Source of the DNA: an uncultured Candidatus Saccharibacteria bacterium | Lineage (GTDB): Bacteria; Patescibacteriota; Saccharimonadia; Saccharimonadales; AWTP1-31 | Assembly (NCBI GenBank): GCA_964643545.1 | Contig: CAZXTE010000002.1 | Location: 18,587 to 82,586 of the forward strand | Direction of reading: 5' to 3' | DNA length: 64,000 bases | Notes under the pieces: generated by a model | Database searches by the model: none | What the model was told of the DNA's origin: nothing | What the model saw: the letters and a program-made list of their open reading frames with translations, nothing else | Translations under genes and position numbers: made by a program | Shown here: in pieces, positions 1 through 64,000 of the stretch | Position numbering within the stretch: position 1 is the stretch's first letter | Layout: each line of letters opens with the position of its first letter

Positions 1-1382
1 ATGCATACGCCACCAGCGCCAAGATTGCTAAGCGCGTAGGACCGTTTGCCGGCTATCACAAAGACCAAGAAGGCATGATACATGTCCTAAAGATGCACCG
101 CGAAGCAGTCAGCCAGATTGACGCAAGTCTTGTCTCAGAAGAGCTGCTCAGTGCTGCGGCCACCGCATGGGATGAAGCTGTTGAACTGGGCCAGCTCTAT
201 GGTGTACGTAATGCTCAAGCGAGTGTATTGGCGCCAACAGGAACAATTGGGCTTATGATGGACTGCGATACGACGGGTATTGAGCCGGATCTTGGGCTTG
301 TGAAGGTTAAAAAACTGGTTGGCGGTGGGACAATGAGCATCGTTAACCAAACAGTGCCTCGCGCACTCCGTACATTGGGCTATACGGATAAGCAGACCGA
401 AGATATTGTGGCCTACATTGATGTGGAAAAAACAATAACCGGTGCACCGCACTTGAAGCCTGAGCACCGAGATGTGTTTGCTTGCTCCATGGGTGATAAC
501 TCTATTCACTATCTTGGACACGTTAAGATGATGTCAGCTGTCCAGCCGTTCCTTTCAGGAGCCATTAGCAAGACTGTTAACATGCCCGAAGAGGCAACCG
601 TGGAAGATGTAGAGCAGCTTCATATTGATGCTTGGAAGATGGGTCTCAAGGCTGTAGCTATCTACCGCGACAACTGTAAAGTCGCGCAGCCACTCAGCAT
701 GGCAAAGAAGGAAGGCAAAGCGGACAAAACAGTTATTGAGTCCCTGAACGACAAGATAATTGTGAAGGGCGCTGTCCGACGTGAGTTGCCCAAGGTTCGT
801 AACGCCAAGACATTCTCGTTTACGGTCGCTGGCAGTAAGGGCTTCGTAACGGTTGGGGAGTTCGAGGACGGGACCCCTGGTGAAGTGTTCATGAAGATCG
901 CCAAACAGGGTTCAACCTTGGCCGGCGTCATGGATGCGCTCGCGATATCTGTTAGTTACGGTTTGCAGTATGGTGTACCACTTAAGAGTTATGTGTACGG
1001 TCTGACCAACATGGCCTTTGCGCCAGCGGGCATAACAGACGACAAGGAGATCCGTACGGCATCATCACTGGTGGACTACATCTTTAAGAGACTCGCACTT
1101 ACGTATCTATCTTTCGACGACAGGCTAGAGTTGGGTATGGCGTCTATAGATGATATGCCAGAGGCACAAACAAGTCTGCTGGCCAATGACACGCCCGAAG
1201 AAAAGTCAAAACCCAAAGAAGTTGTCTATAGCGCGGCCGCTGAATCACCAAAGCCAACGGCTAACCGACCAACCAAGAAAGACGACACAGCACCGATGTG
1301 TTACAACTGCGGTAACCAGACGCAACGCGCAGGTAGCTGCTATGTATGCACCTCTTGTGGTTCAACAACAGGCTGTTCCTAG
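1..1382 (+). CDS. nrdJ: Class II (adenosylcobalamin-dependent) ribonucleotide reductase, C-terminal part; 5' end outside window
   Basis: Frame 3 is open from base 3, so the M at 75 in the ORF track is internal. Translation contains VLAPTGTIGLMMDCDTTGIEPD and AIYRDNCK, typical of NrdJ. The C-terminal tail is Cys-rich (CYNCGNQTQRAGSCYVCTSCG). Confidence 0.85.
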   Translation, partial: AYATSAKIAKRVGPFAGYHKDQEGMIHVLKMHREAVSQIDASLVSEELLSAAATAWDEAVELGQLYGVRNAQASVLAPTGTIGLMMDCDTTGIEPDLGLVKVKKLVGGGTMSIVNQTVPRALRTLGYTDKQTEDIVAYIDVEKTITGAPHLKPEHRDVFACSMGDNSIHYLGHVKMMSAVQPFLSGAISKTVNMPEEATVEDVEQLHIDAWKMGLKAVAIYRDNCKVAQPLSMAKKEGKADKTVIESLNDKIIVKGAVRRELPKVRNAKTFSFTVAGSKGFVTVGEFEDGTPGEVFMKIAKQGSTLAGVMDALAISVSYGLQYGVPLKSYVYGLTNMAFAPAGITDDKEIRTASSLVDYIFKRLALTYLSFDDRLELGMASIDDMPEAQTSLLANDTPEEKSKPKEVVYSAAAESPKPTANRPTKKDDTAPMCYNCGNQTQRAGSCYVCTSCGSTTGCS

Positions 1383-1408
1383 GCAAGAAAAGCTTCGCTT
1401 ATGGTAAA

Positions 1409-1702
1409 ATGGGGCCGATGAGAGTGGTAATTCTGTATCGGCCCGATTCTGAGCATGCGCGCGCGGTGGAGACATTTGCGCGAGATTTGCGTTATCGTCA
1501 TGACCGTAGGGTTGAGCTTGTTAACCTATCAACGCGTGCAGGCGCTGCAATGGCTACGTTGTATGATGCAGTTCAATACCCGTCGATCTTGGCTCTGGCA
1601 GACGATGGCCGGATACTACATCGATGGGAGGGGCCAATCCTTCCGCTCATAAACGATGTTGTTTACTATGCGCCCGACCAATTGCAGTCACACAAGATCT
1701 AA
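1409..1702 (+). CDS. Hypothetical small protein, glutaredoxin/NrdH-like fold pattern but without cysteines
   Basis: ATG at 1409 lies 27 nt after the nrdJ stop. The pattern VVILYRPDSEHARAVETFARDL ... YPSILALADDGRIL resembles a thioredoxin-fold protein. SEHA sits where CxxC would be. Confidence 0.5.
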   Translation: MGPMRVVILYRPDSEHARAVETFARDLRYRHDRRVELVNLSTRAGAAMATLYDAVQYPSILALADDGRILHRWEGPILPLINDVVYYAPDQLQSHKI

Positions 1703-1924
1703 GGTATAGTTACCGTTGTAAATGCATTCCGCATATGCGGATAAGTGGCTATCAACCACGAAAGCAGCAAGCAGAAATCGTTAGAGAGTAGATCTTGCCG
1801 GGTAGGCCCGTAATAGCCACAAGTGAGAGCTAAAGGAGTCGTCTCTTTTGGAAGCCAGATGGTACCGTCCCAAACAGGGATTCTGGCAGTCAGAAGTGAC
1901 GACTTTTCAATTAAAAAGGAAACA

Positions 1925-2713
1925 GTGAAATATAAAGCCATCATAACCGATCTAGACGGGACTGCAGTTAACTCGCCAATAGAGAAGCGAGCGACTAAGC
2001 GCTTGGCAACGGCCGTGGCAGCACTAGACAATTTAGGAGTTAAGGTTTGTGCAGCTACTGGGCGAGCACCAACATTTGCAAAGCCAATGCTCGAGAGCAT
2101 GAATTTACAAGATCCCGCCATTGTCTCGGGTGGGACCAAGATTATTGACCCGAAAAGTGGTGATGACCTATGGGTTTGTGGCCTATCAAAAGACCAGGTG
2201 AGCATGATCAAACAAAGACTCAAGGGTTTAAGCTATGGGTTTTTGTGGAATGACTCAACCGAGGAGGATTATCTGAGCGGGGGATGGTCACTAGAGGCTT
2301 TAGATGAAATTGAGGACGTCTATTTTTTTGAAGTATGTTTTGTGCCTGCAGCTGAGCTTGAAAGTGTAAAGAGCTTGCTCGCCGGAGTTGAGGGCGTAGC
2401 AGTAACGGTGGTGGTCGCCCAGAAACCAGAAACGCACGATTTGCACATAACTAATAGTCAAGCCACAAAAGAACATGCCGTATATGAACTGGAGAAAATC
2501 ATTGGCGTAGATAGGTCAGAAATGATTGGCGTGGGGGATGGTCACAATGACTTGCATCTTTATAATGCAGTCGGTTATAAAGTTGCTATGGCCAATGCAG
2601 TACCGGAGCTTAAGAATGCTGCGGACAAGATTATTGGTGATGTAGTGCAAGATGGATTAGCGGAGTATTTTGAAGAACTAGTAAGGGAGCTAAAAAATGA
2701 AAAAGTGGTCTGA
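1925..2713 (+). CDS. HAD-IIB (Cof-type) phosphatase
   Basis: Motif I is KAIITDLDGT and motif IV is GVGDGHNDLHLY..MANA. Start set at GTG 1925, 5 nt after AAGGA. In-frame ATG 1859 and GTG 1823 are alternatives. Confidence 0.8.
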   Translation: MKYKAIITDLDGTAVNSPIEKRATKRLATAVAALDNLGVKVCAATGRAPTFAKPMLESMNLQDPAIVSGGTKIIDPKSGDDLWVCGLSKDQVSMIKQRLKGLSYGFLWNDSTEEDYLSGGWSLEALDEIEDVYFFEVCFVPAAELESVKSLLAGVEGVAVTVVVAQKPETHDLHITNSQATKEHAVYELEKIIGVDRSEMIGVGDGHNDLHLYNAVGYKVAMANAVPELKNAADKIIGDVVQDGLAEYFEELVRELKNEKVV

Positions 2714-3044
2714 TGAAGAGGGTGTAGAATTCCATAATAGTGATCTTTGCTATGGTCGAGAATACAATCCTCCTTCAGGGATGATTAATATTGCCAAAAT
2801 TTCAATTCGTGGGCGTTTCCCAAAAGATGGGTGGGGTTATCTAGAAGAATCACACGAGATGGCAGTAGTCACGAAGGGTTCTGGCTATATTCAGACAAAA
2901 GATGGGGAACGAGAAGATCTAATTGCTGGGGATGTCGTATATGTCGAACCAATGAAAAAATTTTGTTGGGGTGGCGATATGGATATGATTGTTCCTTGCG
3001 GTCCGGCATTTAGTCCTGATAGGCACAAGTTGGAGGAAGAATAA
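2697..3044 (+). CDS. Cupin domain protein
   Basis: 115 aa with a cupin-like core (HEMAVVTKGSGYIQ...GDVVYVEP). SD GGGAG lies upstream. It overlaps the HAD gene end, and its TAA stop shares one base with the ileS ATG (TAATG). Confidence 0.7.
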   Translation: MKKWSDEEGVEFHNSDLCYGREYNPPSGMINIAKISIRGRFPKDGWGYLEESHEMAVVTKGSGYIQTKDGEREDLIAGDVVYVEPMKKFCWGGDMDMIVPCGPAFSPDRHKLEEE

Positions 3045-5932
3045 TGAAGTTTAAATCAGGAACCCGAAGACGAGCATTAGAGTACGAAAAGGACCTTGTT
3101 GCTCAGTGGAAAAAGAACAAAACGTTTGAGAAGTCTGTCGAACAACGACCCAAAGAGAACGCATATGTATTTTATGATGGTCCGCCGTTTATTACGGGGG
3201 TGCCACATCATGGCACATTGCTTACCTCGATTGTTAAAGATGCTGTGCCGCGCTATCACACTATGAAGGGTAGGCGTGTTGAGCGTGTTTGGGGTTGGGA
3301 TACGCACGGGCTGCCAGCAGAAGTTTACACCGAGAAAAAGTTTGGTATCACCGATAGACGCGACATAGGTACAAAGATTAGCCTGGAAAAATACATAACG
3401 ACATGTCGCGAAAATATGATCTCAACGGGTTCCTTATGGGAAGATACGATTGATCGAATTGGTCGTTGGGTGGACTTTAAGGGTGCCTACAAGACCATGG
3501 ACAAAGAGTATATGGAAAGTGTCTGGTGGGCGTTTAAGAAGCTCTTTGAAAAAGGGAAGATTTACGAGGGAGAGCGTGTGCTGATGTATTGCACACGTGA
3601 TGCGACACCAATTAGTAAAGCCGAAGTCGCCATGGATAATAGCTACCAGGATGTCACCGATCCAAGTGTGTATGTGAAGTTTAAGCTTGCCCAGGAAGAC
3701 TCGTATCTGCTGGCCTGGACGACGACACCATGGACGTTGCCATCCAATAGCGCAATTGCAGTCAACAAAAACATTGAATACGTAGAGGTCGAGTTCCAAA
3801 ATCAGAATCTTATCATGGCAAAACGTTTGCTGGATAAGGCACTGTCTAACGACAAACACGAGGTCTTACCGTATAAGGTTCTGAGGACCTTTAAGGGCAA
3901 AGAGCTGGTAGGTAAGGCATATGAGCCAATCTTTGATACATATAAGGACATAGGGAAGAATGCGTTTAAGGTGTGGCATGCTGATTTTGTACATGATGAA
4001 GAAGGGACCGGTATTGCTCATGAGTCGCCGGCCTATGGAGAGGAAGATTACCAGCTCAGCAAAGAGGCTGGGTTCCCTTGGGTGATGAGCACTGATGAAA
4101 ACGGTATATACACCGATGGAGAATGGAAAGGTCGGCTTGTGTGGGACGTAAATAAGGAGATTGCCAAGACGCTGCAAGAGCGCGGAGTTGTATTCCGTAT
4201 CGAGTATATCCGCCATAGCTACCCACACTGTCATCGTTGTGGTACGAAACTTATGTATCGTGCGCACCCCAGTTGGTTTATGGATATTGATGGCCAACGC
4301 CAAGAGATGCTGGAGCAAAATAGCCAGATCAACTGGTTCCCGGATCATATTAAACACGGCCGATCTGAAAAGACGATTCAATCTGCGCCAGACTGGAATC
4401 TGAGCCGTGATAGATTTTGGGCAACCGCTATGCCTGTCTGGAAGAGTGACAGTGGCAAGACAAAGGTGATTGGTAGCTATGCAGAGCTGAAAGAACTTAG
4501 TGGCGTTGAGCTCGACGATTACCACCGCCCTTGGATTGATGACGTAAAGTTTAGTATTGATGGCGAAGAATATACACGAATCGAAAAAGTCATGGATTGT
4601 TGGTTTGAGAGTGGTAGCATGCCATTTGCACAGTTCCACTATCCGTTTGAGAACGTGGAGAAGTTTGAGCAAAACTTCCCCGGAGATTTTATCGTCGAGT
4701 ATGTTCCGCAAGTGCGTGCCTGGTTTTACTATATGCAGGCCGTGAGCGTGGGGTTATTTAATACTGCGGCGTTTAAGAATGCATTGGTGCATGGCACATT
4801 GGCCGGTAATGATGGCCGCAAGATGAGCAAGAGTTTTGGTAATTATACAGACCCCAATGTACTAATGGATCAATACAGTGCTGACAGCCTGAGACTACTA
4901 TTTCTTGGCTCGCCACTCTTAAATGGTGAAGATTTTTCTCTTCAAGACAAAGATGTTAGCGATGTGGCTCGTAAGCTGACTATGGTCTGGAATATGTATG
5001 ACTTCTTTACCATGTATGCAGAAGTCGATGGATGGGAGTGGGACGGGAAGCACGAGGACCCTGCCGAGTTTTGTAAGAACCCACTTGATACATGGATTGT
5101 TAGCCGTGTGCACCAGCTAACCCAAGAGATAGAGAAGCACATGGACATCTATGACATCCCGAATGCCGTAAAGCCAATTTTGCCGTTTATCGATGATGCA
5201 TCAAACTGGTATGTCCGCCGCAGTCGCCGTCGCTTCTGGAAAAGTGGTGATGATGAAGATAAAAACAATGCTTACCGAACGCTTCTCTACGTTTTAGTGC
5301 AGCTTAGCATGGTGCTGGCGCCATTCACGCCCTTTCTGGCCGAAGAGCTGTACCAGAAGTTAACTGGCGGTGAATCGGTGCACCTCCTCGACTGGCCAAG
5401 CGTTGGGCACATCGATGAGCTTTCATTAAAGAACATGGAGCTCGTTCGTTATGTGGTAACGGGTGCATTGTCAGAAAGAGCAAAGGCGGGCATTAAGGTG
5501 CGGCAGCCCCTTGCAAAAATCAAGGTGACTACAGCACATCAAGAACTCCAGGAATACATGGTCGATATCATAAAAGAAGAGGTGAACGTAAAAGAGGTTG
5601 GGCACGACATAAACCCAACGCATGATGATGTCGCGTTTCTACTTGATACGACAATCTCACCAGAACTAAAGCGCGAGGGACAGATGCGAGAGGTTATCCG
5701 ACAGGTTCAGAATGCCCGCAAAAACGCTGAGTTACAGGTGGATGATCGGATCGCGCTCAACCTTTATACAGGCAGCTCAGAGCTTGCAAGAGCCATAGAT
5801 GAGCACAAGGCTACAATCGCATCCGAAACGTTAGCTAAAAGCCTGAAGAGCGATCAAAAAGCTATTCTGAGCCACAAGACGACCGTTAAAATTGATGGCG
5901 CTGAATTAATGATTGAGCTCCAAAAAGCGTAG
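3044..5932 (+). CDS. ileS: Isoleucyl-tRNA synthetase (type 2-like)
   Basis: 962 aa. Class I signatures are PPFITGVPHHGT (HIGH region) and KMSKSFGN (KMSKS). The overall layout is that of IleRS. Confidence 0.93.
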   Translation: MKFKSGTRRRALEYEKDLVAQWKKNKTFEKSVEQRPKENAYVFYDGPPFITGVPHHGTLLTSIVKDAVPRYHTMKGRRVERVWGWDTHGLPAEVYTEKKFGITDRRDIGTKISLEKYITTCRENMISTGSLWEDTIDRIGRWVDFKGAYKTMDKEYMESVWWAFKKLFEKGKIYEGERVLMYCTRDATPISKAEVAMDNSYQDVTDPSVYVKFKLAQEDSYLLAWTTTPWTLPSNSAIAVNKNIEYVEVEFQNQNLIMAKRLLDKALSNDKHEVLPYKVLRTFKGKELVGKAYEPIFDTYKDIGKNAFKVWHADFVHDEEGTGIAHESPAYGEEDYQLSKEAGFPWVMSTDENGIYTDGEWKGRLVWDVNKEIAKTLQERGVVFRIEYIRHSYPHCHRCGTKLMYRAHPSWFMDIDGQRQEMLEQNSQINWFPDHIKHGRSEKTIQSAPDWNLSRDRFWATAMPVWKSDSGKTKVIGSYAELKELSGVELDDYHRPWIDDVKFSIDGEEYTRIEKVMDCWFESGSMPFAQFHYPFENVEKFEQNFPGDFIVEYVPQVRAWFYYMQAVSVGLFNTAAFKNALVHGTLAGNDGRKMSKSFGNYTDPNVLMDQYSADSLRLLFLGSPLLNGEDFSLQDKDVSDVARKLTMVWNMYDFFTMYAEVDGWEWDGKHEDPAEFCKNPLDTWIVSRVHQLTQEIEKHMDIYDIPNAVKPILPFIDDASNWYVRRSRRRFWKSGDDEDKNNAYRTLLYVLVQLSMVLAPFTPFLAEELYQKLTGGESVHLLDWPSVGHIDELSLKNMELVRYVVTGALSERAKAGIKVRQPLAKIKVTTAHQELQEYMVDIIKEEVNVKEVGHDINPTHDDVAFLLDTTISPELKREGQMREVIRQVQNARKNAELQVDDRIALNLYTGSSELARAIDEHKATIASETLAKSLKSDQKAILSHKTTVKIDGAELMIELQKA

Positions 5933-5978
5933 ATGTCTCTTTACAGGGGCGGGCTAATCTGTTAAGATCTCTTGGTAT

Positions 5979-6284
5979 ATGAAAAAAGCAGTCATAACAA
6001 CCGGTGGAAAGCAATATATCGTACACGAAGGCGAAACGCTGGAAATTGAGCTATTGGAAGAAAAGAAAAACCATACCTTTAAGCCATTGCTTGTCATCGA
6101 CGACAAAGACGTAAAAGTTGGCACACCTTACGTAGAGTCAGCTTCTGTCACGGCCACAACCGTTGATCAGGAAGTAAAAGCAGACAAAGTATTAGCCATT
6201 CGCTATAAGCCAAAGAAACGTGTCCATAAAATTCGCGGTCATCGACAACGACACACACTTATTCAGATTACCAAAATTTCTTAA
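5979..6284 (+). CDS. rplU: Ribosomal protein L21
   Basis: AVITTGGKQYIVHEGETLEIE ... RYKPKKRVHKIRGHRQRHT matches L21. Confidence 0.95.
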   Translation: MKKAVITTGGKQYIVHEGETLEIELLEEKKNHTFKPLLVIDDKDVKVGTPYVESASVTATTVDQEVKADKVLAIRYKPKKRVHKIRGHRQRHTLIQITKIS

Positions 6285-6435
6285 ACGAACGCGTCGCACA
6301 ATGCGAGAAATAGTGTCGTAACTATTAACTAGCCGTATAATACTAGCCGAGTAGTGCTTGCTGATTTTTGTCGTGTTTTTTTCGTCCCATCTGTGGTAGG
6401 CTTATGGTTATAGAGGACAGAGGCAAAAAATAGAA

Positions 6436-7200
6436 ATGGGAACGACGATAGCGGTGCTAAACCAGAAAGGTGGCGTGGGGAAGACGACCACTGCTATTAA
6501 TTTGGGTGCTTACCTTGCAAAACGGAATAAGCAAGTATTGTTAGTCGACCTTGACCCGCAAGGTAATGCAACGAGCGGCTTAGGCATTGATAAGCAAAAG
6601 CTTGAGACGACGATGTATGATGTACTGTTTGGTAATGTCGCCGTCGAGCAGGCCAGCAAAGATACGGCCATACCTGGGCTACGAATAGCAGCTACAAACC
6701 AGCAGCTTGCTGCTGCAGAGATTGATCTCGCAGCTGAAGATAAGCGGGAGTTTAAACTAAAAACAGCCCTTGGCCCCCTTGTGTATGACTATATTTTGAT
6801 TGACTGTCCACCCTCGCTCGGCCTACTGACAATAAATGCGTTAACCGCTGCAGACAGAGTCCTTATTCCGGTGCAGGCAGAGTATTATGCGCTCGAGGGC
6901 CTGAGCCAGTTGCTTAGCGTTATCCAACGGGTACGAGAGAGTCTTAACCAACAGCTCGAACTGCTTGGGGTGGTTGTTACGATGTACGACGGCAGAACCT
7001 CGTTAAGCGAACAAGTTTTAGACGAGGTACGAAAACATTTTGGCACCAAACTCATGAATACTGTTGTGCCACGAAATATACGATTAGCAGAGGCGCCAAG
7101 CTACGGAAAGTCAATCATGGAGCATGATAAGTGGTCCAAAGGCGCCAGAAGTTACAAGAATCTAGCAAAGGAGGTGATGGATCGTGTCAGCGCGAAATAA
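6436..7200 (+). CDS. parA: Chromosome partitioning ATPase ParA/Soj
   Basis: Deviant Walker A NQKGGVGKTTTAINL. The sequence is ParA-like throughout. Confidence 0.9.
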   Translation: MGTTIAVLNQKGGVGKTTTAINLGAYLAKRNKQVLLVDLDPQGNATSGLGIDKQKLETTMYDVLFGNVAVEQASKDTAIPGLRIAATNQQLAAAEIDLAAEDKREFKLKTALGPLVYDYILIDCPPSLGLLTINALTAADRVLIPVQAEYYALEGLSQLLSVIQRVRESLNQQLELLGVVVTMYDGRTSLSEQVLDEVRKHFGTKLMNTVVPRNIRLAEAPSYGKSIMEHDKWSKGARSYKNLAKEVMDRVSAK

Positions 7201-8056
7201 AGGTCTAGGCAAGGGGTTCGACGCGTTAATACCCACAAATTTTGACGAATCACTTTTGAGTGATAGTCACGACCGTATACAAACACTATCGGTGACGGTG
7301 TTGCTGCCAAACCCCGAGCAGCCAAGGCAAGTATTTGAAGATCAGCATATTGACGACCTCGCAGGCTCAATTAAAGAGCATGGCATCCTGCAGCCGTTAG
7401 TTGTAACGCCGCACGAGGATCGGTACTTCATTATTGCCGGCGAACGGCGTTGGCGAGCTGCTCAAAAGGCTGGGCTTAAAACTGTGCCCGCCATTGTCCG
7501 ATCTGTTAAACAACTTGAGCGTTTGGAACTTGCGCTCGTAGAAAATATGCAACGAGTTGACTTATCTCCTCTCGAACAAGCAGCATCAATTCAGTTTTTG
7601 CACGAGCAATTTAGCCAAGACTACGCGATGATTGCAAAACGACTAAGCAAAGCAGCAACTACCGTTCAGAACATTGTCCGCTTGTTACAGTTGCCAAAGA
7701 AGGTGCAGCAAGCACTCGCCGAGAAGCGAATTAGCGAAGGTCACGCCCGGGCTATTCTGGGGCTAAAGGACGAGCAGGCACAGCTAGCATTGCTGGACTT
7801 AATTATACAAAAGCGGTGGTCTGTACGAGAAACAGAACGCTACGTTGTGGCGCACAAACAGGGAGTAAAGAGTTCCTCTGGCGTACAAAAGCGTGTTGCA
7901 ACAACAACGCCACAAACCGAAAAGTTAGAAAAAGTTCTCAAAACGAACATCTCGGTTCGGCGGATGGCAAAAGGCGGAAAACTCGAGATAAAGTTTAAGA
8001 ATGAAACTGACCTAAAACGACTCGTTGCTTTGTTGGTGTCGCTAGAGAAACGTTAA
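7184..8056 (+). CDS. parB: Chromosome partitioning protein ParB/Spo0J
   Basis: GTG start after AAGGAGG. ParB box IIAGERRWRAA and an HTH region are present. It overlaps the parA end. Confidence 0.9.
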   Translation: MSARNKGLGKGFDALIPTNFDESLLSDSHDRIQTLSVTVLLPNPEQPRQVFEDQHIDDLAGSIKEHGILQPLVVTPHEDRYFIIAGERRWRAAQKAGLKTVPAIVRSVKQLERLELALVENMQRVDLSPLEQAASIQFLHEQFSQDYAMIAKRLSKAATTVQNIVRLLQLPKKVQQALAEKRISEGHARAILGLKDEQAQLALLDLIIQKRWSVRETERYVVAHKQGVKSSSGVQKRVATTTPQTEKLEKVLKTNISVRRMAKGGKLEIKFKNETDLKRLVALLVSLEKR

Positions 8057-8739
8057 AACGTCTTACTCTTACCAAATGGATAGACCCGTATGGCAAGCCG
8101 GCCAACAACATCTTTTAAGTCAATTGGTCCAAAGGAACGTGAGTCAAGAGAATTGGGTCTATTGTCGCCGCACACATAGATTTGATCTTGACCAACCGTA
8201 ATATCAATGTCTTCGCCAGGTGTGGTTACGATCACCTTGCCATATGGGCTGTCATCTGGCCGAAAGCCTTGAGGGTTGGCATCGTTATAGACTTTCAAGA
8301 TGCCGTCCTTAACCGTCACGCGCTCACCGGGAAGCGCCATGACACGCTTGATAAGCTGTCGCTTCTGGTTGCTGCCAAATTCAAAACTATCTTCCCTCGA
8401 GAATATAATAATATCGCCTCTTTTGGGCAGGTAGGCGCGGCCGGTTAGGCGAGCAATAGTTCGTGGCAACTTGTAAACAATGAGTCTGTCACGATTCTGC
8501 AAGGTAGTTTCCATGCTTGGCCCATCCACCTCATATGACTGGAACACGAATGCAGTAAGGGCGAGGGCAATCAGCGGAGCAATAACCAAGATAGCAATAG
8601 TAGATAGAATGCCTTTTATGTTGCTCTTTGATTCATTGTCGGACGGCTCATCTGGGGGGAGTGTTTCGCCTGCATACGGAGCACCGGTTGAGTTGGGCGG
8701 TAGTGTGGGGCTTGGAGGATTTGCCTGCGTGTTGTCCAT
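8053..8739 (-). CDS. lepB: Signal peptidase I
   Basis: The GPSMETTL serine box and GDNRPNSLDSR box are present, with an N-terminal TM helix. Start set at the ATG (complement 8737-8739), which lies 8 nt after a TATAGT -10 box (complement 8748-8753). Confidence 0.85.
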   Translation of the reverse strand: MDNTQANPPSPTLPPNSTGAPYAGETLPPDEPSDNESKSNIKGILSTIAILVIAPLIALALTAFVFQSYEVDGPSMETTLQNRDRLIVYKLPRTIARLTGRAYLPKRGDIIIFSREDSFEFGSNQKRQLIKRVMALPGERVTVKDGILKVYNDANPQGFRPDDSPYGKVIVTTPGEDIDITVGQDQIYVCGDNRPNSLDSRSFGPIDLKDVVGRLAIRVYPFGKSKTF

Positions 8740-8829
8740 AGTCCCCAACTATAGCGTAAATAGTCGAATCATGCACATGTTTAAATTGTCAGGCAATACT
8801 CAGCTTGTTTGCTATACTATACCTACGAA

Positions 8830-9579
8830 ATGAGGCAGTTAACCGACAAAATTAAACCCGCGAGCGGCTTCTCGCACTTTGTGCATATTCTTTTGAATTT
8901 GTTATTACCGGGTCTATTATTTGTTTTTGTTAGAATAGGTTTTTTCCAGCTAGCAGGTCTACTAATCCTGCTTAGTAAGTGGCGTATGTTTGCAGTTAAG
9001 CCGCGGCACTGGCCTGCCAATATACGCGCAAACGGTGTTGATTTGGTTGTCAGCCTGTCATTCCTGGTATTCATGACTCACAGTAGCACCCAAATGATGC
9101 AATTAATCTGGACGACACTCTTCTCCGTGTGGATCTTAGTTATTAAGCCGCGTTCTACGACGCTGGGGATCTCGGTACAGGCGACAATAGGTCAATTTGT
9201 CGGTCTCACAGCACTATATATTGCATGGGGCTCTCGACCCGCCTTTGTACTTGTTGTTGGGGCGTGGGTTGTCGCCTATCTATCAGCGCGTCATTTCTTT
9301 GCTAACTTCGAAGAGAACTTAACTCGATATCTATCATATATCTGGGCTTATGTGGCTGCCGCACTGACCTGGGTATCAAGCCATTGGTTGATCTTTTACG
9401 GTTCAATCTCTCAACCCGCACTGCTTTTGTCCGTAATTGGTTTTGGGCTAGGCAGCGTATATTACTTAGAGAAGACAGATAAGCTTACGACGGCCTTACG
9501 TCGCCAAATTGTATTCGTTATGTTGGCCGTCGTTATCGTGGTGTTAACATTCTCTGACTGGGGTGATAAAACAATTTAA
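8830..9579 (+). CDS. Hypothetical polytopic membrane protein
   Basis: About 250 aa with 6-7 hydrophobic helices. TGcTATACT (8810-8818) lies 11 nt upstream of ATG 8830. No recognisable family. Confidence 0.55.
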   Translation: MRQLTDKIKPASGFSHFVHILLNLLLPGLLFVFVRIGFFQLAGLLILLSKWRMFAVKPRHWPANIRANGVDLVVSLSFLVFMTHSSTQMMQLIWTTLFSVWILVIKPRSTTLGISVQATIGQFVGLTALYIAWGSRPAFVLVVGAWVVAYLSARHFFANFEENLTRYLSYIWAYVAAALTWVSSHWLIFYGSISQPALLLSVIGFGLGSVYYLEKTDKLTTALRRQIVFVMLAVVIVVLTFSDWGDKTI

Positions 9580-9601
9580 AACTAAAAAGGGAGGGTAGTT
9601 G

Positions 9602-10825
9602 GTGCAGCCGGAAGAAAAACTAGTTAAACAAGAGCAGAGTGTAAAAAAAGCGGATGATTCATCGCTCAAACAGGGGGTGCAGGCAGCAAAAAAACGGTTT
9701 GCTGCTTTGGCCTTTCTGCTACTGACGTGTCTTAGTGTTGGCTTCTTCGGTGGTTGGCTTGGGGCGCGCAGTTCACCACAGAATGGTACTACCGCTAAAA
9801 CAACGGCAGCGAGCCAACAGATTATCGCCAATGAAAGTCAGCTCATAAACAAAATCGCCAAAGACGTTGGCCCGAGTGTTGTCTCGGTGAATGTTACTGG
9901 CCAGAGCCAATCAGATATCTTTGGTCTGGGATCTTCACAGCAGAGCGCCGGCACAGGCTTTATTCTAAATACAGAAGGTATCGTCATCACAAATCGTCAC
10001 GTAGTCCCACAAGGCACCAGCGCTATAAGTGTGACACTTTCTGACGGTACAAAACTAGATAAGGTCGAGCTGATCGGTCGCACCAGCAGCAGTGACTCCC
10101 TAGATGTTGCATTTCTAAAGATAACAGACACAAAAGGTAAAAAATTAGTTCCTGCAACATTGGCAGATTCAAGCAAAGTGCAGGTTGGTGATAAAGTTGT
10201 GGCTATTGGCAATGCGCTTGGGCAGTTCCAGAACACCGTAACTTCTGGCATCATCTCCGGGTTTGGTCGCAATGTAGAGGCGGGTGACGGAAGTGGTGCA
10301 AATACAGAATCGCTTCAGAATCTATTCCAAACAGATACGGCAATTAACAGAGGTAATTCAGGTGGACCGTTAGTTAACACAAGTGGTGAGGTCATCGGTA
10401 TCAATACTGCAGTAGCGGGTAATGCAGAGAATATCGGTTTTGCCATACCAATAAATGACGTTCAGGGTCTCATAAAGAGTGTCATCCAAAATGGCAAACT
10501 GCTTCGGCCGTATCTTGGGGTGCGGTATGTTCTGCTCACCGATGACTATGCGTATCAATACAATCTGTCTGTAAAGCGAGGCGCCTATATTCCACCAGCA
10601 CAAGCTGGGCAAGAGGCAATTGTTGGCGGCAGCCCTGCACAAAAAGCCGGCTTAAAAGAGAAAGACATAATTACCAGAATAGATAGCACCGCGATAGATG
10701 AAAACAATAGTCTCACCTCAGTTCTTGGAAGGCATAGTGTCGGTGACAAGATTACTCTATATGTAATTCGAGATGGAAAAGAGAAACAACTAACAACAAC
10801 GCTTGAGGCTGCGCCGGGTTCGTAG
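9602..10825 (+). CDS. htrA: HtrA/DegP-family serine protease with PDZ domain
   Basis: Trypsin-like triad context (TNRHVV, DVAFLK, GNSGGPL) plus a C-terminal PDZ-like region and an N-terminal TM anchor. GGGAGGG SD lies before GTG 9602; TTG 9599 is an alternative start. Confidence 0.85.
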   Translation: MQPEEKLVKQEQSVKKADDSSLKQGVQAAKKRFAALAFLLLTCLSVGFFGGWLGARSSPQNGTTAKTTAASQQIIANESQLINKIAKDVGPSVVSVNVTGQSQSDIFGLGSSQQSAGTGFILNTEGIVITNRHVVPQGTSAISVTLSDGTKLDKVELIGRTSSSDSLDVAFLKITDTKGKKLVPATLADSSKVQVGDKVVAIGNALGQFQNTVTSGIISGFGRNVEAGDGSGANTESLQNLFQTDTAINRGNSGGPLVNTSGEVIGINTAVAGNAENIGFAIPINDVQGLIKSVIQNGKLLRPYLGVRYVLLTDDYAYQYNLSVKRGAYIPPAQAGQEAIVGGSPAQKAGLKEKDIITRIDSTAIDENNSLTSVLGRHSVGDKITLYVIRDGKEKQLTTTLEAAPGS

Positions 10826-11635
10826 TTATTCGGCGGGTTCGAATTGTTGAATAAAATCTTCGCTGTTCACCAATTTGTAGCCTGTATTCCGCGCAATGTC
10901 CTCAAGCTTGCCGTGCTGGAAAGGCAGGCTCTCGGTAAATACAGCCGGGCGAAGGCTGCTTTCTTGCAGTTGTTTGAACAGCTTTCGATATACGTCTAGG
11001 CCATCCATACCACCAAAGATTGCTACGTTTGGCTCATTTTCTGCTGCCTTATTAATTTTGTGCGCATCAGGCACATACGGAAGATTTGCAGCAATAATAT
11101 CGTAGGAAAACGGGCAAGACTGTAGGAGGTCACTCTTTCGAATTGCTGGGTCTAGGCCATGCTTCCGTGCATTCTTGGTCGCAACGCTGAGCGCAGACGG
11201 ATCTATGTCCACCAGGTCAACAGCAGATGTTGAGAGTTCCAGCGCAAGGGTAATGCCGATGGCCCCAGACCCAGTGCCCAGGTCGCAGACAACAACGCGA
11301 CCTTTGTCTTCGGCGTACGTTTTTATAAGGTCAATCATGGTCTCTGTCTCTGGCCGGGGCTCAAGAACGGCATTATCGATATAAAATTCTCGTCCGTAAA
11401 ACTCCGTTTTATTCCGTATGTAGGAAAGTGGGATATGCCTTTGTCGTCGTTCTACGAACGAGTCCAGGAGAGTTTCTTGCTTCTGGGTTAACTCAATTTC
11501 TGGGTGAGCCAGGAGATAGGCTCGGTTCTTTCCGAGGACGTCTTCTAAGCGCACAAGGCAGTCAAGGCGCGCTGTTGGGATGTCGTTATCGGCTAGGTCT
11601 TGTGTGGCTTTTCTGAGCCAAGCATCAAGTTTCAT
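10826..11635 (-). CDS. prmC: Release factor glutamine N5-methyltransferase PrmC/HemK
   Basis: SAM motif [12 protein letters not shown] and a substrate motif ANLPYV (NPPY-like). It overlaps the prfA stop by 11 nt. Confidence 0.85.
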
Positions 11636-12680
11636 CGTTGATAAGTTGAGATTCGTACTTCTCGAGCGCTTGGGTTAGGTCGTCGATGTCGCCACTCAGC
11701 GCGCCTTCTATATTGCTGCGAGAAAAACCAATCCGGTGGTCTGTAATACGATCCTGTGGGAAGTTATAGGTGCGAACTTTCTCGCTGCGCTCGCCCGAGC
11801 CAATTAATTTTTTTCGAGATTCACTCAAGGTTTTTTGCTCATCTTCAATTTTAAGAGCAAGCAGCCTTGATCGAAGTACGCCCATAGCCTTATCTTTATT
11901 CTTAATCTGGGACTTTTCATCTTGACAGGTTACCACCAGGCCTGTTGGCAAATGGGTAATTCGTACGGCAGAATCGGTTGTATTGACGCTCTGTCCGCCG
12001 TGACCACTACTGCGATAGACATCGATGCGTAAGTCGTTCGGACCAATCTCTACATCAGTTTCTTCTGCTTCTGGTAGGACGGCCACTGTAACAGTGGACG
12101 TATGAATGCGTCCTTGGCTTTCGGTGCTTGGGATACGCTGTACCCGGTGTACACCAGCTTCAAATTTAAGTTTCTTGTAGGCTTCGTCACCACGGATTGC
12201 AAAAATAATTTCCTTAAAACCACCAACATCACTGGGACTTTCGCTGATCAGTTCTGTTTTATAACCATTTTGTTCACACCAGCGGCTATACATTCGAAAT
12301 AGATCGCCCGCAAACAGGCTTGCTTCGTCGCCGCCAGCAGCAGCACGAATCTCCATAACCACATCGCGGTCGTTATTGGGATCTTTCGGAACAAGCGCTT
12401 CGTGCAAGGCCTCTTTAGCGACAATCTGTGCAGCTTGCAGCTCCTCCAGTTCAGCGCTCGCGAGCTCAGACAGCTCATTCTTAGCATCAACAAGCTCATG
12501 GGCTTCTGCTATATGTTTATCGATACGCTCAACTGCATCGAAGAGCGCCAGGGTTTCTTCGAGTTGCTTGTGTCGCTTCGCAAGCTTTGGATATTCCTTG
12601 GAACTAAAGATAGCAGAGTCTTGTAACCTCTTCTGCAATTCTTCATATTCTTGGCGCAATGATTGCTGCTTATTATCCAT
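11625..12680 (-). CDS. prfA: Peptide chain release factor 1
   Basis: PST tripeptide ([14 protein letters not shown]) and the GGQ motif ([23 protein letters not shown]). Confidence 0.95.
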
Positions 12681-12701
12681 AGTTTGTCCTTAGTATAAAA
12701 G

Positions 12702-12737
12702 AAAACAGTCAGTTCCGTATGGTTCTGACTGTTTTAT
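12702..12737 (-). terminator. Intrinsic terminator after rpmE
   Basis: On the minus strand AACAGTCAG and CTGACTGTT form a 9-bp stem around a 12-nt loop. This is followed by TTCTTTTAT. The prfA -10 box (TATACT) follows directly. Confidence 0.6.
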
Positions 12738-12749
12738 CGGGATTATTCG

Positions 12750-13094
12750 TTAGCTTTTCTGCTGTGGAGCACCGATTTTTTGTGCTTCGGTCTGTTTTTT
12801 ATCTCGTGTTTTGCCGGCTCGATCTTTCTGAGCTTCTTTCTTCTCTGCTGCAGCCTTCTGTCGGGCTTTGAACTTATCGACACGTCCTTCGATATCTACC
12901 ATCTTTTCTTGGCCGGTGTAAAACGGGTGTGATGCACTGCTGATATGTACGTTTATAAGCGGGTATTCTTTGCCGTCTTCGTACTTAACAGTTTCGTCGC
13001 TCGCAACGGTAGAGCGCGTCAAAAACATCTGCCCATTGTTCAAATCTTTGAACACGACAGGTCGATAAGTGCTAGGGTGAAAATCTTTCTTCAT
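12750..13094 (-). CDS. rpmE: Ribosomal protein L31 (type B-like, no Zn-binding Cys pairs) with a basic C-terminal extension
   Basis: [15 protein letters not shown] ... [24 protein letters not shown] matches L31. Confidence 0.9.
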
Positions 13095-13099
13095 TAGAC

Positions 13100-13135
13100 T
13101 TGAAGGATTATACAGATATGGAGTATATTATTCAA
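13100..13135. promoter_or_regulatory. Overlapping divergent promoters (rpmE on the minus strand, giant ORF on the plus strand)
   Basis: Plus strand: TTGAAG 13100-13105, 18 nt, TATATT 13124-13129. Minus strand: TTGAAT (complement 13130-13135), 17 nt, TATAAT (complement 13107-13112), then 12 nt to the rpmE ATG. Confidence 0.55.
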
Positions 13136-13167
13136 GTAGTAACTAATAATAAAAATGTAAAACAAAT

Positions 13168-16100
13168 ATGACAACCGTTATAGATGAAGCAGCAAGTCAC
13201 CACGGAGAAGCTCAGAAACAGAGTATTTCGCCGGACGATGCAGCAGAAATAGGTCAAGCTGCGCTTACCGTTCTAAATAAACTTGGCCAGCCCGAAATTA
13301 CTCCTGAGGTTGAAAGCTTTGTTGCAGATGTCGATAGTGGCGAAGCTAGTAGATCAGACTACCGCCTCGAAGATAGATTGCGTGCTCGATCCGGATTTGC
13401 CAAAGACGAGCAGGGTAATTCAGTACGACCTGACGGTAGAAATAATCTTAAAGAATCCCGTACAGTAACACCAGAACAACGGGAGTTAGTGAAAGTGGCT
13501 GCGGCAGAACGGAGTGCCACTGCAGAAAAAGCGCGGACGGCAAGCGTTAAGCTTAAAAGCCTAGAAGCTACACGCAGCTTCTTCGATGACATTGTTTCAG
13601 GCGAAGCTAGTAGATCAGACTACCGCCTCGAAGATAGATTGCGTGCTCGATCCGGATTTGCCAAAGACGAGCAGGGTAATTCAGTACGACCTGACGGTAG
13701 AAATAATCTTAAAGAATCTCGTACAGTAACACCAGAACAACGGGATGTTTTACAAGAATTTGCTGAACGGCGTGCTAGGGTGGTTGGTGCTGCGCAAGAA
13801 ACAGGCAGCGAAGTAAGGGGTATAGTTGATACCGCCAGCTTCTTCGATGACATTGTTTCAGGCGAAGCTAGTAGATCAGACTACCGCCTCGAAGATAGAT
13901 TGCGTGCTCGATCCGGATTTGCCAAAGACGAGCAGGGTAATTCAGTACGACCTGACGGTAGAAATAATCTTAAAGAATCTCGTACAGTAACACCAGAACA
14001 ACGGGAGTTAGTAGCCACTACTGTATCCAGTATAAGAGAATTAAAAGCAGATCTGCCTCAAGATCTAAAAACACAGCTTGGTGCCGGTTTAGACGGTTCA
14101 AAACTTAAGGAGTTAGAAGAACAGGTTATAAAGGAACGTGGTCAGGCGCAGGTCCCAGCAGACGTAGAGCGGTGCGATGCAGAGCTCGAAACACTGGCGA
14201 AACTTGTTGAGTTGAGTGATCAGATAAGGTTAGTACAACAGTTCGCAGCTGCCGTGCAACAAGGCCCAGACCAGGCTCGGGGCGTACTTGGTGCGGCAGA
14301 AGTATCCAGCACAGAAGACTCAAAGCTTGTCGGAGGCATTCTTACCCGCTCCGTTGTTGCGGCAAGGCTTAAGTTGGCAACAGAAAGTGTGCTTAGCGGG
14401 CAGGGTTCTCCCGAGGAGGCGCTGAATCAGCTTCAAATTATTGCTGAAAGCCCATTTTTTGCCGAGCAAATTTTAGCGGTTGCCGCTTATGCAAAACAAC
14501 GACAAATTATTGAAGAGGTAACATCGGTTGTGTCGGGTGCCACACTCGACTCTCTCGACTATGAAACACGCATGAAAGCACTGATGGACTTGCCAGAACG
14601 ACCAACCATCGAGGGCTTCGACTACTTTAAAGAGAAACGACGGCTTGTTGGTGAGTGCCGTGAAATTTTAGTTGAAGCAAGAACAGCAGAATTGCGCCGG
14701 TCTTTTGGTGACAAAGCGGTTGGTGCAGATGCCCTGATTGAGCAGATCATGGCGCTACCTAGCACCGAACCAGAAGATATTAAACTGCAAGAAGAACTAC
14801 TAGAGGCATTGGCTGTGTATTTGTTCGCGCGCCGTAAAGATCGGCCAGCCGATTTTGGTCGAGTATTCGACGAGCTCACGGAGCGCGTGAATAAACAGCT
14901 CATGCCAGAACTGCCGAAGAGCCTTGAGTTAGGCCGGAATTTGGGCGCGGCAAAATCCTTAGCACGGAAATTTAAGACTATTATTGCTCCAATTTTTCAG
15001 GCTGCGCGTGGCGATGAGCGCACGAAAGGCGTAGAGAAGTATATAACTGGCCGCGAGGGTTCCGGTGTGGGTAGAGAGTCGTACACGCTCGAAGTCGAAC
15101 GGTTGGCTGCGCAACGAGAACTAACCGATCTGGAAAGAGAATATCTAGAGTCTGTTGAAGCATTGAGTATATTCAATCCTCATCTTGTGGCCATTGCTCG
15201 TGAGTGTCCAGAAGTTGCCGAAGTCGTGCTAAAGGACTATTTTGAACGACTATCATCTCAAACAACAGAAACCATAGAAGATGGTAGCTACGTTCCTTTG
15301 CTATTTATTGGTTTGGGGCCAGAAGGCGTTACGGCACTCGGTGAATTACTTCGCATCAATCCAGCACTTGCCTCAACGTTACTCGCGGTTGATCAGGGGG
15401 CAATGCCGGGCGGCCCATTCGCTGTTCCAGAGGGTCCCGCTTGGCTACTAAACAGTGCCTCTGCCCGCGGTAATCCTGAGCCCATGCTTCCAGATTCACC
15501 ACTAACGACGGAAGCTGCAACGGGTGTACCCGAGGAGCGCACCGTACGCGCACTGTCTGGTCCACTCGGCTTTTATCCTGGAGAACGGCCAAAAGGTAGC
15601 GACACGCGGCCAGGAAGCATCAATACTACCGTAAACTACTTGCCAACCCCCGATGATATTTCCGATGAACAATTTGCGCTCAATGACGATCTGGCGCTCA
15701 TCGTTCAGTTGCAGGCCGCCATGCTTCTTGATAGGGCGGTGATGCGAACTAGGGTGGTGTCGGTTGAACCAAACCGTGATCCATCTGCGCAAGGAGATAA
15801 ACTTGTTACTCTGATGATGTTTGGTGTGGATGGCACAGAGCAAGAGGTAAAAATCAGAACTGATGCTGTTATCAACGCAAGCGGTCTTGGCGAACCGAGT
15901 TACGGGTTCCAGGCAACAGAAAGGTTTGCAGAGCTAGTTGATGCATCGAGGGAGCGCCCTGCAAATCAATTTCCGCTTGTCAGTACCACGCTGGAGGCTT
16001 TTCAGGCGTTAGCCGGCAAGGAGGGGGAGGTTAGAATCTTGGGTGACACTATTGTTATCTCTGGCTCAGGAAACTCCACGGCGACACTTGTAGAGTATAT

Positions 16101-17172
16101 TGGTGGCATTGTCGGTAATTCCGACAATCCAACAATACGAAACGTCAGAAAAATATATGTCGTTGCTGAGGGTGACTTGAGTAGACGGTCTCGCTATAAA
16201 GCAATCGCTGAGCTTCGTTCTAGGGGTGGCAGAGGGAACCTCGTGGAGTTTATTTCTAGTCGGGTTGGGGATGCGGCTTTGGATCATGAAACAGGGCGTG
16301 TTATTTTGTATGATCAACAAGGCAATCCAATCAAAGATTCCGACGGAGAAGTCGTTGAGGCGTCGTCGTTTATTGCGGGAACAGGTTTTATCCCAACGAC
16401 CGATCGGGTGTTCAGCGCATTCTTATCTCCGACTAAAAGGATTCGGGAGGGTGGTGGCGTTAAGTCAGTCGTATTGCCCACAAACCCGGACATTGCGGTA
16501 GCAGACGTGCTAGAAGCAGATCCAACGGTATTATTTGTTGGTACTGCATCACGACCCCAATTTCAGGGCGATAAACTAGATCAGCTTCCTACAGATGCCC
16601 GACGAGCCCTCGTAGATAATGGTGCGGGGAATGCAGTAGCTATCGGTTTTCGTGCACCCGACACGCGGGCTGCAATTCGTCTCTTTCTGGATGCTAACCC
16701 ACAAATTGATGCGGATAGCTCTGTTCAAGAGTCGGCCCCAGAGCCTATCGAAGTCGTTAGCTTGAGATCTCCTAATGGAGCACCTGCCCCCATTAGTATT
16801 GAAGCAGAGCTACCACCAGTCGGCGAGTTGCCGGCTGTACGCCGAGACCTATCTACGGATTCAACTATTCTGACGCCACTGTTCCTGGGATCTTTTGGCC
16901 GTTTGCGGCTAGCTGGCGGCGAAACAGCCGAGGTCGAATTTGACGTCCAGGAGCGAGATGGGAAGCTGAGTGTGGCATTCCAGGGTGAGCCTGGGTCATC
17001 CGTGTCATCGGAGCTGCTTGGAAAGGTTGCCGGAGCGGTACTGGATAGGTTCTTTGTAGCATATTGGCTTAAGGCAAGGAGTACTCGCCGCGAGCGGGAC
17101 GGATTGCGTGTATCAGTGGCTTTTCGTAACGGACGCCTTGATCTCAAAGAGACATACGTTGAGCCGATCTAA
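13168..17172 (+). CDS. Large hypothetical protein (1334 aa): three N-terminal 87-aa repeats, a helical middle, and a C-terminal region with two dinucleotide-binding-like motifs
   Basis: Uninterrupted 4-kb ORF. No signal peptide or TM helix is visible. Motifs: GLGPEG (15310-15327), GSGNS (16063-16077), AGTGF (16375-16389). Confidence 0.7.
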   Translation: MTTVIDEAASHHGEAQKQSISPDDAAEIGQAALTVLNKLGQPEITPEVESFVADVDSGEASRSDYRLEDRLRARSGFAKDEQGNSVRPDGRNNLKESRTVTPEQRELVKVAAAERSATAEKARTASVKLKSLEATRSFFDDIVSGEASRSDYRLEDRLRARSGFAKDEQGNSVRPDGRNNLKESRTVTPEQRDVLQEFAERRARVVGAAQETGSEVRGIVDTASFFDDIVSGEASRSDYRLEDRLRARSGFAKDEQGNSVRPDGRNNLKESRTVTPEQRELVATTVSSIRELKADLPQDLKTQLGAGLDGSKLKELEEQVIKERGQAQVPADVERCDAELETLAKLVELSDQIRLVQQFAAAVQQGPDQARGVLGAAEVSSTEDSKLVGGILTRSVVAARLKLATESVLSGQGSPEEALNQLQIIAESPFFAEQILAVAAYAKQRQIIEEVTSVVSGATLDSLDYETRMKALMDLPERPTIEGFDYFKEKRRLVGECREILVEARTAELRRSFGDKAVGADALIEQIMALPSTEPEDIKLQEELLEALAVYLFARRKDRPADFGRVFDELTERVNKQLMPELPKSLELGRNLGAAKSLARKFKTIIAPIFQAARGDERTKGVEKYITGREGSGVGRESYTLEVERLAAQRELTDLEREYLESVEALSIFNPHLVAIARECPEVAEVVLKDYFERLSSQTTETIEDGSYVPLLFIGLGPEGVTALGELLRINPALASTLLAVDQGAMPGGPFAVPEGPAWLLNSASARGNPEPMLPDSPLTTEAATGVPEERTVRALSGPLGFYPGERPKGSDTRPGSINTTVNYLPTPDDISDEQFALNDDLALIVQLQAAMLLDRAVMRTRVVSVEPNRDPSAQGDKLVTLMMFGVDGTEQEVKIRTDAVINASGLGEPSYGFQATERFAELVDASRERPANQFPLVSTTLEAFQALAGKEGEVRILGDTIVISGSGNSTATLVEYIGGIVGNSDNPTIRNVRKIYVVAEGDLSRRSRYKAIAELRSRGGRGNLVEFISSRVGDAALDHETGRVILYDQQGNPIKDSDGEVVEASSFIAGTGFIPTTDRVFSAFLSPTKRIREGGGVKSVVLPTNPDIAVADVLEADPTVLFVGTASRPQFQGDKLDQLPTDARRALVDNGAGNAVAIGFRAPDTRAAIRLFLDANPQIDADSSVQESAPEPIEVVSLRSPNGAPAPISIEAELPPVGELPAVRRDLSTDSTILTPLFLGSFGRLRLAGGETAEVEFDVQERDGKLSVAFQGEPGSSVSSELLGKVAGAVLDRFFVAYWLKARSTRRERDGLRVSVAFRNGRLDLKETYVEPI
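13339..14012 (+). repeat. Three tandem in-frame repeats, period 261 bp, with a near-identical core of about 150 bp
   Basis: The core GGCGAAGCTAGTAGATCAGACTACCGCCTCGAAGATAG...CCAGAACAACGGGA starts at 13339, 13600 and 13861. There is one mismatch (C versus T in AAGAATC[C/T]CGT). Copies 2 and 3 also share the prefix AGCTTCTTCGATGACATTGTTTCA. Confidence 0.95.
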
Positions 17173-17182
17173 CAAAGAGCGC

Positions 17183-17211
17183 TTGCAACAGGGGTGATTC
17201 TTTGCTACAGT
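17183..17211 (+). promoter_or_regulatory. rpsB-tsf promoter (extended -10)
   Basis: TTGCAA 17183-17188, 17 nt, TGcTACAGT with -10 at 17206-17211. This leaves a leader of about 93 nt before the rpsB ATG. Confidence 0.5.
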
Positions 17212-17310
17212 ATGGGCACAATTATTAAGCAGGTGATCGCATAAATCCTCCTACGTTGACTCATGCAGGGCAACATAGGCAGGCGACTACCGAAGAGAAA
17301 GGATTACAAT

Positions 17311-18054
17311 ATGGCATCAGTAGATGTTGATATCAAACAATTATTACAGGCTGGTGCTCACTTTGGGCACAAGACAAGCCGTTGGCACCCAAAGATGGCG
17401 CCTTACATTCATAGCAAGCGTGAAGGTACCCATATTATTGATCTGACAAAAACAGTTGAGTGCCTAAACGAAGCGCTCGCATTTGTCGAAAAGACAGTAA
17501 GCGAAGGCAAACAGATCTTGTTTGTTGCTACTAAGAAACAAGCGCAGGATATTGTTAGGCAGGCCGCAGAAGATGTGAACATGCCGTTTGTGACACAGCG
17601 TTGGCTTGGTGGCATGTTGACGAATGAAGCTACCATCGGTGGTCGCATCAAGCACCTTAAGGACCTAGAAGTACGTATGGACAGTGGTGCCTTGGCTGCA
17701 AAGTACAACAAGCTAGAGCTGCAGCGTTACCAGGAAGAAATTGATCAGATGAATGGTCTGTACGGTGGCATCAAGAATATGGATGGCAAGCCAGGGGCAA
17801 TCTTTATTGTTGACGTTGTGAACGAAATGAACGCTGTTCGCGAAGCACTCAAGCTTGGTATCAAAACAGTTGCTATCGTTGATACGAATGCAGATCCAAC
17901 CGACATCGATTACCCGATTCCAGCCAACGATGACGCAATCAAGACCATCCAGCTAATCGTCGATTATATGAAACAAGCTGTTGAAGCTGGTAAAGCAAAG
18001 CACCAAAAGAAAGCTGACAAAACCGAGAAAGTTGCTGACAAGGAGGAGAAATAG
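17311..18054 (+). CDS. rpsB: Ribosomal protein S2
   Basis: MASVDVDIKQLLQAGAHFGHKTSRWHPKM. SD AAAGGA lies upstream of ATG 17311. The 17263 start in the ORF track is probably too long. Confidence 0.95.
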   Translation: MASVDVDIKQLLQAGAHFGHKTSRWHPKMAPYIHSKREGTHIIDLTKTVECLNEALAFVEKTVSEGKQILFVATKKQAQDIVRQAAEDVNMPFVTQRWLGGMLTNEATIGGRIKHLKDLEVRMDSGALAAKYNKLELQRYQEEIDQMNGLYGGIKNMDGKPGAIFIVDVVNEMNAVREALKLGIKTVAIVDTNADPTDIDYPIPANDDAIKTIQLIVDYMKQAVEAGKAKHQKKADKTEKVADKEEK

Positions 18055-18651
18055 ATGGCTATATCACTCGAAGATGTTAAAAGACTCAAAGATCTTACAG
18101 GTGTCGGGCTAACCGATGCAAAAAAGGCTCTCGAAGAAGTGGGCGGCGACTTTGACAAAGCACTGGAGGCAATGCGAAAGAAAGGGCTAACTAAGGCAGA
18201 AAAGCGTGGTGAACGAGAAGCACGTGCCGGTGTTGTTGGTACCTACAACCACGATGGACGCATCGGTGTCTTAGTAGAGGTTAACTGCGAGACAGACTTT
18301 GTTGCACGAAACGAACTATTTACAGATTTAGTTAAAGATTTGGCCATGCACATTGCGGCAAGTTCTCCAGAATTTGTCAGCGTAGAGAGTGTCTCTAACG
18401 AGGCGCGAGCAAAAGCTGAGGCCGAATTTACAGAAAAGGCTAAAGCCGAAGGTAAGCCAGACAACATGCTAGGTCAGATCGTAGATGGTATGCTTAAAAA
18501 GCATTTTGCAGAGCGCTGTTTGCTAGAACAACCTTTTGTTAAGAATCCCGACCAAACAGTAGCAGACTATCTAAAAGAACATATCGCGAAACTTGGAGAG
18601 AACATTGTTATCCGTCGTTTTGAGCGAATGGCATTGGGCGAAGTTAGCTAG
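18055..18651 (+). CDS. tsf: Elongation factor Ts
   Basis: UBA-like N-terminus (VKRLKDLTGVGLTDAKKALEE) and an EF-Ts core. AGGAGG lies in the rpsB tail. Confidence 0.95.
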   Translation: MAISLEDVKRLKDLTGVGLTDAKKALEEVGGDFDKALEAMRKKGLTKAEKRGEREARAGVVGTYNHDGRIGVLVEVNCETDFVARNELFTDLVKDLAMHIAASSPEFVSVESVSNEARAKAEAEFTEKAKAEGKPDNMLGQIVDGMLKKHFAERCLLEQPFVKNPDQTVADYLKEHIAKLGENIVIRRFERMALGEVS

Positions 18652-18689
18652 ACTGTATTACAATACATACAGAAAGAAGGACGCTTAAC

Positions 18690-19241
18690 ATGACTGTTGA
18701 AGATGCAAAGACGAAGTTTAATCAGACAGTAGCTCATTTTCAGGATGAGTTAAAGAAATTACGAACTGGCAGGGCAAGCGCGGCGATGCTAGATGGCGTC
18801 ATGGTGGAGGCGTATGGCACACAAATGCCCCTCAACCAAGTGGGTACGGTCAGTGCACCTGAACCACAACTCCTACAGATTAGCCCGTTCGACCCAAACA
18901 ACATTCAGGCTATCACAAGTGCCATTCGAGATAATCAGTCACTTGGTCTCAACCCTATGGATGATGGGCATGTCGTTCGGTTACCAATTCCCCCATTAAC
19001 CGAAGAGCGACGTCGTGAGATCACCAAACAGGTAAGTGCCAAGTTGGAAGATTGCATGATTAGCATGCGCAATACTCGCCATGAAGCCATGGACGAGGTT
19101 AATCGTGCAAAAAAGGATAAAGAAATTGGCGAAGACGAAGCAAAACGGCGCAGCACGCAAGTAGACGAAGCAATGAACAAGGCAAAGAGTGACGCCGAGG
19201 CGGCAGCCAAGGCAAAAGAAACCGAAATAATGACAATCTAG
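18690..19241 (+). CDS. frr: Ribosome recycling factor
   Basis: FQDELKKLRTGRASAAMLDGV ... LPIPPLTEERRREI matches RRF. Confidence 0.95.
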   Translation: MTVEDAKTKFNQTVAHFQDELKKLRTGRASAAMLDGVMVEAYGTQMPLNQVGTVSAPEPQLLQISPFDPNNIQAITSAIRDNQSLGLNPMDDGHVVRLPIPPLTEERRREITKQVSAKLEDCMISMRNTRHEAMDEVNRAKKDKEIGEDEAKRRSTQVDEAMNKAKSDAEAAAKAKETEIMTI

Positions 19242-19249
19242 GGGGTTTT

Positions 19250-19945
19250 ATGGCCCAACAGGGCTCACTTCCTTCGCATGTAGGCTTTATTCTGGACGGC
19301 AATCGGCGCTGGGCGCGCTCAAAGGGCCTTCCTAGTGTCGAAGGGCACAAGGCGGGCTACGAGAACCTAAAGACGATTGCGCTTGAAGCATTTCGTACAG
19401 ACATACCGTATGTCTCGGCCTACGTTTTTTCAACTGAAAACTGGAAGCGGAGTAAAACAGAAGTAAGCTACCTTATGAGGCTGCTGTTGTGGGTTGCCAA
19501 GCACGAGGTCAGGGAGCTCCACAAAGAGAATATACAAGTCGTATTTGCAGGCCGCCGAGATAAGCTCAGCGCCAAAACAGTAACCGCAATGGAACAGGCT
19601 GAAACAACCACAAAAAACAATACAGGTGGCACGCTTATGCTTTGTTTAGATTATGGCGGCAAGCAGGAAATAGTAGATTCGGTTAATGACATCTTGCGTA
19701 AAAGCCCAAACGTGGGCGAGGTAACAGAACAGGATATTGAACAACATTTGTACTCACCAAATTTTCCACCACTGGATCTGTTAATTCGCACATCAGGGGA
19801 GCATAGAATTAGTAATTTTATGCTGTGGCGGGCGGCATATGCAGAGCTTTTATTTGTAGACAAGCATTGGCCGGATTTTACGAGCTCAGATTTACGGGTG
19901 GCGCTTGGGGAGTATCAGCAGCGTAGTCGGCGGTTTGGTGTATAG
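19250..19945 (+). CDS. uppS: Undecaprenyl diphosphate synthase (cis-prenyltransferase)
   Basis: HVGFILDGNRRWA ... IRTSGEHRISNFMLWRAAYAEL. Confidence 0.9.
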   Translation: MAQQGSLPSHVGFILDGNRRWARSKGLPSVEGHKAGYENLKTIALEAFRTDIPYVSAYVFSTENWKRSKTEVSYLMRLLLWVAKHEVRELHKENIQVVFAGRRDKLSAKTVTAMEQAETTTKNNTGGTLMLCLDYGGKQEIVDSVNDILRKSPNVGEVTEQDIEQHLYSPNFPPLDLLIRTSGEHRISNFMLWRAAYAELLFVDKHWPDFTSSDLRVALGEYQQRSRRFGV

Positions 19946-19997
19946 CGATACGCGTTATACATAAAAAGATTCACACAATTACGCTATACTGTACGAG

Positions 19998-21137
19998 ATG
20001 TCTATTATGCTTTTACTCCTGGGCCTCCTGTTGTTTGTCTTCCTTGTCGTGGCACACGAATTTGGCCACTATATAGCGGCTCGGCGTGGTGGGGTAGAAG
20101 TTGAAGAGTTTGGTATTGGTTTTCCGCCTCGTGCCTGGTCAAAGCGGCTCAAAAATAAAACGCTCCTGACGTTAAATTGGTTGCCGCTGGGGGGCTTCGT
20201 AAAGCTGAAGGGCGAGCACGATGCCGACACGACTAAGGGTAGCTTTGGCGCGGCATCGTTAGGAAGAAAAGTTAAGATTATGCTTGCTGGTGTTGGCATG
20301 AATCTCGCTGTCGCTTTCTTTTTGCTCACTGTCCTTGCTGTAGTTGGGATGCCGCGGCTTATAGAGAATCAGTTTACCGTTGCAAGTGATACCAAGATTG
20401 CCAAGAACGATGTTTTAGTGGGGTATATCGAACCAAACTCACCCGCACAACAGGCAGGGCTTCGCACTAAAGACCAACTCGTTAGTGTCGACAGGTATCT
20501 TGATAATGCAGCAGCAGAAACAACAAGGATAGGGTCTGCTGATCAGCTCGTTGGTCGAACCAAGAGCCTTGCCGGCCAGAAGGTACAGCTGACCATAAGG
20601 CGTGCGGATCAGACGCTGGTAAAAACCCTGTCCTTGCGCTCCCAATCAGAAGTAGAAGCAAGCAAGAAAACAGCAGAGCCAAAAGGATATTTGGGCGTTT
20701 CCCCAACCGAGCTTACGTTGCAGCGGTCGACGTGGTCTGCTCCAATCGTAGCGTCGGGACTGATCAAACAGTTCACCGCGGCAACATTTAAGGGTTTATG
20801 GCAGGCTATTTCTGGATTGGCACAAGGCAATGGCAGTAAGGCAAGTGCACAGGTATCGGGGCCTGTCGGTGTATTTGTACTATTGAAAGATGGCAGTTTG
20901 CTTGGCTATCAATTTGTACTGGTTATCATCGCCATTATCTCACTCACCCTGGCTATTATGAATGTATTGCCAATCCCGGCTCTCGATGGCGGTAGATTAT
21001 TTGTGACATTACTGTATAGGATACGTAATAAACCCCTAACCCAGAAAATAGAGGATCGGATCCATGGGACCGGTTTTGCAGTATTGATGCTGCTGTTTGT
21101 TCTGATAACTATTGTAGACGTACGGCGGTTTTGGTAA
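19998..21137 (+). CDS. rseP: Site-2 protease, RseP/M50 family zinc metalloprotease with PDZ
   Basis: HEFGHYIAARRGG (HExxH), a central PDZ-like segment, and LPIPALDGG near the C-terminus. Confidence 0.85.
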   Translation: MSIMLLLLGLLLFVFLVVAHEFGHYIAARRGGVEVEEFGIGFPPRAWSKRLKNKTLLTLNWLPLGGFVKLKGEHDADTTKGSFGAASLGRKVKIMLAGVGMNLAVAFFLLTVLAVVGMPRLIENQFTVASDTKIAKNDVLVGYIEPNSPAQQAGLRTKDQLVSVDRYLDNAAAETTRIGSADQLVGRTKSLAGQKVQLTIRRADQTLVKTLSLRSQSEVEASKKTAEPKGYLGVSPTELTLQRSTWSAPIVASGLIKQFTAATFKGLWQAISGLAQGNGSKASAQVSGPVGVFVLLKDGSLLGYQFVLVIIAIISLTLAIMNVLPIPALDGGRLFVTLLYRIRNKPLTQKIEDRIHGTGFAVLMLLFVLITIVDVRRFW

Positions 21138-21973
21138 TGGCAGCTCTTCTGTGGGCTCCGGTATTCTTGCTGGCTGTATACGGTCTTGTTAGTTTTTTCT
21201 ACTGGCCACACAAAAAACAGGCCGAAAAGGGCAAAATAAATTGGACGGGTTGGGATGCGGTTGGGATAGCTGTTTTCTTGTATTTCGCAGGCCAGCTCAT
21301 TGGTGCAATTCTGGCAAACGTGTTGCCGCTATTGTTGGGTTGGGGTAACGAACGAACACTGAAGTGGATCGATACGAATCCCGTTGGTCAGTTTTTGCTC
21401 ATATTCTTTATTGAGTGCATTACCGTTTATCTATTGTATGTGTTCTTAAAACGACGAAAGTCAGGTTTTGGGGCAATTGGACTACGTGGCAAGCCAAAAG
21501 CGAGAGAAATCCTTTATGTGTTAACTGGCTTTGCGGTCTACTTCTTATTGTATGTTGTGCTGGTAACGCTAACCAAGCATTTTATCCCGGCTTTGGACAC
21601 CGAACAGCAACAACAGATAGGCTTTGATAATGCGCAAAATACAGCATTAATCCCTGTGTTTTTGAGCTTGGTAGTGCTGCCCCCGATTGCCGAGGAACTA
21701 CTAGTTCGTGGGTTTTTATATAGTGGGCTGCGAAAAGCGCTACCTAAGATATGGGCAATTGTGCTAACGAGCGGGTTGTTTGCTGTCGCTCACTTACAGG
21801 CGGGGAGCGGCGAGAAGCTTCTTTGGGTGGCGGCAATTGATACATTTGCGCTCTCTGTGGTGTTGATTCACTTACGAGAAAAAACAGGTGCACTGTGGGC
21901 GCCCATGGGGCTCCATGCACTTAAGAACACAATCGCGTTCCTTGCCATTTTCGTCTTTCATGTTGCAAGATAA
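21137..21973 (+). CDS. CPBP family intramembrane glutamic endopeptidase (CAAX protease-like)
   Basis: EELLVRGFLY and FAVAHL motifs in a polytopic protein. ATG 21137 overlaps the rseP stop (TAATG). Confidence 0.8.
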   Translation: MAALLWAPVFLLAVYGLVSFFYWPHKKQAEKGKINWTGWDAVGIAVFLYFAGQLIGAILANVLPLLLGWGNERTLKWIDTNPVGQFLLIFFIECITVYLLYVFLKRRKSGFGAIGLRGKPKAREILYVLTGFAVYFLLYVVLVTLTKHFIPALDTEQQQQIGFDNAQNTALIPVFLSLVVLPPIAEELLVRGFLYSGLRKALPKIWAIVLTSGLFAVAHLQAGSGEKLLWVAAIDTFALSVVLIHLREKTGALWAPMGLHALKNTIAFLAIFVFHVAR

Positions 21974-21990
21974 AGTAAATATGATAAAAT
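21963..21990 (+). promoter_or_regulatory. Promoter driving a leaderless 22-codon ORF upstream of proB
   Basis: TTGCAA 21963-21968, 16 nt, TGaTAAAAT (-10 at 21985-21990), then 6 nt to ATG 21997. Confidence 0.5.
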
Positions 21991-21996
21991 AAGTTT

Positions 21997-22065
21997 ATGA
22001 AAGTGCTTTTAGCTTCTGGATTTGTTACCCCCACAGCCCCCGTTTGTCACCGGAGGCTTTGTTAG
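21997..22065 (+). CDS. Candidate leader peptide MKVLLASGFVTPTAPVCHRRLC (proB-proS attenuator)
   Basis: Leaderless layout identical to bona fide genes in this window. Two CCC Pro codons lie between RNA segments that can form alternative structures (see findings). Confidence 0.4.
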   Translation: MKVLLASGFVTPTAPVCHRRLC

Positions 22066-22085
22066 ATATACGATAATTTAGTAGC

Positions 22086-22111
22086 AAAAAGCGGCCTCCG
22101 GGCCGATTTTT
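22086..22111 (+). terminator. Intrinsic terminator / attenuator hairpin upstream of proB
   Basis: AAAAAG CGGCC TCCG GGCCG A TTTTT. The 5-bp GC stem (22092-22096 with 22101-22105) is extendable by A:T pairs and is followed by a T-tract. Confidence 0.5.
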
Positions 22112-22144
22112 AATAATTGAAGCTACAACAGAAAGAATGATGAA

Positions 22145-22912
22145 ATGAGAAATAATGGACTAGTAGTTAAATATGGCTCAGAGGCCGCGACAAATGATCG
22201 CGGCATGGACGTTGACCGCGTTGAAGGTTACGTGGCAGATCTTTGTGCCGAACGCAGACAATCTGGATTAATTGTTGTCAGTTCGGGCGCGGTTGCAGTG
22301 GGGGAGTGCCTGTGGCGAGACTTGCATGGAGAAGAAGAGCTGCCAGGTAAGCAAGCATTGGCAATGTTGGGAAGTGCCGAAGCTACACTTGTGTGGCAGC
22401 GTGCCTTTGCAAAACACGGTGTGTCGGCAGGCCAGCTTTTATTAACACATAGAGAGATTGATGACGGTAAAGAAGGCCCCGTTTTGAAACGCGCAATCAA
22501 GGCTTGCTTGAAGGCGGGCATTGTTCCTGTGGTTAACGAGAACGATCCAGTCAGCACAAAAGAACTCGCCAAACTTGCCTATGGCGGCGATAATGACGGC
22601 CTAGCATCGCACATTGCTATAGATATGAAAGCTAGAACGCTGATAATTTTCACCCAAAAGGGCGGCCTATTTGATAGCCGAGGTAGAGAGCAATCAACCT
22701 TAACCTCGACTCACTTTGATAGTGCACGCGATATGGTTGCAGACAGAGAGTCGAAACGGCGCAAGGGTAAAGGTACTGGAGGTATGACAACCAAGTTGGA
22801 TGCGGCTATTGATGCCGCCGAAGCAGGGGTAGATACGTATATCGCCCGGGCGGGTACGTCTGTACGCGAGGTTCTGGAAGGACAAATGGGCACAAGACTT
22901 ATCGCCAAATAG
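22145..22912 (+). CDS. proB: Glutamate 5-kinase (kinase domain only, no PUA domain)
   Basis: VVKYGS, SSGAVAVG, VPVVNENDPV, GDNDGLAS and GTGGMTTKLDAA line up with ProB motifs. Confidence 0.85.
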   Translation: MRNNGLVVKYGSEAATNDRGMDVDRVEGYVADLCAERRQSGLIVVSSGAVAVGECLWRDLHGEEELPGKQALAMLGSAEATLVWQRAFAKHGVSAGQLLLTHREIDDGKEGPVLKRAIKACLKAGIVPVVNENDPVSTKELAKLAYGGDNDGLASHIAIDMKARTLIIFTQKGGLFDSRGREQSTLTSTHFDSARDMVADRESKRRKGKGTGGMTTKLDAAIDAAEAGVDTYIARAGTSVREVLEGQMGTRLIAK

Positions 22913-22949
22913 CGCACACTCCGGTAAGATGGTACAAGGAGAAAACGCC

Positions 22950-24197
22950 ATGAGAATGTCCAAACTATTCACCAAGACCAGTAAAACCATTCCTGCTGAT
23001 GAGACAGCGAAGAACGCCCAACTACTCATTCAGGCCGGTTACATCCATAAGGAAATGGCGGGCGTGTATGTATATCTACCCCTTGGCAAGAAAGTGCTGG
23101 ATAATATCGCCCAAATTGTTCGTGAAGAAATGGACAACATCGGTGGTCAAGAGGTGCAACTGAGTGTGTTGCAGCCGAAAGATATATGGGAAAAAACCGA
23201 CCGCTGGGACGACAAGAAAGTCGATAACTGGTTTAAGACGAAGCTGGTTAACGGCACTGAGCTCGGTGTTGGCCTAACGCATGAGGAGCCCCTAGTAGAT
23301 GCACTAAGGAGCTACGTAACGTCTTATAAAGACTTCCCAATCTATGCCTATCAGATCCAAAACAAGTTTCGAAATGAACTAAGAGCCAAGAGTGGTTTGC
23401 TGCGCGGTCGCGAGTTTGTCATGAAAGACATGTATAGCATGGCACGAGACCAGGCAGAGCATGCACAGTTGTACGAAGAGGTTGCCGCAGCGTACAACAA
23501 GGTCTATGATCGGCTCGGGCTTGGCAAAATCACCTATAGAACCTACGCAGATGGTGGCATATTTACCGATAAATTTAGTGATGAATTCCAAACACTGAGC
23601 GACATTGGCGAAGACACGATCTTTGTAGACGAGGCTAAAAGGATTGCAGTAAACAAAGAAGTATATACCGACGAAAACCTTAAAAAACTTGGTATCTCGA
23701 AGGGTGATTTGGTGGAAAGGCGTGGTGTAGAGGTCGGAAACATCTTTCCGCTCGAATCAAAATACACCGACGCACTCGACGTGTACTATACCGACGAGAA
23801 TGGCAAAAAGCAGTCAATTATCATGGGGTGTTATGGTATTGGCATCAGTCGTTTGGTTGGTGTTATTGCAGAGCATTTTTCCGACGAAGACGGGCTGATT
23901 TGGCCAGAAAATATTGCGCCATTTCGGGTCTACCTGGTGCAGATAGGTGAAGCTGCAGCCAAAGAAGCTCGGGATATCTATGACGAGCTGAAAGCACAGG
24001 GCGTTACTGTGCTCTGGGATGATCGAGATATACGGCCAGGGCAGAAATTTGCAGACGCGGATCTCATGGGCATCCCATGTCGCGTTGTGATCAGCGAGAA
24101 GACGATTGCCGGCGGGCAATACGAAATTAAAAAGAGAACAGAGAAAGAATCGAACCTCGTCAGCAAACAAGAATTACTAAAAATCCTGGCGACGTAA
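22950..24197 (+). CDS. proS: Prolyl-tRNA synthetase, short form lacking the INS editing domain
   Basis: Class II motifs are present (FRNELRAKSGLLRGREFVMKDMYS; GCYGIGISRLVG) with an anticodon-binding C-terminus. AAGGAG lies 8 nt before ATG 22950. Only about 40 aa separate motifs 2 and 3. Confidence 0.9.
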   Translation: MRMSKLFTKTSKTIPADETAKNAQLLIQAGYIHKEMAGVYVYLPLGKKVLDNIAQIVREEMDNIGGQEVQLSVLQPKDIWEKTDRWDDKKVDNWFKTKLVNGTELGVGLTHEEPLVDALRSYVTSYKDFPIYAYQIQNKFRNELRAKSGLLRGREFVMKDMYSMARDQAEHAQLYEEVAAAYNKVYDRLGLGKITYRTYADGGIFTDKFSDEFQTLSDIGEDTIFVDEAKRIAVNKEVYTDENLKKLGISKGDLVERRGVEVGNIFPLESKYTDALDVYYTDENGKKQSIIMGCYGIGISRLVGVIAEHFSDEDGLIWPENIAPFRVYLVQIGEAAAKEARDIYDELKAQGVTVLWDDRDIRPGQKFADADLMGIPCRVVISEKTIAGGQYEIKKRTEKESNLVSKQELLKILAT

Positions 24198-24269
24198 AAG
24201 TCTGATATAATAGCCGGAACGCAAACAAGAGGGTGATGATCTTACAGGGTACATAAGGAGAAGTACGTC

Positions 24270-24731
24270 ATGAAAAAACAGTTTTACTTAACAAAAGAAG
24301 GCATAGCAGAACTAAAAGCAGAGCTGGAAGGGCTTGTTAAACTGCGTGGTCCAATCGCAGAACGCATCAAAACAGCTCGTGAGTTCGGCGATCTCAGCGA
24401 AAATGCCGAATATAGCTCAGCGCGACAAGAACAGGAGCGCACCGAAGGTCGTATCGCCGAGGTAGAGCATATCCTGCAGAATGTTGAAGTCATCAAAAAA
24501 CCGAAGGGCGACAGCAAGGTACAGCTTGGTGCTACCGTTCAACTTAAAACTGCAACAGGTAAGAAAAAAGAATTCCAAGTTGTTGGTACGGTAGAAGCAG
24601 ATCCATTAAACGGAAAGGTTTCTGACGAGTCGCCTATTGGCAAGGCAATGCTGAATAAAAAAGTTGGCGATACGGTTGAAATCGTCACCCCAGCAGAAAC
24701 GGTCAGTTACAAGATCACCGATATCTCCTAG
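24270..24731 (+). CDS. greA: Transcription elongation factor GreA
   Basis: LTKEGIAELKAELEGL ... GDLSENAEYSSARQEQ. AAGGAG SD. TGaTATAAT promoter at 24203-24211. Confidence 0.9.
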   Translation: MKKQFYLTKEGIAELKAELEGLVKLRGPIAERIKTAREFGDLSENAEYSSARQEQERTEGRIAEVEHILQNVEVIKKPKGDSKVQLGATVQLKTATGKKKEFQVVGTVEADPLNGKVSDESPIGKAMLNKKVGDTVEIVTPAETVSYKITDIS

Positions 24732-24764
24732 TACTCAAGGGGTGATTAGGATAGAATAAAGTTC

Positions 24765-26300
24765 ATGCAATGGCTCAACCAATTAGTTGATGAGATTACT
24801 CTTCGATTTCCTGAGGGCGATATTTTGATTGAGTCCGGTGCCTCGCCATCAGGTACGTATCACTTTGGTCACTTACGCGAAATTATCACCTCTGACGCAA
24901 TTATGCTCGAGCTCAAAAGCCGGGGACGCCAGGCACGTCACATTCAGTTTGTCGACGATCTCGACGGGCTTCGTAAAATACCGGTTAATATTCCAGCAGA
25001 TTTTGAACAGTACCTTGGTATGCCATTATGCGATATTCCAGCACCCGATGGGAGCAAGCGTAGCTTCGCAGATTATTTTGTCGACGATTTTATTGATGTT
25101 GCACAAGAGCTTGGTATAGAAATGGGCGTTGAGCGTAGTCATAAAAAATATCGCAGCGGTTTCTTTGCGCCGGCCATAGAGAGAGTATTGGCCAGTGTGC
25201 CAGCTGCGCGACAGACAATCGAATCTGTTGCAGGCCGCCAACTTGATGAGCACTGGTCGCCAATTCAAATTATGGAGTCTGGGCGATTAAAGAATCGTCG
25301 GTTCATTTCCATCGATGAAAATGCAAAAGAAGTTGTGTATGAATCACAAAACGGGGATGAACAGAGAGCAAGTTATGCATCTGGGCTTGTCAAACTAGAC
25401 TGGCGCTTAGATTGGCCAGCCCGGTGGTGGTTACTCAAGGTGCAGGTTGAACCTTTTGGTCGCGATCACGCCACAAAAGGCGGCTCATACGATACGGGGT
25501 TGGGCTTGATGGACAAAGTGTTCGATGCACCGGCACCAATACCAGTACCGTACGACTTTATTAATCGTGCTGGCGATACAAAGAAAATGAGTGCGAGTAA
25601 GGGGACCGGCATTGAAGCCAAAGAAGTGGTTCAGGTTCTGCCTGCAGAGCTTGTGCGGTACTTTGTTCTGGCTTATCCACCAAGCAAAAGACTGTATTTT
25701 GATCAAAGCGTGGGCGTCATGCGACTATTCGATGAGTTTGCTGCGTTATTGGCAAAACCCAACAGAACAGCACAGGAAGAGCAGCTGTTGAGGCTCTGCC
25801 GGGGACCGTTGGGGGATCGGATAGTTGTTAGTCAAATCCCATTTTCGCACGTTGTTGCAAGCTACCAGTCGGCGTTACGCAACCCTGAGAGGACGCTAGA
25901 TATCCTTAGTCGAACTGAGTATGGCGACAAGATCGAAGCGAATAAAGATGTACTAATGCATGAACTCACATTTATCGGTAAGTGGCTCGATAAATGGGCA
26001 CCAGATGAAGTTAAATTTGATCTGCTGGAAGATCTATCAAAGATAACGTTGACCGCGCAGCAGAAAGACTTTCTGTGCAAACTTGGTGAGTGTGTTGCAA
26101 AAGCTCCTGAAAATGCCGACGGCGCGTGGTTCCATCAAGCAATTTATGAATTAAAAGACTCGAGCGATTTAAGTCCCAAGGACTTATTCAGTACCCTCTA
26201 CCAAACGCTTATTGGTAAAGACTCAGGCCCACGTGCTGGCTGGTTCCTTAGCATTCTGCCTCGAGAATGGCTTATTAACAGACTTGCACTCAAGGCGTAG
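24765..26300 (+). CDS. lysK: Lysyl-tRNA synthetase, class I
   Basis: SGASPSGTYHFGHLREI (HIGH-like) and KMSASKGTG (KMSKS), about 510 aa, typical of class I LysRS. Confidence 0.85.
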   Translation: MQWLNQLVDEITLRFPEGDILIESGASPSGTYHFGHLREIITSDAIMLELKSRGRQARHIQFVDDLDGLRKIPVNIPADFEQYLGMPLCDIPAPDGSKRSFADYFVDDFIDVAQELGIEMGVERSHKKYRSGFFAPAIERVLASVPAARQTIESVAGRQLDEHWSPIQIMESGRLKNRRFISIDENAKEVVYESQNGDEQRASYASGLVKLDWRLDWPARWWLLKVQVEPFGRDHATKGGSYDTGLGLMDKVFDAPAPIPVPYDFINRAGDTKKMSASKGTGIEAKEVVQVLPAELVRYFVLAYPPSKRLYFDQSVGVMRLFDEFAALLAKPNRTAQEEQLLRLCRGPLGDRIVVSQIPFSHVVASYQSALRNPERTLDILSRTEYGDKIEANKDVLMHELTFIGKWLDKWAPDEVKFDLLEDLSKITLTAQQKDFLCKLGECVAKAPENADGAWFHQAIYELKDSSDLSPKDLFSTLYQTLIGKDSGPRAGWFLSILPREWLINRLALKA

Positions 26301-26342
26301 ATTTAGCGAGAGCCAAGCGACGAACTGCTATACTGTATAAAC

Positions 26343-27053
26343 ATGATTGAAGTTAAAAACGTCATCAAGATATACGGGAAAAAAGAGAATACATTTACAG
26401 CGCTCGACGATGTGAGCTTCTCTGTAGAAGATGGTGCCACCGTAGCGATTGTTGGCAAGAGTGGATCCGGCAAATCGACCCTGATGCATATTATGAGTGG
26501 CCTAGACCATCCAACGAGTGGTGAAGTGCAGCTTGGCAAGCGAGTATTAAGCAAGATGAAAACGAAGCAGGTAGACCGTTTCCGTGCTACCGAAATGAGC
26601 TTTATTTTTCAGGCATTTTTTGTCGAGCCAAATCAAACAGTGTTTCAGAATGTCATGCTGCCCCAAGAGATTGCCTCGGTTGGTCATCGAGACAGGCGCA
26701 AACGGGTCACTGAAGCACTAGAAGCAGTAGAATTGCTTGATAAGGCAGATAATAAGGCAAAAGATCTCTCTGGAGGCCAGAAACAACGGCTCGCTATTGC
26801 TCGTGCCATTGTCAATAAGCCTACGCTCATTTTTGCAGATGAACCTACTGGTAATCTCGACAGCACCACGGGCGATAAAATCATCGACCTTTTATTTAGT
26901 CTTAACAAAAACCTCGGCAGCACACTGATTATCGTTACTCACGATAATGAACTGGCTGAACGATGTGAAATGCAGGTGTTCATCAAGGACGGCAAGATAG
27001 AGCGGGTTCGTCGTCGTGAGCCATCGGCTAAGAAGAAGGCGGGTAAAAAGTAG
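26343..27053 (+). CDS. ABC transporter ATP-binding protein (MacB/LolD-like)
   Basis: Walker [10 protein letters not shown], signature LSGGQKQR, Walker [13 protein letters not shown]. Confidence 0.85.
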
Positions 27054-27054
27054 T

Positions 27055-28428
27055 ATGTATATTTCAGACATTGTTCGGCGCAGCGCGCGCAGCTTGCGAC
27101 AGGCAAAAGCCAGAACATTATTAACAGCTGCTGCTATTGGTGTGGGAACATTTGCACTGACGCTTACGCTTGCAGCAAGTAACGGCGCACAACAGTTTGT
27201 GAGTCAGGTGATTGCAGATAACTTTGATCCAGCAGAGCTTATTGTAGCGAATGACAAAGCGGTTTTCGGCTCCTCCGACAACACAAAACCGCGAGAATAT
27301 GACCCAAGCTTTGGGTCGGTGAGCAATAATAGTGGCGCAGAAACACAGATTAAGCGTTTAACAGATGATGATATAGCTAAGATTAAGGCTATGAAGGGCG
27401 TTGATTTGGTGCGAAATGGCGTCACGGTTAGCTTGCAGTACATAACTCGCCCCGGTCAAAAACAATACGCTGGTACTGTCCAGGCATTCAGCCCGGCCCA
27501 GAAACCAGACCTAGCTGCGGGAAGTGTTAAGAACCCGTTTATAAAGAATGGCCTCGTATTGCCAGAAGCCTACCTGAGTTCATTGGGGTTCAAGGACGCG
27601 AACGACGCTATTGGAAAAAAGGTGACATTTGCAGTTCGTAAGTCATTTGACCAAGCGGTCTATCAGCAGGCTGTTCGCCAGGGTACGCTTAATGACCCTG
27701 CAGCAGTTGCCAGGCTGAGCGAGAACAATAATGTGCAAGAAGAGTTTACAGTGATGGCTGTGCTCAATAAACCTACTGTGGCACAACCAGGCACCGAATT
27801 GTACATGTTCGTTAGTGCAGACGATGCGCTACGTTTGAATGACTATGCCACCAGCGGAACGGCAGATTATCGTAAGTACACATTTGTGTATGTGCGTATA
27901 AAAAACGGGGACGACAAAGCCACATTAACATCCGCACAAGACGCACTAAAGGAAATGGGTTACGTCGCACAAAGCGTGGAAGACACCCAGAAATTTTTAA
28001 CCCAAATTATTGGTGTTCTGCAGGGGATTGTTACAGCTTTTGGTGCAATTGCCATTATTGCCTCAGTTTTTGGAGTTGTAAACACTATGTACATTAGTGT
28101 TCTGCAGAGGACTCGGGAGATAGGGCTGATGAAGGCACTGGGTATGCGCAAAAAGGACATAGGACGACTATTTCGCTTTGAAGCAGCCTGGATAGGTTTC
28201 TTGGGCGGTGTCATTGGCGCTGCCACTGCATTTTTAGTGGGGCTAGCGCTTAACCCATGGATTACAAAAAAACTGAAGCTTGGCGATGGCAACGAGCTAC
28301 TTATATACAAGCCCTCACAAATTGTTCTACTGATCTTTGCACTGATGGTTGTTGCGACAGTTGCTGGGCTGCTACCGGCTCGTAAAGCGGCGAAGCTTGA
28401 TCCAATAGAAGCACTGCGAACAGAATAG
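27055..28428 (+). CDS. ABC transporter permease, FtsX/MacB-type with a large extracytoplasmic domain
   Basis: N-terminal TM helix, a periplasmic-like domain of about 280 aa, and a C-terminal FtsX-like 3-TM bundle ending KLDPIEALR. Confidence 0.8.
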   Translation: MYISDIVRRSARSLRQAKARTLLTAAAIGVGTFALTLTLAASNGAQQFVSQVIADNFDPAELIVANDKAVFGSSDNTKPREYDPSFGSVSNNSGAETQIKRLTDDDIAKIKAMKGVDLVRNGVTVSLQYITRPGQKQYAGTVQAFSPAQKPDLAAGSVKNPFIKNGLVLPEAYLSSLGFKDANDAIGKKVTFAVRKSFDQAVYQQAVRQGTLNDPAAVARLSENNNVQEEFTVMAVLNKPTVAQPGTELYMFVSADDALRLNDYATSGTADYRKYTFVYVRIKNGDDKATLTSAQDALKEMGYVAQSVEDTQKFLTQIIGVLQGIVTAFGAIAIIASVFGVVNTMYISVLQRTREIGLMKALGMRKKDIGRLFRFEAAWIGFLGGVIGAATAFLVGLALNPWITKKLKLGDGNELLIYKPSQIVLLIFALMVVATVAGLLPARKAAKLDPIEALRTE

Positions 28429-28433
28429 CCATC

Positions 28434-28964
28434 ATGGCGGCTGTAACTGAATCAATTATTTTGGGTGGCGGATGCTTTTGGTGTCTCGAAGCCAGCTTTG
28501 AACTAATAAAGGGGGTCGTTAAAGTCACGCCAGGATATGCTGGTGGTAGCACGCCGGCGCCAACATACGAGAGTGTTGCAAGCAAAAGAACAGGGCATGC
28601 AGAAGTGGTCAAGGTTGAGTTCGATCCAAGGAGTATCTCGCTGACAGACATTTTGGACATTTTTTGGGCAATTCACGACCCAACGACACCGAACCGGCAG
28701 GGCAATGACGTTGGGTCGGAGTATCGGTCAATTATTATCTACAGTCCACCACAAAAGGATAGGGTACGTATATCGATTCAGCGTGCACAAAAACTATGGT
28801 CCAAGCCTATTGTCACGGAGTTGCAAACAGGCAGCATGTTTTATGAGGCTGAACCAGAACATCATAATTTTTTTCAGAAGAACCCCGAAATAGCGTATTG
28901 TCAGGTTATTATTAATCCAAAACTACAAAAACTACGCCAGAAGTTTTCTGCACACTTAAGATAA
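28434..28964 (+). CDS. msrA: Peptide methionine (S)-sulfoxide reductase
   Basis: GGGCFWCLEA catalytic motif with GYAGG and HAEVV segments. Confidence 0.9.
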   Translation: MAAVTESIILGGGCFWCLEASFELIKGVVKVTPGYAGGSTPAPTYESVASKRTGHAEVVKVEFDPRSISLTDILDIFWAIHDPTTPNRQGNDVGSEYRSIIIYSPPQKDRVRISIQRAQKLWSKPIVTELQTGSMFYEAEPEHHNFFQKNPEIAYCQVIINPKLQKLRQKFSAHLR

Positions 28965-28990
28965 GACTCCAAGAGCGAGGCTACTCAAAA

Positions 28991-29671
28991 CTAGCGGATC
29001 TGTTTCGCCTCAACAACAAAGCGCTTTGAAGTGCTACCCAAGGGATAACAGGTATACATGGTTAATTTATAGGGCACATTTGGATCATTGTTTCTGATAT
29101 CAACTTGAGTGGGTAAGACTGTTCTGGTGTTGAATATCTCATACTCGTACACGACATCATCCCACCGAATGTATATTCGCTTGCCGATTTTTAGTTCAGG
29201 CAGATTATAAAAGTATCCGCCATTACTTGCCGTATAGAGGAATCGGTGACCCGCAAGTACAACGTTGCCGGGTTTGGTTGGATCGACTTGTCGATTTTCC
29301 CGCCAAACGCCCTGGTTCTTACCAATAACGTAAACATTGTTACCTTCGATGATCTGGGCATTCACACCAATGTCAGGCAAGATCAACCGATTGCCGGGTG
29401 TTGGTTTTTGTTCTTGCGGTGCTGCGGGCTTATCGCCTCCCGTCTGACGCGATTGCTGCGCAGCTTGGGCGTATGGCGTTGCATCGATTTTTGGTTGTCG
29501 AAAAAGAAAACTGAGATGGGGCAGATAGGGGAATACGAGTACTAGAAAACTGCAAACGCTAGTTATACTTAGTATGACGAGTAGCGCTTTGGCACGCTTA
29601 CTTCGGGGTCTGGGTAGCCAGTGGCGATTCCAGATGGCTTTTCGCTGTTTGATGGTGATTTTTGTGGGCAT
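28991..29671 (-). CDS. Sortase family transpeptidase
   Basis: N-terminal TM anchor, VLAGHR (catalytic His) and LTMYTCYPLGS (TLxTC Cys motif). Confidence 0.8.
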   Translation of the reverse strand: MPTKITIKQRKAIWNRHWLPRPRSKRAKALLVILSITSVCSFLVLVFPYLPHLSFLFRQPKIDATPYAQAAQQSRQTGGDKPAAPQEQKPTPGNRLILPDIGVNAQIIEGNNVYVIGKNQGVWRENRQVDPTKPGNVVLAGHRFLYTASNGGYFYNLPELKIGKRIYIRWDDVVYEYEIFNTRTVLPTQVDIRNNDPNVPYKLTMYTCYPLGSTSKRFVVEAKQIR

Positions 29672-29732
29672 TAGCAGTTTGTATTATAGCATTCGACTGT
29701 TATTGGCCCCCAACCCATGGTATATTTCTTGC
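29672..29732. promoter_or_regulatory. 61-bp divergent promoter region (sortase / heliorhodopsin)
   Basis: Plus strand: TGgTATATT (-10 at 29721-29726), 6 nt before ATG 29733. Minus strand: TGCTATAAT, 11 nt before the sortase ATG. Confidence 0.55.
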
Positions 29733-30554
29733 ATGGATAAAAAACGGACAAAAAAAACAAAGAGCAAGACGGCAAACAAGATTAAAACGGGTAGCCTCAT
29801 AAAATGGAACATCGTTATGGCGGCTTTGCATGCCTTGCAAGGGATAGTGGTCTTGGTGTTAAGCAAAGGTGGTGGCTGGCCTATCTCTACGAACTACTTA
29901 ACACTTGATAAAGTCGCAGAGCAAGCAGCCGATAGGCCCGTTTTGGTGCAGGCGTCACAGCACCTGTTTGATGTGAATTTGGCATATCTCGTGGCAGCAT
30001 TCTTCTTTATGTCTGCTCTTGCGCACGGTGTTATTGCCACGGTCTACAGAAAGCGCTACATTGCGGATCTAGGGAAGGGCATTAATCGTGCTCGTTGGGT
30101 TGAGTATAGTTTTAGTGCCAGCACCATGATGGTCGCCATAGGGTTGCTTAGTGGCATTTATGATCTATCAACACTTATGATGATTTTTGCGCTGGTTCAT
30201 ATTATGAATCTAATGGGTCTGGTCATGGAGATACATAACCAGGGGGCCAAGAAAGTTAATTGGTTATCTTATAGTGTTGGTACCTTTGCGGGTATTGTTC
30301 CCTGGATTGTCTTTGGACTGTATGTATGGGGAGCGACCGTCTATGGCGCAGAAGGTGTCCCGGGCTTTGTTTACTGGATTTACCTAAGCATCTTCTTATT
30401 CTTTAACTGTTTCGCGGTTAACATGTACCTCCAATACAAGAAGAGGGGAAAGTGGGCGGATTATCTGTACGGTGAGCGCGTCTACATGATCTTGAGTCTT
30501 GTTGCTAAGTCGGCACTTGCGTGGCAAGTCTTTGCTGGCACACTTCGTCCATAA
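29733..30554 (+). CDS. Heliorhodopsin
   Basis: Seven TM helices. RWVEYSFSAS, GIVPWIVFGLY, VPGFVYWIYLSIFLFFNCFAVNMYLQYKKRGKW and YMILSLVAKSALAWQVFAGTL closely match my recollection of heliorhodopsin 48C12. These cover the counterion Glu in WVEYS and the Schiff-base Lys (codon 30507-30509). Confidence 0.85.
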   Translation: MDKKRTKKTKSKTANKIKTGSLIKWNIVMAALHALQGIVVLVLSKGGGWPISTNYLTLDKVAEQAADRPVLVQASQHLFDVNLAYLVAAFFFMSALAHGVIATVYRKRYIADLGKGINRARWVEYSFSASTMMVAIGLLSGIYDLSTLMMIFALVHIMNLMGLVMEIHNQGAKKVNWLSYSVGTFAGIVPWIVFGLYVWGATVYGAEGVPGFVYWIYLSIFLFFNCFAVNMYLQYKKRGKWADYLYGERVYMILSLVAKSALAWQVFAGTLRP

Positions 30555-30555
30555 C

Positions 30556-31242
30556 ATGAAAATACATAGATTCTATGTATCTAGCGTCCCCGATTTGTCG
30601 GAAATTGTCTTGCACGATCCGTTGCTTATACATCAGTGGAGTCATGTACTTCGTTTTCGGTCCGGGCAACGCCTAGCTTTGTTTGATGGCACGACCACGG
30701 ATGGACTATATGAGTTGATCGATCTACATAAAGACGCTGCAAAACTGAGGAAGATTGCTGCTAATACGCGCCAGGTACCTGCAAGAGAAGTCTATCTATT
30801 CTGGTCAGTCCTAAAAAAAGACAAAAATGACTGGGTCCTGCAGAAATGCACGGAACTCGGAGTGAGTTACTTCGTGCCGTTGGTGACTGACCGTTCAGAG
30901 AAAGCAAACATCAACATGACTCGCGCCCAGAAAATTATAACTGAAGCATCCGAACAATCTGGTAGGAGCGATATCCCGACCATTATAGAACCTATTTCGC
31001 TTAAAGATGCAGTCGACGACTATCATAATCGAGTCAAACTATTTATCTGTGAACAAGGGGAGGATGGAACCGGGGGCCCTCTCGGGCAGGAAGCAGTTGG
31101 CATTCTGGTGGGCCCAGAAGGTGGTTGGTCGGAAGTAGAAAAAGCCTATATGAAGAGCGCGGCATTACCGCAGATGAACCTGGGCGCATTTACATTACGT
31201 GCAGAGACCGCGTGCATTATTGGTGCTGCAAAGCTACAATAG
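30556..31242 (+). CDS. rsmE: 16S rRNA (uracil1498-N3)-methyltransferase RsmE
   Basis: MKIHRFYV N-terminus and a SPOUT C-terminal region (GPEGGWS..E, LGAFTLRAETA). ATG lies 2 nt after the heliorhodopsin stop. Confidence 0.8.
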   Translation: MKIHRFYVSSVPDLSEIVLHDPLLIHQWSHVLRFRSGQRLALFDGTTTDGLYELIDLHKDAAKLRKIAANTRQVPAREVYLFWSVLKKDKNDWVLQKCTELGVSYFVPLVTDRSEKANINMTRAQKIITEASEQSGRSDIPTIIEPISLKDAVDDYHNRVKLFICEQGEDGTGGPLGQEAVGILVGPEGGWSEVEKAYMKSAALPQMNLGAFTLRAETACIIGAAKLQ

Positions 31243-31248
31243 CTGAAC

Positions 31249-32055
31249 ATGGCAAACAATTACTGGAGGGAACGAAGTCAACCGTATATACCAGGTCAGG
31301 TAGCTCCGTTCAAGGTGAGTCGATCGAAGATAGAGCTATTTATGCAGTGCCCACGGTGTTTTTGGTTGGACGTTCGGCTCAAAATAAAAAGGCCTAATGG
31401 CCCGCCGTTTCAGATTAATAAAGCTATCGACGAGCTACTTAAGAAAGAGTTTGATAGCTACCGAGAAAAGGGCCAGCCGCACCCGTTGATGACAGATAAT
31501 CAGATAAAGGCCATCCCGATGCAGCATAAGGATCTGGACACATGGCGACATAATTTTACAGGTGTTTCCACGCTGCATGTACCTACTAACTTGCATATAT
31601 TTGGGGCTGTTGACGATATTTGGATAGATGACGCAGGCCAACTGATCGTAGTTGACTATAAGGCAACAGCAAAATCAAAAGAAGTTAGCTTAGACGCCGA
31701 GTGGCAGATAAGCTACAAGCGTCAGATGGAGGTGTACCAGTGGCTTCTTAGGCAGAACGGTTTCCCGGTCAGCAATGTGGGGTACTTTGTTTACACTAAT
31801 GGGCGTCTAGATCTAGATGGTTTTTATGACAAAGTGGAGTTTACGACCAAAGTTATTGAGTATATGGGTGATGATGCCTGGGTGGACCCGACAATCAAAA
31901 AAATGAAGAAATGTATGGAAGCGGGTGGCATGCCCGCTGTAGGAACGGCTGCTATGGGTGGGCCCTGCGAGTTCTGCGAGTACGCAAAGGCGAGGACGAT
32001 GCTGACCGTAAAAGCAATGCAATCAAAAGCAAAAACTGGCAAAGCTACGGTATAA
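31249..32055 (+). CDS. PD-(D/E)XK nuclease, Cas4/RecB-like with a Cys cluster
   Basis: CPRC near the N-terminus, GAVDD ... VVDYK (D..ExK-type), QMEVYQWLL (QxxxY), and C-terminal C..CEFCEY. This arrangement is seen in Fe-S Cas4/AddB-type nucleases. Confidence 0.65.
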   Translation: MANNYWRERSQPYIPGQVAPFKVSRSKIELFMQCPRCFWLDVRLKIKRPNGPPFQINKAIDELLKKEFDSYREKGQPHPLMTDNQIKAIPMQHKDLDTWRHNFTGVSTLHVPTNLHIFGAVDDIWIDDAGQLIVVDYKATAKSKEVSLDAEWQISYKRQMEVYQWLLRQNGFPVSNVGYFVYTNGRLDLDGFYDKVEFTTKVIEYMGDDAWVDPTIKKMKKCMEAGGMPAVGTAAMGGPCEFCEYAKARTMLTVKAMQSKAKTGKATV

Positions 32056-32062
32056 TAGAAGT

Positions 32063-33361
32063 ATGTTAGATATTCAGTACATTCGTGATAATCCGGACGA
32101 TGTAAAACAAAAATCTCAGCAAAAAGGCTACAGGGTCGACATTGCGAAGTTGTTGCAGCTAGACGAAGAACGGCGTAACCTATTGGTCGACATCGAAGCC
32201 TTGCGTGCCGCCCGCAACGAGCACGCTGCTTCGCTCAAGTCAGGGAAGCCAACTGAAGCTCAAATAGAACACGGCAAAGAACTTAAAGAACGGCTTCTTG
32301 TTCTTGAACAAAAACTTGATCCAATTGAACACGATTTTCTGCAGCTATTGAAGGCAGTACCAAACATGCCAACAGACGACGTTCCTGTGGGGGCAAGCGA
32401 AGACGACAACAAGGTTGTTAAAACGGTAGGCAAGCTGCCGCAAACTGACTTTAAGCCGTTAAGTGATGCTGAGCTTGGACTCAAGAACGACACGATCGAC
32501 AAAGAACGCGCTGCAAAGGTTGCGGGCGCGCGCTTCGCGTATCTTAAGGGTGATGTAGTTCGACTACAGTTTGCAATTATTCAGTTCGTGCTTACGACTC
32601 TGGGTGATCAAACGTTCATAGAGAACCTCATAAAGGAACATAAACTAAATCTAGATCCTACACCCTTCACGCCGATTTTGCCCCCTGCGCTGATTAAGAC
32701 AAAACCTTACGAAGCATCTGCTCGACTGGACGCCGAAGAGGTCACCTATAAACTTGCCGAGGATGAACTGTGGCTGAATGCAAGCGCCGAACACAGTCTT
32801 TGTACGATGTACATGGATGAGGTTTTTGAGGAAGCGCAGCTGCCTATTCGCTACATTGGATATGCAACTAGTTTTCGCCGCGAAGCAGGCAGCTATGGGA
32901 AAGACACCGAAGGCATTTTTCGTATGCACCAGTTCGATAAGCTCGAAATGGAAGTGTTTAGCACACCAGAAACAGGCCACGACGAACACAAATTGCTGGT
33001 CGCCATTCAGGAGTACTTGGTGCAGCAGCTCGAGTTGCCCTATCAGCTTATACAAAAGTGTACGGCAGATATTGGGAAGCCAAATGCCCAAGGCATCGAT
33101 ATCAATATTTGGATGCCCGCGCAGGCTGCTTACCGCGAAACGCACTCAGCCGACTATATTACGGATTACCAGGCACGACGATTGCGTACACGGGTTAAGC
33201 GAAAGAGTGGTGCGATGGATTTTGTGCACACGAACGATGCGACAGCATTTGCGCTTGGCAGAACCCTAAAGGCTATATTAGAAAATTATCAAACTAAGGA
33301 AGGTGCTGTTGTTGTGCCAAAAGCACTGCGGCCATTTATGGGAGGAAAGGAGCAAGTATGA
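32063..33361 (+). CDS. serS: Seryl-tRNA synthetase
   Basis: N-terminal coiled-coil arm and class II core (FRREAGSYGKDTEGIFRMHQFDKLE). Confidence 0.95.
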   Translation: MLDIQYIRDNPDDVKQKSQQKGYRVDIAKLLQLDEERRNLLVDIEALRAARNEHAASLKSGKPTEAQIEHGKELKERLLVLEQKLDPIEHDFLQLLKAVPNMPTDDVPVGASEDDNKVVKTVGKLPQTDFKPLSDAELGLKNDTIDKERAAKVAGARFAYLKGDVVRLQFAIIQFVLTTLGDQTFIENLIKEHKLNLDPTPFTPILPPALIKTKPYEASARLDAEEVTYKLAEDELWLNASAEHSLCTMYMDEVFEEAQLPIRYIGYATSFRREAGSYGKDTEGIFRMHQFDKLEMEVFSTPETGHDEHKLLVAIQEYLVQQLELPYQLIQKCTADIGKPNAQGIDINIWMPAQAAYRETHSADYITDYQARRLRTRVKRKSGAMDFVHTNDATAFALGRTLKAILENYQTKEGAVVVPKALRPFMGGKEQV

Positions 33362-33726
33362 TTCAAAAAATAGAGGTCAGTGGAGTTCATATGACGGTCG
33401 GCGATGACCTAGAGAAATACGTTCTGAAAAAGATTGGGCGCCTAGATTTATTCATGTCGGCCCATGTAAAAAAATCAGCCCATGCTGAGGTGAAGTTAAA
33501 AGAAGAGAGGGCGAAGAACAAGAGTGCGCGTACATGCGAGGTTATTTTGCATCTACCGAACGCGAAGCTTACGACTAAAGAGACGACAAGCAATATCTTT
33601 GCTGCGGTAGACGTAGTTGAGGCGAAGTTAAAAAATCAGCTAAAGAAATATAAAGAGCAGCACAGCAAAGAGCGTTTTCATCGGCGGCTCTTGGTTCGTG
33701 TAAAGCATCGTTTGCCAAGTAAATAG
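33358..33726 (+). CDS. hpf: Ribosome hibernation factor (HPF/RaiA, S30EA family), short form
   Basis: IEVSGVHMTVGDDLEKYVLKKIGRL ... AAVDVVEAKLKNQLKKYK. ATGA overlap with serS. Confidence 0.8.
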   Translation: MIQKIEVSGVHMTVGDDLEKYVLKKIGRLDLFMSAHVKKSAHAEVKLKEERAKNKSARTCEVILHLPNAKLTTKETTSNIFAAVDVVEAKLKNQLKKYKEQHSKERFHRRLLVRVKHRLPSK

Positions 33727-33813
33727 TGTTGGCAAAATTACGTTCGCCAAGTAACAGTGGTGTGCGGTACAATAACCGGGTAGCAATACCCAGGGAAGGT
33801 AAAGAGTAATTTT

Positions 33814-36423
33814 GTGAAGAAGGTTTTTAAGAAGGTTCTCGGTGATCCACAAGCGAAGACAATAAAACGTCTTCGTAAACGGCTGCCGGCAATTAATGGT
33901 CTTGAAGCTCATTATAAAAAAATGAGTGATGAAAAGCTGCAGGCGCAAACCAAGCTTCTAAAAAAACGCTTACAGAAAGAGAGTCTTGATAAGATTTTGC
34001 CCGACGCCTTTGCGGTAGTTAGGGAAAGCGCTCGACGTGCCATTGGCCAGCGGCACTTTGATGTCCAGCTTATCGGGGGTATGGCTCTGCACGAAGGTAA
34101 TGTCGCAGAAATGAAAACAGGAGAGGGCAAGACGCTGGTAGCAACGTTGCCCGTATATTTAAACGCCCTTACGGAAAAGGGTGTTCACGTTGTAACTGTA
34201 AATGAATACTTGGCCCAGCGCGATGCTGGTTGGATGGGTCAGGTGTATGGATTTTTGGGCCTAACAACCGGAGCGATTGTTGCCGATGAGTCCTATATTT
34301 ATGATCCAACCTTCACAAATAAAGATCATAACGACGAGCGTTTTCGACACCTACGACCATGTACTCGGCAAGAGGCCTACCGTGCGGATATAACCTATGG
34401 AACTAACAACGAGTTTGGGTTTGACTATTTGCGCGACAATATGGTTCGCGAAGTAGAGCAGCTTCGACAGCGGGAACTACATTTTGCTATCGTGGACGAA
34501 GTCGACTCTATCCTAATAGATGAGGCGCGAACGCCACTTATTATCTCTGCGCCGGCCGTGACGAGTGGTAGTGCCTATGGGCAATTTGCAAAAGTCGCCC
34601 GTCAGCTTAAAGAAGAGAAAGATTATGAAAAAGACGAGAAGCGAAAAAGTGTCGTCCTGACTGATGATGGCGTTGAGCATGTGGAGAAGATCCTCGGAAT
34701 TACGGGTCTGTACGGTACCGAAAATATTCGAACCATTTATCATATGGAACAAGCACTTCGCGCGGAGGCGCTGTTTAAGCGCGACAAAGACTACGTGGTT
34801 ACCAGCGATGGTGAAGTGGTTATCGTGGATGAATTTACCGGTCGGTTATTGAAGGGGCGACGATATAATGAAGGTCTCCACCAGGCCATAGAGGCAAAAG
34901 AAGGCGTCGAAGTGCAAGAAGAGTCGATGACGCTTGCCACAATTAGCTTCCAAAACTACTTCCGCTTGTACGAAAAGTTGTCGGGTATGACAGGAACGGC
35001 ACTCACCGAGAGTGAGGAGTTCCATCAGATTTATAAGCTCGATGTATTAGAAATTCCGTCTAATCGAAAATTAGCGCGTATTGATCGCCCGGATCGTATC
35101 TACAAGACAGAAGCGGGTAAATTTAAGGCGATCGCAAAAGAAGTAAAACTGCTTTACCAAAAAGGCCAACCGGTGCTTATCGGTACTGTTTCTATAGAAA
35201 AGAACGAGCTGCTTGGCAGACTATTAAACAAAGCTGGCGTTCCCCACGAGGTGCTCAATGCTAAAAATAACGAAAAAGAAGCTGCAATTATCGCACGTGC
35301 TGGGCAACGAGGTGGCGTTACGCTGGCCACCAACATTGCGGGGCGTGGAACAGACATTGTTTTGGACGAAGAGGTAAAAGAACTTGGCGGGCTTTTTGTG
35401 CTGGGAAGTGAGCGACACGAATCACGGCGCATTGACGACCAGCTGCGTGGTCGTGCTGGTCGACAAGGTGATCCCGGCGTCACCCAATTCTTTGTGAGCA
35501 CGGAGGATGATCTGATGCGTATATTTGGCGGCGAACGCATCGGTTCGCTCATGGAGCGATTGCGCGTTGACGATGACACCCCAATCGAAAATCGGATTAT
35601 TTCAAAAAGCCTCGAGGGTGCACAGAAGAAAGTAGAAGGTTTTAATTTTGATCAGCGTAAGAACGTTGTTCAATACGATGATGTTATGAATCGCCATCGA
35701 CGAGCTACGTACAGTATGCGGCGGGAAATTCTTGTGCAACCCAATATTCAAAAGCGAATACGTGCGATTATAGAAGAAGAAATTGCCGAAATTGTCCGCT
35801 CACCACTTGCGTCGACCGATAAGTACGAATCAGTCATAACGGAGGTGTTCCCATTTGATGAGGCTGCGCTCGATAGGCTCTTTGATTCGCCAGCAAATAA
35901 ATTTCCACAGGTCCTTACTTCAGAAGTTTTTGAGCTCTATGATGGACGTGAAGCGACGTTTGGTACAGATGTTATGCGCAAAATCGAGAGGGATATTTAC
36001 CTGCAGGTGCTCGATAATTTGTGGATGCAGCATCTGGAGAACATGGATCATATGCGAGAAGGTATCCACTGGATAAGCGTGGGCCAGCGTGACCCGCTCG
36101 TTGAGTATCGTCGACAAGGACAACATCTGTTTGAAGAAATGCAGCAAAGCTTGCGGCATGATGTTGTTCGGGCGTTGTTTAGCGCCGAACCAGTTGATGA
36201 GTCAGAGCTTGAGCAGCCAATCGAAACTGAATTAACTCGTGCTGCACGACGTTCTGTAGATAATGCAGATAAGATCATCGAAGCTGAAGAGTTCTCAGAG
36301 GATGACTTTAGGGTAGGTGACGGTGCACAGGCCGGTACAAAAAAGAAGGTTACGACAACAACACGCAAAAAAGCACGCAAGGCAGAACGTAAACGGCGTG
36401 CTAAAGGCAAACGGAAGAAGTAA
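33814..36423 (+). CDS. secA: Preprotein translocase ATPase SecA
   Basis: MKTGEGKTLVATLP (Walker A), DEVDSILIDEARTPLIIS, TNIAGRGTDI. GTG start after GGAAGG. Basic C-terminal tail. Confidence 0.95.
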   Translation: MKKVFKKVLGDPQAKTIKRLRKRLPAINGLEAHYKKMSDEKLQAQTKLLKKRLQKESLDKILPDAFAVVRESARRAIGQRHFDVQLIGGMALHEGNVAEMKTGEGKTLVATLPVYLNALTEKGVHVVTVNEYLAQRDAGWMGQVYGFLGLTTGAIVADESYIYDPTFTNKDHNDERFRHLRPCTRQEAYRADITYGTNNEFGFDYLRDNMVREVEQLRQRELHFAIVDEVDSILIDEARTPLIISAPAVTSGSAYGQFAKVARQLKEEKDYEKDEKRKSVVLTDDGVEHVEKILGITGLYGTENIRTIYHMEQALRAEALFKRDKDYVVTSDGEVVIVDEFTGRLLKGRRYNEGLHQAIEAKEGVEVQEESMTLATISFQNYFRLYEKLSGMTGTALTESEEFHQIYKLDVLEIPSNRKLARIDRPDRIYKTEAGKFKAIAKEVKLLYQKGQPVLIGTVSIEKNELLGRLLNKAGVPHEVLNAKNNEKEAAIIARAGQRGGVTLATNIAGRGTDIVLDEEVKELGGLFVLGSERHESRRIDDQLRGRAGRQGDPGVTQFFVSTEDDLMRIFGGERIGSLMERLRVDDDTPIENRIISKSLEGAQKKVEGFNFDQRKNVVQYDDVMNRHRRATYSMRREILVQPNIQKRIRAIIEEEIAEIVRSPLASTDKYESVITEVFPFDEAALDRLFDSPANKFPQVLTSEVFELYDGREATFGTDVMRKIERDIYLQVLDNLWMQHLENMDHMREGIHWISVGQRDPLVEYRRQGQHLFEEMQQSLRHDVVRALFSAEPVDESELEQPIETELTRAARRSVDNADKIIEAEEFSEDDFRVGDGAQAGTKKKVTTTTRKKARKAERKRRAKGKRKK

Positions 36424-36435
36424 GTCGTCTAAAGT

Positions 36436-37731
36436 ATGAAACACGTTGTTACAGAACTAACCCTAGACAATGGTGCAAAGGGGCTCCTTATTCATATTCC
36501 AGGAGCAACCGTCATGAGTTACGAGCTAAACTTTCGTGCGGGTGAGTATTTAGTAGAACGAAAAAAGTGGGAGACACCGCACCTTATGGAACACGTACTT
36601 CTAGGTGCAAATGAGTTATTCCCGCGCGCCAGAATGTTTCAGTCAGAGTTTGAAAAGAACGGCGCGTATTCAAATGCGTCGACAGGAACGTATGACATAA
36701 CCTATGAAGCAGAATGTGCTGATTTTGAATGGCAGAGAATCTTAGATTTGCTGCTAACAGCAATTGCAAAGCCACTTTTTCTTGAGGAAGAGTTTACTGC
36801 CGAGTTTGGCAACGTCCGCGAAGAGTTAACCGCACGGTCAAATAACCATTTTCGGCACCTAAGTCTGGCTTTGCGTGAGCAGTATGGTTTTGCGGTCATG
36901 ACTGACCAAGAGCGCCTAAAAATGATGGATAATGTCTCAGTTGCAGATATAACAGAGCATTACCAAGCAACCCATACGAGCAGCAATCTTCGTTTTGTTA
37001 TTGCCGGTAAGATTACTGCGGCCCGCCAGAAAGCGATTCAGAGCAGACTGAGTTCGATTGCACTCCCGGATGGAGGAACCAGGTTAGAACTGCCCAATGA
37101 ACCGGTAAAGCGAATTACAGCGCCACTATTCATAGCAAATCAAACCATCGACAACATCTATTTCTATATAGATACATTTGCTTCTCGAAGATTGAACGAC
37201 GGGGAAAATGACAGTCTTAACTTGATCAACAGCATGCTGACTGAAACGTTGTACTCCCGAATACTAGGGACCGCGCGCGAACGTGGTTTGGTCTATCACA
37301 TGAGTTCTGGCATCGGTCAAACGAAGACTAATACTAACTGGTGGTTTGGCGCGCAAATCTTGCCAGATAACGCAGAAGCACTATTTCAGATCATCATAAC
37401 CGAACTTGGTCGTGTCTTCTCTGGCGATGTAGCCCTCAAGGACATTCGGGCCGCAAAACAGTATGCACTTGGGCGTCACCAAAGAAGTCAACAAACCGTT
37501 GGTGGCACGGCAGCTGGTTATAGTTATCGATACTTCTTTGATGAAGCTATCGACGACTACTACAAGATCCCTAAACGTATTCGTAATATAACGCGGCAGG
37601 GTATTGTGGACGTATCCAAAGACCTATTTAGTGAAAATATTTGGGGTATGGGTGTTCTGGGTGGAAAGGGCAGCGAAGAGCTGGCCAATAAACTCCACAA
37701 AAAGGTCAGACCTCTCTGGCGAAACAAATAA
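36436..37731 (+). CDS. M16 (pitrilysin/insulinase) family peptidase
   Basis: Inverted zinc motif HLMEH (HxxEH), about 430 aa. Confidence 0.75.
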   Translation: MKHVVTELTLDNGAKGLLIHIPGATVMSYELNFRAGEYLVERKKWETPHLMEHVLLGANELFPRARMFQSEFEKNGAYSNASTGTYDITYEAECADFEWQRILDLLLTAIAKPLFLEEEFTAEFGNVREELTARSNNHFRHLSLALREQYGFAVMTDQERLKMMDNVSVADITEHYQATHTSSNLRFVIAGKITAARQKAIQSRLSSIALPDGGTRLELPNEPVKRITAPLFIANQTIDNIYFYIDTFASRRLNDGENDSLNLINSMLTETLYSRILGTARERGLVYHMSSGIGQTKTNTNWWFGAQILPDNAEALFQIIITELGRVFSGDVALKDIRAAKQYALGRHQRSQQTVGGTAAGYSYRYFFDEAIDDYYKIPKRIRNITRQGIVDVSKDLFSENIWGMGVLGGKGSEELANKLHKKVRPLWRNK

Positions 37732-37757
37732 GTGGCTAAGATTGCTATACTGTAGGT

Positions 37758-38849
37758 ATGCAAGGAGCATTAGAGAAACAACTAAACGAAGCAGAAGACG
37801 ACTATAAAAAGGCCGCAATCGTGTTGCAGCTTGAATCTCGCGCAAGTGAATTAACCAACTTACGTCAGCAGAGTCAGAATGCAGATTTTTGGAACGACAC
37901 AGATAACGCGCAGAGCACAATGCAGCAAATAGCAAAGCTCGAGTCACTTATCGACCCGTGGCAAAGGGTGATGCTAGAGATACAGGATTTGCGCGAGCTT
38001 GTGAACATGCGTGACGTCAGTCTGGAACCCGAGATAACCAAACAGTTAAACAACCTGGGCAGCAAGGTGGATGAATTAAAAGAACAGCTTAAGTTTAATG
38101 GGCCCTACGATACACACAACGCGCTACTGACGCTGTCTGCTGGAGCGGGTGGCACCGATGCGCAAGATTGGACACAAATGTTACTCAGAATGTATACCCG
38201 CTGGGCAGAACATAATAGCCTAAAGGTAAAACTCATAGAAGAGTCGGCCGGAGAAGAGGCTGGCTTGAAACGAGCAACCATAGAGATATCGGGCCCTTTT
38301 GTTTTTGGTAAGCTAAAAGGAGAACACGGGGTGCATCGTTTAGTTCGACTGAGCCCGTTTAATTCTGACAATCTTCGACAGACAAGTTTTGCAAAGGTAG
38401 ACGTTTTGCCTGAAGTTGAAAAGCCTGACGAATTAGCAATCGACCCCAAAGAACTAAAAATTGATGTGTATCGGGCAGGTGGTCATGGTGGGCAAAGTGT
38501 TAACACGACCGATTCTGCCGTGCGCGTAACGCACATACCAACGGGCATAACCGTTGCGATTCAGAATGAACGGTCACAGCTTCAGAATAAAGAAACGGCT
38601 ATGACTATCTTGCGTTCGCGTTTGGCGCAGTTACAGATTGAGCAGCACAAAGACAAGCTGTCAGAACTGAAGGGTCCCAATCAATCCGCAGAGTGGGGTA
38701 ATCAAATCCGTTCGTATGTACTACACCCATATAAACAAGTAAAAGATGTGCGTACTAAGTACGAAACCAGTGATGCGGAGGGTGTATTAGACGGTAACCT
38801 CGAACCATTCATACACGCATACTTAGAGTCGGTACTTGGGCAGAGTTAA
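37758..38849 (+). CDS. prfB: Peptide chain release factor 2 (single uninterrupted ORF, no programmed frameshift)
   Basis: SPF tripeptide (RLSPFNS) and GGQ ([23 protein letters not shown]). The full-length N-terminus is in one frame. Confidence 0.95.
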   Translation: MQGALEKQLNEAEDDYKKAAIVLQLESRASELTNLRQQSQNADFWNDTDNAQSTMQQIAKLESLIDPWQRVMLEIQDLRELVNMRDVSLEPEITKQLNNLGSKVDELKEQLKFNGPYDTHNALLTLSAGAGGTDAQDWTQMLLRMYTRWAEHNSLKVKLIEESAGEEAGLKRATIEISGPFVFGKLKGEHGVHRLVRLSPFNSDNLRQTSFAKVDVLPEVEKPDELAIDPKELKIDVYRAGGHGGQSVNTTDSAVRVTHIPTGITVAIQNERSQLQNKETAMTILRSRLAQLQIEQHKDKLSELKGPNQSAEWGNQIRSYVLHPYKQVKDVRTKYETSDAEGVLDGNLEPFIHAYLESVLGQS

Positions 38850-38888
38850 GTTCGAAAGCACAAGCGTTGTTTGCTATAATGGTGGGAC

Positions 38889-39569
38889 ATGATTCTTCTT
38901 GATCGAGTTACCAAAACCTACAACAAGTCATCCGTTGCCCTCGAGCGTATTAGTCTGCATGTCGAAGCAAAGGAATTTGTTATTATCGTGGGCCCCAGCG
39001 GGGCTGGTAAGTCGACCCTGTTAAAGCTTTTAACTAGAGAAGAGAAGCCGACAACGGGAAAAATTATTGTCGGTGGTATAGATTACGAGACCCTTAAAGA
39101 TAAAGAAATACCTTTATTGCGTCGTAAAATTGGCGTTGTTTTTCAGGACTTCAAGCTCTTGGCCAACAAGACAGTATACGAAAACGTCGCGTTTGCACTA
39201 GAGATTGTTGGTATGGGCAACAAAGAAATTCGACATACAGTGCCCAGGGTGTTAGATATTGTTGGCCTGAAGGGCAAAGAAAAGCGAATGCCCGTGGAAC
39301 TATCTGGTGGCGAAAGACAGCGAGTAGCGATTGCCAGGGCGATTGTTCGGCAACCACGCATTCTAATTGCCGATGAACCAACAGGAAATCTAGACCCAAA
39401 ACACGCTTGGGATGTTATTCGTGTCCTAGAAAAAATCAATCGTTTCGGAACTACGGTTATTCTAACGACCCATAATCAAGAGATCGTGAATCGCCTAAAA
39501 CGTCGAGTCATTACCATCCAAGATGGCAAGATCAGCAGTGACCGCGCTGGGGGAGCATACACGGCATGA
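38889..39569 (+). CDS. ftsE: Cell division ABC ATPase FtsE
   Basis: [29 protein letters not shown]. The gene is followed by ftsX. Confidence 0.9.
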   Translation: MILLDRVTKTYNKSSVALERISLHVEAKEFVIIVGPSGAGKSTLLKLLTREEKPTTGKIIVGGIDYETLKDKEIPLLRRKIGVVFQDFKLLANKTVYENVAFALEIVGMGNKEIRHTVPRVLDIVGLKGKEKRMPVELSGGERQRVAIARAIVRQPRILIADEPTGNLDPKHAWDVIRVLEKINRFGTTVILTTHNQEIVNRLKRRVITIQDGKISSDRAGGAYTA

Positions 39570-40510
39570 AGCGTTCAATGGTAACACTGCGCCGAATTAT
39601 ACGCACGGGGACGGTTAATTTTGTTCGTAATGCGTGGCTTGGGATGGCAGCAATGGCAGTTATGTTGATTACGCTAACCATCGTATTGTTCTCGGTTATT
39701 GCGAATGCGACCTTCACTAATACGGTGCAACAAATTACTGACAAAATAGACATCTCGGTATATCTAAAAGACTCGGTAGATGCTAAAACACGCACTAGTT
39801 TAGTAGACCAGGTAAAAGCGCTCGATAATGTGAAGTCGGTCCGCTATATATCCAAAGACGAGGCGCTGGAGCAATATAAAAAACAAAATGCCAGCAATGT
39901 AGATCTGTTGCTTGCGATCTCGCAGACAGACAATCCGCTGCCAGCAAGTTTACAGATTAAACCAAGAGATCCTAACAAAATTGAGTCTATAAAGGCCTTT
40001 CTAGAAAAGAAAGAAGTGAAAAGCCTGCAGTCAGACGAAACATCCTATTCGGGTGATCGCAAGGAGGCGATAGATAAAATTACTCACGCAACACGCTTTT
40101 TTCAACAGGCGGGAGTTGTGGGCGTTATTGTCTTCGCTATTATCTCTATGCTCATCATATTCAATACTATCCAGATGGCTATTTTTAACCGACGAGACGA
40201 GATCACCATTATGCGCTTACTCGGTGCCAGCACCAGCTTTATTCGCGGGCCGTTTATTGTTGAAAGCATCATGTACGGCATTGTCTCTGGGATCGCATCA
40301 ATTGCAATAATCCAGGGCTTATTTAAGCTTGCCTCAAATACGTTCGAGGCGAGTAGTCTAGGTCTTTTAGACATAAACTTCTCCAGTAGGTACTTTACGG
40401 GCCATTACTGGCAGATTGTGTTCCTGCAACTGGGGGTAGGTATAGCGATCGGGGCATTATCGTCCTTTATTGCTACGCATCGCTATTTGAAGTTTAAAAC
40501 AAGTAAGTGA
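39566..40510 (+). CDS. ftsX: Cell division permease-like protein FtsX
   Basis: ATGA overlap with ftsE. The layout is TM1, an extracellular domain, then a 3-TM FtsX bundle. Confidence 0.85.
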   Translation: MKRSMVTLRRIIRTGTVNFVRNAWLGMAAMAVMLITLTIVLFSVIANATFTNTVQQITDKIDISVYLKDSVDAKTRTSLVDQVKALDNVKSVRYISKDEALEQYKKQNASNVDLLLAISQTDNPLPASLQIKPRDPNKIESIKAFLEKKEVKSLQSDETSYSGDRKEAIDKITHATRFFQQAGVVGVIVFAIISMLIIFNTIQMAIFNRRDEITIMRLLGASTSFIRGPFIVESIMYGIVSGIASIAIIQGLFKLASNTFEASSLGLLDINFSSRYFTGHYWQIVFLQLGVGIAIGALSSFIATHRYLKFKTSK

Positions 40511-40567
40511 TAACATAAAACGAATAATTTGCAAGCACTTGCAGTATATGTTAAAATTGACAAGTAT

Positions 40568-41728
40568 ATGAAAATACAAAAAACCAATAAAAAAGATTAC
40601 AAAGTAACAGCGCGAAACAAACTTCGCTACCTACTTGTAGTGAGTGCCTTAATTGGCGCGTTGCTTGTGAGTCTTGTCTCTCCAGCTGCTACATCTCTTG
40701 TTCGTGCACAGTCCGTGCAAGATCAGATCAATGCGCTGCAGCAGGAAAATTCGCAGTACAGAAGTGCGCTCTCGCGTCTACGGGATGAGGCAACAAGCTA
40801 CCAAGATGCGATCAACAAACTACAGGCAGAAATAAACGCTGTACAAGCGCAGATAGACGCTAATACAAGAGAGCAAACAAGGCTAAACAACGAAATCGCC
40901 GCCGCCGAAGCTGAACTTGCGAAACAGAAAAAGCTTTTGGGTGAAAACATAAAGGCCATGTACTTGGAAGGGCAGATAACAACACTGGAAATGCTCGCCT
41001 CGAGTAAAGACTTGAGTGAATTTGTCGACAAAGAACAGTATCGAAACTCAGTAAAAGATAAGATCAAAACAACACTCGAAAAAATTACTGCCTTAAAACT
41101 AGAGCTGAATGTTAAGAAGGACGGAGTTGAAAAGCTGCTTGAGCAACAACGTCGCCAGCAGGCCCAACTTGCCGACGGACGTTCAGAACAATCCAGTTTA
41201 CTAACGTACAATCAGAGCCAGCAGGCCGACTTCAACCAGAAGACCAAAGATAACCAATCAAAGATAGACGGTCTAATCGCCTCTCAGCGTCGGGCTAACT
41301 TTAATCCTGATGGTGGCTATTATTTCCTGCGTTTTTCTGGGGCGGCAGCTGACTTTAGTCCGGACAGCTATCCGTATAAGAATGCCGGCTTTGGTATGAG
41401 CCCTGGTCCAGGCTGCGTGGATAATGATGGTCCCGACAGGTGGGGCTACTGCACTAGACAATGTGTTTCGTACGCTGCTTGGGCGGTTGAAGCCTCTGGC
41501 CGGTCAGCACCCATGTATTATGGTAACGCGCGGGACTGGGTGGCTGCGGCCTATGCAAGAGGTGTCGCTGTTTATCGATCGCCGCAACCAGGTGACGTCG
41601 CCATTAGTACGGCCGGCTATTGGGGACATGCTATGTATGTTGAGAGTGTTTCTGGGAATACATTTACGACCTCGGAGTACAATACCTATCTCGATGGTCG
41701 TCTCAGCTACCAAACACGTAGATTCTAA
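40568..41728 (+). CDS. Secreted coiled-coil peptidoglycan hydrolase with a C-terminal CHAP domain (PcsB-like)
   Basis: Signal/anchor sequence, about 200 aa of heptad-rich coiled coil, and a CHAP Cys/His context (CTRQCVSYAAWAV ... GDVAIS ... GHAMYVESV). Promoter: TTGCAA 40529-40534, 17 nt, TAAAAT 40552-40557. Confidence 0.7.
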   Translation: MKIQKTNKKDYKVTARNKLRYLLVVSALIGALLVSLVSPAATSLVRAQSVQDQINALQQENSQYRSALSRLRDEATSYQDAINKLQAEINAVQAQIDANTREQTRLNNEIAAAEAELAKQKKLLGENIKAMYLEGQITTLEMLASSKDLSEFVDKEQYRNSVKDKIKTTLEKITALKLELNVKKDGVEKLLEQQRRQQAQLADGRSEQSSLLTYNQSQQADFNQKTKDNQSKIDGLIASQRRANFNPDGGYYFLRFSGAAADFSPDSYPYKNAGFGMSPGPGCVDNDGPDRWGYCTRQCVSYAAWAVEASGRSAPMYYGNARDWVAAAYARGVAVYRSPQPGDVAISTAGYWGHAMYVESVSGNTFTTSEYNTYLDGRLSYQTRRF

Positions 41729-41771
41729 TAGTGCAACTAACAGAATATCGTTACAATAAAGTATTAAGGTA

Positions 41772-43004
41772 ATGGGGAGAACATGTGTGAATAGTCCTTT
41801 CAAAACAGGCAATAGTCAAGTAAAAAATAGAAAGTGGCCAAAGCGAGTGTTAGGGCTTGTTGTTGGGGCGATCATATTCTCACTTGGTGTGCAGTACGGA
41901 CAAGGGAATATAGGTGGTGGCTTGTCTATCAACCCAGCCAACAAGCAGCTAGGCAGTCTTGACTACCAGAGCGTCAACGCAGTATATAGCCAGCTAAAAA
42001 AGGACTACGACGGTAAACTCGACAAGGACAAGTTACTAGATGGGCTAAAGGCAGGCCTCACACAAGCAGCCGGAGACCCGTATACCGAATATCTCAATGC
42101 TGACGCAGCCAAAGAATTTGACAGCGACCTAAACGGGTCATTTACAGGTGTTGGTGCAGAGTTAAGCAAAGACGTGACCACGAAAAGCATTATCATTGTT
42201 GCGCCACTGTCTGGGTTCCCCGCAGAAAAGGCAGGCTTACGACCCAAAGATGTTATTGCCGAAATCGATGGCAAGAGCGCCAATGATCTAAGTATTAGCG
42301 AGGCAGTAAAGCGCATTCGTGGCCCCAAAGGCACAAAGGTGAAGCTAAAAGTTGTTCGGGACGATGCACAGGCCTTCGATGTAGAAATTGAGCGAGCCGA
42401 AATAACCATTCCAAGCGTCGAGAGCAAAATAGATGGCAACATCGGGTACATTAAAGTGTCTCGGTTTGCCGAGGACACGGTGCAATTAAGTAAAGACGCA
42501 GCACAGAAGTTTAAAAGTGCCAATGTAAAAGGGGTTGTTCTGGATGTTCGTGGTGATCCAGGCGGGCTACTTGATGCAGCTGTTGGTGTGTCGAGTTTGT
42601 GGCTCAAAGACAAGACTGTCCTAACGGAGAGAAGAGACGGTCAGGTTATCCGGACCTATCGTTCCGAAGGGACGGCAACATTGGCAGGCATACCAACTAT
42701 TGTGTTAATAGACGAAGGTAGTGCCAGTGCCAGTGAGATTACCGCAGGTGCACTACGAGATAACGGAGCAGCAAAATTATACGGCCAAAAGAGTTTTGGC
42801 AAGGGCAGTGTCCAGCAGCTACAGCGTTTGGCGGCCGGAGGTATACTAAAGGTTACTGTTGCCCGATGGTTTACTCCAAACGGCAAGAACATCGACAAAG
42901 CGGGTCTTGAACCCGATACTAAAGTGGAGCGCACGGCGGACGACTTTAAAAATAATCGTGATCCGCAACTTGATAAAGCCAAACAAGCACTACTTGGGCA
43001 ATAA
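41772..43004 (+). CDS. ctpA: S41 C-terminal processing peptidase with PDZ
   Basis: FTGVGAEL, a PDZ segment, VLDVRGDPGGLL, GSASASEI and SFGKGSVQ motifs. Confidence 0.85.
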   Translation: MGRTCVNSPFKTGNSQVKNRKWPKRVLGLVVGAIIFSLGVQYGQGNIGGGLSINPANKQLGSLDYQSVNAVYSQLKKDYDGKLDKDKLLDGLKAGLTQAAGDPYTEYLNADAAKEFDSDLNGSFTGVGAELSKDVTTKSIIIVAPLSGFPAEKAGLRPKDVIAEIDGKSANDLSISEAVKRIRGPKGTKVKLKVVRDDAQAFDVEIERAEITIPSVESKIDGNIGYIKVSRFAEDTVQLSKDAAQKFKSANVKGVVLDVRGDPGGLLDAAVGVSSLWLKDKTVLTERRDGQVIRTYRSEGTATLAGIPTIVLIDEGSASASEITAGALRDNGAAKLYGQKSFGKGSVQQLQRLAAGGILKVTVARWFTPNGKNIDKAGLEPDTKVERTADDFKNNRDPQLDKAKQALLGQ

Positions 43005-43069
43005 AGCGCTTGCGTAAACATGCGCTAACAGGTAGTATCGATAAGTAAAACTGAAAGGGTGCAGTAGAG

Positions 43070-44674
43070 GTGACGAAACCTGTTAAGTTTGTGTTTGTTA
43101 CTGGTGGCGTTCTTTCCGGACTCGGAAAGGGTATCACCGCCGCCTCTATCGGGAACATCCTTAAGGCTCGCGGCCTCAAAGTAAACGCCCAAAAACTAGA
43201 CCCATACCTAAACGTCGATGCCGGAACCCTAAATCCTGCAGAGCATGGTGAGTGCTTTGTCACCAAAGATGGTGCCGAAACTGATCTAGACCTCGGCCAT
43301 TACGAACGTTTCTTAGATGTTGAAATGACGACCAAAAGCTCAGTCATGAGTGGTAAAATTATCAGCAAACTTATTGCCGACGAGCGCGCCGGAAAGTTTC
43401 TTGGTAAAACTGTGCAAGTCGTGCCACACCTTACCAACGCCATCCAAGACGCGATCATCGCAGCCAGCGAGGGTTTTGATGTGCAAATTGTAGAGATCGG
43501 TGGCACAGTTGGCGATTACGAGAGCCCGGCATTTTTTGAAGCAATTCGTGAACTTGGAGCAAAAGTAGGCAAGCAAAATTGTGCCTATGTACACGTCGTC
43601 TACATGCCATATTTATCAACAAGCCAAGAAATAAAGACAAAACCGGCGCAGAATGCAGTACGGGATTTGCGCAGTCTTGGCATTGTGCCAGATGTACTGG
43701 TGGCGCGTAGTGAAGTGGCCGATATATCTGATCCACGAGAAAAACTCAGCGCCTTCTGCGGTGTCGCAAAAGAGGGCATTGCTATACTGCCAAATGCTAA
43801 GTCGGTTTACGAAGTCCCATTAACATTAGAAGCCCAGGGTATTGGTGCCTATATCACGAAACAGCTTGGTTTGCCGAGCAAAAAACCACATTTAAAAGAG
43901 TGGGAACAGATGGTTTCTGCAGTAAAACAATCGCCAAAACATACAAAGAGAATAGGTGTTGTAGCAAAATATCTAGACAATCAAGACACCTATATGTCGG
44001 TCTTTGAGGCATTAAAAGCAGCAGCCTGGAGTCAGGAAACTAAGTTGGACATTGTCTGGGTAGATGCTGAAGCAATCGAGAAAGCGGGCAATGCAAACAG
44101 CGCTTTGAAAAACCTTGATGGCATTGTTGTGCCGGGTGGCTTTGGCTCGCGTGGTGTCGAGGGCAAGATCATGGCTGCACAGCACGCACTTAAGAGTAGC
44201 TTGCCGTACCTTGGCTTGTGTTTAGGGTTGCAGGTTGGCGTGATTGCTGCCGCAAGAAACGCCGGTCTTGCTAATGCAAATACAGCAGAAATTGATCCGA
44301 ATGGAACTGAGTTAGTCATAGATACCATGGCTGATCAAAAGGGCAAAGAAAACACGGGTGGTACCATGCGTTTGGGTGATTATCCGTGTATTCTAGACAA
44401 GAATAGTCTGGCTGCACAACTGTACAAATCTTCAAAAATTACCGAGCGACATCGTCACCGATACGAATGCAGTAACGCTTATGTAGACAAGTATGAGACA
44501 TGGGGTATTGTACCCGTCGGCAAATCGCCAGACGGTCAGTTAGTAGAGATGATAGAAGGTAAAGAGCACCCATTTTTTGTTGCGAGTCAATTCCACCCAG
44601 AGTTCCGATCTCGTCCAAATAGACCACACCCAATGTTCTCTGGTTTTGTGACGAGTTTGCTTGCCAAAAAATGA
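43070..44674 (+). CDS. pyrG: CTP synthase
   Basis: KFVFVTGGVLSGLGKGITAAS and a GATase domain (GLCLGLQ, FHPEF). GTG start. Promoter TTGCGT, 17 nt, TAGTAT upstream. Confidence 0.95.
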   Translation: MTKPVKFVFVTGGVLSGLGKGITAASIGNILKARGLKVNAQKLDPYLNVDAGTLNPAEHGECFVTKDGAETDLDLGHYERFLDVEMTTKSSVMSGKIISKLIADERAGKFLGKTVQVVPHLTNAIQDAIIAASEGFDVQIVEIGGTVGDYESPAFFEAIRELGAKVGKQNCAYVHVVYMPYLSTSQEIKTKPAQNAVRDLRSLGIVPDVLVARSEVADISDPREKLSAFCGVAKEGIAILPNAKSVYEVPLTLEAQGIGAYITKQLGLPSKKPHLKEWEQMVSAVKQSPKHTKRIGVVAKYLDNQDTYMSVFEALKAAAWSQETKLDIVWVDAEAIEKAGNANSALKNLDGIVVPGGFGSRGVEGKIMAAQHALKSSLPYLGLCLGLQVGVIAAARNAGLANANTAEIDPNGTELVIDTMADQKGKENTGGTMRLGDYPCILDKNSLAAQLYKSSKITERHRHRYECSNAYVDKYETWGIVPVGKSPDGQLVEMIEGKEHPFFVASQFHPEFRSRPNRPHPMFSGFVTSLLAKK

Positions 44675-44696
44675 TAATTGTCGTAGCATAAGTGTT

Positions 44697-45104
44697 ATGG
44701 ATGAACCAAAACAAACCAGTGACGCAGGCAAAGTTCAGAAGAAGATTCTACTTGTAGAAGACGATGATGCGCTCGCCAGTGTATATCAAACACGATTGCA
44801 AGCAGAAGGCTTCGATGTTCGTCGTGTCCCCAATGGCGAAGACGCGCTCGCAGCCGCATTAGAATATAAGCCAGACCTAACATTACTCGATGTCATGATG
44901 CCCAAGGTTAGTGGTTTCGATGTACTAGATATTCTTCGTAACACACCCGAAACAGCTAAGATCAAGGTTATTATGCTAACTGCACTCAGCCAAGAGAGCG
45001 ACAAAGATCGTGCCAAGAACCTCGGTGTAGACGACTATCTTGTGAAATCCCAGGTTGTGATCGCAGATGTAGTAGATCGCATCAAGCAACACCTCGGCGT
45101 TTAA
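44697..45104 (+). CDS. Single-domain response regulator (CheY-like receiver)
   Basis: LLVEDDD, DLTLLDVMMP (phospho-Asp), MLTA and YLVKS form a complete receiver signature. No output domain and no adjacent kinase. Confidence 0.85.
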   Translation: MDEPKQTSDAGKVQKKILLVEDDDALASVYQTRLQAEGFDVRRVPNGEDALAAALEYKPDLTLLDVMMPKVSGFDVLDILRNTPETAKIKVIMLTALSQESDKDRAKNLGVDDYLVKSQVVIADVVDRIKQHLGV

Positions 45105-45145
45105 TATATTGCTTATCCTATAGTTTTAGTATATAATATATTTGT

Positions 45146-45649
45146 ATGGATAGTTTTGGTATTCCCGGCGATGTTAACGATTCGCCCGAAGGCATGCCCG
45201 GCCCTGTTTCTCCGCACGTATTGCTCGCCATGCAAACAAATGTAGGTTTTCTATTTGATTTGTCACGGGCACAGCCAGATGACTTTATTAGTTTTGTGGT
45301 TCGACCTATGGTGCCATCGCTGATAAGACAAGATGTAACTGTCGGTCTGGTTGACCGTATGAGCGCCACAATTATTAATGACGTACTGTTAACTACTGAT
45401 GCCTGGAAGGTGGAAGAGGCCGAGCAGAGTCCTGACGGACAGGCCATAACGTTATATGCAGGAACGCTCGGCAATGATAGGGTGGTATATCTTGAAAAAA
45501 TCATAAATCATCGTACAGATGAGCAAGGCCATCAGGTCGCAGAAGTTCGACTGATTGGTTCTATGAAGCGTCCCAAGATGCCCGAGCAAGCCGGTGTCAC
45601 GAAAGAAAGTAAATTTAGAAAACTTGCAAATTGGATACTTCGATCATAA
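45146..45649 (+). CDS. Hypothetical protein (167 aa)
   Basis: ORF with a TATAAT box (45132-45137) 8 nt before the ATG. No motif recognised. Confidence 0.5.
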   Translation: MDSFGIPGDVNDSPEGMPGPVSPHVLLAMQTNVGFLFDLSRAQPDDFISFVVRPMVPSLIRQDVTVGLVDRMSATIINDVLLTTDAWKVEEAEQSPDGQAITLYAGTLGNDRVVYLEKIINHRTDEQGHQVAEVRLIGSMKRPKMPEQAGVTKESKFRKLANWILRS

Positions 45650-45721
45650 ATTATCAACAACATGCTATTGCTTATTTGTAATATTTATGCTAATGTTTAT
45701 CTGTAAATAAAAAAAACAAAC

Positions 45722-47332
45722 ATGTCGGCAGATATCCCAGAATCAAATCAATCACCACAACACGAAACAATTGGTTTTCAAGATGGTTTGAGGCTGCAGC
45801 TGTTGGCCGAACGACGTGACCGAGTTTTGGCTCAGAAACTAGACTTTGCTGCTCGGTCAACAACCGAGGGTGTTGTTCCCGATATGACTACAATCCTCGA
45901 ACTGTCAGAGAGCTACACCGGCGTCGACTGCGGTTACCAGCCAAGCGCTTTTTCTCGAGTAGAGCGCAAGATGCTAGATGAGGCGGCCCACAAAGCAAAC
46001 ATTCCCGTTCATGCAGGGGACAGTCTCGCCGTGGGCACTACCGAGCCAGTGATTGTGTGGCAAGACTTCGAAAATGGTCGCCAGACAATCCGATATCGTG
46101 ATGGATCGGGCACATTTAGAAACGCTTTGGCAGAAGTCGTAGACGAGGTTGCAAGACCTTTCAAGCGGATTGGGAATCGAGTTCAGCTTGACCAAGCGGT
46201 ACTATCAGAGGAAGCATATGATCTCTCGGATGAGAAGGTGGATACCGTCATGCTATTTATGCTGAGTAACCCAAAAACAAAGATGCTCGCTAAAGATCGT
46301 GCAGTATTTACAGAGTCGCTGTATCGGCTACCAGTTCATTTGCCGGAAGACCGAAACGATCCCAAAGTCTCAGCAGCCGGCGTATATTTTGACGAGGACG
46401 GTAATTTAGTTAAGATTCTGCAAGAAGTGGGTAGAACAACGGGTGTTTATCATGGAATGTACTTTGATCCGGGAACTCATGTAGATCCGACCGAAACCAG
46501 CTTTAAGCTTGGCGTTGAGATTGGTGTGGATCGAGCTCTACTAGAACCCGATAGTACTAATTTGTTCCTTGTTGACCCATTTCTTGAGCAGCCAACGGGT
46601 AAGGCGCTTACTCGGAGTATTGAATCCCTGCAACTAACACCCTCGTCAAGACTAGTTAATATTCTAGAGGCGCAAGACGGGTCCTATGGTTACGATGACC
46701 TCTACGGTAATAGCTATTCAGAACTAACCCGCGAAGTCGCAAAGTTCATCAACGATCCGAGTAGGCCAGTTAGTGAGCTGTTTCAAGATGAGGATGCTGC
46801 ATCGAAACTCAAAACAATGGATCTTGCAACAATCGAAGACCTTGCAACCCGAGTATTCTTTGAATTGCTTCAGAAGGCGCTAAAAAGAGAAGAGGGTCAA
46901 AATTTTGAATCGGAGGTTCCTGTATTTGAAGGCAAGATACACATGCGCCAGAGCGCGTGCAGAGATGCGGAATACTATTTTTGTGCAGACGTAGACGAGG
47001 GAGGCTATGATGTTGTTGATGTTCAGGGTAAACCAATGCTACACAAGTACTCAGGCGGTAAAACAGCGATTAACCTCGAGCCTCTCATCTATAAGGGTGT
47101 AGAGATCCCTGCAGGTGGATTGTTCCAACGACATCGTGACGAAGAGGGAAAGACCTCCTACGCATTTGTGCGCATGACAACCTATGCACTAGATGAGCAA
47201 TCGGCTGCATCGGCCTATACATGGCAATATGAAAAGATTAAACAAGTTAAACCTAATGGTGATATATCGCTCCAAAAACTTAAAATGCTAGTGAAAAAGC
47301 AGCCCGCTACAGCAGCTAACCAGACCGAGTAA
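45722..47332 (+). CDS. Hypothetical protein (536 aa), predicted cytoplasmic
   Basis: Long ORF with coding-like composition. Own promoter: TTGCTT 45668-45673, 17 nt, TGcTAATGT 45688-45696. No motif recognised. Confidence 0.55.
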   Translation: MSADIPESNQSPQHETIGFQDGLRLQLLAERRDRVLAQKLDFAARSTTEGVVPDMTTILELSESYTGVDCGYQPSAFSRVERKMLDEAAHKANIPVHAGDSLAVGTTEPVIVWQDFENGRQTIRYRDGSGTFRNALAEVVDEVARPFKRIGNRVQLDQAVLSEEAYDLSDEKVDTVMLFMLSNPKTKMLAKDRAVFTESLYRLPVHLPEDRNDPKVSAAGVYFDEDGNLVKILQEVGRTTGVYHGMYFDPGTHVDPTETSFKLGVEIGVDRALLEPDSTNLFLVDPFLEQPTGKALTRSIESLQLTPSSRLVNILEAQDGSYGYDDLYGNSYSELTREVAKFINDPSRPVSELFQDEDAASKLKTMDLATIEDLATRVFFELLQKALKREEGQNFESEVPVFEGKIHMRQSACRDAEYYFCADVDEGGYDVVDVQGKPMLHKYSGGKTAINLEPLIYKGVEIPAGGLFQRHRDEEGKTSYAFVRMTTYALDEQSAASAYTWQYEKIKQVKPNGDISLQKLKMLVKKQPATAANQTE

Positions 47333-47334
47333 TG

Positions 47335-47363
47335 TTGACATATACTAAGAATAGTGCTATGAT
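47335..47363 (+). promoter_or_regulatory. Near-consensus sigma70 promoter for the 83-codon ORF
   Basis: TTGACA 47335-47340, 17 nt, TGcTATGAT (-10 at 47358-47363). Confidence 0.6.
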
Positions 47364-47397
47364 GTCAGCAGATCAGAACTAACAAAAAGGAATAAAA

Positions 47398-47649
47398 ATG
47401 CCACAAGAAAACGGACCAACTGACCCAAACGGAGCAAACTTTGCTGTACCTACGCATGCCGTAGAAGCGCAAGCCGCACATTTGCAAGATATAAGTCGTT
47501 CGTTGCCCCCAGCTCAAACAAGCCACAGGGCTGAGTATTGGACGCCGCCCACAGATGCACAGGTAGCTAAGGCTGCTAGGTACGGTTTTGATCTAACTCA
47601 ACAGGAAAAATATCATTCCCCAGCTACGTGGGCAAACAGAAACAAGTAG
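47398..47649 (+). CDS. Hypothetical small protein (83 aa), low-complexity/disordered-looking
   Basis: AAGGA SD 7 nt upstream, a strong promoter, and a terminator downstream. Confidence 0.45.
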   Translation: MPQENGPTDPNGANFAVPTHAVEAQAAHLQDISRSLPPAQTSHRAEYWTPPTDAQVAKAARYGFDLTQQEKYHSPATWANRNK

Positions 47650-47666
47650 CCTTTAGACGCAGTGTT

Positions 47667-47692
47667 AAAAAACAGCCAAACGGGCTGTTTTT
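47667..47692. terminator. Bidirectional intrinsic terminator (convergent 83-codon ORF / rpmA)
   Basis: AAAAAACAGCC AAAC GGCTGTTTTTT. A GC stem is flanked by an A-tract and a T-tract. Confidence 0.75.
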
Positions 47693-47720
47693 TATTGCAA
47701 AACCTCATGCTTCTATGCAG

Positions 47721-47993
47721 CTACTCGACAGTAACTTCGGTGCGTCGGACACTTTTGCCGCTAAATAGGCGAACTTTGCGTGCGTTGTATCTAACCACAC
47801 CGTCTTTTTCGGCGTGAATAGTGTAATTGCGCCCCAAAAATGTACCTTTGCCAGCTCGCTTCGTCATGCCAACCTGCCGGACGATAACTTGGCCGGTCTT
47901 AACAGATTCGCCGCCAAATAGCTTTACACCAAGTCGTTGACCTTGGCTATCCCTGTTATTTTTGCTGGTACCACCAGCTTTGACATGTGACAT
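47721..47993 (-). CDS. rpmA: Ribosomal protein L27
   Basis: MSHVKAGGTSKNNRDSQGQRLGVKLFGG matches L27. Confidence 0.95.
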   Translation of the reverse strand: MSHVKAGGTSKNNRDSQGQRLGVKLFGGESVKTGQVIVRQVGMTKRAGKGTFLGRNYTIHAEKDGVVRYNARKVRLFSGKSVRRTEVTVE

Positions 47994-47994
47994 A

Positions 47995-49167
47995 TTATTT
48001 CCTTATTAGTACTACAAGTTCACGGGCGACGATTTGACCTTCTCGATGGTAGATCAACTCCTCTTGCTCTGCATGAACGAAACTTACCCGATTATACCCA
48101 AATTCCTCGAGAGAATCAAGTATTTTAAGGTGTTTGAAACCATTTGGTGTTTTCCAGGCTGGCACGGCAATACACATGCGAAAGCCAGATGGCGTTTGTT
48201 CGGCTACATTTCGCAAGAATTTTCTATGAATAGTGTCGACATCTTGCATGACTTCTTGCAGCACATCTTGAGGAGGTGTGGTCGAGAAGGGGCGACCAAG
48301 GTATGTCTCGCAGGCAATTGACTGGAATTCGACTTCTTTCCAAACGAAGGATGTGGCGTCGCCAACTTCGGTGGCGCCAGTAACTCTCTTTTCGGTTTTA
48401 TCTTCTAGCCATTTGAGATTGGCGTTGGTGTAGTCGACCATCTTCGGTTCTAGGTCTGTGCCGTAGGCACCGAGTCCCATGAGGATTGCTTCTTGTAGGA
48501 TCACGCCCGTTCCACAAAACGGATCAAGTACGGTACTGCCAGCACTTGGATTGGCCAAGTTTATGATTATTTGAGCTAATTTAGGAGGGAGCATACCAAC
48601 CCGGGCATCGCGCTTTGGGCGTTTTTGATCACGATCAGCATAAGCCTCTATGTCTTGCTCTTGGACTGTTTGCGCCAAAATGGTCGATGTGCCGTTGCGA
48701 ATCAGTAACAACTCCATGCCAAGTGGGGAGGTGAGTTGATTATGACGCACTTGCGCGCTATTGAGCGATAGCTCATTGTTGGGCACGACACGCACAGAGT
48801 GTCCGGTTTGCCGGATGGTCTTTTTTATAGATAAGGTACTGCGGTTTAGCTGTGCTACATTCGTCTGTATGCCAAAAACACTGAGGCCAAACTTTACTTT
48901 ACCCTCGGGCAAGTATCCGAGGTGCTCTGGTATGGTTTTTTGAATATAGTCTAGGAGTCTAGAGAAGTCGGTTGTTGGTAGTTCCGTCAACACTTTAGCG
49001 AGTTTTATGCTGCCACCAAGACGTTGAAAGGTAACATCGCCAGGCTGTTCATCCAGCAGTACCGTGATGCCCCCAACAGGCTGTAGGCGATCGGGCCCAT
49101 AGAGACTCTCTAGCTCTGCCATGCCCAGGCGGGGCTGACGGCCGAGGATTAAAATACTTGTGAACAT
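47995..49167 (-). CDS. SAM-dependent RNA methyltransferase, Trm11/UPF0020-like with an N-terminal THUMP-like region
   Basis: GMLPPKLAQIIINLA and VLDPFCGTGVILQEA (SAM motif I). The exact substrate is unknown. Confidence 0.6.
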   Translation of the reverse strand: MFTSILILGRQPRLGMAELESLYGPDRLQPVGGITVLLDEQPGDVTFQRLGGSIKLAKVLTELPTTDFSRLLDYIQKTIPEHLGYLPEGKVKFGLSVFGIQTNVAQLNRSTLSIKKTIRQTGHSVRVVPNNELSLNSAQVRHNQLTSPLGMELLLIRNGTSTILAQTVQEQDIEAYADRDQKRPKRDARVGMLPPKLAQIIINLANPSAGSTVLDPFCGTGVILQEAILMGLGAYGTDLEPKMVDYTNANLKWLEDKTEKRVTGATEVGDATSFVWKEVEFQSIACETYLGRPFSTTPPQDVLQEVMQDVDTIHRKFLRNVAEQTPSGFRMCIAVPAWKTPNGFKHLKILDSLEEFGYNRVSFVHAEQEELIYHREGQIVARELVVLIRK

Positions 49168-49213
49168 GCTTTCAGTATAGCTGTCAAAAGGCTTTTGCGG
49201 TATAGTTTAGAAA

Positions 49214-50245
49214 ATGAGCCAAAAAGCAAAAGCTCGATGGAAGCTAATTCTCAACCTCGTTACCTTCATAGCGTTAATTGCAATGGTCTATATACTTCGT
49301 CATCAAATTCTGGAGAGTTTGAGTAATCTTGGGCGAGTGAACGCATGGGCGCTACTTCTGATGTTCCCGCTTCAATATCTGAATTATCATGCATATACAC
49401 AACAGTACCGTGCAATACTGAGTATTTTTAGTGAACGTATACGCTACCGCTCGATGTTCCGTGTCGTGTTGGAGTTAAATTTTATCAACAATGTATTTCC
49501 GAGTGGGGGTGTTTCCGGCTTCTCTTACTTTAGTTTGCGCATGAAGGACGCAGAGGTGAGTGGGGCAAAGGCATCGTTGACTCATCTTCTGCGATTTATC
49601 CTCGTGTTTATTGCGTTCCAAGTTTTCTTATTAGTGGGTCTGGTTATGTTGGCAATCGGCGGGCAGGCCAACGGACTGGTGTTACTAGTAAGCGGCTCCC
49701 TCGCGACACTCATATTAGTTGGGACTTTGGGGATTGGTGTTGTTATAGGTAGTAAGCGACGTATCCACGCCTTCTTTGGCTTTGTTGCGAAAGTTCTGAA
49801 CAAGATTATTCATGTGGTTCGTCCTAAGCACCCAGAAACGATTAATATGGAGCGCGCAGAAAAAACATTTGAAGAACTACATGAAAATTTCATGGTAATT
49901 CAGAAAGACTATAGCGTACTAAAGCAACCGCTAAAGTGGTCTTTACTTGCCAACCTTACAGAAGTCCTAACAGTTTACACGGTGTATGTGGCATTTGGGC
50001 ATTGGGTTAACCCGGGTGCGGTCATCTTGGCATATGCAGTAGCGAACTTCGCCGGATTCATATCGGTACTACCAGGTGGCGTGGGAATTTACGAGGCGCT
50101 CATGACCGCCGTATTAGCGGCTTGTGGTATTCCACCAGGGTTGAGTATACCCGTGACTGTTATGTATCGAGTCCTCAACTCTACTATCCAGCTGCCACCG
50201 GGTTGGGTATTGTACCACCGGCGTATTCGACAACTGTCACCATGA
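49214..50245 (+). CDS. Polytopic membrane protein, flippase-like / LPG-synthase-TM (UPF0104)-like
   Basis: About 8 TM helices with a basic N-terminus MSQKAKARWKL. The family call rests on general resemblance only. Confidence 0.45.
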   Translation: MSQKAKARWKLILNLVTFIALIAMVYILRHQILESLSNLGRVNAWALLLMFPLQYLNYHAYTQQYRAILSIFSERIRYRSMFRVVLELNFINNVFPSGGVSGFSYFSLRMKDAEVSGAKASLTHLLRFILVFIAFQVFLLVGLVMLAIGGQANGLVLLVSGSLATLILVGTLGIGVVIGSKRRIHAFFGFVAKVLNKIIHVVRPKHPETINMERAEKTFEELHENFMVIQKDYSVLKQPLKWSLLANLTEVLTVYTVYVAFGHWVNPGAVILAYAVANFAGFISVLPGGVGIYEALMTAVLAACGIPPGLSIPVTVMYRVLNSTIQLPPGWVLYHRRIRQLSP

Positions 50246-51357
50246 TTGAACCGGTTTTTTCGGTTAGTGATTTCGTTGCGGTTTTTAACCAAACCCTTGA
50301 GGCGGTTTACCCAAGTGTAACCATTGTTGGTGAACTCTCTAACTTCAAGATTAGTAAGAATAAGTGGGTATACTTTGATCTAAAAGATGAATACTCAAGT
50401 ATCCGCTTCTTTGGTACGATTTACGCACTACCGGGTCCCCTGGAAGACGGTATGATTTTAGAGGTTGTTGGTCAACCGCGTCTTCACGCTTCGTTTGGCT
50501 TCTCGGTGAACGTCCGTACCGTACGTCCAGTCGGTGAGGGCTCAATAAAAAAGGCTGCGCAACTTCTGGAAGCTAAGCTAGAGGCAGAGGGTCTATTTGC
50601 AGTTGAGCGCAAGAGGCCAATACCGTACCCGCCAAAGCGAATTGCTCTTGTGACTTCATTGCAGTCAGCCGCATACGCTGACTTCCTTAAAGTTTTAGGA
50701 AAGCGATGGTCTGGCCTGCAGATTGATCTGTATGACGTACAGGTGCAGGGCGAGGCTGCTGCAGGCCAAATTGTAGAAGCAATGCAGTATTTCAACAGTG
50801 CTCCGAATCTTCCCGATGTCATTGTGGTAACAAGGGGCGGGGGTAGCGCGGATGACCTGGCTGTGTTTAATACAGAGCAAGTGACACGTGCGGTTGCGGC
50901 CAGCCGCGCCCCCACTTTGGTTGCCATTGGCCATGAGACTGATGTCAGTTTGGCTGAGCGAGCGGCTGACCAACGAGCAAGTACGCCAAGTAATGCTGCT
51001 GAGTTGTTGGTGCCGGATAGACTAAGTGAAAAGCAGAGGCTTTCTTTAACCGAAGCTAGTCTATCGCAGCAGGTCACTGGAGTAATTATGCAAAAAAGAG
51101 AAGAACTCCAGCATAAACAACGGGCCCTACTCGTGGCATTGCAGGGGATATGGCAACAATCTTCAGCGCACCTGTCAGCAAGTAAAGATATCTTGCAGGC
51201 ATTGAATCCCCATGCCGTTCTCGCGAGAGGATACTCGATAACCAGAGATAAGACAGGCAGAATTATTCGAACCACCAAAGGTCTTACGAAAGGCCAAGCA
51301 CTCAGTATTCAGCTGCACGAGGGTGGTTTTGGTGTGCGAGTAGATGAGATACAATAG
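50242..51357 (+). CDS. xseA: Exodeoxyribonuclease VII large subunit
   Basis: N-terminal OB fold (VSDFVAVFNQTLE...VTIVGELSNF), then VVTRGGGSADDL and IGHETD. ATGA overlap with the upstream gene. Confidence 0.85.
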   Translation: MIEPVFSVSDFVAVFNQTLEAVYPSVTIVGELSNFKISKNKWVYFDLKDEYSSIRFFGTIYALPGPLEDGMILEVVGQPRLHASFGFSVNVRTVRPVGEGSIKKAAQLLEAKLEAEGLFAVERKRPIPYPPKRIALVTSLQSAAYADFLKVLGKRWSGLQIDLYDVQVQGEAAAGQIVEAMQYFNSAPNLPDVIVVTRGGGSADDLAVFNTEQVTRAVAASRAPTLVAIGHETDVSLAERAADQRASTPSNAAELLVPDRLSEKQRLSLTEASLSQQVTGVIMQKREELQHKQRALLVALQGIWQQSSAHLSASKDILQALNPHAVLARGYSITRDKTGRIIRTTKGLTKGQALSIQLHEGGFGVRVDEIQ

Positions 51358-51363
51358 AAAGTA

Positions 51364-51552
51364 ATGGCAGATAACTACCAAACATTAAATCAAGAGCTGG
51401 CGGAGATAATTGACACGCTGCAATCCGCTGACATTGATATAGATGAGGCTTTGCGTCTTCACAAGCGTGGCCAGGATATTGTGCATAAGCTTGAGGCATA
51501 CTTAAAAAAGACAGAGAATATTGTTAAAACACACAAGACGACCTCTTCCTAG
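51364..51552 (+). CDS. xseB: Exodeoxyribonuclease VII small subunit
   Basis: 62 aa, with LAEIIDTLQSADIDIDEALRLHKRGQDIVHKLEAYL. It directly follows xseA. Confidence 0.8.
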   Translation: MADNYQTLNQELAEIIDTLQSADIDIDEALRLHKRGQDIVHKLEAYLKKTENIVKTHKTTSS

Positions 51553-51596
51553 ATGAAATTTTGTTAGACCCCTAGGACTGTGCTAACATAACCGTT

Positions 51597-52259
51597 ATGA
51601 AAAGACTTGATCAGCAGGGCAGTTCAACAGGTTGGCTGATTGCATTTATGATCTCAACATTCTTGTTCGTTGGGGTGGCAATATTTAGTTTTTGGGCATT
51701 TAGTGAGCGCAATGACTACAAAAATAACACCGACGCAAAGGTGGTGGCTGCAGTAGAAGAGGCGCAACAACAAACATCTGCCGCAAAGACCAAAGAGTTT
51801 GAAGAAAAAGAAAAAAACCCGTACCGCACATATGTTGGCCCTGGTGCTTATGGCAGCATCTCAATCTCATACCCAAAGACATGGAGCGCATATGTTGACG
51901 AAACCAGCACGGGCGCAAGCATTATAGATGGCTACTATAACCCCGCAACCGTACCCGCTATACAAAGCAAAGCAAACTTTGCTCTTCGAGTTCAAGTAAT
52001 CACACAGTCTTATACCCAAATAGTAACAACACTCTCCCAGCAGTTAAAAAATGGTAAATTCAAAATGGTTCCTTACCGAGCAGATAAAGTCCCCTCGGTT
52101 ACTGGCGTTCGGGTTGATGGGGAAGTTTCACCCGGGAAACAAGGCAGCCTGATTATCTTGCCAGTTAGAGATAAGACGTTAAAAATTTGGTCTGAAGCTC
52201 CAGAATTTGTTAAAGACCTAGACGCCATAGTCTTGCCAAATCTGACATTTGTGCCGTAA
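51597..52259 (+). CDS. Hypothetical membrane-anchored protein
   Basis: One N-terminal TM helix and an extracytoplasmic domain of about 170 aa. Promoter: TTGTTA, 17 nt, TGcTAACAT, 7 nt before the ATG. Confidence 0.5.
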   Translation: MKRLDQQGSSTGWLIAFMISTFLFVGVAIFSFWAFSERNDYKNNTDAKVVAAVEEAQQQTSAAKTKEFEEKEKNPYRTYVGPGAYGSISISYPKTWSAYVDETSTGASIIDGYYNPATVPAIQSKANFALRVQVITQSYTQIVTTLSQQLKNGKFKMVPYRADKVPSVTGVRVDGEVSPGKQGSLIILPVRDKTLKIWSEAPEFVKDLDAIVLPNLTFVP

Positions 52260-52305
52260 GCATTTTCGAGTGGTATACTACGCTTAGAAGTGAGGGTAGT
52301 GCTGT

Positions 52306-53037
52306 ATGCGGACGAAGAAAAATGAGTACAAAAAGTATTCTAAAGACGAGGAACGTCAGTTGCTTGCGTCGCTTGCCGAACAGCTAAGAGTCCCTATTGT
52401 TCAAATGGCTCGGCTCTCCGAAGAGGATAGTAAAAAAAATCGTAAAACTATTGCGACAATATCAAGGACAGCAAACGAGCTCATAGATGCCTATCAACTT
52501 GTGCTGCAGTTGCATATGCAGGAGGGGGCACTGCACGTTGAACCAGTCTCGCTCTCTGCGCTTCTGCATAAGACAGCGCAGAAAACGCAAAGACTTGCAG
52601 AAGAGTATCGCTGTGATGTGCAGATAGACACAAGAGGGAGCTATGAGCCGGTTCTAATAAACACAGAGATCATAGAGGCTGCGTTGAGTGCTCTTAGTTC
52701 TGTCTTTATCATTGAGTCAAAAGCGTCTGGCACAGACACCGCTAGATCGAGCCGACCCATTGTTACGCTTGCGGCCCATCGTAGTCGCTGGGGATTGGTT
52801 GTGGGTGCGTATAGTAGTAATACATCAATGAACAACGCAACGTATGGGCGAGCTAAGAATCTGTATGGCAAGGCGCGACAGCCACTCAATCATATCTTTA
52901 CGTCTGCAGGGGCTGGCGTTTTTATCGCCAACGCGCTGCTTGCAATGGCTGCATGTAACCTCCATGCATCGAGATACCACAACATGACTGGCCTCGCCGT
53001 CACCTTAAAACCCGCCAGTCAACTGAGCTTAGTGTAA
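52306..53037 (+). CDS. Histidine-kinase-like protein with degenerate catalytic motifs (putative pseudokinase)
   Basis: The DHp-like segment LASLAEQLRVPI aligns to the xSHELRTPL box with Glu (52378-52380) at the His position. The X-box/linker resembles HK cores. The N and G1 boxes are not recognisable, and the G2-like box is SAGAGVFIA. Confidence 0.55.
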   Translation: MRTKKNEYKKYSKDEERQLLASLAEQLRVPIVQMARLSEEDSKKNRKTIATISRTANELIDAYQLVLQLHMQEGALHVEPVSLSALLHKTAQKTQRLAEEYRCDVQIDTRGSYEPVLINTEIIEAALSALSSVFIIESKASGTDTARSSRPIVTLAAHRSRWGLVVGAYSSNTSMNNATYGRAKNLYGKARQPLNHIFTSAGAGVFIANALLAMAACNLHASRYHNMTGLAVTLKPASQLSLV

Positions 53038-53426
53038 TGCGCATTTTGCTTGTGGAGCCCGATCAAATATTGGCGAAAGTCTATACGGCCGCCTGCCTCA
53101 AGAATAATAAGAATGCCGAGATTGTTAGTGTTAGTTCAATCGAGGACGCCATAGTAGCAGCCGACAACCAGCAACCCGATCTTATAATTTGTGAGCTACT
53201 ACTTGCTCGTCATAATGGCGTAGAGTTTTTGTACGAACTGCGCTCGTATACGGATCTCAAATCCATCCCTGTCATCATACTAAGTTGGGTCCCGGAGCAG
53301 GAGTTTTACTCGACGATTGATGCGGGTTTATTGGGTGTCCATGCGTATTTGTATAAACCCACAACAACACTTTCGCATTTAATCTCTGTGGTGCAAAAAG
53401 TCACTATCGAGGCAAAATTACGATGA
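53037..53426 (+). CDS. Receiver-domain protein with Glu at the phospho-acceptor position
   Basis: MRILLVEPD ... DLIICELLL (Glu 53193-53195 where Asp is expected) ... VIILSW ... YLYKP. TAATG coupling to the upstream gene. Confidence 0.7.
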   Translation: MRILLVEPDQILAKVYTAACLKNNKNAEIVSVSSIEDAIVAADNQQPDLIICELLLARHNGVEFLYELRSYTDLKSIPVIILSWVPEQEFYSTIDAGLLGVHAYLYKPTTTLSHLISVVQKVTIEAKLR

Positions 53427-54142
53427 GGCAGCAGATCGCCAAGGCAATCGTTTTATCGCGTACGAACTACGGCGAAAGTGATCGGATTCTATCATTGCTC
53501 ACAAGCGACAAAGGCAAGATTCGTTTAGTAGCAAAAGGAGTGAGAAAATCAAAAAGCAAAAATGCTGGGGGCATAGAACTACTTAGCATAAATACAATTA
53601 GCTACTTGCAAGGCTCGAGAGATCTGGGGACACTGATCTCAGCGCGGTCAGAGGAACAGTACGACAATATTGTTAAGGATATTGAACGCACTATGTTTGC
53701 GTACGACCTACTTAAAAAAGTCCACATAGTTACAGAAGATGCAGTTGAAGAAGCATATTTTAGTATGATGGAGCAAGCATTAAGGGGCCTAGATGATCTT
53801 GATCTACCCTTGGCGGCCGTTAAGCTATGGGCATATCTTCAGCTGCTGTTATTGATGGGGCATACACCCAATCTCTCACAAGACACAAACGGGAAGAGAC
53901 TGCAAAGTGAGCAAACCATGTACCTATTCAATTTTGACCATATGGCATTTTCTGTGGATCAGAACGGGACGTTTAATGCTGCTGCGATCAAGTTGTTGCG
54001 GCTCGTAACGCAGCAGAGGAGCCCGCTCCGTCTTCGACAAATACGGGATGTTAACGAATACTGGGAGCCTCTTGCAACATTTGCGAGTAGCTTGCTTATG
54101 GCGCAACTACCACAAAAAAGAAGTAAAACATCGTATACTTAG
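53423..54142 (+). CDS. recO: DNA repair protein RecO
   Basis: AIVLSRTNYGESDRILSLLTSDKGKIRLVAKGVRKSKSK is a typical RecO OB N-terminus. ATGA overlap with the upstream gene. Confidence 0.8.
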   Translation: MRQQIAKAIVLSRTNYGESDRILSLLTSDKGKIRLVAKGVRKSKSKNAGGIELLSINTISYLQGSRDLGTLISARSEEQYDNIVKDIERTMFAYDLLKKVHIVTEDAVEEAYFSMMEQALRGLDDLDLPLAAVKLWAYLQLLLLMGHTPNLSQDTNGKRLQSEQTMYLFNFDHMAFSVDQNGTFNAAAIKLLRLVTQQRSPLRLRQIRDVNEYWEPLATFASSLLMAQLPQKRSKTSYT

Positions 54143-54146
54143 CACA

Positions 54147-54290
54147 ATGAAACAAACACCAGAGTTAGCTTCTCAAAAAGAGCACGAAAGCGAGCCGCTC
54201 AGCAAGCGGCTTGTGCGTATTGCTGGTGGTATTGCATTGTTGGGCGTTGGCTTTAACCTCATTCGTAATATATTCTCGTCTAAGCAATAA
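54147..54290 (+). CDS. Small hypothetical membrane protein (47 aa)
   Basis: TATACT (54134-54139) lies 7 nt before the ATG. C-terminal TM helix LVRIAGGIALLGVGFNLI. Confidence 0.35.
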   Translation: MKQTPELASQKEHESEPLSKRLVRIAGGIALLGVGFNLIRNIFSSKQ

Positions 54291-54326
54291 AGACCGGCAC
54301 TGCCGTTTCTGTTATAATCCCCACTA

Positions 54327-55655
54327 ATGAGTGACGTAAAACTAGAAGATATTGTTAGTTTATGTAAGCGCCGAGGCTTCGTTTTTCAGGCAAGTGATAT
54401 TTACGGGGGGCTGGCCGGCTTTTGGGACTATGGACCACTGGGTGTGGAGTTGATTAATAACATCAAAGCTGAATGGTGGAAAGCGGTTGTCACAGAAAGT
54501 GATAATATCTTTGGCCTTGATGGTGCAATTATTCAAAATCCAAAGCTGTGGGAAGCTAGCGGGCATGTAGCTGGTTTTACCGATCCTTTGGTAGATTGTA
54601 AAAACTGCGGTGCTCGTCATAGGGCAGACCATCTTGCAGGTACGGACTCGACCGATCTAAAAGAGCTCACAGATTTGCTTAAGGGTAAGGCGTGTCCAAC
54701 ATGCGGCAAGCAGACTCTGACTGAACCGCGCAAGTACAACATGATGATGAAGACCTGGGTTGGCCCAGTAGAGGATGAATCGAGTGTTGCATATCTGAGG
54801 CCAGAGACGGCCGGTTCAATTTTTGTAAATTATGAAAACGTCCGCGAGACAATGCGTGCAAAATTACCATTTGGTATTGCCCAAATCGGAAAGGCATTTC
54901 GAAACGAAATCAGCCCACGTGACTTTATCTTTCGTGTCCGCGAACTTGAGCAGATGGAAATGCAGTATTTTATTAATCCCAACGACGAGGAACAGGCATA
55001 TGAGGCGTGGAGATCATTTGCCTGGAAGTTCCTAACTGACCGTCTTGGTGTCGACGAGAAAAATCTGCAATGGCATGAACACGATGCAAATGAGCGCGCA
55101 CACTATGCAGCCGCGGCACATGACATATACTTTAAGTTCCCACAAGGATTTAAAGAACTCTGGGGCACTCATAATAGGACTGACTTTGACCTATCAAGCC
55201 ACATGAAAGCCAGCGGGAAAGACCTTCAATATTTTGACGATGAGACAAGGGAGCGTTTCACGCCTTTTATAGTTGAGAGTTCGGTGGGTGTTGGCCGAAT
55301 GATGATGGCAGTACTTACAAACGCATATCGAGAAGAAGAAATTAAGGGTGAAAAGCGGATTGTCCTAAAACTCGATCCTCGCATCGCACCTGTTAAGATG
55401 GCTGTCTCGCCGTTGCTCAAGAATAAGCCCGAACTTGTTGCCAAGGCTCGAGAAGTCTATACAGACATGAAAAAGAAATATGGCGCTGTTATGTGGGACG
55501 ACAATGGCAACATTGGTAAACGATACCGAAGACAAGATGAGATTGGCACACCAAAATGCGTCACGATTGACTTTCAGACACTAGACGATAATACAGTTAC
55601 CGTGCGCGACCGCGACACAACTGAACAGACGCGAATAGATATCCTGGAATTGTAG
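54327..55655 (+). CDS. glyQS: Glycyl-tRNA synthetase (homodimeric alpha2 type)
   Basis: CKRRGFVFQASDIYGGLAGFWDYGPLG, YLRPETAGSIF, GKAFRNEISPR. Confidence 0.95.
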   Translation: MSDVKLEDIVSLCKRRGFVFQASDIYGGLAGFWDYGPLGVELINNIKAEWWKAVVTESDNIFGLDGAIIQNPKLWEASGHVAGFTDPLVDCKNCGARHRADHLAGTDSTDLKELTDLLKGKACPTCGKQTLTEPRKYNMMMKTWVGPVEDESSVAYLRPETAGSIFVNYENVRETMRAKLPFGIAQIGKAFRNEISPRDFIFRVRELEQMEMQYFINPNDEEQAYEAWRSFAWKFLTDRLGVDEKNLQWHEHDANERAHYAAAAHDIYFKFPQGFKELWGTHNRTDFDLSSHMKASGKDLQYFDDETRERFTPFIVESSVGVGRMMMAVLTNAYREEEIKGEKRIVLKLDPRIAPVKMAVSPLLKNKPELVAKAREVYTDMKKKYGAVMWDDNGNIGKRYRRQDEIGTPKCVTIDFQTLDDNTVTVRDRDTTEQTRIDILEL

Positions 55656-55718
55656 TAGCAAAAAAAAGGAATTGCTTATGCTTGTGTTTCATGAGCGCTG
55701 GGTTCAAAATGTAGCGCA

Positions 55719-56438
55719 ATGAGTAACGTAGACGTAGCTACTCCCCAAGAAGAATTCCGCATTGGCGTATTGGCGTCTGGCGGTGGAACGACTTTCGAAG
55801 CTTTGCAACAATCCATTCTTGATGGTCAGCTCGTTGGTGTAAGTATAGAGTTTGTTATTTGTAATAATGGGCCAGCCAACCCAGATGCTGGGGTGTGGGC
55901 GCGAGCAGGGCGTTTGGGTATACCTGCATACCACGTATCAAATAAGACCCAGCGGGAGTGCACGATTCCTCCTGAAATCGATGGCACTATAAGTTATGAA
56001 GCAAGCGAAAGAATTGTACAGTTAGCCGATAATTACGGGGCGCATATGCTAGTTACGCTTGGTTATATGAAAAGACTTATTGGGGATGCCTTAGAGATAG
56101 ACGTTGCAAACACACACCCAGGACCGCTCGGCCCTGATCGATTGACAGCGGGTTTCCATGGCGACGGTGTCCAAGAAGAAGTGATGCGCAAAAAACTGCC
56201 ATATTCTGGGCCCACGTTTCATTGGCTTAGCAAAGAGTTGGGTCCTGATGATGTGCCTGCATACGACATGGGGCCAGAGATTGGGCACACACCAGTCGCA
56301 GTCACAGATGAGATGAGGGCAGAGTGGGAAGAATTTGGTACCGTAAAACAACTAAAAGCAGAAGTTATGAGGGTCGAAAAGTTGTGGGTCCCAACCTGGG
56401 TGGGTATGGCACGAGATCAAGTCCTGGCTAGCGCATAA
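55719..56438 (+). CDS. Formyltransferase, PurN (GAR transformylase)-like
   Basis: RIGVLASGGGTTFEAL N-terminus, NTHPGPL (Asn/His as in the NIHPSLLP box), and TFHWL. The rest is divergent. Confidence 0.55.
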   Translation: MSNVDVATPQEEFRIGVLASGGGTTFEALQQSILDGQLVGVSIEFVICNNGPANPDAGVWARAGRLGIPAYHVSNKTQRECTIPPEIDGTISYEASERIVQLADNYGAHMLVTLGYMKRLIGDALEIDVANTHPGPLGPDRLTAGFHGDGVQEEVMRKKLPYSGPTFHWLSKELGPDDVPAYDMGPEIGHTPVAVTDEMRAEWEEFGTVKQLKAEVMRVEKLWVPTWVGMARDQVLASA

Positions 56439-56471
56439 GCCACACACAAAAAACTGCTAGAATAGGTATAT

Positions 56472-56891
56472 ATGATACAAAAGCAAGATGTCCTTGCGTT
56501 TTTACGCAAACACTCGTTGGCTGTTTTAGCAACGGCAGACATGAAGGGTAAGCCGCAAGCGGCGGTGGTTGAATTTGCAGAACTGGACGACCTGACGATT
56601 ATTATTGATACATTTAATTATTCTCGAAAGTATAAGAATCTTCAACAGAATGACCAAGTTGCAATTGTTGTTGGCTGGGACAACAACGTCACGCTTCAAA
56701 TGGATGCGACTGCACATGAGTTGAAGGGGGAAGACCTATTACGCGCCAAAGAAATATATTTTGCAAAAAATGAGCGCGCAAAAAAATGGGCCAACAAACC
56801 AGAGATTGCCTACTTTGCTTTCAAGCCAACCTGGATGCGCTACTCGGACGTAGGAAAAACCCCATGGCAGATAGAAGAAGTGCATCTATGA
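56472..56891 (+). CDS. Pyridoxamine 5'-phosphate oxidase-like FMN-binding split-barrel protein
   Basis: 139 aa with the pattern LRKHSLAVLATADMKGKPQAAVVEF ... typical of the PNPOx-like family. Confidence 0.65.
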   Translation: MIQKQDVLAFLRKHSLAVLATADMKGKPQAAVVEFAELDDLTIIIDTFNYSRKYKNLQQNDQVAIVVGWDNNVTLQMDATAHELKGEDLLRAKEIYFAKNERAKKWANKPEIAYFAFKPTWMRYSDVGKTPWQIEEVHL

Positions 56892-57154
56892 GTTCACTTG
56901 AAAACCGTGTAGCAGAAATTGAAAAACGCAATCAACGTGTCGAGTTAGATAAGGCTTGGGAGACGAGCTGGACACGACGAATAAGTATTGCCTGCATGAC
57001 CTATGTTGTTGTAACTGGCTATTTGATAGCGATAGACAATGATAGACCATTCATCAATGCGCTTGTTCCGGTTGTCGGGTTTTTACTCTCGACGTCACTC
57101 CTGAAAACAATACGAAATATTTGGCAGAGAAAAGAGAAAATACATGAAACTTAG
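56888..57154 (+). CDS. Small hypothetical membrane protein (88 aa)
   Basis: ATGA overlap with the upstream gene. Two predicted TM helices follow an N-terminal amphipathic segment. Confidence 0.4.
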   Translation: MSSLENRVAEIEKRNQRVELDKAWETSWTRRISIACMTYVVVTGYLIAIDNDRPFINALVPVVGFLLSTSLLKTIRNIWQRKEKIHET

Positions 57155-57815
57155 AAATGTAGGCGCGATCATCTGGGACCTGGACGGCACATTGTAGGAC
57201 AGCTTCCAGCTATTTTTTGATGTTGTTGCTGAGATTGCTGCCGAAAGTGGGCTAACGATGCCGAGTAGAGAAGTGGTTTTGCATAACTTCCACGGATCGC
57301 TAGAGGAGTCTATAGAAGCAACATTGGGCATAGGCTCTGCAAAAGAACTTACTGAAATCGTTGATCGATTTTTGGTAAAGCAGGATGTTCGATATCAAAA
57401 TTTGGATGGCCATTTATTTAATGATGCAGTAAAACTTGCTGTGAAAGCAGCAGAACGGGGAGTTGTGCAGCTTCTGCTAACAAATCGCGCCCACGAAAAA
57501 CGTGGACACGGTAGTCCACGAGCAATTGTTGCGGCATCGGTTTTAGCAGATTGCATTCATGAGATACGCTGCGGAGACGAGCTTGTTTACAAAAAGCCAT
57601 CTGCACATGCTGCACTCGATTGGCTAGAGAAACACAAACTCAAACCATCAGAAGTTATTGTTATCGGCGACCAGAACGTAGACGCAGTGCTAGCTGACAA
57701 TCTAGGCGTCAGAGCAATTTTAGTAAAAAGGCATGACTTCATACCACATTACTCAGACAAAGACTCAAAGAATACGCACACTATTGTGAGCGATCTCCAC
57801 AACTTAGAGTTCTAA
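57144..57815 (+). pseudogene. HAD-superfamily phosphatase (PGP/beta-PGM-like) interrupted by an in-frame TAG at 57195-57197
   Basis: From ATG 57144 the reading is MKLRNVGAIIWDLDGTL-TAG-DSFQLFF..., in the same frame as the 57258 ORF. The stop sits inside motif I (DxDGTLxDS). Later motifs are LLTN, KKPS and IGDQNVD. Confidence 0.65.
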
Positions 57816-57821
57816 TAATGA

Positions 57822-58442
57822 CTAACGAGTGTTTGTGGGCCCGCCGTTCGTTTGCGAAAGTGTCTGAGAACCGACACGTAAAGCTAGACCAGTGTGTAGT
57901 GCTGCTCCTACAGTATCAAGACCTGGGTATTTAACAGACAGGGGGGTAACTACCATTGTTATGAGTGAGCCTGGAAGATCAACCTCGACTACATGCCGCC
58001 AGCTATCGCGTGCATCATCATGATCTTTCTTGCTGTGGAGCACAGCGGTTGCAGCAACGTTAGCTGAAGCTGCAAGTACACCAATCCAAGCAGCTGCTGG
58101 GTCGGGACGATGATCGTCTTCAGTCAGGTTAGAGGTTATCTCGTACCCCCCAAATAGAACCGAGGCCGTCATAAGCAGGCCTGCACCCCAACGCCGTAAA
58201 CGCAACTTACGCTGCGGGTCTTTTTCCCCTGCGGCCAATCGTTTTACAGCGTATAAGCCGCCATCTGCTTCGTCATGCGTGCCGGCCATGGTTATAGTCG
58301 CACTGTTTGTTGCAAGACCAGCAGCAATCTCGACCGCTCCAATTATAAAATTTAATCCCGAAATTCCGGAGATTCGACGCAGTAATCCTGGGTCATCATG
58401 CGCTATCTCATTATGGTGATTATGGTCATGATTGTGAGCCAT
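57822..58442 (-). CDS. His-rich membrane protein, cation diffusion facilitator TMD-like
   Basis: N-terminus MAHNHDHNHHNE. TM segments carry HDEAD and HVVEVD-type polar pairs reminiscent of CDF metal sites. There is no cytoplasmic CTD. Confidence 0.45.
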   Translation of the reverse strand: MAHNHDHNHHNEIAHDDPGLLRRISGISGLNFIIGAVEIAAGLATNSATITMAGTHDEADGGLYAVKRLAAGEKDPQRKLRLRRWGAGLLMTASVLFGGYEITSNLTEDDHRPDPAAAWIGVLAASANVAATAVLHSKKDHDDARDSWRHVVEVDLPGSLITMVVTPLSVKYPGLDTVGAALHTGLALRVGSQTLSQTNGGPTNTR

Positions 58443-58547
58443 CGGTATATAGTGCCACAACAGTAGTTAACAACCAAAAGCGCAAACGAAGTGCTATCAT
58501 TAGTGCAGATTGGTAATCCTGCATGCAGAGAATGGAGAGAACAGTAG

Positions 58548-59099
58548 ATGAGGCGGTTTAAAAATAAGAAGCCCTTGGGCAACTATGCTTTTATAGATAA
58601 TCAAAACTTAAACTTGGGTGTGCGAAAACTTGGCTGGAAAATGGATTGGCGTAAGTTTCGTAAACTGCTGGAAGAGAAGTATGGTGTCACTAAAGCATTT
58701 ATGTTTATTGGGCATATGCCTGAACATGAGGATATGTATATTAAGTTGCACGAAACGGGTTACTTGATCGTTCTAAAACCAACATCTGACTTAACGCGTC
58801 CCCAGATAGAGCAGAAAGTTGAGCAACCAGAGGCTGAAAAGAAGCCAATCAAAGGGAATGTTGATGTGGAGTTAGTGCTTTGGGCAGTGAAGGAGATAGA
58901 TAACTACGATAAAGCAGTTATTATTTCTGGAGATGGTGACTTTTATAGTTTGGTTGAATACTTAGACGAAAAGGGTAAACTTCTGAAGCTTCTCGCACCC
59001 AACGGACATTACTCACGACTCTACAACAAGTATGACAAGTATGTTGACCGTATAGATAAAATGCGTGGTCAGCTTGCATATTTGTTTGATAAAAAATAG
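58548..59099 (+). CDS. NYN/LabA-like (PIN-related) domain protein
   Basis: YAFIDNQNLNLG ... VIISGDGDFYSLVEYL is the typical NYN acidic signature. Confidence 0.7.
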   Translation: MRRFKNKKPLGNYAFIDNQNLNLGVRKLGWKMDWRKFRKLLEEKYGVTKAFMFIGHMPEHEDMYIKLHETGYLIVLKPTSDLTRPQIEQKVEQPEAEKKPIKGNVDVELVLWAVKEIDNYDKAVIISGDGDFYSLVEYLDEKGKLLKLLAPNGHYSRLYNKYDKYVDRIDKMRGQLAYLFDKK

Positions 59100-59109
59100 A
59101 GGCTTAGAT

Positions 59110-59691
59110 ATGGTAACGAAACATACTCTTGAACGAAGACAATTCGGCGACCCAATTTTGCGCAAGAAAGCGCGAAGGGTCACCAAGGCCGAAATTACCT
59201 CCGAAAAAATACAAACATTAATTACTGACATGCAACATACGCTCAAATCTCTGAAGCTGGGAGTGGGCTTAGCTGCGCCCCAGGTTGGGGTATCACTACA
59301 ACTTGCAGTTATCTGCATTCAGCCGACGGCTCATCGTCCAGATGTTACGCCATTTGAAGAGGTGCTTATTAACCCGGTTATCACTGAAAAGAGCAAAGGG
59401 ACGGCGCTCTTGTGGGAAGGTTGTATCAGCAGTGGAGACGGCGATGTTGGCCTATTTGCGAAAGTGTCGCGACATAAAGAAATAAACGTGACCTATCAAG
59501 CTGCAGATGGCACCACACGCAAACGAGCATTTTCGGGGTTACAGGCACAAGTCATTCAGCACGAAGTTGATCATTTGCACGGAGCTTTGTTCGTTGACCG
59601 GGTCGAGGACACGTCGTCATATATGACCTATGCAGAATATATAAAGCGGATTCGTTCTAAGACAACAACAGCCACGCGAGATAGCGTATAA
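59110..59691 (+). CDS. def: Peptide deformylase
   Basis: GVGLAAPQVG, EGCIS and QHEVDHLHG motifs. Confidence 0.9.
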   Translation: MVTKHTLERRQFGDPILRKKARRVTKAEITSEKIQTLITDMQHTLKSLKLGVGLAAPQVGVSLQLAVICIQPTAHRPDVTPFEEVLINPVITEKSKGTALLWEGCISSGDGDVGLFAKVSRHKEINVTYQAADGTTRKRAFSGLQAQVIQHEVDHLHGALFVDRVEDTSSYMTYAEYIKRIRSKTTTATRDSV

Positions 59692-59700
59692 TATCTTCTA

Positions 59701-60975
59701 ATGAGCAAAAGCATTTTCCCAAAGGACTTTTTTTGGGGGGTAAGCACGGCCAGTCACCAAGTAGAGGGTGGTACAGAGAACCAGTGGAGTACGTGGGAAT
59801 TGGCGCATGCAAAGGAGCTTGCCAAGAGTGCCGAGCAGCGACTGGGCATGTTGCCAATTTGGGATGAGATAAAAGCAGAGGCTCAAGATCCACAGAATTA
59901 TGTTTCTGGAAAAGGTGTCGAACACTACAAACGATACAAAGAGGACTTCGCTATTGTGGAAAAGCTTGGCCTTAACGCCTTCCGTTTTGGAATCGAGTGG
60001 TCACGTGTTCAGCCCGAAGAAGGTACATGGGACGACAAGGCATTGGAACATTATCGTGATTACATTGCAGAACTTCAAGCTCGCGATATTGAGCCCTTTG
60101 TCAATCTATGGCACTGGACTATGCCAACGTGGTTTACAGACAAGGGTGGATTTAAGTACAGAAAAAACCTCTCGTGTTGGCGCAAATTTGTTCAGAAGAT
60201 ATCCGACGAATTTGGAAGCGATATTCGCTACGTAATTACCATAAACGAACCAAATGTCTATGCTAGTTTTAGTTACGCTACTGGCGAGTGGCCACCACAG
60301 GAAAAAAACTGGTTGAATGCATCACGGGTTATATGGAATCTGGTGTTGGCTCACAAAATTGCATACAAAACGCTCAAGAAAGATCATCCGCATTTGTCGA
60401 TTGGCATTGCTGCCCAACTTGCAAATATTCAGGCAAAGCGACCGCACAATTTTATAGATGAGCTTATGACGAAATGGATGCGCATGTTCTGGAACTGGTG
60501 GTTTATGAATCGCATTCGCAAACAACAAGATTTTGTAGGTTTCAATTATTACTTCAGTGATTACTATAAATATTTTCACAGAGATAATCCTGGGCAACCA
60601 CAGAACGACCTGGGCTGGTATATGGAACCCGAAGGACTGTACCCACTATTATTGCGCGCCTGGTCACACTACAAGAAACCAATCTTTATTACCGAGAATG
60701 GTGTCGCTGATAGGACCGATCAATACCGACAATGGTGGCTAGAGGAAACAATTATTGCCATGGAGCGTGCATTGAGCGAAGGAATTGATGTACGCGGATA
60801 CTTCCACTGGAGCCTGCTCGATAATTTCGAATGGAAATACGGTTGGTGGCCTAAGTTTGGACTGGTAGAGGTAGATAGAGAACACGATATGAAACGCACG
60901 ATCCGCCCCAGTGGCCGTTGGCTTGCTAGGAAAATACAAGCCATGAAACATGGCTCGCCACCAACAAAAGAGTGA
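59701..60975 (+). CDS. Glycoside hydrolase family 1 beta-glucosidase
   Basis: FPKDFFWGVSTASHQVEG, TINEPN (acid/base Glu), ITENG (nucleophile Glu). Confidence 0.9.
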   Translation: MSKSIFPKDFFWGVSTASHQVEGGTENQWSTWELAHAKELAKSAEQRLGMLPIWDEIKAEAQDPQNYVSGKGVEHYKRYKEDFAIVEKLGLNAFRFGIEWSRVQPEEGTWDDKALEHYRDYIAELQARDIEPFVNLWHWTMPTWFTDKGGFKYRKNLSCWRKFVQKISDEFGSDIRYVITINEPNVYASFSYATGEWPPQEKNWLNASRVIWNLVLAHKIAYKTLKKDHPHLSIGIAAQLANIQAKRPHNFIDELMTKWMRMFWNWWFMNRIRKQQDFVGFNYYFSDYYKYFHRDNPGQPQNDLGWYMEPEGLYPLLLRAWSHYKKPIFITENGVADRTDQYRQWWLEETIIAMERALSEGIDVRGYFHWSLLDNFEWKYGWWPKFGLVEVDREHDMKRTIRPSGRWLARKIQAMKHGSPPTKE

Positions 60976-60986
60976 AACAAACAAAC

Positions 60987-61015
60987 TTGACAATAACGCT
61001 AATGTTTGCTATAGT
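60987..61015 (+). promoter_or_regulatory. Consensus-like promoter of leaderless ORF 61023
   Basis: TTGACA 60987-60992, 17 nt, TGcTATAGT (-10 at 61010-61015), then 7 nt to the ATG. Confidence 0.6.
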
Positions 61016-61022
61016 GTGAAGC

Positions 61023-61388
61023 ATGTCAGATCAACACACTTTTCTAGGGCTACCAGAGCCAACACACAGACCAGTCGACCGAGTAATTGCTGATGCAGAA
61101 GCAAAGCGCGTTGCATCACGTGAAGCAGCAGGGCGTACGCGTGCAAAAATAGGTAAAGCAGCAATCGCATTATTTGCGGTGACAAATCCAGTCGTCCCAC
61201 GTGTAGCTGTCGGTACGGCGCATACAGTAGTTGAAGCTGTACAAGACTTTAATCAGAGACTAGACAACGACCGTATGTTCCATACAGGTGAAGAGGGCAG
61301 CCAGCCAGATGCACAGCAGCAAGGTGTAGATCAGCAGGCTCAAACACACAATGTTCAACCAGCGGCACAAGAACAGCACGGCAACTAA
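61023..61388 (+). CDS. Hypothetical protein (121 aa), Gln-rich C-terminus
   Basis: A strong promoter upstream and a strong terminator downstream. No motif recognised. Confidence 0.5.
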   Translation: MSDQHTFLGLPEPTHRPVDRVIADAEAKRVASREAAGRTRAKIGKAAIALFAVTNPVVPRVAVGTAHTVVEAVQDFNQRLDNDRMFHTGEEGSQPDAQQQGVDQQAQTHNVQPAAQEQHGN

Positions 61389-61410
61389 GTAGCGTAGCGT
61401 TAACATAGTT

Positions 61411-61440
61411 ATCCACCACATGTTGTGTGGTGGATTTTTT
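61411..61440 (+). terminator. Intrinsic terminator
   Basis: TCCACCACA TGTT GTGTGGTGGA followed by TTTTTT. Confidence 0.8.
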
Positions 61441-61452
61441 ATTACTATTTCT

Positions 61453-61541
61453 GTGGATAAGTTTAAGCACTTTCTCTATAAAACGCTTGCTAGTGGGTAA
61501 GGGTGGGTAGTATATTCATGTAAGTGGGTAATCGTGGGTAG
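61453..61541 (+). promoter_or_regulatory. mraZ promoter with phased GTGGGTA direct repeats (putative MraZ operator)
   Basis: GTGGGTAA 61493, GTGGGTAG 61503, GTGGGTAA 61524, GTGGGTAG 61534, and a weaker GTGGATAA at 61453. These overlap TTGCTA 61487-61492, 18 nt, TATATT 61511-61516. Confidence 0.55.
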
Positions 61542-61612
61542 TCCAAATAGGACAAACCGAGTAACCGCGGCACATAAAACAAAAACAACTAAATAACACG
61601 TGGAAAGGTGAG

Positions 61613-61975
61613 ATGACAGCGGTCGACTATTTCGAACGTAAACTCGACGATAAACGCCGGTTAACTATTCCGGTTGAGCTTCGTGCTGAGTTTGCGAGTG
61701 GTGTAGTTGTAACCCGTGGATTCTCTGATTATCTACATGTGTATCCCAAGACGGTATGGGACGAGCAGGTTGAACCGAAGCTGAAAGGGAATATCCTTGA
61801 CCAGCAGACGGCCGATCTGAACGTGCAATTCCGCATGGGTAAAAGTGATAGCCCCCTTGATCAAAAACAAGGACGGATTACGCTCGAGCAACATTTGCTC
61901 GAATATGCGGGAATCGACAGGGCAGTTGTAGCAGTGCGTGCTGGGCAATATTGGCGTTTGATGGCTGCAAAGTAA
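61613..61975 (+). CDS. mraZ: Transcriptional regulator MraZ
   Basis: Two SpoVT/AbrB-like halves with LDDKRRLTIPVELR and LDQKQGRITLEQHL (DxxxR-type motifs). It is the first gene of the dcw-type cluster. Confidence 0.85.
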   Translation: MTAVDYFERKLDDKRRLTIPVELRAEFASGVVVTRGFSDYLHVYPKTVWDEQVEPKLKGNILDQQTADLNVQFRMGKSDSPLDQKQGRITLEQHLLEYAGIDRAVVAVRAGQYWRLMAAK

Positions 61976-62309
61976 TCGAAGCGCTCACCAGCAAAAAGTA
62001 CATTAACAATTCGGCGAACAGATAATCGACTCGAGATTAGCTAATCGGCAGTCAGTAAGTGGACATGGGGCACCACTCTAAAAACCCTCGCACATTTCTC
62101 AAAAAAAACACCTCCCAAAACTCCACCTCACACATAAGTCTCTCAATTGGTTTAAGACGAAAGTAGCGTTATATAGGGAAACCTACACATAACAACTACC
62201 TTCACTAGTCTAAAACCAACAACAAAAACAAAAACTACGTAAAAATAAACAACTGGCTGCTGATTAGGTGATCTTGCAAAAACAAAAACAAGAAAGAGTA
62301 CACCAAACA

Positions 62310-63206
62310 ATGAATCAAAAACAACATGTACCTGTGTTGCTTCGAGAAGTGCTGGAATACCTAGACCCGAAACCGGGCAAGATGTATCTTGACCTGACAG
62401 CAGGGTATGGTGGGCACGCACAAGCAATCGAAGCGCACACCAATGGGTGGCCGATGGTTTTAGTAGATCGTGACCAGATGGCAGTAAGCTATTTGCAGCA
62501 ACGATTTACAGCAGCCAATACGGAAATCCGATGGCAAGACTTTCTGACCGCAAGCCAGGATTTACTGGCAGAGGGTAGATTGTTTGATATGATTCTGGCA
62601 GATCTTGGTGTATCGTCACCGCACCTTAACACGGCGAGTCGAGGATTTTCTCATCAACAAGATGGGCCCTTAGACATGCGTATGGATCAGCGTCAAGAAT
62701 TGACAGCAGAAACCATTGTCAATACATATGGCGAACAGGAACTTTCGCACATACTCAAAGAGTATGGGGAAGAGCCAAAAGCAAAACGTATTGCCAGGGC
62801 CATTGTCGAGAACAGGCCGTTCCGGACAACAACGGAGTTGGCAGCTGTAATCAGTAAGCAATGGAAGGGTTACAGTAAAGTACATCCCGCAACCCGGACG
62901 TTTCAAGCGCTTAGAATTGAGGTCAACAACGAGCTTCACTTATTGCGGCACGCATTGCCTGTATGGCTCAAGCTTCTGAAACCGGGCGGCAGGTTGGCAA
63001 TAATTAGCTTTCATAGCCTGGAGGACCGCGAGGTCAAGCAAGTGTTTAAATCATTTGCAGGCGGCTACTACGATGCGGAACTTGAGATACTGACCAAACG
63101 ACCGGTCGTCGCCGATAACCATGAAATTGTAATTAATCCGCGTTCACGTAGTGCAAAATTACGTGTCGCAGCGAAAATAAAAAACAAAAAGAAAGGGAGG
63201 ATTTAA
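62310..63206 (+). CDS. rsmH: 16S rRNA (cytosine1402-N4)-methyltransferase RsmH/MraW
   Basis: HVPVLLREVLEYL, DLTAGYGGHA, DLGVSSPHL, SFHSLEDR. Confidence 0.9.
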   Translation: MNQKQHVPVLLREVLEYLDPKPGKMYLDLTAGYGGHAQAIEAHTNGWPMVLVDRDQMAVSYLQQRFTAANTEIRWQDFLTASQDLLAEGRLFDMILADLGVSSPHLNTASRGFSHQQDGPLDMRMDQRQELTAETIVNTYGEQELSHILKEYGEEPKAKRIARAIVENRPFRTTTELAAVISKQWKGYSKVHPATRTFQALRIEVNNELHLLRHALPVWLKLLKPGGRLAIISFHSLEDREVKQVFKSFAGGYYDAELEILTKRPVVADNHEIVINPRSRSAKLRVAAKIKNKKKGRI

Positions 63207-63272
63207 TGCCAATACAGGTAAAAAGTACATCCCGCGCTTACAAGGTACGAGTTAGAGTACTATAAGCAAACC

Positions 63273-63294
63273 GGCGGCTAGGAAACTAGCCGCC
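63273..63294 (+). other. 9-bp GC-rich hairpin with a GAAA tetraloop between rsmH and ftsL
   Basis: GGCGGCTAG GAAA CTAGCCGCC. There is no T-tract after it. Confidence 0.6.
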
Positions 63295-63326
63295 ACCAAA
63301 CACAAAAACATAAACAAAGAATTAGC

Positions 63327-63674
63327 ATGACATACTCAAGTTCGTTAGCAATGAACCGGCGTCAATTTGCCGGTAGGAATCAGAATACAACCTCTTTTCG
63401 AGGCAGGGAACAAACCCTAGGACCAATCAGTAATACTATTATGCTTATTGTTCTGGCATGCATTCTTGGTTTGATCTACTTGACCCAAGTCACAAAAACA
63501 AATGCTTATGGGTATCAAATTGATAAACTCACTAAAGAGCAGACCAGCTTGCAACAAGAGAACGACGACTTACAGGTAGCAGCAGCACGTCTTCAGAGTC
63601 TTGATCGTGTGAAGAACAGCGATGAAGCCAAGAAACTTGTTTCTGTAGCGCCGAGCGCAACACTACAAAACTAA
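63327..63674 (+). CDS. ftsL: FtsL-like cell division protein (bitopic, coiled coil)
   Basis: Single TM helix (IMLIVLACILGLIYL) followed by a heptad-like segment. Positioned between rsmH and the PBP gene. Confidence 0.5.
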   Translation: MTYSSSLAMNRRQFAGRNQNTTSFRGREQTLGPISNTIMLIVLACILGLIYLTQVTKTNAYGYQIDKLTKEQTSLQQENDDLQVAAARLQSLDRVKNSDEAKKLVSVAPSATLQN

Positions 63675-63692
63675 GATTATTCAGTAAGGCCT

Positions 63693-64000
63693 ATGTACAC
63701 ACGTCAGTCGGACAGACCTGCTATAAACGCATCATATTTGCACCCAGGCCAACGGGTGCGTATTTGGTATGCAGCCCTTGTAGCGGTTATGTTGCTATTT
63801 GGTGTTCGGCTTTTTTACCTCCAGATAATTCGGCATGATCATTATAAAAAAGCAGCGTTAACGGGGCAATTGAAGCAGTATGAGGTTCCAGCTGAACGTG
63901 GAGTGATTGAGGCCCAGGATGGCGATCGGGTTGTCCCGCTCGTATTAAATGAAAAACGCTATACGCTGTTCGCCGACCCAAAATTTATACAAAATGTCGA
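63693..64000 (+). CDS. ftsI: Penicillin-binding protein (FtsI/PBP2-type transpeptidase), N-terminal 102 codons; runs off the window
   Basis: My own translation gives MYTRQSDRP...IWYAALVAVMLLFGVRLFYLQIIRHDHYKKAA...VPAERGVIEAQDG. This is the typical PBP dimerisation-domain start. It is open to the window end and absent from the ORF track because there is no stop. Confidence 0.7.
   Translation, partial: MYTRQSDRPAINASYLHPGQRVRIWYAALVAVMLLFGVRLFYLQIIRHDHYKKAALTGQLKQYEVPAERGVIEAQDGDRVVPLVLNEKRYTLFADPKFIQNV

Follow-up and report, generated by a model that had tools for sequence, protein, structure and literature searches.

Promoter-like -10 boxes abutting start codons point to leaderless or near-leaderless transcripts in Candidatus Saccharibacteria

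Results

Hexamer/ATG pairs in the window

The window, a 64,000-nt stretch of chromosomal DNA from Candidatus Saccharibacteria (Saccharimonadales, CPR/Patescibacteria) with a GC content of 47%, holds roughly 70 genes by simple longest-ORF calls, and about 27 of these (about a third) have a -10 box 6–12 nt 5′ of the ATG. We define the gap as the number of nucleotides separating the hexamer's final T from the A of the ATG; features lie on the plus strand unless marked as minus. A sequence-only reading of this DNA had listed 21 such hexamer/ATG pairs, and all 21 were found in place, with gaps of 6–7 nt in 12 cases and 8 nt in 9. TANNNT fits 20 of the 21 hexamers, the exception being CAAAAT at 55705, the weakest site; it is one of three weak boxes, along with TAGCAT (44684) and TAACAT (51584), which match TATAAT at only four of six positions.

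At a gap of 6 nt, boxes precede the genes for heliorhodopsin (29721–29735; tggTATATT, ATG 29733), serS (32051–32065; cggTATAAT, ATG 32063), prfB (37746–37760; tgcTATACT, ATG 37758) and a methyltransferase (49165–49179, minus; agcTATACT, ATG 49167). The last of these is divergent from an LPG-synthase-TM family gene (49201–49216; cggTATAGT, gap 7, ATG 49214), with a spacer of 46 nt between the two. A gap of 7 nt was also seen for rseP (19985–20000; cgcTATACT, ATG 19998, the 5′-most start of the ORF), class I lysS (24752–24767; ggaTAGAAT, ATG 24765), a response regulator gene (44661–44699; TTGCCA-17-TAGCAT, ATG 44697), a hypothetical 220-aa gene (51584–51599; tgcTAACAT, ATG 51597), a 47-codon ORF (54134–54149; TATACT within the 3′ end of recO, ATG 54147) and a hypothetical 121-aa gene (60987–61025; TTGACA-17-tgcTATAGT, ATG 61023). 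The sites with a gap of 8 nt belong to lepB (signal peptidase I; 8737–8753, minus; cgcTATAGT, ATG 8739), an ABC transporter ATPase gene (26329–26345; tgcTATACT, ATG 26343), a Cas4-like nuclease gene (31235–31251; agcTACAAT, ATG 31249), ftsE (38875–38891; tgcTATAAT, ATG 38889), a hypothetical 167-aa gene (45132–45148; gtaTATAAT, ATG 45146), glyS (54313–54329; tgtTATAAT, ATG 54327), a hypothetical 239-aa gene (55682–55721; TTGTGT-17-CAAAAT, ATG 55719), a PNPOx-family gene (56458–56474; tgcTAGAAT, ATG 56472) and a GH1 glycosidase gene (59687–59703; gcgTATAAT, ATG 59701). Some boxes share bases with the preceding gene's stop codon: the Cas4-like nuclease box ends in a T that is also the first base of a TAG (31240–31242), and the TAA within the boxes of serS (32053–32055) and the GH1 glycosidase gene (59689–59691) is itself the upstream stop.

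Long ORFs are opened by 19 of the 21 ATGs, which are the 5′-most start codon in 16 of those 19; upstream of ATGs 8739, 29733 and 44697, the only alternatives were TTG or an ATG overlapping the neighboring gene. The starts of lysS, the ABC ATPase gene, serS and ftsE are further supported by NCBIfam profiles, which align from residue 1–2 (residue 2 for lysS). The remaining listed pair is a promoter with a 22-codon ORF (21963–22105; TTGCAA-16-tgaTAAAAT, box at 21985–21990, ATG 21997), where a terminator-like hairpin (22092–22105) lies between the ORF and proB (22145). The short peptides read from ATG 21997 (22 codons) and ATG 54147 (47 codons) were not conserved in related loci, and a public contig has the latter ORF annotated as a gene. 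From its sequence, the promoter at 21985–21990 is likely real, and ATG 21997 is not supported as a gene start.

At least eight further box/ATG sites were found in the window, at least six of them at gaps of 9–12 nt. These are a 94-aa ORF (1405–1420; tggTAAAAT, gap 7, ATG 1418, more plausible than the start at 1346, from which the ORF would overlap the gene upstream), rplU (L21; 5963–5981; tgtTAAGAT, gap 10, ATG 5979), a gene divergent from lepB (8813–8832; tgcTATACT, gap 11, ATG 8830), prfA (12678–12697, minus; TATACT, gap 11, ATG 12680), rpmE (L31; 13092–13112, minus; ctgTATAAT, gap 12, ATG 13094), a sortase gene divergent from the heliorhodopsin gene (29669–29688, minus; tgcTATAAT, gap 11, ATG 29671), a CHAP-domain hydrolase gene (40552–40570; tgtTAAAAT, gap 10, ATG 40568) and xseB (62 aa, Pfam PF02609; 51350–51366; TACAAT, gap 8, ATG 51364), in which the last T of the box is the first base of the xseA TAG stop. 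The earlier suggestion that the box could serve as a rule for calling small ORFs was therefore borne out in part, by the recovery of xseB, but not by the two unconserved short ORFs described above.

Shine-Dalgarno sequences and leadered first genes

Canonical Shine-Dalgarno (SD) cores mark the genes that do not belong to the leaderless class, with a peak 4–10 nt upstream of their starts (314 observed vs. 48 expected). All five SD examples cited in the sequence-only reading are present: tsf, an internal gene (18041–18057; AGGAGG at 18041–18046, 8 nt before ATG 18055); parB, also internal (7168–7186; AAGGAGG at 7168–7174 before GTG 7184); htrA (9589–9604; GGGAGGG at 9589–9595 before GTG 9602); proS (22936–22952; AAGGAG at 22936–22941, 8 nt before ATG 22950, with the profile aligning from residue 1); and ileS (3032–3046; GGAGG at 3032–3036, 7 nt before ATG 3044). 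That SDs are infrequent in the leaderless class is in part trivial, since an SD would have to lie where the box already sits.

The accompanying statement that SD sites occur only on internal genes was incorrect, since six leadered first genes have both an SD and their own (extended) -10 box 26–100 nt upstream. These are greA (24202–24272; ctgaTATAAT with the box at 24206–24211, AAGGAG at 24255–24260, ATG 24270, leader of about 50 nt), rpsB (17183–17313; TTGCAA-17-tgcTACAGT with the box at 17206–17211, AAAGGA at 17298–17303, ATG 17311, leader of about 95 nt), parA (6336–6438; TATAAT at 6336–6341, GAGG 12 nt before ATG 6436, leader of about 90 nt), gene 47398 (47335–47400; TTGACA-17-tgcTATGAT with the box at 47358–47363, AAGGA at 47387–47391), gene 52306 (52271–52308; tggTATACT with the box at 52274–52279, GAGGG at 52292–52296, leader of about 19 nt) and the NYN-domain gene 58548 (58492–58550; tgcTATCAT with the box at 58495–58500, GGAGAG at 58534–58539).

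Enrichment of the box in the window and the lineage

In the window, a hexamer matching TATAAT at five or more of six positions at a gap of 6–8 nt preceded 15 of 67 ORF starts vs. 15 of 1931 other ATGs, and the looser TANNNT at the same gaps preceded 17 of 67 vs. 87 of 1931 (Fisher p = 1.6e-8). When the distances between -10 boxes and starts were set against 1000 dinucleotide shuffles of the 60 nt upstream, as had been proposed, the stricter match at a gap of 6–8 nt was expected 1.1 ± 1.0 times (maximum 5) and observed at 15 of 68 window starts. An artefact of base composition, in which upstream TAA/TAG stops or A/T-rich spacers mimic TANNNT near ATGs, deserves almost no credence: the box does overlap an upstream stop codon (31240, 32053, 51355, 59689) or coding end (54134) at five sites, but the shuffles and the divergent genes, which have no same-strand upstream stop and yet show the highest enrichment, reject it, and the full hexamer with its TGn is kept in related loci while the flanks diverge.

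The proposed comparison across genomes gave the same picture, as the box/ATG peak recurs in our lineage set of 58 related Saccharibacteria species loci (1.02 Mb). Here we counted 54, 57, 42 and 42 sites at gaps of 6, 7, 8 and 9 nt, respectively, over a background of 7.7 per position, with a sharp floor at gap 6 (0–1 sites at gaps 4–5). Gaps of 6–7 nt were commonest, and since the peak spans 6–9 nt with a tail to 11, the range of 6–8 nt given previously was too narrow, as the additional window sites also indicate. The gap 6–9 peak was absent from E. coli (100 kb) and Chloroflexota (196 kb) sequence run through the same pipeline. Among divergent first genes, which are unambiguous, 34–44% carry the box/ATG arrangement vs. 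0% in E. coli.

Promoter features of the box

Although the TGn extension was not among the criteria by which sites were selected, its G, two positions 5′ of the hexamer, was present at 67% of 199 lineage sites (TG at 36%) and at 13 of 16 window box sites (TG at 7 of 16). The start codon was ATG at 16 of 16 window box sites and at 181 of 199 (91%) in the lineage box class, vs. 647 of 953 (68%) for other ORFs. The three -35 examples cited earlier (60987, 44661, 55682) all have a 17-nt spacer; such boxes are exceptional, however, as TTGACA-like hexamers (at least 5/6) occurred at only 12 of 199 lineage sites (6%), all at spacer 17, vs. 0–3 per other spacer at 10–30 nt and 3–5 at 8–9 nt. Aligned on the hexamer, no position in the -35 zone of the lineage sites exceeded 0.08 bit, and a generic two-hexamer promoter scan gave no excess over shuffles. 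The general promoter element appears to be TGnTATAAT, which in related loci we also found in front of genes for tRNA-Trp.

In the lineage set, position -1 is a pyrimidine at gaps 6–7, and an A-rich position moves with the gap, lying at -1 at gap 8, -2/-3 at gap 9 and -3/-4 at gaps 10–11. This sliding suggests that transcription starts at a fixed 7–8 nt past the box. Transcription starts of bacteria in general are centered 7 bp after the -10 box (PMC12641261). The one set of start sites for Saccharibacteria that we found, for N. lyticus TM7x, is in the same work; it was derived from the coverage of RNA-seq reads, and the authors call its box-to-start distances noisy.

Conservation of individual boxes

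Conservation across species is gene-specific. A box was found at a gap of 6–11 nt in 43 of 62 orthologues of glyS, and boxes were conserved in 26 of 34 orthologues of the methyltransferase gene (49167), 22 of 32 of the LPG-synthase-TM gene (49214) and 12 of 13 of the GH1 glycosidase gene. At the low end were recO (2 of 44), the hypothetical 220-aa gene (51597; 3 of 30) and the response regulator gene (44697), for which a strong box was present in 0 of 10 orthologues. For the methyltransferase/LPG-synthase pair, the spacer varies from 22 to 182 nt across species while the distance from each box to its own ATG is kept.

Discussion

The core reading, with -10 boxes at one set of genes and SD sequences elsewhere, was upheld in all of the in-silico tests that we ran. 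The motif, its position, its enrichment, its promoter-specific side features and its conservation are direct outcomes of these computations, and we consider it likely, judging from sequence, that the hexamers act as -10 promoter boxes from which transcription starts at, or within a few nucleotides of, the ATG. In the mechanism we propose, a sigma-70-type -10 box with the consensus (T)GnTATAAT, usually lacking a -35 box, lies 6–12 nt 5′ of the ATG, and RNA polymerase would start 7–8 nt past it, a point that coincides with the A of the ATG where the gap is 6–7 nt and precedes it by 1–5 nt where the gap is 8–12 nt. The resulting mRNA would be too short at its 5′ end for an SD sequence, so that a leaderless route would be needed, with ribosome and initiator tRNA binding to a 5′-terminal AUG. 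About a third of the window genes should accordingly have mRNAs with no ribosome-binding leader, while SD/anti-SD pairing would serve all others, namely the genes inside operons and the minority of first genes that have leaders of 20–100 nt. Two initiation modes, leaderless and SD-led, therefore appear to exist in this organism. The promoters would be packed into spacers of 26–47 nt or would overlap the final codons or the stop of the preceding gene, so that in co-directional arrays the majority of genes would have a start of their own; where no terminator intervenes, such genes could also be reached by read-through from upstream promoters, besides the leaderless transcript.

Both the start sites and the route of translation are predictions, and a variant in which the boxes are real promoters but most starts fall a few nucleotides before the ATG, giving leaders of 1–5 nt, is a possibility of some weight, albeit one we favor less. 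The earlier claim that transcription begins exactly at the A of the ATG fits gaps 6–7, with their pyrimidine at -1; with the start fixed at 7–8 nt past the box, the gap-8 sites may have leaders of 1–2 nt. The nine listed sites at gap 8, the six or more at gaps 9–12, the A enrichment at -1 (gap 8) and -2 to -4 (gaps 9–11), and the 7-bp distance typical of bacteria all speak for such short leaders, whereas gaps 6–7 are the commonest in the lineage and account for 12 of the 21 listed sites. A leader of 1–5 nt with no SD would moreover belong to functionally the same class, and this variant refines our explanation rather than replacing it.

Far less probable, in our judgment, is that the TATAAT-like hexamer is no promoter but an A/T-rich signal of non-SD type that binds ribosomes or enhances translation on leadered mRNAs, as in the GeneMarkS-2 “group B.” The hexamer does sit at the distance of a ribosome-binding site (RBS), a coincidence also noted for M. 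tuberculosis (PMC6028130), and the anti-SD motif is missing in some CPR lineages (PMC9297842). Against this, the TGn extension and -35 boxes at exactly 17 nt are features of RNA polymerase recognition, the motif is most pronounced at divergent first genes and also precedes tRNA genes, and tightly packed co-directional genes in the window more often have an SD only. Neither the sharp floor at gap 6 nor the A-rich position that slides with the gap suits a ribosome signal, and these genomes clearly do make use of SD cores. Group B itself, which has the same non-SD motif before first and internal genes, was ruled against because other genes carry canonical SD cores.

The promoter reading places Saccharibacteria in a known architecture, the GeneMarkS-2 “group C,” such that the lineage is new and the kind is known. 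For Actinobacteria and Deinococcus, the leaderless -10/ATG layout is well known; in the literature searched, we found no published report of it in Saccharibacteria. In the GeneMarkS-2 paper, group C genomes have a Pribnow box 6–8 nt from first-gene starts and SD-type RBSs elsewhere, are mostly Actinobacteria and Deinococcus-Thermus, and have an estimated 25–50% of operons leaderless (PMC6028130; Lomsadze et al., 2018); CPR and Saccharibacteria are not named in its main text. The Saccharibacteria set shares with group C a -10 motif before a sizeable fraction of first genes (34–44% of divergent ones), SD-type RBSs before other genes at the same distance, a motif that by its sequence features is a promoter and not an RBS before all genes, and a strong preference for AUG (91% ATG in the Saccharibacteria class). 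It differs in that the GC content of the window is not high, at 47%, and in that the promoters are mostly extended -10 elements lacking a -35 box, and many of them are merged with the 3′ end of the preceding gene.

Leaderless transcriptomes have been mapped in M. tuberculosis, M. smegmatis and Deinococcus deserti, with 167 of 262 mapped genes leaderless in D. deserti (Cortes 2013; Shell 2015; de Groot 2014; all cited after PMC6028130). In those species, as proposed here, many mRNAs start at the start codon with a -10 box directly upstream and no SD, but their case rests on dRNA-seq and proteogenomics and ours on sequence statistics and conservation. The box also resembles the extended -10 (TGnTATAAT) promoters of E. 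coli and Gram-positive bacteria, which work without a -35 box: a TG or G one base 5′ of the hexamer is over-represented, and no general signal is seen at -35, although in Saccharibacteria promoters of this kind appear to be the default and go together with leaderless starts. There is also a likeness to the unrelated Mycoplasma pneumoniae, with its reduced genome, -10-only promoters and short or absent leaders; both have a small genome in which the Pribnow box is the main promoter element. Whether first genes throughout the class Saccharimonadia would by default be expressed through leaderless or near-leaderless initiation, from extended -10 boxes that lack a -35 and are set in 26–47-nt spacers or fused to the preceding stop, is a question on which we are evenly balanced.

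For annotation, (TGn)TATAAT at 6–11 nt before an ATG offers a usable start signal in metagenome-assembled genomes of Saccharibacteria; here it fixes the starts at 29733 (heliorhodopsin) and 1418 and finds xseB. Saccharibacteria have become genetically tractable only recently, and for their expression cassettes an extended -10 abutting the ATG is probably enough, while a borrowed SD-led design may not mirror native expression. The understanding of the leaderless mechanism itself is unchanged. Saccharibacteria are a CPR lineage with reduced ribosomes and a genome of roughly 1 Mb, into which promoters would be squeezed through boxes that share stop-codon bases and divergent boxes set back to back. 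If our reading is true, a deep-branching, genome-reduced phylum would join the small number of bacterial groups that use leaderless translation extensively, with consequences for the question of whether this mode of initiation is ancestral or linked to the reduction of the ribosome.

Box-bearing start codons in the window

The sequence-only reading had proposed that 21 start codons in the window, each preceded at 6–8 nt by a TATAAT-like −10 hexamer (here, the box), are leaderless starts. We read each site and found the coordinates of all 21 hexamers and all 21 ATGs to be exact, with gaps, counted as the nucleotides between the last base of the box and the A of the ATG, of 6 nt in five cases, 7 nt in seven and 8 nt in nine. 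TANNNT fits 20 of the 21 hexamers, many of which take the form gcTATAnT, and the weak ones are CAAAAT (55705), TAGCAT (44684) and TAACAT (51584). Long ORFs are opened by 19 of the ATGs, 16 of which are the first start codon after an in-frame stop, and the starts of lysS, serS, ftsE and an ABC ATPase gene are supported because NCBIfam profiles align from residue 1–2. The ATGs at 21997 and 54147 open ORFs of 22 and 47 codons, and tblastn of these two peptides against the related loci returned no credible match. Just upstream of proB (21963–22145), a promoter (TTGCAA-16-tgaTAAAAT) is followed by the unconserved 22-codon ORF and a terminator-like hairpin, which is bidirectional (22092–22105; CGGCC-TCCG-GGCCG and a T-run). 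As to function, attenuator, leader and small RNA are all conceivable; the element has no Rfam match, and the fold of 21997–22150 was not significant (z = −1.5).

As objective starts we took the 5′-most ATG of each non-overlapping ORF in the window. At least a 5/6 match to TATAAT at a gap of 6–8 nt was found at 15 of 67 ORF starts versus 15 of 1931 other ATGs, and plain TANNNT at the same gaps at 17/67 versus 87/1931 (Fisher p = 1.6e-8). Starting instead from the promoter motif, the two strands of the window contain 24 cases of TGn plus a strong hexamer, of which 11 are followed 6–11 nt later by an ATG heading an ORF of 60 aa or more. A generic two-hexamer sigma-70 scan of the window showed no excess (17 versus 18.9 in shuffles); it misses nearly all of the sites because they lack −35 boxes. 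Spacers upstream of leaderless-class genes, those with a box at the ATG, measure 26–47 nt, and some boxes overlap the preceding gene: at 32051 and 59687 that gene's stop codon is the TAA within TATAAT, the last T is the first base of a TAG stop at 31235 and 51350, and the box at 54134 lies inside recO. That upstream stop codons merely mimic the box was rejected on the basis of shuffles of the same upstream regions and of divergent genes that have no upstream stop. Chance is ruled out as the source of the pattern, since 1000 dinucleotide shuffles of the upstream 60 nt gave 1.1 ± 1.0 such starts (maximum 5) versus the 15 observed.

The list of 21 can be extended by an ATG at 1418 (gap 7) and, with gaps of 10–12 nt, by rplU (5979), an ATG at 8830, prfA (12680, minus strand), rpmE (13094, minus strand), a sortase gene (29671, minus strand) and a CHAP hydrolase gene (40568). 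Also boxed is xseB (51364–51552; 62 aa, PF02609, 36 bits), with TACAAT at gap 8 from 51350, the last T being the first base of the xseA TAG stop. This ORF, unannotated in appearance, directly follows xseA (50242–51357), and longest-ORF calling had instead favoured a spurious 65-aa ORF of the other strand. In all, the leaderless class comprises about 27 of roughly 70 genes in the window. Among the window's products are a heliorhodopsin (29733–30554; NF038020, 307 bits) and, from 24765–26300, a lysyl-tRNA synthetase of class I, the archaeal type.

Occurrence in related genomes

The window has a GC content of 45–48%, and its GlyRS (442 aa, 54327–55655) has hundreds of homologues at 80–98% identity, the named ones being Candidatus Saccharibacteria, Saccharimonadales or Patescibacteria. 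Among GTDB species representatives, about 60 Saccharibacteria loci and about 15 Chloroflexota loci were recovered; 58 of the former (1.02 Mb, 1135 ORFs) made up our lineage set. The distribution of box-to-start distances across these genomes, which the sequence-only reading had put forward as a check, shows a sharp peak: strong hexamers numbered 54, 57, 42 and 42 at gaps 6, 7, 8 and 9, over a background of 7.7 per position, with 25 at gap 10, 16 at gap 11 and 0–1 at gaps 4–5. About 21% of ORFs in the set carry such a box, and by GlyRS-identity bin the share was 24%, 15% and 18% versus 4–6% at a control offset. Run on 100 kb of E. coli K-12 (GC 51%), the better control, the same pipeline found 0–1 of 97, and on the Chloroflexota loci, whose high GC makes them a weak one, 0/157. 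At four glyS loci (L035, L036, L039 and L060) the shared sequence gtgCAATAAT stands 9 nt ahead of the ATG; this extended −10, in which A replaces T at the first position, escaped the TANNNT filter, so the counts given are lower bounds.

Among orthologues, a strong box at gap 6–11 (mode 8–9) precedes glyS in 43 of 62 loci, with flanks that cannot be aligned, and Chloroflexota glyS has AGGAG and GTG in place of the box. In one small clade (L042, L044, L046, L050, L053) the glyS box is shifted ~25 nt upstream, the promoter ggTATAATcc lying 24–29 nt from the ATG; this would give a leader of about 17–22 nt with no obvious Shine-Dalgarno (SD) sequence. The arrangement is kept in 26/34 methyltransferase, 22/32 LPG-synthase-TM and 12/13 GH1 orthologues; for recO it is not (2/44). 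The spacer between the divergently oriented methyltransferase and LPG-synthase genes measures anything from 22 to 182 nt, and each box still lies 6–10 nt from its own ATG. In the window (49165–49216) the predicted leaderless promoters stand back to back across a 46-nt spacer, with boxes 21 nt apart; six related loci (L005, L008, L011, L018, L026, L032) show the same layout, in some species with spacers down to 22–41 nt and boxes almost touching.

Promoter or ribosome signal

A box so close to the start codon could also be read as a non-SD ribosome-binding site. When the 199 box-bearing starts of the lineage set were aligned on the hexamer, information outside the box was confined to two positions, neither of them selected for: a G at the second base upstream (67%) and a T immediately preceding that G (46%). 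Together they read as the extended −10 motif TGn. No column of the −35 zone carried information; matches of at least 5/6 to TTGACA numbered 12 at the 17-nt spacer, 0–3 at the other spacers from 10 to 30 and 3–5 at spacers 8–9, and three −35 boxes named in the sequence-only reading are all present at 17 nt. TGnTATAAT also precedes tRNA-Trp genes of related loci by 17 and 31 nt, in only two independent cases; the 58 loci hold just five tRNAs, so this control is anecdotal, and Rfam (gathering threshold) and ARAGORN found no RNA genes in the window usable as promoter controls. ATG is the start codon of 91% of the leaderless class versus 68% of other genes. Position −1 relative to the ATG holds a pyrimidine in 79% of gap-6 and 66% of gap-7 sites and an A in 58% of gap-8 sites, and the A-rich position shifts to −2 through −4 at gaps 9–11, the pattern that would be expected from a transcription start fixed 7–8 nt after the box. 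On these grounds (TGn, TTGACA at 17 nt, the box before tRNA-Trp, the ATG bias and the sliding A-rich position) the ribosome-binding reading was rejected.

Shine-Dalgarno starts and leadered first genes

Outside the leaderless class (1006 ORFs), SD core tetramers peak 4–10 nt before the start (314 observed versus 48 expected), with the same peak shape as in E. coli. The SD sites previously noted for tsf, parB, htrA, proS and ileS are all present, and proS starts at 22950, its profile aligning from residue 1. The claim that SD sites occur only on internal genes is refuted by six genes with their own −10 box and an SD-containing leader of 19–100 nt: greA (ctgaTATAAT, 24202–24211, plus strand; SD AAGGAG), rpsB (TTGCAA-17-TACAGT), parA, and the genes at 47398 (TTGACA-17-TATGAT), 52306 and 58548. 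In the lineage set, 17–25% of tightly packed co-directional genes have a box at the ATG; taken with the leadered first genes, this means that a "first gene" is set by its promoter, not by spacing.

At the start of a 1334-aa ORF (13168–17172) neither box nor SD is recognisable; its DNA is internally repetitive, with one 45-nt stretch found before both 13378 and 13639. Many bacteria decode prfB through a programmed +1 frameshift that relies on an internal SD-like sequence; here prfB (37758–38849) is one uninterrupted 363-aa ORF with no such frameshift.

Relation to known leaderless transcription

In the library searched, no paper was found that connects leaderless mRNAs with Saccharibacteria or CPR; where the term occurred together with these names, Patescibacteria or TM7, it was in reference lists or in unrelated passages. 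For TM7x, start sites were inferred from RNA-seq coverage in a paper that notes a variable box-to-start distance (PMC12641261), and a transcriptome preprint makes no mention of start sites, promoters or UTRs. The window presents the same picture as GeneMarkS-2 group C, the class of genomes with bacterial leaderless transcription, in which a Pribnow box lies 6–8 nt from first-gene starts, ribosome-binding sites serve elsewhere and 25–50% of operons are leaderless; this class accounts for 90% of Actinobacteria and 97% of Deinococcus-Thermus (PMC6028130). The observed layout is real, and its mechanism, judged from sequence, appears to be the leaderless one already known. Most of the listed sites are probably true promoters, which would give mRNAs that are leaderless or carry a leader of at most 5 nt.

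Follow-up and report, generated by a model that had tools for sequence, protein, structure and literature searches.

What controls the gene pair that encodes, in this uncultured Candidatus Saccharibacteria, a glutamate 5-kinase-like (G5K-like) amino-acid kinase and prolyl-tRNA synthetase (proS)? A sequence-only reading of the 64,000-nt stretch of DNA analyzed here (the window) had proposed that a proline-sensing leader-peptide attenuator lies in front of these genes. From the window sequence alone none of the features rose above chance, and they did so only through comparison with relatives. Indeed, the attenuator reading is drawn from a leader design kept in relatives whose kinase is 41-48% identical, and it is supported by co-variation of the 2:3 helix with unrelated terminators, by a frame bias of CCN codons and by RNA folding under ribosome masks. 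We put at about 0.78 the probability that a ribosome-mediated transcription attenuator ties the expression of the G5K-like kinase and proS to how much charged tRNA-Pro is available. Classical attenuation by the ribosome is probably the way in which these reduced bacteria sense their proline supply.

The elements of the locus are collected in Table 1. Comparison of loci showed that the position of the CPBP gene upstream of the kinase is kept in Saccharibacteria relatives. The two downstream genes had been named glutamate 5-kinase and prolyl-tRNA synthetase; the second name held, and the first had to be softened. As a matter of fact, the kinase scored 150.7 bits against TIGR01027 (proB), below the cutoff of 186, and so missed the equivalog threshold, and it has no PUA domain, which makes "G5K-like" the safe name. 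Despite the sub-cutoff score, ProB was the best-matching family, and the best solved relatives were glutamate 5-kinases throughout (E about 1e-28 to 5e-20). No proA was found in the 64-kb window by tblastn with ProA-like queries taken from proBA loci. As a side observation, transcripts of the rseP-CPBP unit would end at the terminator listed in Table 1 too.

Table 1. The leader and its flanking genes in the window.
Feature	Position	Strand	Remarks
CPBP/Rce1-like intramembrane protease gene	21137..21973	+	last gene of the rseP-CPBP unit, upstream of the leader
Predicted leader promoter	21963..21990	+	-35 TTGCAA 21963-68, 16-nt spacer, extended -10 TGaTAAAAT 21982-90
Putative leaderless leader-peptide ORF	21997..22065	+	MKVLLASGFVTPTAPVCHRRLC, 22 codons + TAG (22063-22065); ATG 6 nt past the -10
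Pro codon 12 (CCC)	22030..22032	+	proposed sensing codon; a stall leaves segment 2 free (mask folding)
Putative segment 1 (anti-antiterminator)	22035..22042	+	C-rich, around the second Pro codon; pairs with 22051-22058 (MFE and co-transcriptional folds)
Pro codon 15 (CCC)	22039..22041	+	a ribosome stalled here would cover segment 2 at its 5' end (mask folding)
Segment 2	22050..22058	+	CCGGAGGCU; alternative partners: segment 1 or segment 3
Intrinsic terminator	22092..22111	+	CGGCC-UCCG-GGCCG, A, U5; hairpin 22092-22105, U5 22107-22111
Segment 3	22093..22101	+	GGCCUCCGG; forms the terminator's 5' arm and loop; antiterminator partner of segment 2
G5K-like amino-acid kinase gene, 255 aa	22145..22912	+	PF00696; proposed regulated gene 1
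Prolyl-tRNA synthetase gene (proS)	22929..24197	+	TIGR00409, 418 bits (cutoff 306.7); proposed regulated gene 2

Every element listed by the sequence-only reading was confirmed on the sequence, and its pairings were arithmetically correct. The promoter that it had described 6 nt ahead of the ATG was also returned by a promoter scan, with the -10 hexamer at 21985-21990 and a TG upstream; it shares sequence with the 3' end of the CPBP gene, namely the final codons and the stop at 21971-73. Promoter-like sites as such stood at chance level (11 found, 9.7 expected from shuffles), and L086, L087, L097 and L100 had the arrangement TTG[CT]AA + TGnTAnAnT where their CPBP gene ends. The extended -10 would set the start of transcription near 21997, so that the mRNA would be leaderless and open directly with the start codon (ATG) of the ORF. 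This layout, in which the -10 is followed by the ATG, had been said to be shared with real genes of the window, and we found it in about 20 of the 59 long ORFs. Among the short ORFs with the same layout in the intergenic gaps of the window, a scan returned no other leader with an amino-acid run. The window ORF has two Pro codons among 22 and no Pro-Pro pair (TPTAPV), its own CCN codons show no frame bias (2/4/3 in frames 0/+1/+2), and the MFE z-score of the single sequence was -1.55, which is not significant.

We thus turn to relatives, since only there did the features exceed chance. Scanning genome contigs with the kinase as a single protein query gave a 96%-identical relative as the sole match, and a metagenome scan with a kinase profile gave mostly distant proB genes of other phyla, L006 and L007 being the useful ones. 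L001-L005 were one identical sequence, and L098 was left out because of Ns across the region. A short ORF with Pro codons upstream of kinase-proS, whose conservation the sequence-only reading had put forward as a check, was present in the CPBP-kinase gap of eight other lineages (L086, L087, L097, L100, L006, L092/93, L096 and L099), whose kinases share 41-48% of their residues with that of the window. The kit consisted of a -10 box 6-8 nt ahead of an ATG, an ORF of 15-18 codons and then a terminator, an intrinsic terminator being found in all nine leader-bearing lineages, window included. The block CGGCCTCCGGG was unique in the window and occurred in the fetched loci before the kinase only. 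The leader was absent from three lineages (L007, L094/95 and L101-105), and L090 had a degenerate one only. Incidentally, L101-105 is the oral-type lineage sampled, and it is without the leader.

The first Pro was codon 11-12 in every leader, that of the window included, and the eight other lineages carried 3-4 Pro codons within their last 5-7 codons. Their peptides ended in TPPTPV*, SPPYPI*, YPPVPV*, TPPAPM*, VPTPPPGV*, LPLPPR*, LPIPRPF* and VPKPPARA*, and could not be aligned outside this Pro cluster. Across the family, CCN codons fell 27/11/5 in frames 0/+1/+2 (p=7e-5). This in-frame bias, together with peptides that share the Pro cluster alone, implies that the leader would be translated. 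It is extremely improbable that the ORF encodes a functional micropeptide and that the nearby structure is unrelated to regulation. The ORF is open in every leader-bearing lineage and the peptides are moderately hydrophobic in their N-terminal half (MKVLLASGFV, MSLAELVLFVV), as a micropeptide would have it, but alignment at the Pro cluster alone speaks against it, as do the two residue changes that the 96%-identical relative carries inside the motif and the C-terminal extension CHRRLC, which the window peptide shares with this relative only.

The position of the stop codon followed segment 2 rather closely. The G-rich segment 2 always lay <=6 nt from the stop codon in relatives: the stop began 5 nt ahead of segment 2 in class A relatives and L096 and 2 nt ahead in L092, and overlapped it in L006 and L099. 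In the window, the position of the relatives' stop, 2 nt ahead of segment 2, reads TGT, so the ORF continues through segment 2; its present stop is 13 nt beyond the start of segment 2, within the ribosome footprint. The window copy is a derived form and the weakest member of the family, with its stop lost, two Pro codons and a fold that is predicted to switch at Pro12 only.

The pairing between segment 2 and the terminator was conserved as well. In class A, segment 2 was kept as C[CU]GGAGG[CU]U and pairs with GCCUCCGG, segment 3 was invariant, and the strictly conserved blocks, C[CU]GGAGG[CU]UU and [AG]CGGCCUCCGGG, were the blocks that pair. Over the six class A sequences, 9 of 9 antiterminator pairs and 5 of 5 terminator pairs were 100% paired, and RNAalifold predicted, unprompted, the 2:3 helix alone. 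Outside class A, the same complementarity was built from other letters: GGGGUGU with ACACCCC in L006, GGGCGU with ACGCCC in L092 and L099, and GCCGGGG with CCCCGGC in L096. It thus persisted over four or five unrelated terminator sequences, and the duplex exceeded 93-99% of same-locus 28-nt windows (empirical p 0.007-0.066 per locus). The search for compensatory changes, advocated by the sequence-only reading, was partly rewarded. One double change, C:G to U:A, distinguished the antiterminator helices of L099 and L006, and the six class A sequences showed no two-sided compensatory change: their helix substitutions were just four C-to-U changes that kept G-U pairs, those in the terminator stem going from G-C to G-U only. 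The 1:2 helix of that reading was unconserved. For the non-class-A leaders, the MAFFT alignment (A4) misplaced the 3' arm and was kept out of pair counting.

A purely RNA element, that is, a riboswitch-like leader binding a ligand or protein, or an sRNA ending at the terminator, with an untranslated ORF, could also account for conserved blocks that coincide with pairing blocks. An attenuated transcript of roughly 115 nt could persist as a stable small RNA, and the window's own CCN codons are spread without bias. We regard this as very unlikely, since the family as a whole has the in-frame bias, the ATG is always 6-8 nt past the -10 with an ORF of 15-18 codons, and the stop keeps its spacing to segment 2 in leaders that otherwise differ in sequence. 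Moreover, the spacer between segments is A/T-rich and variable (26-47 nt), with no conserved structured aptamer, and Rfam gave no match in the 64-kb window at the gathering threshold and nothing relevant in 21850-22250 at E up to 10. T-box models likewise gave no match in the window at the gathering threshold or in 21850-22250 at E up to 10. This absence of a covariance-model match speaks against a T-box identity.

A simpler view holds that the hairpin is a plain terminator of rseP-CPBP, that the promoter of kinase-proS lies downstream of it, and that the ORF and the complementarities are fortuitous. The window offers some ground for it: the single sequence yields nothing beyond chance, CPBP transcripts would certainly end there too, and the kinase has no clear Shine-Dalgarno, with AAGAAT 6 nt 5' of its ATG as part of a weak TTAATA-17-AAGAAT in leaderless layout. 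The window kinase may therefore have a separate weak leaderless promoter. This view is nonetheless improbable in the light of the relatives, as eight other lineages with differing terminators repeat the ORF, the placing of its Pro cluster and the pairing of segment 2 with the terminator. In five of the eight (L086, L097, L006, L092 and L099), the kinase has a Shine-Dalgarno and starts 12-26 nt past the U-run, a gap that leaves no room for a promoter, so that read-through of the terminator would be needed there. Finally, the intergenic region was 95.9% identical to that of the nearest relative, far above the 78.5-82.0% of third positions in the codons of the CPBP and kinase genes, which points to constraint on the intergenic region.

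We then come back to the attenuator and to how it would switch. The sequence-only reading had defined segment 1 as GCTTCTGG (22012-19), segment 2 as CCGGAGGC (22050-57) and segment 3 as GCCTCCGG (22094-22101), the three helices being mutually exclusive. Of this logic the 2:3 and 3:4 helices stood, being conserved and switching under masks, and the proposed segment 1 did not. The 1:2 helix built on GCUUCUGG (22012-19) has a duplex energy of -12.8 kcal/mol, yet it was missing from the MFE; a fold in which it was enforced together with the terminator reached -22.6 kcal/mol against -34.4 for the MFE, about 12 worse, and no counterpart of 22012-19 was found in the relatives compared. Its place as putative segment 1 was taken by the C-rich sequence that surrounds the second Pro codon (Table 1). 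Such a hairpin between Pro codons and segment 2 was present in the MFEs of the window, L086, L087, L097, L100, L006, L092 and L099, in a register that varies by locus. The other energies agreed with the proposal: -17.7 kcal/mol for the 2:3 duplex (22050-58 with 22093-22101; eight Watson-Crick pairs and one G-U) and -9.7 kcal/mol for the terminator hairpin alone.

Folding with ribosome masks gave a thermodynamic switch. With a ribosome at Pro12 of the window, P(antiterminator) was 1.00 and P(terminator) 0.00, and a stall at the first Pro brought every class A locus, and L096 as well, to a P(antiterminator) of 0.98-1.0. Placing the ribosome at the stop instead gave a P(terminator) of 0.80-1.00, as had been anticipated from its covering of segment 2. 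In the window, a stall freed segment 2 at Pro12 and not at Pro15, where P(terminator) was 0.80 and P(antiterminator) 0.00; the caveat that a stall at the second Pro might mask segment 2 was thus well founded. At equilibrium, L006 switched only weakly, with P(antiterminator) no higher than 0.18, and the switch of L092 and L099 was partial. In L096 and L100, the free RNA favoured the antiterminator, which indicates that the 1:2 state is not dominant everywhere.

Taken with the leaderless start, these folds suggest the following course. On naked RNA, 22035-42 would pair with segment 2 (22050-58), leaving segment 3 free to form the terminator (22092-22105 + U5). When Pro-tRNA is ample, the ribosome would reach the stop and cover segment 2, the terminator would form, and the transcript would end at about 22111. 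When Pro-tRNA is short, the ribosome would stall with Pro12 (22030-32) in its A site, segment 1 being melted and segment 2 exposed; the latter would pair with segment 3 once it is made, no terminator would form, and the polymerase would enter the kinase gene and proS.

The same switch might gauge the capacity to translate polyproline, that is, EF-P activity or general elongation stress, and not Pro-tRNA. Pro-Pro type motifs depend on EF-P, and Pro-Pro or Pro-Pro-Pro-Gly occurs in most relatives (TPPTPV, SPPYPI, YPPVPV, TPPAPM, PTPPPG, LPLPPR, PKPPA). The Pro-codon leaders mgtP and mgtL of Salmonella react to conditions that lower charged tRNA-Pro (PMC3641672). We consider this gauge unlikely, as the window (TPTAPV) and L096 (LPIPRPF) keep the element without consecutive prolines, and as the regulation of ProRS and of a glutamate 5-kinase homologue is the expected answer to a shortage of Pro-tRNA. 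The two signals do not exclude each other.

A sensor of Pro-tRNA would resemble several known systems. Like the classical attenuators (trpL, hisL, leuL, thrL, ilvL, pheL, pheM), the leader has a short ORF with cognate codons, an intrinsic terminator (3:4) placed ahead of the operon's first gene, an antiterminator (2:3) that excludes it, and a stop codon that would let the terminating ribosome cover segment 2; a 1:2 helix that holds the cognate codons, as in those systems, is a proposal here. The classical pheST operon encodes an aminoacyl-tRNA synthetase, as does the proS operon here. Unlike them, it would concern proline, a Saccharibacterium (Patescibacteria/CPR) and an operon of G5K-like kinase and proS, on a leaderless mRNA instead of one with a Shine-Dalgarno and with 2-4 regulatory codons only, and it has no similarity to them in sequence or to Rfam models. 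Leader-peptide attenuators that are counterparts of the classical Proteobacteria ones were predicted in Actinobacteria (PMC1262725). In Salmonella, low charged tRNA-Pro causes stalling at the Pro codons of mgtL, the mgtA leader, and of mgtP, the mgtCBR leader, 17 codons long with three consecutive Pro codons; the RNA refolds, and downstream transcription increases (PMC3641672). The likeness lies in the short Pro-codon ORF and in leader refolding driven by a stall, which here is a proposal. In contrast, the targets of mgtL and mgtP are a Mg2+ transporter and virulence genes, and their leaders are Shine-Dalgarno-led, long and multi-signal, sensing Mg2+ or ATP too, with no homology to the present element. 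In the mycobacterial Cys "ribulon", a leaderless polycysteine short ORF comes first, and ribosome stalling remodels the RNA (10.1101/834739). Both begin with a leaderless cistron in which codons cluster for the amino acid that the downstream genes handle; amino acid and phylum differ, and the competing structure here is a terminator with a U-run, hence transcriptional. Firmicutes control proBA, proI and proS by T-box leaders, in which uncharged tRNA-Pro derepresses via the choice between terminator and antiterminator. The physiological logic would be the same; however, T-boxes bind the tRNA directly through a large RNA (specifier codon, T-box bulge), whereas the leader here has about 110 nt with an ORF.

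In the literature searched, whose scope did not extend to the survey of Lopatovskaya et al. 2010, we found no description of a leader-peptide attenuator for proB/proS or in Patescibacteria. That survey is reportedly a comparative one of attenuators, aminoacyl-tRNA synthetase operons included. Going by the literature searched, the element would be a first in two respects: as a described cis-regulatory attenuator in Saccharibacteria/CPR, and as a leader-peptide attenuator that serves prolyl-tRNA synthetase and a proB-like gene. One may go further and picture an obligate epibiont that makes hardly any amino acids itself and keeps a leaderless-peptide sensor of host-derived proline, or of polyproline/EF-P capacity. 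The sensor would switch on ProRS and the G5K-like kinase, the kinase would perhaps serve something other than proline synthesis in a genome without proA, and the attenuated transcript of about 115 nt might also act in trans. There is a precedent for the latter, as rnTrpL acts in trans in Sinorhizobium. We hold this joint picture to be speculative and rather doubtful; if true, it would mean tight coupling of transcription and translation on leaderless mRNAs of Patescibacteria.

Cultivation and genetic manipulation have become feasible for some Saccharibacteria (PMC10633639). The leader offers a handle on how ultra-small host-dependent bacteria gauge their amino-acid supply, and on whether ribosomes trail RNA polymerase closely on leaderless mRNAs, which account for about a third of the genes of this genome. 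It also offers one on whether proline is what the orphan G5K-like kinase, which always adjoins proS, is linked to: in every Saccharibacteria locus with CPBP synteny, proS was the next gene after the kinase.

We examined the leader between a CPBP/Rce1-like gene and the amino-acid kinase gene that precedes proS, which a sequence-only reading had taken for a proline-sensing attenuator. All the evidence is computational; it indicates that the leader is a real leader-peptide attenuator and that this reading was essentially right, save that segment 1 of its 1:2 / 2:3 pairing scheme had to be reassigned to the stretch of Pro codons. The proposed elements were all in place: a promoter (TTGCAA, 16-nt spacer, TGaTAAAAT), also recovered by a pattern scan; 6 nt past its -10, a 22-codon ORF (MKVLLASGFVTPTAPVCHRRLC) with CCC at codons 12 and 15 (Pro12, Pro15); segments 1, 2 and 3, the last being the 5' arm and loop of the terminator; and a CGGCC/GGCCG hairpin followed by A and U5. 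Taken alone, the window sequence raised no leader feature above chance. Promoter-like sites occurred at shuffle frequency (11 found vs 9.7 in shuffles), the MFE z-score of the leader was -1.55, and an Rfam search of the window sequence gave no match to the leader.

Features of the leader and its surroundings (window positions)
Feature	Position	Strand	Remark
Leader promoter	21963-21990	+	TTGCAA at 21963-68; overlaps stop codon of CPBP/Rce1-like gene (21971-73)
Leader ORF	21997-22065		TAG at 22063-65
Segment 1 as first proposed	22012-19
Pro12, Pro15	22030-32, 22039-41		CCC
Segment 1 as reassigned	22035-38 + 22040-42		pairs with 22055-58 + 22051-53
Segment 2	22050-22058
Segment 3	22093-22101
Terminator hairpin	22092-22105		U5 at 22107-11
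Mini-ORF	22137-22148		ATG ATG AAA TGA
Amino-acid kinase gene	22145-22912	+	downstream of leader
proS	22929-24197	+	downstream of kinase
Class I lysyl-tRNA synthetase gene	24765-26300		after greA
-10-like leaderless starts (examples)	19980-19997; 26325-26342; 37740-37757; 38871-38888; 61005-61022

The case for the leader came from relatives. The closest genome, a Candidatus Saccharibacteria MAG (locus L001), has a kinase 96% identical to that of the window, and the next homologues are just 35-48% identical. Most fetched contigs retained the order rseP, CPBP, gap, kinase, proS, greA, and the gap of eight further lineages (L086, L087, L097, L100, L006, L092/93, L096 and L099) held the same kit. 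Its first element is a -10 hexamer, in most cases extended (TGnTAnAnT), that ends 6-8 nt upstream of an ATG. The ATG opens an ORF of 15-18 codons, in which the first ten are free of Pro and 3-4 Pro codons follow, starting at codon 11 or 12. The third element is a terminator, hairpin plus U-run, 12-37 nt upstream of the kinase start codon. The encoded peptides (MIIQSKMLFLTPPTPV, MQSKISITLSPPYPI, MRTQIKNVLLYPPVPV, MKNLMFIQLTPPAPM, MSLAELVLFVVPTPPPGV, MASRLYFATDLPLPPR, MRYQRTFSVLPIPRPF and MSLAQKVYWNVPKPPARA) have the Pro cluster as their sole common feature. Across nine leaders, CCN triplets fell in frames 0/+1/+2 at 27/11/5 (binomial p=7e-5), and this bias to frame 0 speaks for translation of the C-rich stretch, as against a role as RNA alone. 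The motif CGGCCTCCGGG occurred once in the window and, in the fetched loci, solely before the kinase. No leader was found in the short CPBP-kinase gaps of L007 (50 nt) and L094/95 (31 nt), nor in the more distantly related lineage L101-105, whose kinase lies downstream of another class II synthetase. In L090 (2850-3000), which shares the synteny, a leaderless 12-codon ORF (MRELHRASDLPA) has a single Pro at codon 11. A GCCUG-ACUG-CAGGC hairpin spans its stop codon, the terminator (CUCCU...AGGAG-U5) is a different one, and no obvious antiterminator was found there. The L090 leader is probably a decayed copy, or possibly a rewired version of the attenuator.

The five contigs of the nearest relative were mutually identical in the gap and differed from the window at 7/171 positions (95.9% identity). 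Since the CPBP and kinase genes on either side were only 78.5% and 82.0% identical at their third codon positions, the gap is under constraint. Of the seven changes, five were clustered in 15 nt (22024, 22033, 22035, 22036 and 22038; window 22024-22038 vs L001 3880-3894). Four of these lie between the two Pro codons, turning ACA GCC into GCG ACA and thus Thr-Ala into Ala-Thr (TPTAPV to TPATPV), and the fifth, upstream of them, is a synonymous TTT-to-TTC change. The seven changes left the ORF and all helices unaffected, the rest of the leader being nearly invariant, and the clustered ones were not compensatory in the predicted folds.

Six sequences (L086, L087, L097, L100, the window and its 96% relative), hereafter class A, have two blocks in common that are strictly conserved, C[CU]GGAGG[CU]UU and [AG]CGGCCUCCGGG[CU][CU]G. 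Between these blocks lies a variable spacer rich in A/T, and segments 2 and 3 are 26-47 nt apart. In all six, 9/9 antiterminator pairs and 5/5 terminator pairs were formed, and unguided RNAalifold predicted the 2:3 helix and nothing else. The only helix substitutions were four C-to-U changes, each turning G-C into G-U; two-sided compensations were not found in this class. A stronger argument comes from lineages with other terminators. In each of them, the 5' arm of the lineage's own terminator is complementary to a G-rich segment that adjoins or overlaps the stop codon: GGGGUGU with ACACCCC in L006, GGGCGU with ACGCCC in L092 and L099, and GCCGGGG with CCCCGGC in L096. One antiterminator pair is C:G in L099 and U:A in L006, and L092 and L099 show a U:A to C:G exchange between their terminator stems. 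When scored against all 28-nt windows of their own locus, the duplexes of stop region and terminator arm ranked in the top 0.7-6.6%, with p-values that are not independent as the loci are related. Because the loci share ancestry, the differing sequences are compensatory rather than coincidental.

The segment 1 first proposed had no counterpart in the relatives, and enforcing its helix together with the terminator gave -22.6 vs an MFE of -34.4, a cost of ~12 kcal/mol. In MFE and co-transcriptional folds, segment 2 paired instead with the Pro-codon stretch, a hairpin also present, in varying register, in the MFE structures of L086, L087, L097, L100, L006, L092 and L099. This matches the logic of the trp attenuator, in which the regulatory codons likewise sit inside segment 1.

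We then folded the leaders, each taken as far as the last base of the terminator stem, with positions -15 to +12 about the A-site codon forced unpaired. In class A, P(terminator) was 0.38-0.85 for free RNA and 0.80-0.98 with a ribosome at the stop codon; a stall at the first or second codon of the Pro-Pro pair (Pro12 only in the window and L001) gave P(antiterminator) 0.98-1.00, and a stall at the last Pro codon had a mixed outcome in the relatives. For the window itself, P(terminator) was 0.80 both in free RNA and with a ribosome at the stop codon, and P(antiterminator) reached 1.00 on a Pro12 stall. A Pro15 stall kept the terminator (P 0.80), so the caveat, raised from the sequence, that a ribosome stalled at the second Pro codon might mask segment 2 was correct. 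L096 took the antiterminator form as free RNA and on Pro stalls, with an outcome at the last Pro codon that varied with mask length, and reached P(terminator) 0.98 with a ribosome at the stop codon. Early Pro stalls had a partial effect in L099 and L092 (best P(antiterminator) 0.87 and 0.66, respectively), and the first Pro stall in L006 produced hardly any switch at equilibrium (≤0.18).

Judged against its relatives, the leader of the window is a derived copy. Class A relatives have a stop codon (TGA/TAA) two bases before segment 2; as this position reads TGT in the window, the ORF runs six codons longer, through segment 2. The switch logic is kept, since the 5' half of the footprint of a ribosome at the TAG still covers segment 2. 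Even so, the copy has only two Pro codons, which are not adjacent, and is the weakest sensor in the set.

A weak promoter of the kinase's own had been put forward as an alternative. Five other lineages out of eight (L086, L097, L006, L092 and L099) have only 12-26 nt between the terminator U-run and the kinase start, too short for a promoter, and transcription of their kinase and proS would have to pass through the terminator. In the window this interval is 33 nt long, with AAGAAT 6 nt upstream of the ATG, so the kinase may there have a weak independent promoter. The relatives have a clear Shine-Dalgarno sequence at the kinase start; unlike all of them, the window kinase has no recognisable one. 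A three-codon mini-ORF makes an ATGA overlap with its start codon, which may reflect termination-reinitiation coupling or chance. In transcripts coming from rseP-CPBP, the leader would be an internal stretch of untranslated RNA, which folds to the terminator form, so that the same hairpin would also end the rseP-CPBP unit. A5 precedes this terminator and U5 follows it (22087-22111 in all), and the scan called it on the minus strand as well, a symmetry with no evident use in the window, where neighbouring genes are all plus-strand. The leaderless start of the ORF is in character for the genome: ~20/59 long window ORFs begin with the -10-N6-8-ATG layout. They lack a Shine-Dalgarno sequence, and a TANNNT hexamer (mostly TGcTATAnT) ends 5-9 nt upstream of their ATG; just 14/59 have an SD-like motif. 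Leaderless mRNAs appear to form a major class in the source genome.

The leader would work by classical leader-peptide attenuation. In Firmicutes, T-boxes serve pro genes. In the full texts searched, we found no leader-peptide attenuator for proB or proS and none in Patescibacteria. Salmonella mgtL and mgtP are also Pro-codon leader ORFs but control Mg2+ transporter genes (PMC3641672), and the cysteine-sensing short ORFs of mycobacteria, leaderless as well, act on translation via RBS sequestration (10.1101/834739). What makes the attenuator stand out is the phylum of its host, the amino acid concerned and the fact that its leader peptide is leaderless.

The identity of proS is secure (TIGR00409, 418 bits vs a cutoff of 306.7). 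For the kinase, proB was the best NCBIfam family, yet below cutoff (150.7 vs 186); its solved relatives are all glutamate 5-kinases and it has no PUA domain. By homology it is glutamate 5-kinase-like, and the Pro-codon leader is independent evidence that it belongs to proline metabolism. No proA homologue was found within the 64-kb window. In the fetched loci the Saccharibacteria kinase always adjoins a class II aminoacyl-tRNA synthetase gene, never proA: proS downstream in the loci with CPBP synteny, and a 460-aa class II enzyme upstream in L101/L102. The organism that carries the kinase is presumed to have no amino-acid biosynthesis.

In the window, proS is followed by greA and then by a class I lysS (PF01921), as in the 96% relative. 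The post-greA slot of L086 (5679-6792) and L088 (3964-5097) holds a ~505-aa class II enzyme (PF01336 + PF00152), and that of L087 (5650-6783), from the same lineage as L088, has no Pfam match on record. Within Saccharibacteria, lysS thus seems to have been replaced in place by a non-orthologous gene.

Follow-up and report, generated by a model that had tools for sequence, protein, structure and literature searches.

To our knowledge, function has been shown by experiment for only a few heliorhodopsins (HeRs), with no protein from Patescibacteria among them. Two of the structurally solved members, TaHeR and 48C12, are both reportedly non-transporting (Pushkarev 2018; Shihoya 2019). TaHeR comes from the Thermoplasmatales archaeon SG8-52-1 (PDB 6IS6, 7CLJ, 7U55), while 48C12 (PDB 6SU3, 6UH3), the founding member of the family, is of actinobacterial origin. 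Work cited in PMC9296517 describes the TaHeR source organism as lacking a retinal pathway and TaHeR itself as binding external retinal rapidly; the same source reports that rhodopsin-bearing Saccharibacteria, whose rhodopsins are of type 1, also have no blh and that external retinal is bound. Heliorhodopsins of Saccharimonadia and CPR have been surveyed by Chiriac et al. 2022 (PMC9166423), who list 80 Saccharimonadia HeRs, with SLVAK as the commonest motif.

HeRs are reported from hosts with a monoderm-type envelope. They regulate partner proteins through charged residues in the intracellular loops (ICLs) (PMC11109279). Direct contact via positively charged intracellular loops has been proposed for the OcHeR-OmrDE, AbHeR-glutamine synthetase and HeR-photolyase pairs, and histidine kinases near HeR genes have been reported for some phyla (PMC8612252).

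The window considered here, which is the whole 64,000-nucleotide (64-kb) stretch of DNA from Candidatus Saccharibacteria, carries an ORF that an earlier note had called a heliorhodopsin gene on the strength of the blocks RWVEYS and SLVAKSALAWQ (Table 1). Both blocks are present, and the ORF covers positions 1-242 of the 242 in the PF18761 profile, scoring 298.7 bits against a Pfam cutoff of 26.7. The Glu of RWVEYS, proposed as counterion, is E124, and the TM7 Lys recovered by alignment is K259, encoded exactly where the note had placed it. S255 and K259 align with S237 and K241 of 48C12 in an SxxxK arrangement, and the single Glu counterion in TM3 is accompanied by the His pair H33 and H98. 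The ORF encodes a genuine, intact heliorhodopsin of Candidatus Saccharibacteria.

Table 1. Coordinates of the HeR gene, its key codons and its surroundings in the window
Feature	Position	Strand	Details
msrA, peptide methionine sulfoxide reductase; upstream backbone neighbour	28434..28964	+	PF01625 E 1.1e-54
Sortase, 226 aa; N-terminal membrane anchor, AGHR and TMYTC motifs	28991..29671	-	PF04203 E 1.1e-22
Divergent intergenic region, 61 bp, with two back-to-back -10 elements	29672..29732	.	
Extended -10 TGcTATAAT, putative sortase promoter	29683..29691	-	11 nt before sortase ATG 29671
Extended -10 TGgTATATT, putative HeR promoter	29718..29726	+	ends 6 nt before ATG 29733
HeR coding sequence	29733..30554	+	273 aa, stop TAA 30552-30554; PF18761 E 3.5e-89; 6is6 E 1e-72
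H33 codon	29829..29831	+	H23 of 48C12; invariant in alignment A1
H98 codon, partner of H33	30024-30026	+	H80 of 48C12; invariant in alignment A1
E124 codon, Schiff-base counterion, TM3 (RWVEYS)	30102..30104	+	aligned to E107 of 48C12 and to the TaHeR Glu
K259 codon, retinal Schiff-base Lys, TM7 (SLVAK)	30507..30509	+	aligned to K241 of 48C12 and to the TaHeR Lys
rsmE, 16S rRNA m3U1498 methyltransferase family	30556..31242	+	SPOUT methyltransferase domain PF04452 E 3e-37 and N-terminal PUA PF20260 E 2.8e-5
PD-(D/E)XK nuclease-family gene; downstream backbone marker	31249..32055	+	PF12705 E 8.9e-14; own -10 TACAAT 8 nt before ATG

The window protein is 49% identical to TaHeR across the 7-TM core. 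TM7 and the C-terminus are identical between the two (SLVAKSALAWQVFAGTLRP), and the Glu counterion, the His pair and the ICL3 motif are shared. That said, the window protein belongs to a bacterial host, has a longer and more basic N-terminal tail, and carries insertions of 6 residues in the AB loop and 5 residues in the TM5-TM6 loop relative to TaHeR, whose genomic context is unrelated. 48C12 is more distant (E 5e-49, about 41% identity, TM-score 0.87-0.90), and its H23, H80, R104, W105, E107, S237 and K241 are all matched in the window HeR. The protein shares a clade with the Saccharimonadia and CPR HeRs and carries their SLVAK motif; nothing substantive separates it from those catalogued by Chiriac et al. 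2022 (PMC9166423).

Structure prediction agrees with this assignment. The AF2 model (pLDDT 85.3) has seven helices and the long extracellular AB-loop beta-hairpin typical of HeRs, with strands at 49-58 and 71-81, and Foldseek superimposes it on 6is6 with a TM-score of 0.92 and an rmsd of 2.0 A, against TM-scores of at most 0.76 and about 13% identity for type-1 rhodopsins. Lys and Arg residues number 18 on the loops of the N-terminal side and 4 on the opposite side. The inverted topology attributed to the protein earlier is thus also what is predicted here, with seven TM segments and a cytoplasmic N-terminus. The start codon is ambiguous for gene callers: counted from an alternative in-frame ATG at 29574 the protein would be 326 aa long, and a length of 321 aa is given in some public gene calls. 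A start at 29574 would carry the HeR gene about 98 nt into the sortase gene, and the extension is missing from homologues.

The window HeR is 100% identical to a sequence already deposited at NCBI, and HMS50116.1, a member of the same 90% cluster, is named there "heliorhodopsin HeR [Candidatus Saccharibacteria bacterium]". With the gene itself in the database, a near-identical copy already labelled there as HeR, and Saccharibacteria HeRs published, the finding is correct but ordinary and already known, and it adds nothing new to the HeR catalogue.

Conservation of the protein was assessed in alignment A1, which holds 28 homologues at 61-73% identity. Of its columns 75 are invariant, among them the whole of ICL3 and TM7, and K259, E124, H33 and H98 do not vary in any homologue. 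The Lys, the Glu, both His residues and the retinal-pocket motifs are likewise invariant in 120/120 top homologues from the protein's own clade, which argues for selection on chromophore binding. Mean pairwise identity over shared loci is 59% for HeR, 57% for serS and 65% for the PD-(D/E)XK gene; this comparability is counted among the evidence that HeR is probably under purifying selection.

When all of the roughly 64 ORFs in the window were scanned with Pfam, none matched a phytoene synthase or desaturase, lycopene cyclase, Blh/BCD, RPE65 or polyprenyl synthase, in keeping with the earlier observation that no crt or blh gene lies in this stretch; an undecaprenyl-diphosphate synthase (19250-19945) is the only isoprenoid enzyme in the 64 kb. 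Because the window holds no such pathway and none has been reported in rhodopsin-bearing Saccharibacteria, the chromophore is probably taken from outside the cell. The scavenging suggested before for a reduced-genome epibiont, a description that fits the Candidatus Saccharibacteria source, matches the published work on type-1 rhodopsins of this group.

A leaderless HeR transcript starting from a -10 at 29721-29726, within a control region of 61 bp shared with the divergent sortase gene, had also been proposed. The spacer has that length, and TATATT occupies those positions with a TG at 29718-29719; no Shine-Dalgarno-like purine run precedes the HeR ATG. Inspection of related upstream sequences, unaligned, brings out nothing further in the spacer that is conserved besides its -10 pair. 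Among the sortase-bearing loci inspected for it, "tatagca", the sortase -10 read as its reverse complement, occurs upstream of HeR in L003, L004, L020 and L031, with the variant "tatacca" in L023 and L054. A two-hexamer sigma-70 scan of 28300-31400 returned no sites at the start of either HeR or the sortase gene, and its overall yield was below that of shuffled sequences; it was unsuitable because both promoters belong to the extended -10 type and have no recognisable -35, and it was replaced by a dedicated analysis of the spacing between -10 elements and start codons. This revealed a -10 of the TGnTAnnnT type ending 6-8 nt before the start codon in 14 of the 64 window genes, where about 0.5 would be expected. 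Across HeR loci, mostly from Saccharibacteria, the position of the -10 is kept in 49 of the 66 scored, and GGAGG replaces the arrangement at several outgroup or divergent loci. Two independent lines, the class of -10 elements within the window and its fixed position across loci, therefore support a putatively leaderless HeR mRNA. A literature search found no relevant report of leaderless transcription in Saccharibacteria, and the passages of Chiriac et al. 2022 (PMC9166423) that were consulted mention neither the promoter nor the conserved genomic site.

The earlier note had suggested looking for conservation of the sortase, rsmE and msrA genes across relatives. All three do lie close to HeR in the window, but the significance this implied has to be tempered. 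A divergent sortase lies directly upstream of HeR in 11/80 loci, including L001, a locus nearly identical to the window (99% identity), and rsmE lies directly downstream in 6/80 (L001, L009, L020, L031, L037 and L057, the last five being from other species). At the remaining loci a HAD hydrolase, a RumA-like methyltransferase or the PD-(D/E)XK gene comes after HeR. The msrA gene is part of the local order with or without HeR, and msrA, rsmE and other flanking genes keep their place in relatives that have no HeR. The recurrent neighbours are proS, greA, lysS, ABC/FtsX, DUF427, msrA, HAD, RumA-like methyltransferase, rsmE, PD-(D/E)XK, serS, hpf and secA; HeR occupies a fixed site within this conserved Saccharibacteria housekeeping order and seems to have been passed on vertically. 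In some relatives, the same genomic site holds intact HeR-family genes with neither the Lys nor the Glu.

The neighbourhood was rejected as a clue to the HeR partner: the genes that recur around HeR all belong to the conserved housekeeping order, so a partner cannot be identified from them, and the proximity of msrA, sortase and rsmE should not be taken as a sign that they are functionally linked to HeR. Genes for OmrDE, glutamine synthetase or photolyase do not adjoin the window HeR, nor does a histidine kinase; all that there is in that respect is two receiver-domain genes, each standing alone, at 14 and 22 kb downstream. The nearby ABC system, 1.3-3.4 kb upstream of HeR, pairs a MacB/FtsX-type ATPase with a permease and is not a TmrAB-like heterodimer; it lies outside the HeR transcription unit and is found in only about 15/80 loci.

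With moderate confidence, we favour a canonical, functional HeR as the explanation of the whole: a non-transporting photoreceptor that acts through partner contact, uses scavenged retinal and has its own leaderless promoter. K259 would bind all-trans retinal as a protonated Schiff base, with E124 as counterion and H33 and H98 as the His pair, the retinal probably being acquired externally. By analogy with characterised prokaryotic HeRs, the protein most likely serves as a photoreceptor that transports no ions and has a slow photocycle. Light may then alter its contact with a partner through strongly basic and highly conserved cytoplasmic loops, here ICL1 (YRKRYIADLGKGINRAR) and ICL3 (YKKRGKWADY); the basic residues of both are retained, as in the OcHeR-type partner mechanism (PMC11109279). 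No partner gene specifically linked to HeR was found at the loci examined, and this signalling step is drawn by analogy. The gene would be transcribed from its own extended -10 as a leaderless mRNA, carrying rsmE along in this genome.

Other readings assign the protein a different task. A sensor of photo-oxidative stress tied to the adjacent MsrA, such that light boosts the repair of oxidised methionine, is suggested by the 29/80 HeR loci in which a same-strand msrA lies no more than 3.6 kb upstream, being the ORF directly upstream in 10/79, and by proposals that HeRs take part in oxidative-stress mitigation (PMC8612252, PMC9166423). We think it improbable: msrA lies upstream of the PD-(D/E)XK anchor in 13/18 HeR-less loci against 11/19 HeR-bearing ones (Fisher p = 0.50), the divergent sortase stands between msrA and HeR in the window, and the apparent promoter of HeR itself argues against co-transcription with msrA. 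Still less credence goes to a functional pairing with RsmE, in which light would control 16S rRNA methylation or ribosome maturation. As the earlier note had stated, a single base (C 30555) separates the HeR stop from the rsmE ATG at 30556, and since no -10 or SD of its own precedes rsmE in this genome the two are probably co-transcribed; the six loci with direct adjacency are likewise consistent with a pair. In the rest of the 80 loci, though, other genes intervene, and rsmE stays put where HeR is missing, which makes the pairing extremely unlikely. Light-driven ion transport, as in viral V2HeR3, is only slightly more credible and in our view very improbable. Proton transport by a viral HeR is cited in PMC11109279 and PMC12873467, but the closest solved relatives of the window HeR are the reportedly non-transporting TaHeR and 48C12, and it retains all the residues of the closed prokaryotic type.

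An account in which HeR is mainly independent of light and retinal, a structural or regulatory membrane partner whose chromophore site is dispensable or vestigial in a retinal-auxotrophic lineage, draws on several observations. Several Saccharibacteria lineages have, at the orthologous site, full-length and intact PF18761 proteins with neither the Lys nor the Glu, one Lys-less form (P0121, OGL29822.1) is unchanged in 10 independent records, and the window lacks a retinal pathway. Against this, the chromophore residues and pocket motifs are invariant throughout the protein's own clade, and the Lys-less forms are just 18-38% identical to the window HeR and may be neofunctionalised, so we judge the account unlikely for this protein. 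The Lys- and Glu-less proteins at the same site do show that the scaffold can persist without chromophore, and this hints at a light-independent component of the HeR role. A literature search turned up no relevant report of Lys-less heliorhodopsins. We raise, as a doubtful but somewhat better prospect, that HeR is ancestral at the fixed Saccharibacteria site and that several lineages independently lost Lys and Glu while keeping a conserved 7-TM protein. If so, the HeR scaffold, that of the window included, would have a retinal-independent function, for instance the constitutive control of a partner in the membrane or the cytoplasm, with light a mere modulator where retinal can be scavenged.

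Saccharibacteria are an attractive group in which to pursue HeR function: their tiny genomes limit how many partners there can be, and some members can by now be cultivated and manipulated genetically (PMC10633639). Light-dependent and light-independent roles could be told apart by comparison with the Lys-less orthologues that occur naturally at the same site, and the conserved, apparently leaderless-type promoter of HeR is a candidate for regulation by light or by the host.

As for the sortase, no LPXTG substrates were found in the 64-kb window. Its catalytic His and TLxTC-type Cys are visible as AGHR and LTMYTC, and its place next to HeR in a Candidatus Saccharibacteria host fits a Gram-positive-like wall.

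The reading frame described in the earlier note as a heliorhodopsin (HeR) gene is indeed one. Its product covers the entire Pfam Heliorhodopsin profile (PF18761, E 3.5e-89) and matches both the solved protein of Thermoplasmatales archaeon SG8-52-1 (TaHeR, PDB 6IS6; E 1e-72) and the founding heliorhodopsin, 48C12 (PDB 6SU3; E 5e-49). Residue-by-residue alignment pairs H33, H98, R121, W122, E124, S255 and K259 with H23, H80, R104, W105, E107, S237 and K241 of 48C12, which places the Schiff-base Lys and the counterion Glu on the residues originally proposed. An AlphaFold2 model built with 28 homologues (pLDDT 85.3) has seven helices and, within its first extracellular loop, the beta-hairpin typical of heliorhodopsins, and it superposes on TaHeR with a TM-score of 0.92 and an rmsd of 2.0 A; superposition on type-1 rhodopsins (about 13% identity) was much poorer. 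With the helices of the model, the side of the N-terminus holds 18 Lys/Arg residues and the opposite side 4, which predicts an inverted topology with the N-terminus inside. The protein is a canonical heliorhodopsin in both its conserved chromophore site and its fold.

The start of the gene deserves comment. Translation from an alternative in-frame ATG at 29574 would yield 326 aa, and a comparably extended form of 321 aa is found in some of the public gene calls. That extension would run into the sortase gene, and the aligned homologues all start with a basic tail that is similarly short, so the start at 29733 is the better call.

The observation is correct, though not new. The exact protein is present in NCBI, and HMS50116.1, which shares its 90% cluster, carries the name "heliorhodopsin HeR [Candidatus Saccharibacteria bacterium]". 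Chiriac et al. 2022 report 80 heliorhodopsins in Saccharimonadia and give SLVAK as the most frequent motif (PMC9166423). In a reference MAG, "Candidatus Saccharibacteria bacterium isolate CTOTU2456" (L001), the same locus occurs at 95-99% protein identity. The close homologues, at 55-75% identity, are essentially all from Saccharibacteria/Saccharimonadales MAGs; next come archaea of the Thermoplasmata, at about 51%, and Chloroflexi, at 46-48%.

Features of the window and of related loci (locus-prefixed positions refer to loci from other genomes and metagenomes)
Feature	Position	Strand	Remark
HeR CDS	29733-30554	+	273 aa; TAA stop 30552-30554
HeR E124 codon	30102-30104	+	aligned with 48C12 E107
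HeR K259 codon	30507-30509	+	aligned with 48C12 K241; Schiff-base position
Predicted HeR promoter element	29718-29726	+	TGgTATATT; ends 6 nt before start codon
HeR-sortase spacer	29672-29732		61 bp
Sortase gene	28991-29671	-	PF04203, E 1e-22; divergent from HeR
rsmE	start 30556	+	PF04452 + PUA; one base past HeR stop
Leaderless-type starts (examples)	19998, 26343, 31249, 32063, 37758, 38889, 49167(-), 54327, 56472, 59701, 61023
Lysyl-tRNA synthetase gene	24765-26300	+	class I type (PF01921)
ORF, 1334 aa	13168-17172	+	no Pfam match at E <= 0.001
ORF, 536 aa	45722-47332	+	no Pfam match at E <= 0.001
Receiver-domain genes	44661-45104, 53037-53426	+	stand-alone
LPTTG surface protein	L017:2723-3436	-	upstream of HeR
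HeR match with tandem copy	L005:6001-6795
Lys-less set	L102:7181-8005, L090:4938-5906, L117:17-769, L130:5207-6043, L134:923-1777, L086:5739-6479		intact PF18761 genes
Lys-kept divergent set	L129:1346-2230, L132:4983-5864, L157:4455-5438, L141:1826-2743, L143:4428-5366, L104:1928-2908		backbone site

The 61-bp divergent spacer and the single base between the HeR stop and rsmE are as first described, and conservation of the neighbourhood was surveyed in 80 species-level HeR loci. HeR lies there within a conserved order of housekeeping genes. The order upstream is proS - greA - lysS - [ABC ATPase + FtsX/MacB permease] - DUF427 - msrA - [sortase, divergent], and that downstream is [HAD hydrolase] - [RumA-like methyltransferase] - [rsmE] - PD-(D/E)XK - serS - hpf - secA. 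The gene directly 3' of HeR is most commonly a HAD hydrolase (18 loci) or a RumA-like methyltransferase (12), and rsmE in only 6; a divergent sortase lies directly 5' in 11 of the 80, L001 included, and msrA lies upstream in 29. As a specificity test, metagenome contigs were anchored on PD-(D/E)XK, and 37 loci extended 3 kb or more upstream of it. A HeR-family gene was present at this site in 19 and absent from 18, with msrA in 11/19 of the former versus 13/18 of the latter (Fisher p = 0.50), and HAD, RumA and rsmE also stay in HeR-less loci. These genes, persisting without HeR, thus form a backbone, in which HeR has one fixed site and may be present or absent. Mean pairwise identity is 59% for HeR, 57% for serS and 65% for PD-(D/E)XK, and pairwise identities correlate between HeR and its neighbours (rho 0.27-0.30) much as they do among the neighbours (0.23), a resemblance compatible with vertical inheritance of HeR under strong purifying selection.

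Two arrangements were seen in individual loci. The Saccharibacteria locus L005 carries a second HeR-family ORF directly downstream of the first on the same strand. In a few HeR loci without the divergent sortase, a Pro/Thr-rich surface protein with a terminal LPTTG sortase signal is encoded just upstream on the opposite strand (L017 and the cluster-22 ORFs of L027, L039 and L050).

The gene had also been called leaderless, a reading that the promoter analysis favours. No Shine-Dalgarno-like run was found 5' of the HeR ATG. A leaderless-type class, defined by a hexamer that agrees with TATAAT in at least 5/6 positions and whose end lies 6-8 nt upstream of the start codon, comprises 14 of 64 window genes versus about 0.5 expected from the window hexamer frequency, among them the nearby ABC ATPase, PD-(D/E)XK and serS. 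Across 66 scored HeR loci, mostly from different species of Saccharibacteria, 49 have a TAnnnT element that stops 5-9 nt, in most cases 6-7 nt, short of the HeR ATG, prevailingly as TGnTA(T/A/C)AGT or TGcTATAAT, within flanks that are not conserved. This enrichment and kept position argue for a leaderless-type promoter belonging to HeR itself. GGAGG-type ribosome-binding sites occur instead in several of the other loci, among them a Berkelbacteria, a Chloroflexia and an archaeal record as well as some records of greater divergence that bear the label Saccharibacteria or Saccharimonadales. The same spacing analysis found no TATAAT-like element before the rsmE start, and HeR probably heads a two-gene HeR-rsmE transcript in this genome. 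The sortase gene has a perfect TGcTATAAT as well, but at 11 nt upstream of the ATG this falls outside the 6-8 nt range, so the sortase mRNA would have a short leader of 4-5 nt. The leaderless-type class, about one fifth of window genes, frequently has a TGn upstream of the hexamer and lacks a Shine-Dalgarno sequence. Judging from this pattern, leaderless mRNAs may well be widespread in this Saccharibacterium; no paper on them in Saccharibacteria turned up in the literature searched.

Judging from its family, the protein is most likely a slow-cycling, non-transporting photoreceptor that would modulate a partner through direct contact. Contacts of this kind have been published with glutamine synthetase, with photolyase and with the ABC exporter OmrDE, the last requiring basic residues of HeR intracellular loop 1 (PMC11109279). 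The window HeR likewise keeps a basic loop 1 (R106, K107, R108), as well as basic residues in loop 3 (K236, K237, R238, K240), and both loops rank among the best-conserved stretches of the homologue alignment. The nearby ABC system belongs to another type than OmrDE and lacks consistent linkage to HeR, and the neighbourhood gives no pointer to a partner. A photo-oxidative-stress role has been proposed for HeRs (PMC8612252, PMC9166423), an idea that gains nothing from the msrA adjacency.

Pfam scans of all window ORFs found no carotenoid or retinal enzyme, in agreement with the earlier note, and uppS is the sole isoprenoid gene. Published work detected no blh in rhodopsin-bearing Saccharibacteria, showed that their type-1 rhodopsins bind external retinal fast, and proposed supply from actinobacterial hosts (PMC9296517). 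Together with the absence of a pathway from the window, these results make retinal scavenging a reasonable proposal, one already in print for the lineage.

Several other window genes were noted in passing. In the 1334-aa protein neither a signal peptide nor an LPXTG tail is obvious. Two response-regulator receiver-domain genes, 14 and 22 kb downstream of HeR, lack an adjacent histidine kinase and an output domain. The lysyl-tRNA synthetase is of class I, the less common form in bacteria.

The most interesting lead from this analysis lies in other Saccharibacteria, where the backbone site holds highly divergent proteins of the family, at 18-45% identity, each of which still matches Pfam PF18761. 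Six of these (P0121-P0124, P0127 and P0136) have L, V, I or A in place of the Schiff-base Lys, and the Glu is likewise lost in 6/6: P0121 (OGL29822.1) has K to L and E to G, and P0122-P0124 have V or I for the K. Additional proteins of this kind came up in a profile search that started from three of the six, and the P0121 cluster holds 10 records from several archives, intact at 275 aa in nine, the tenth being a 161-aa fragment. These proteins may be retinal-free heliorhodopsin derivatives, of which no description turned up in the literature searched. They leave the verdict on the window HeR unchanged; its own clade is uniformly canonical (120/120). A further divergent set keeps the Lys but has F, L, Y or D in place of the counterion Glu; in three members an Asp stands four residues before the Lys, giving a DxxxK motif like that of type-1 rhodopsins, and in many the N-terminus is extended by 40-80 aa rich in Lys, Thr and Ala.
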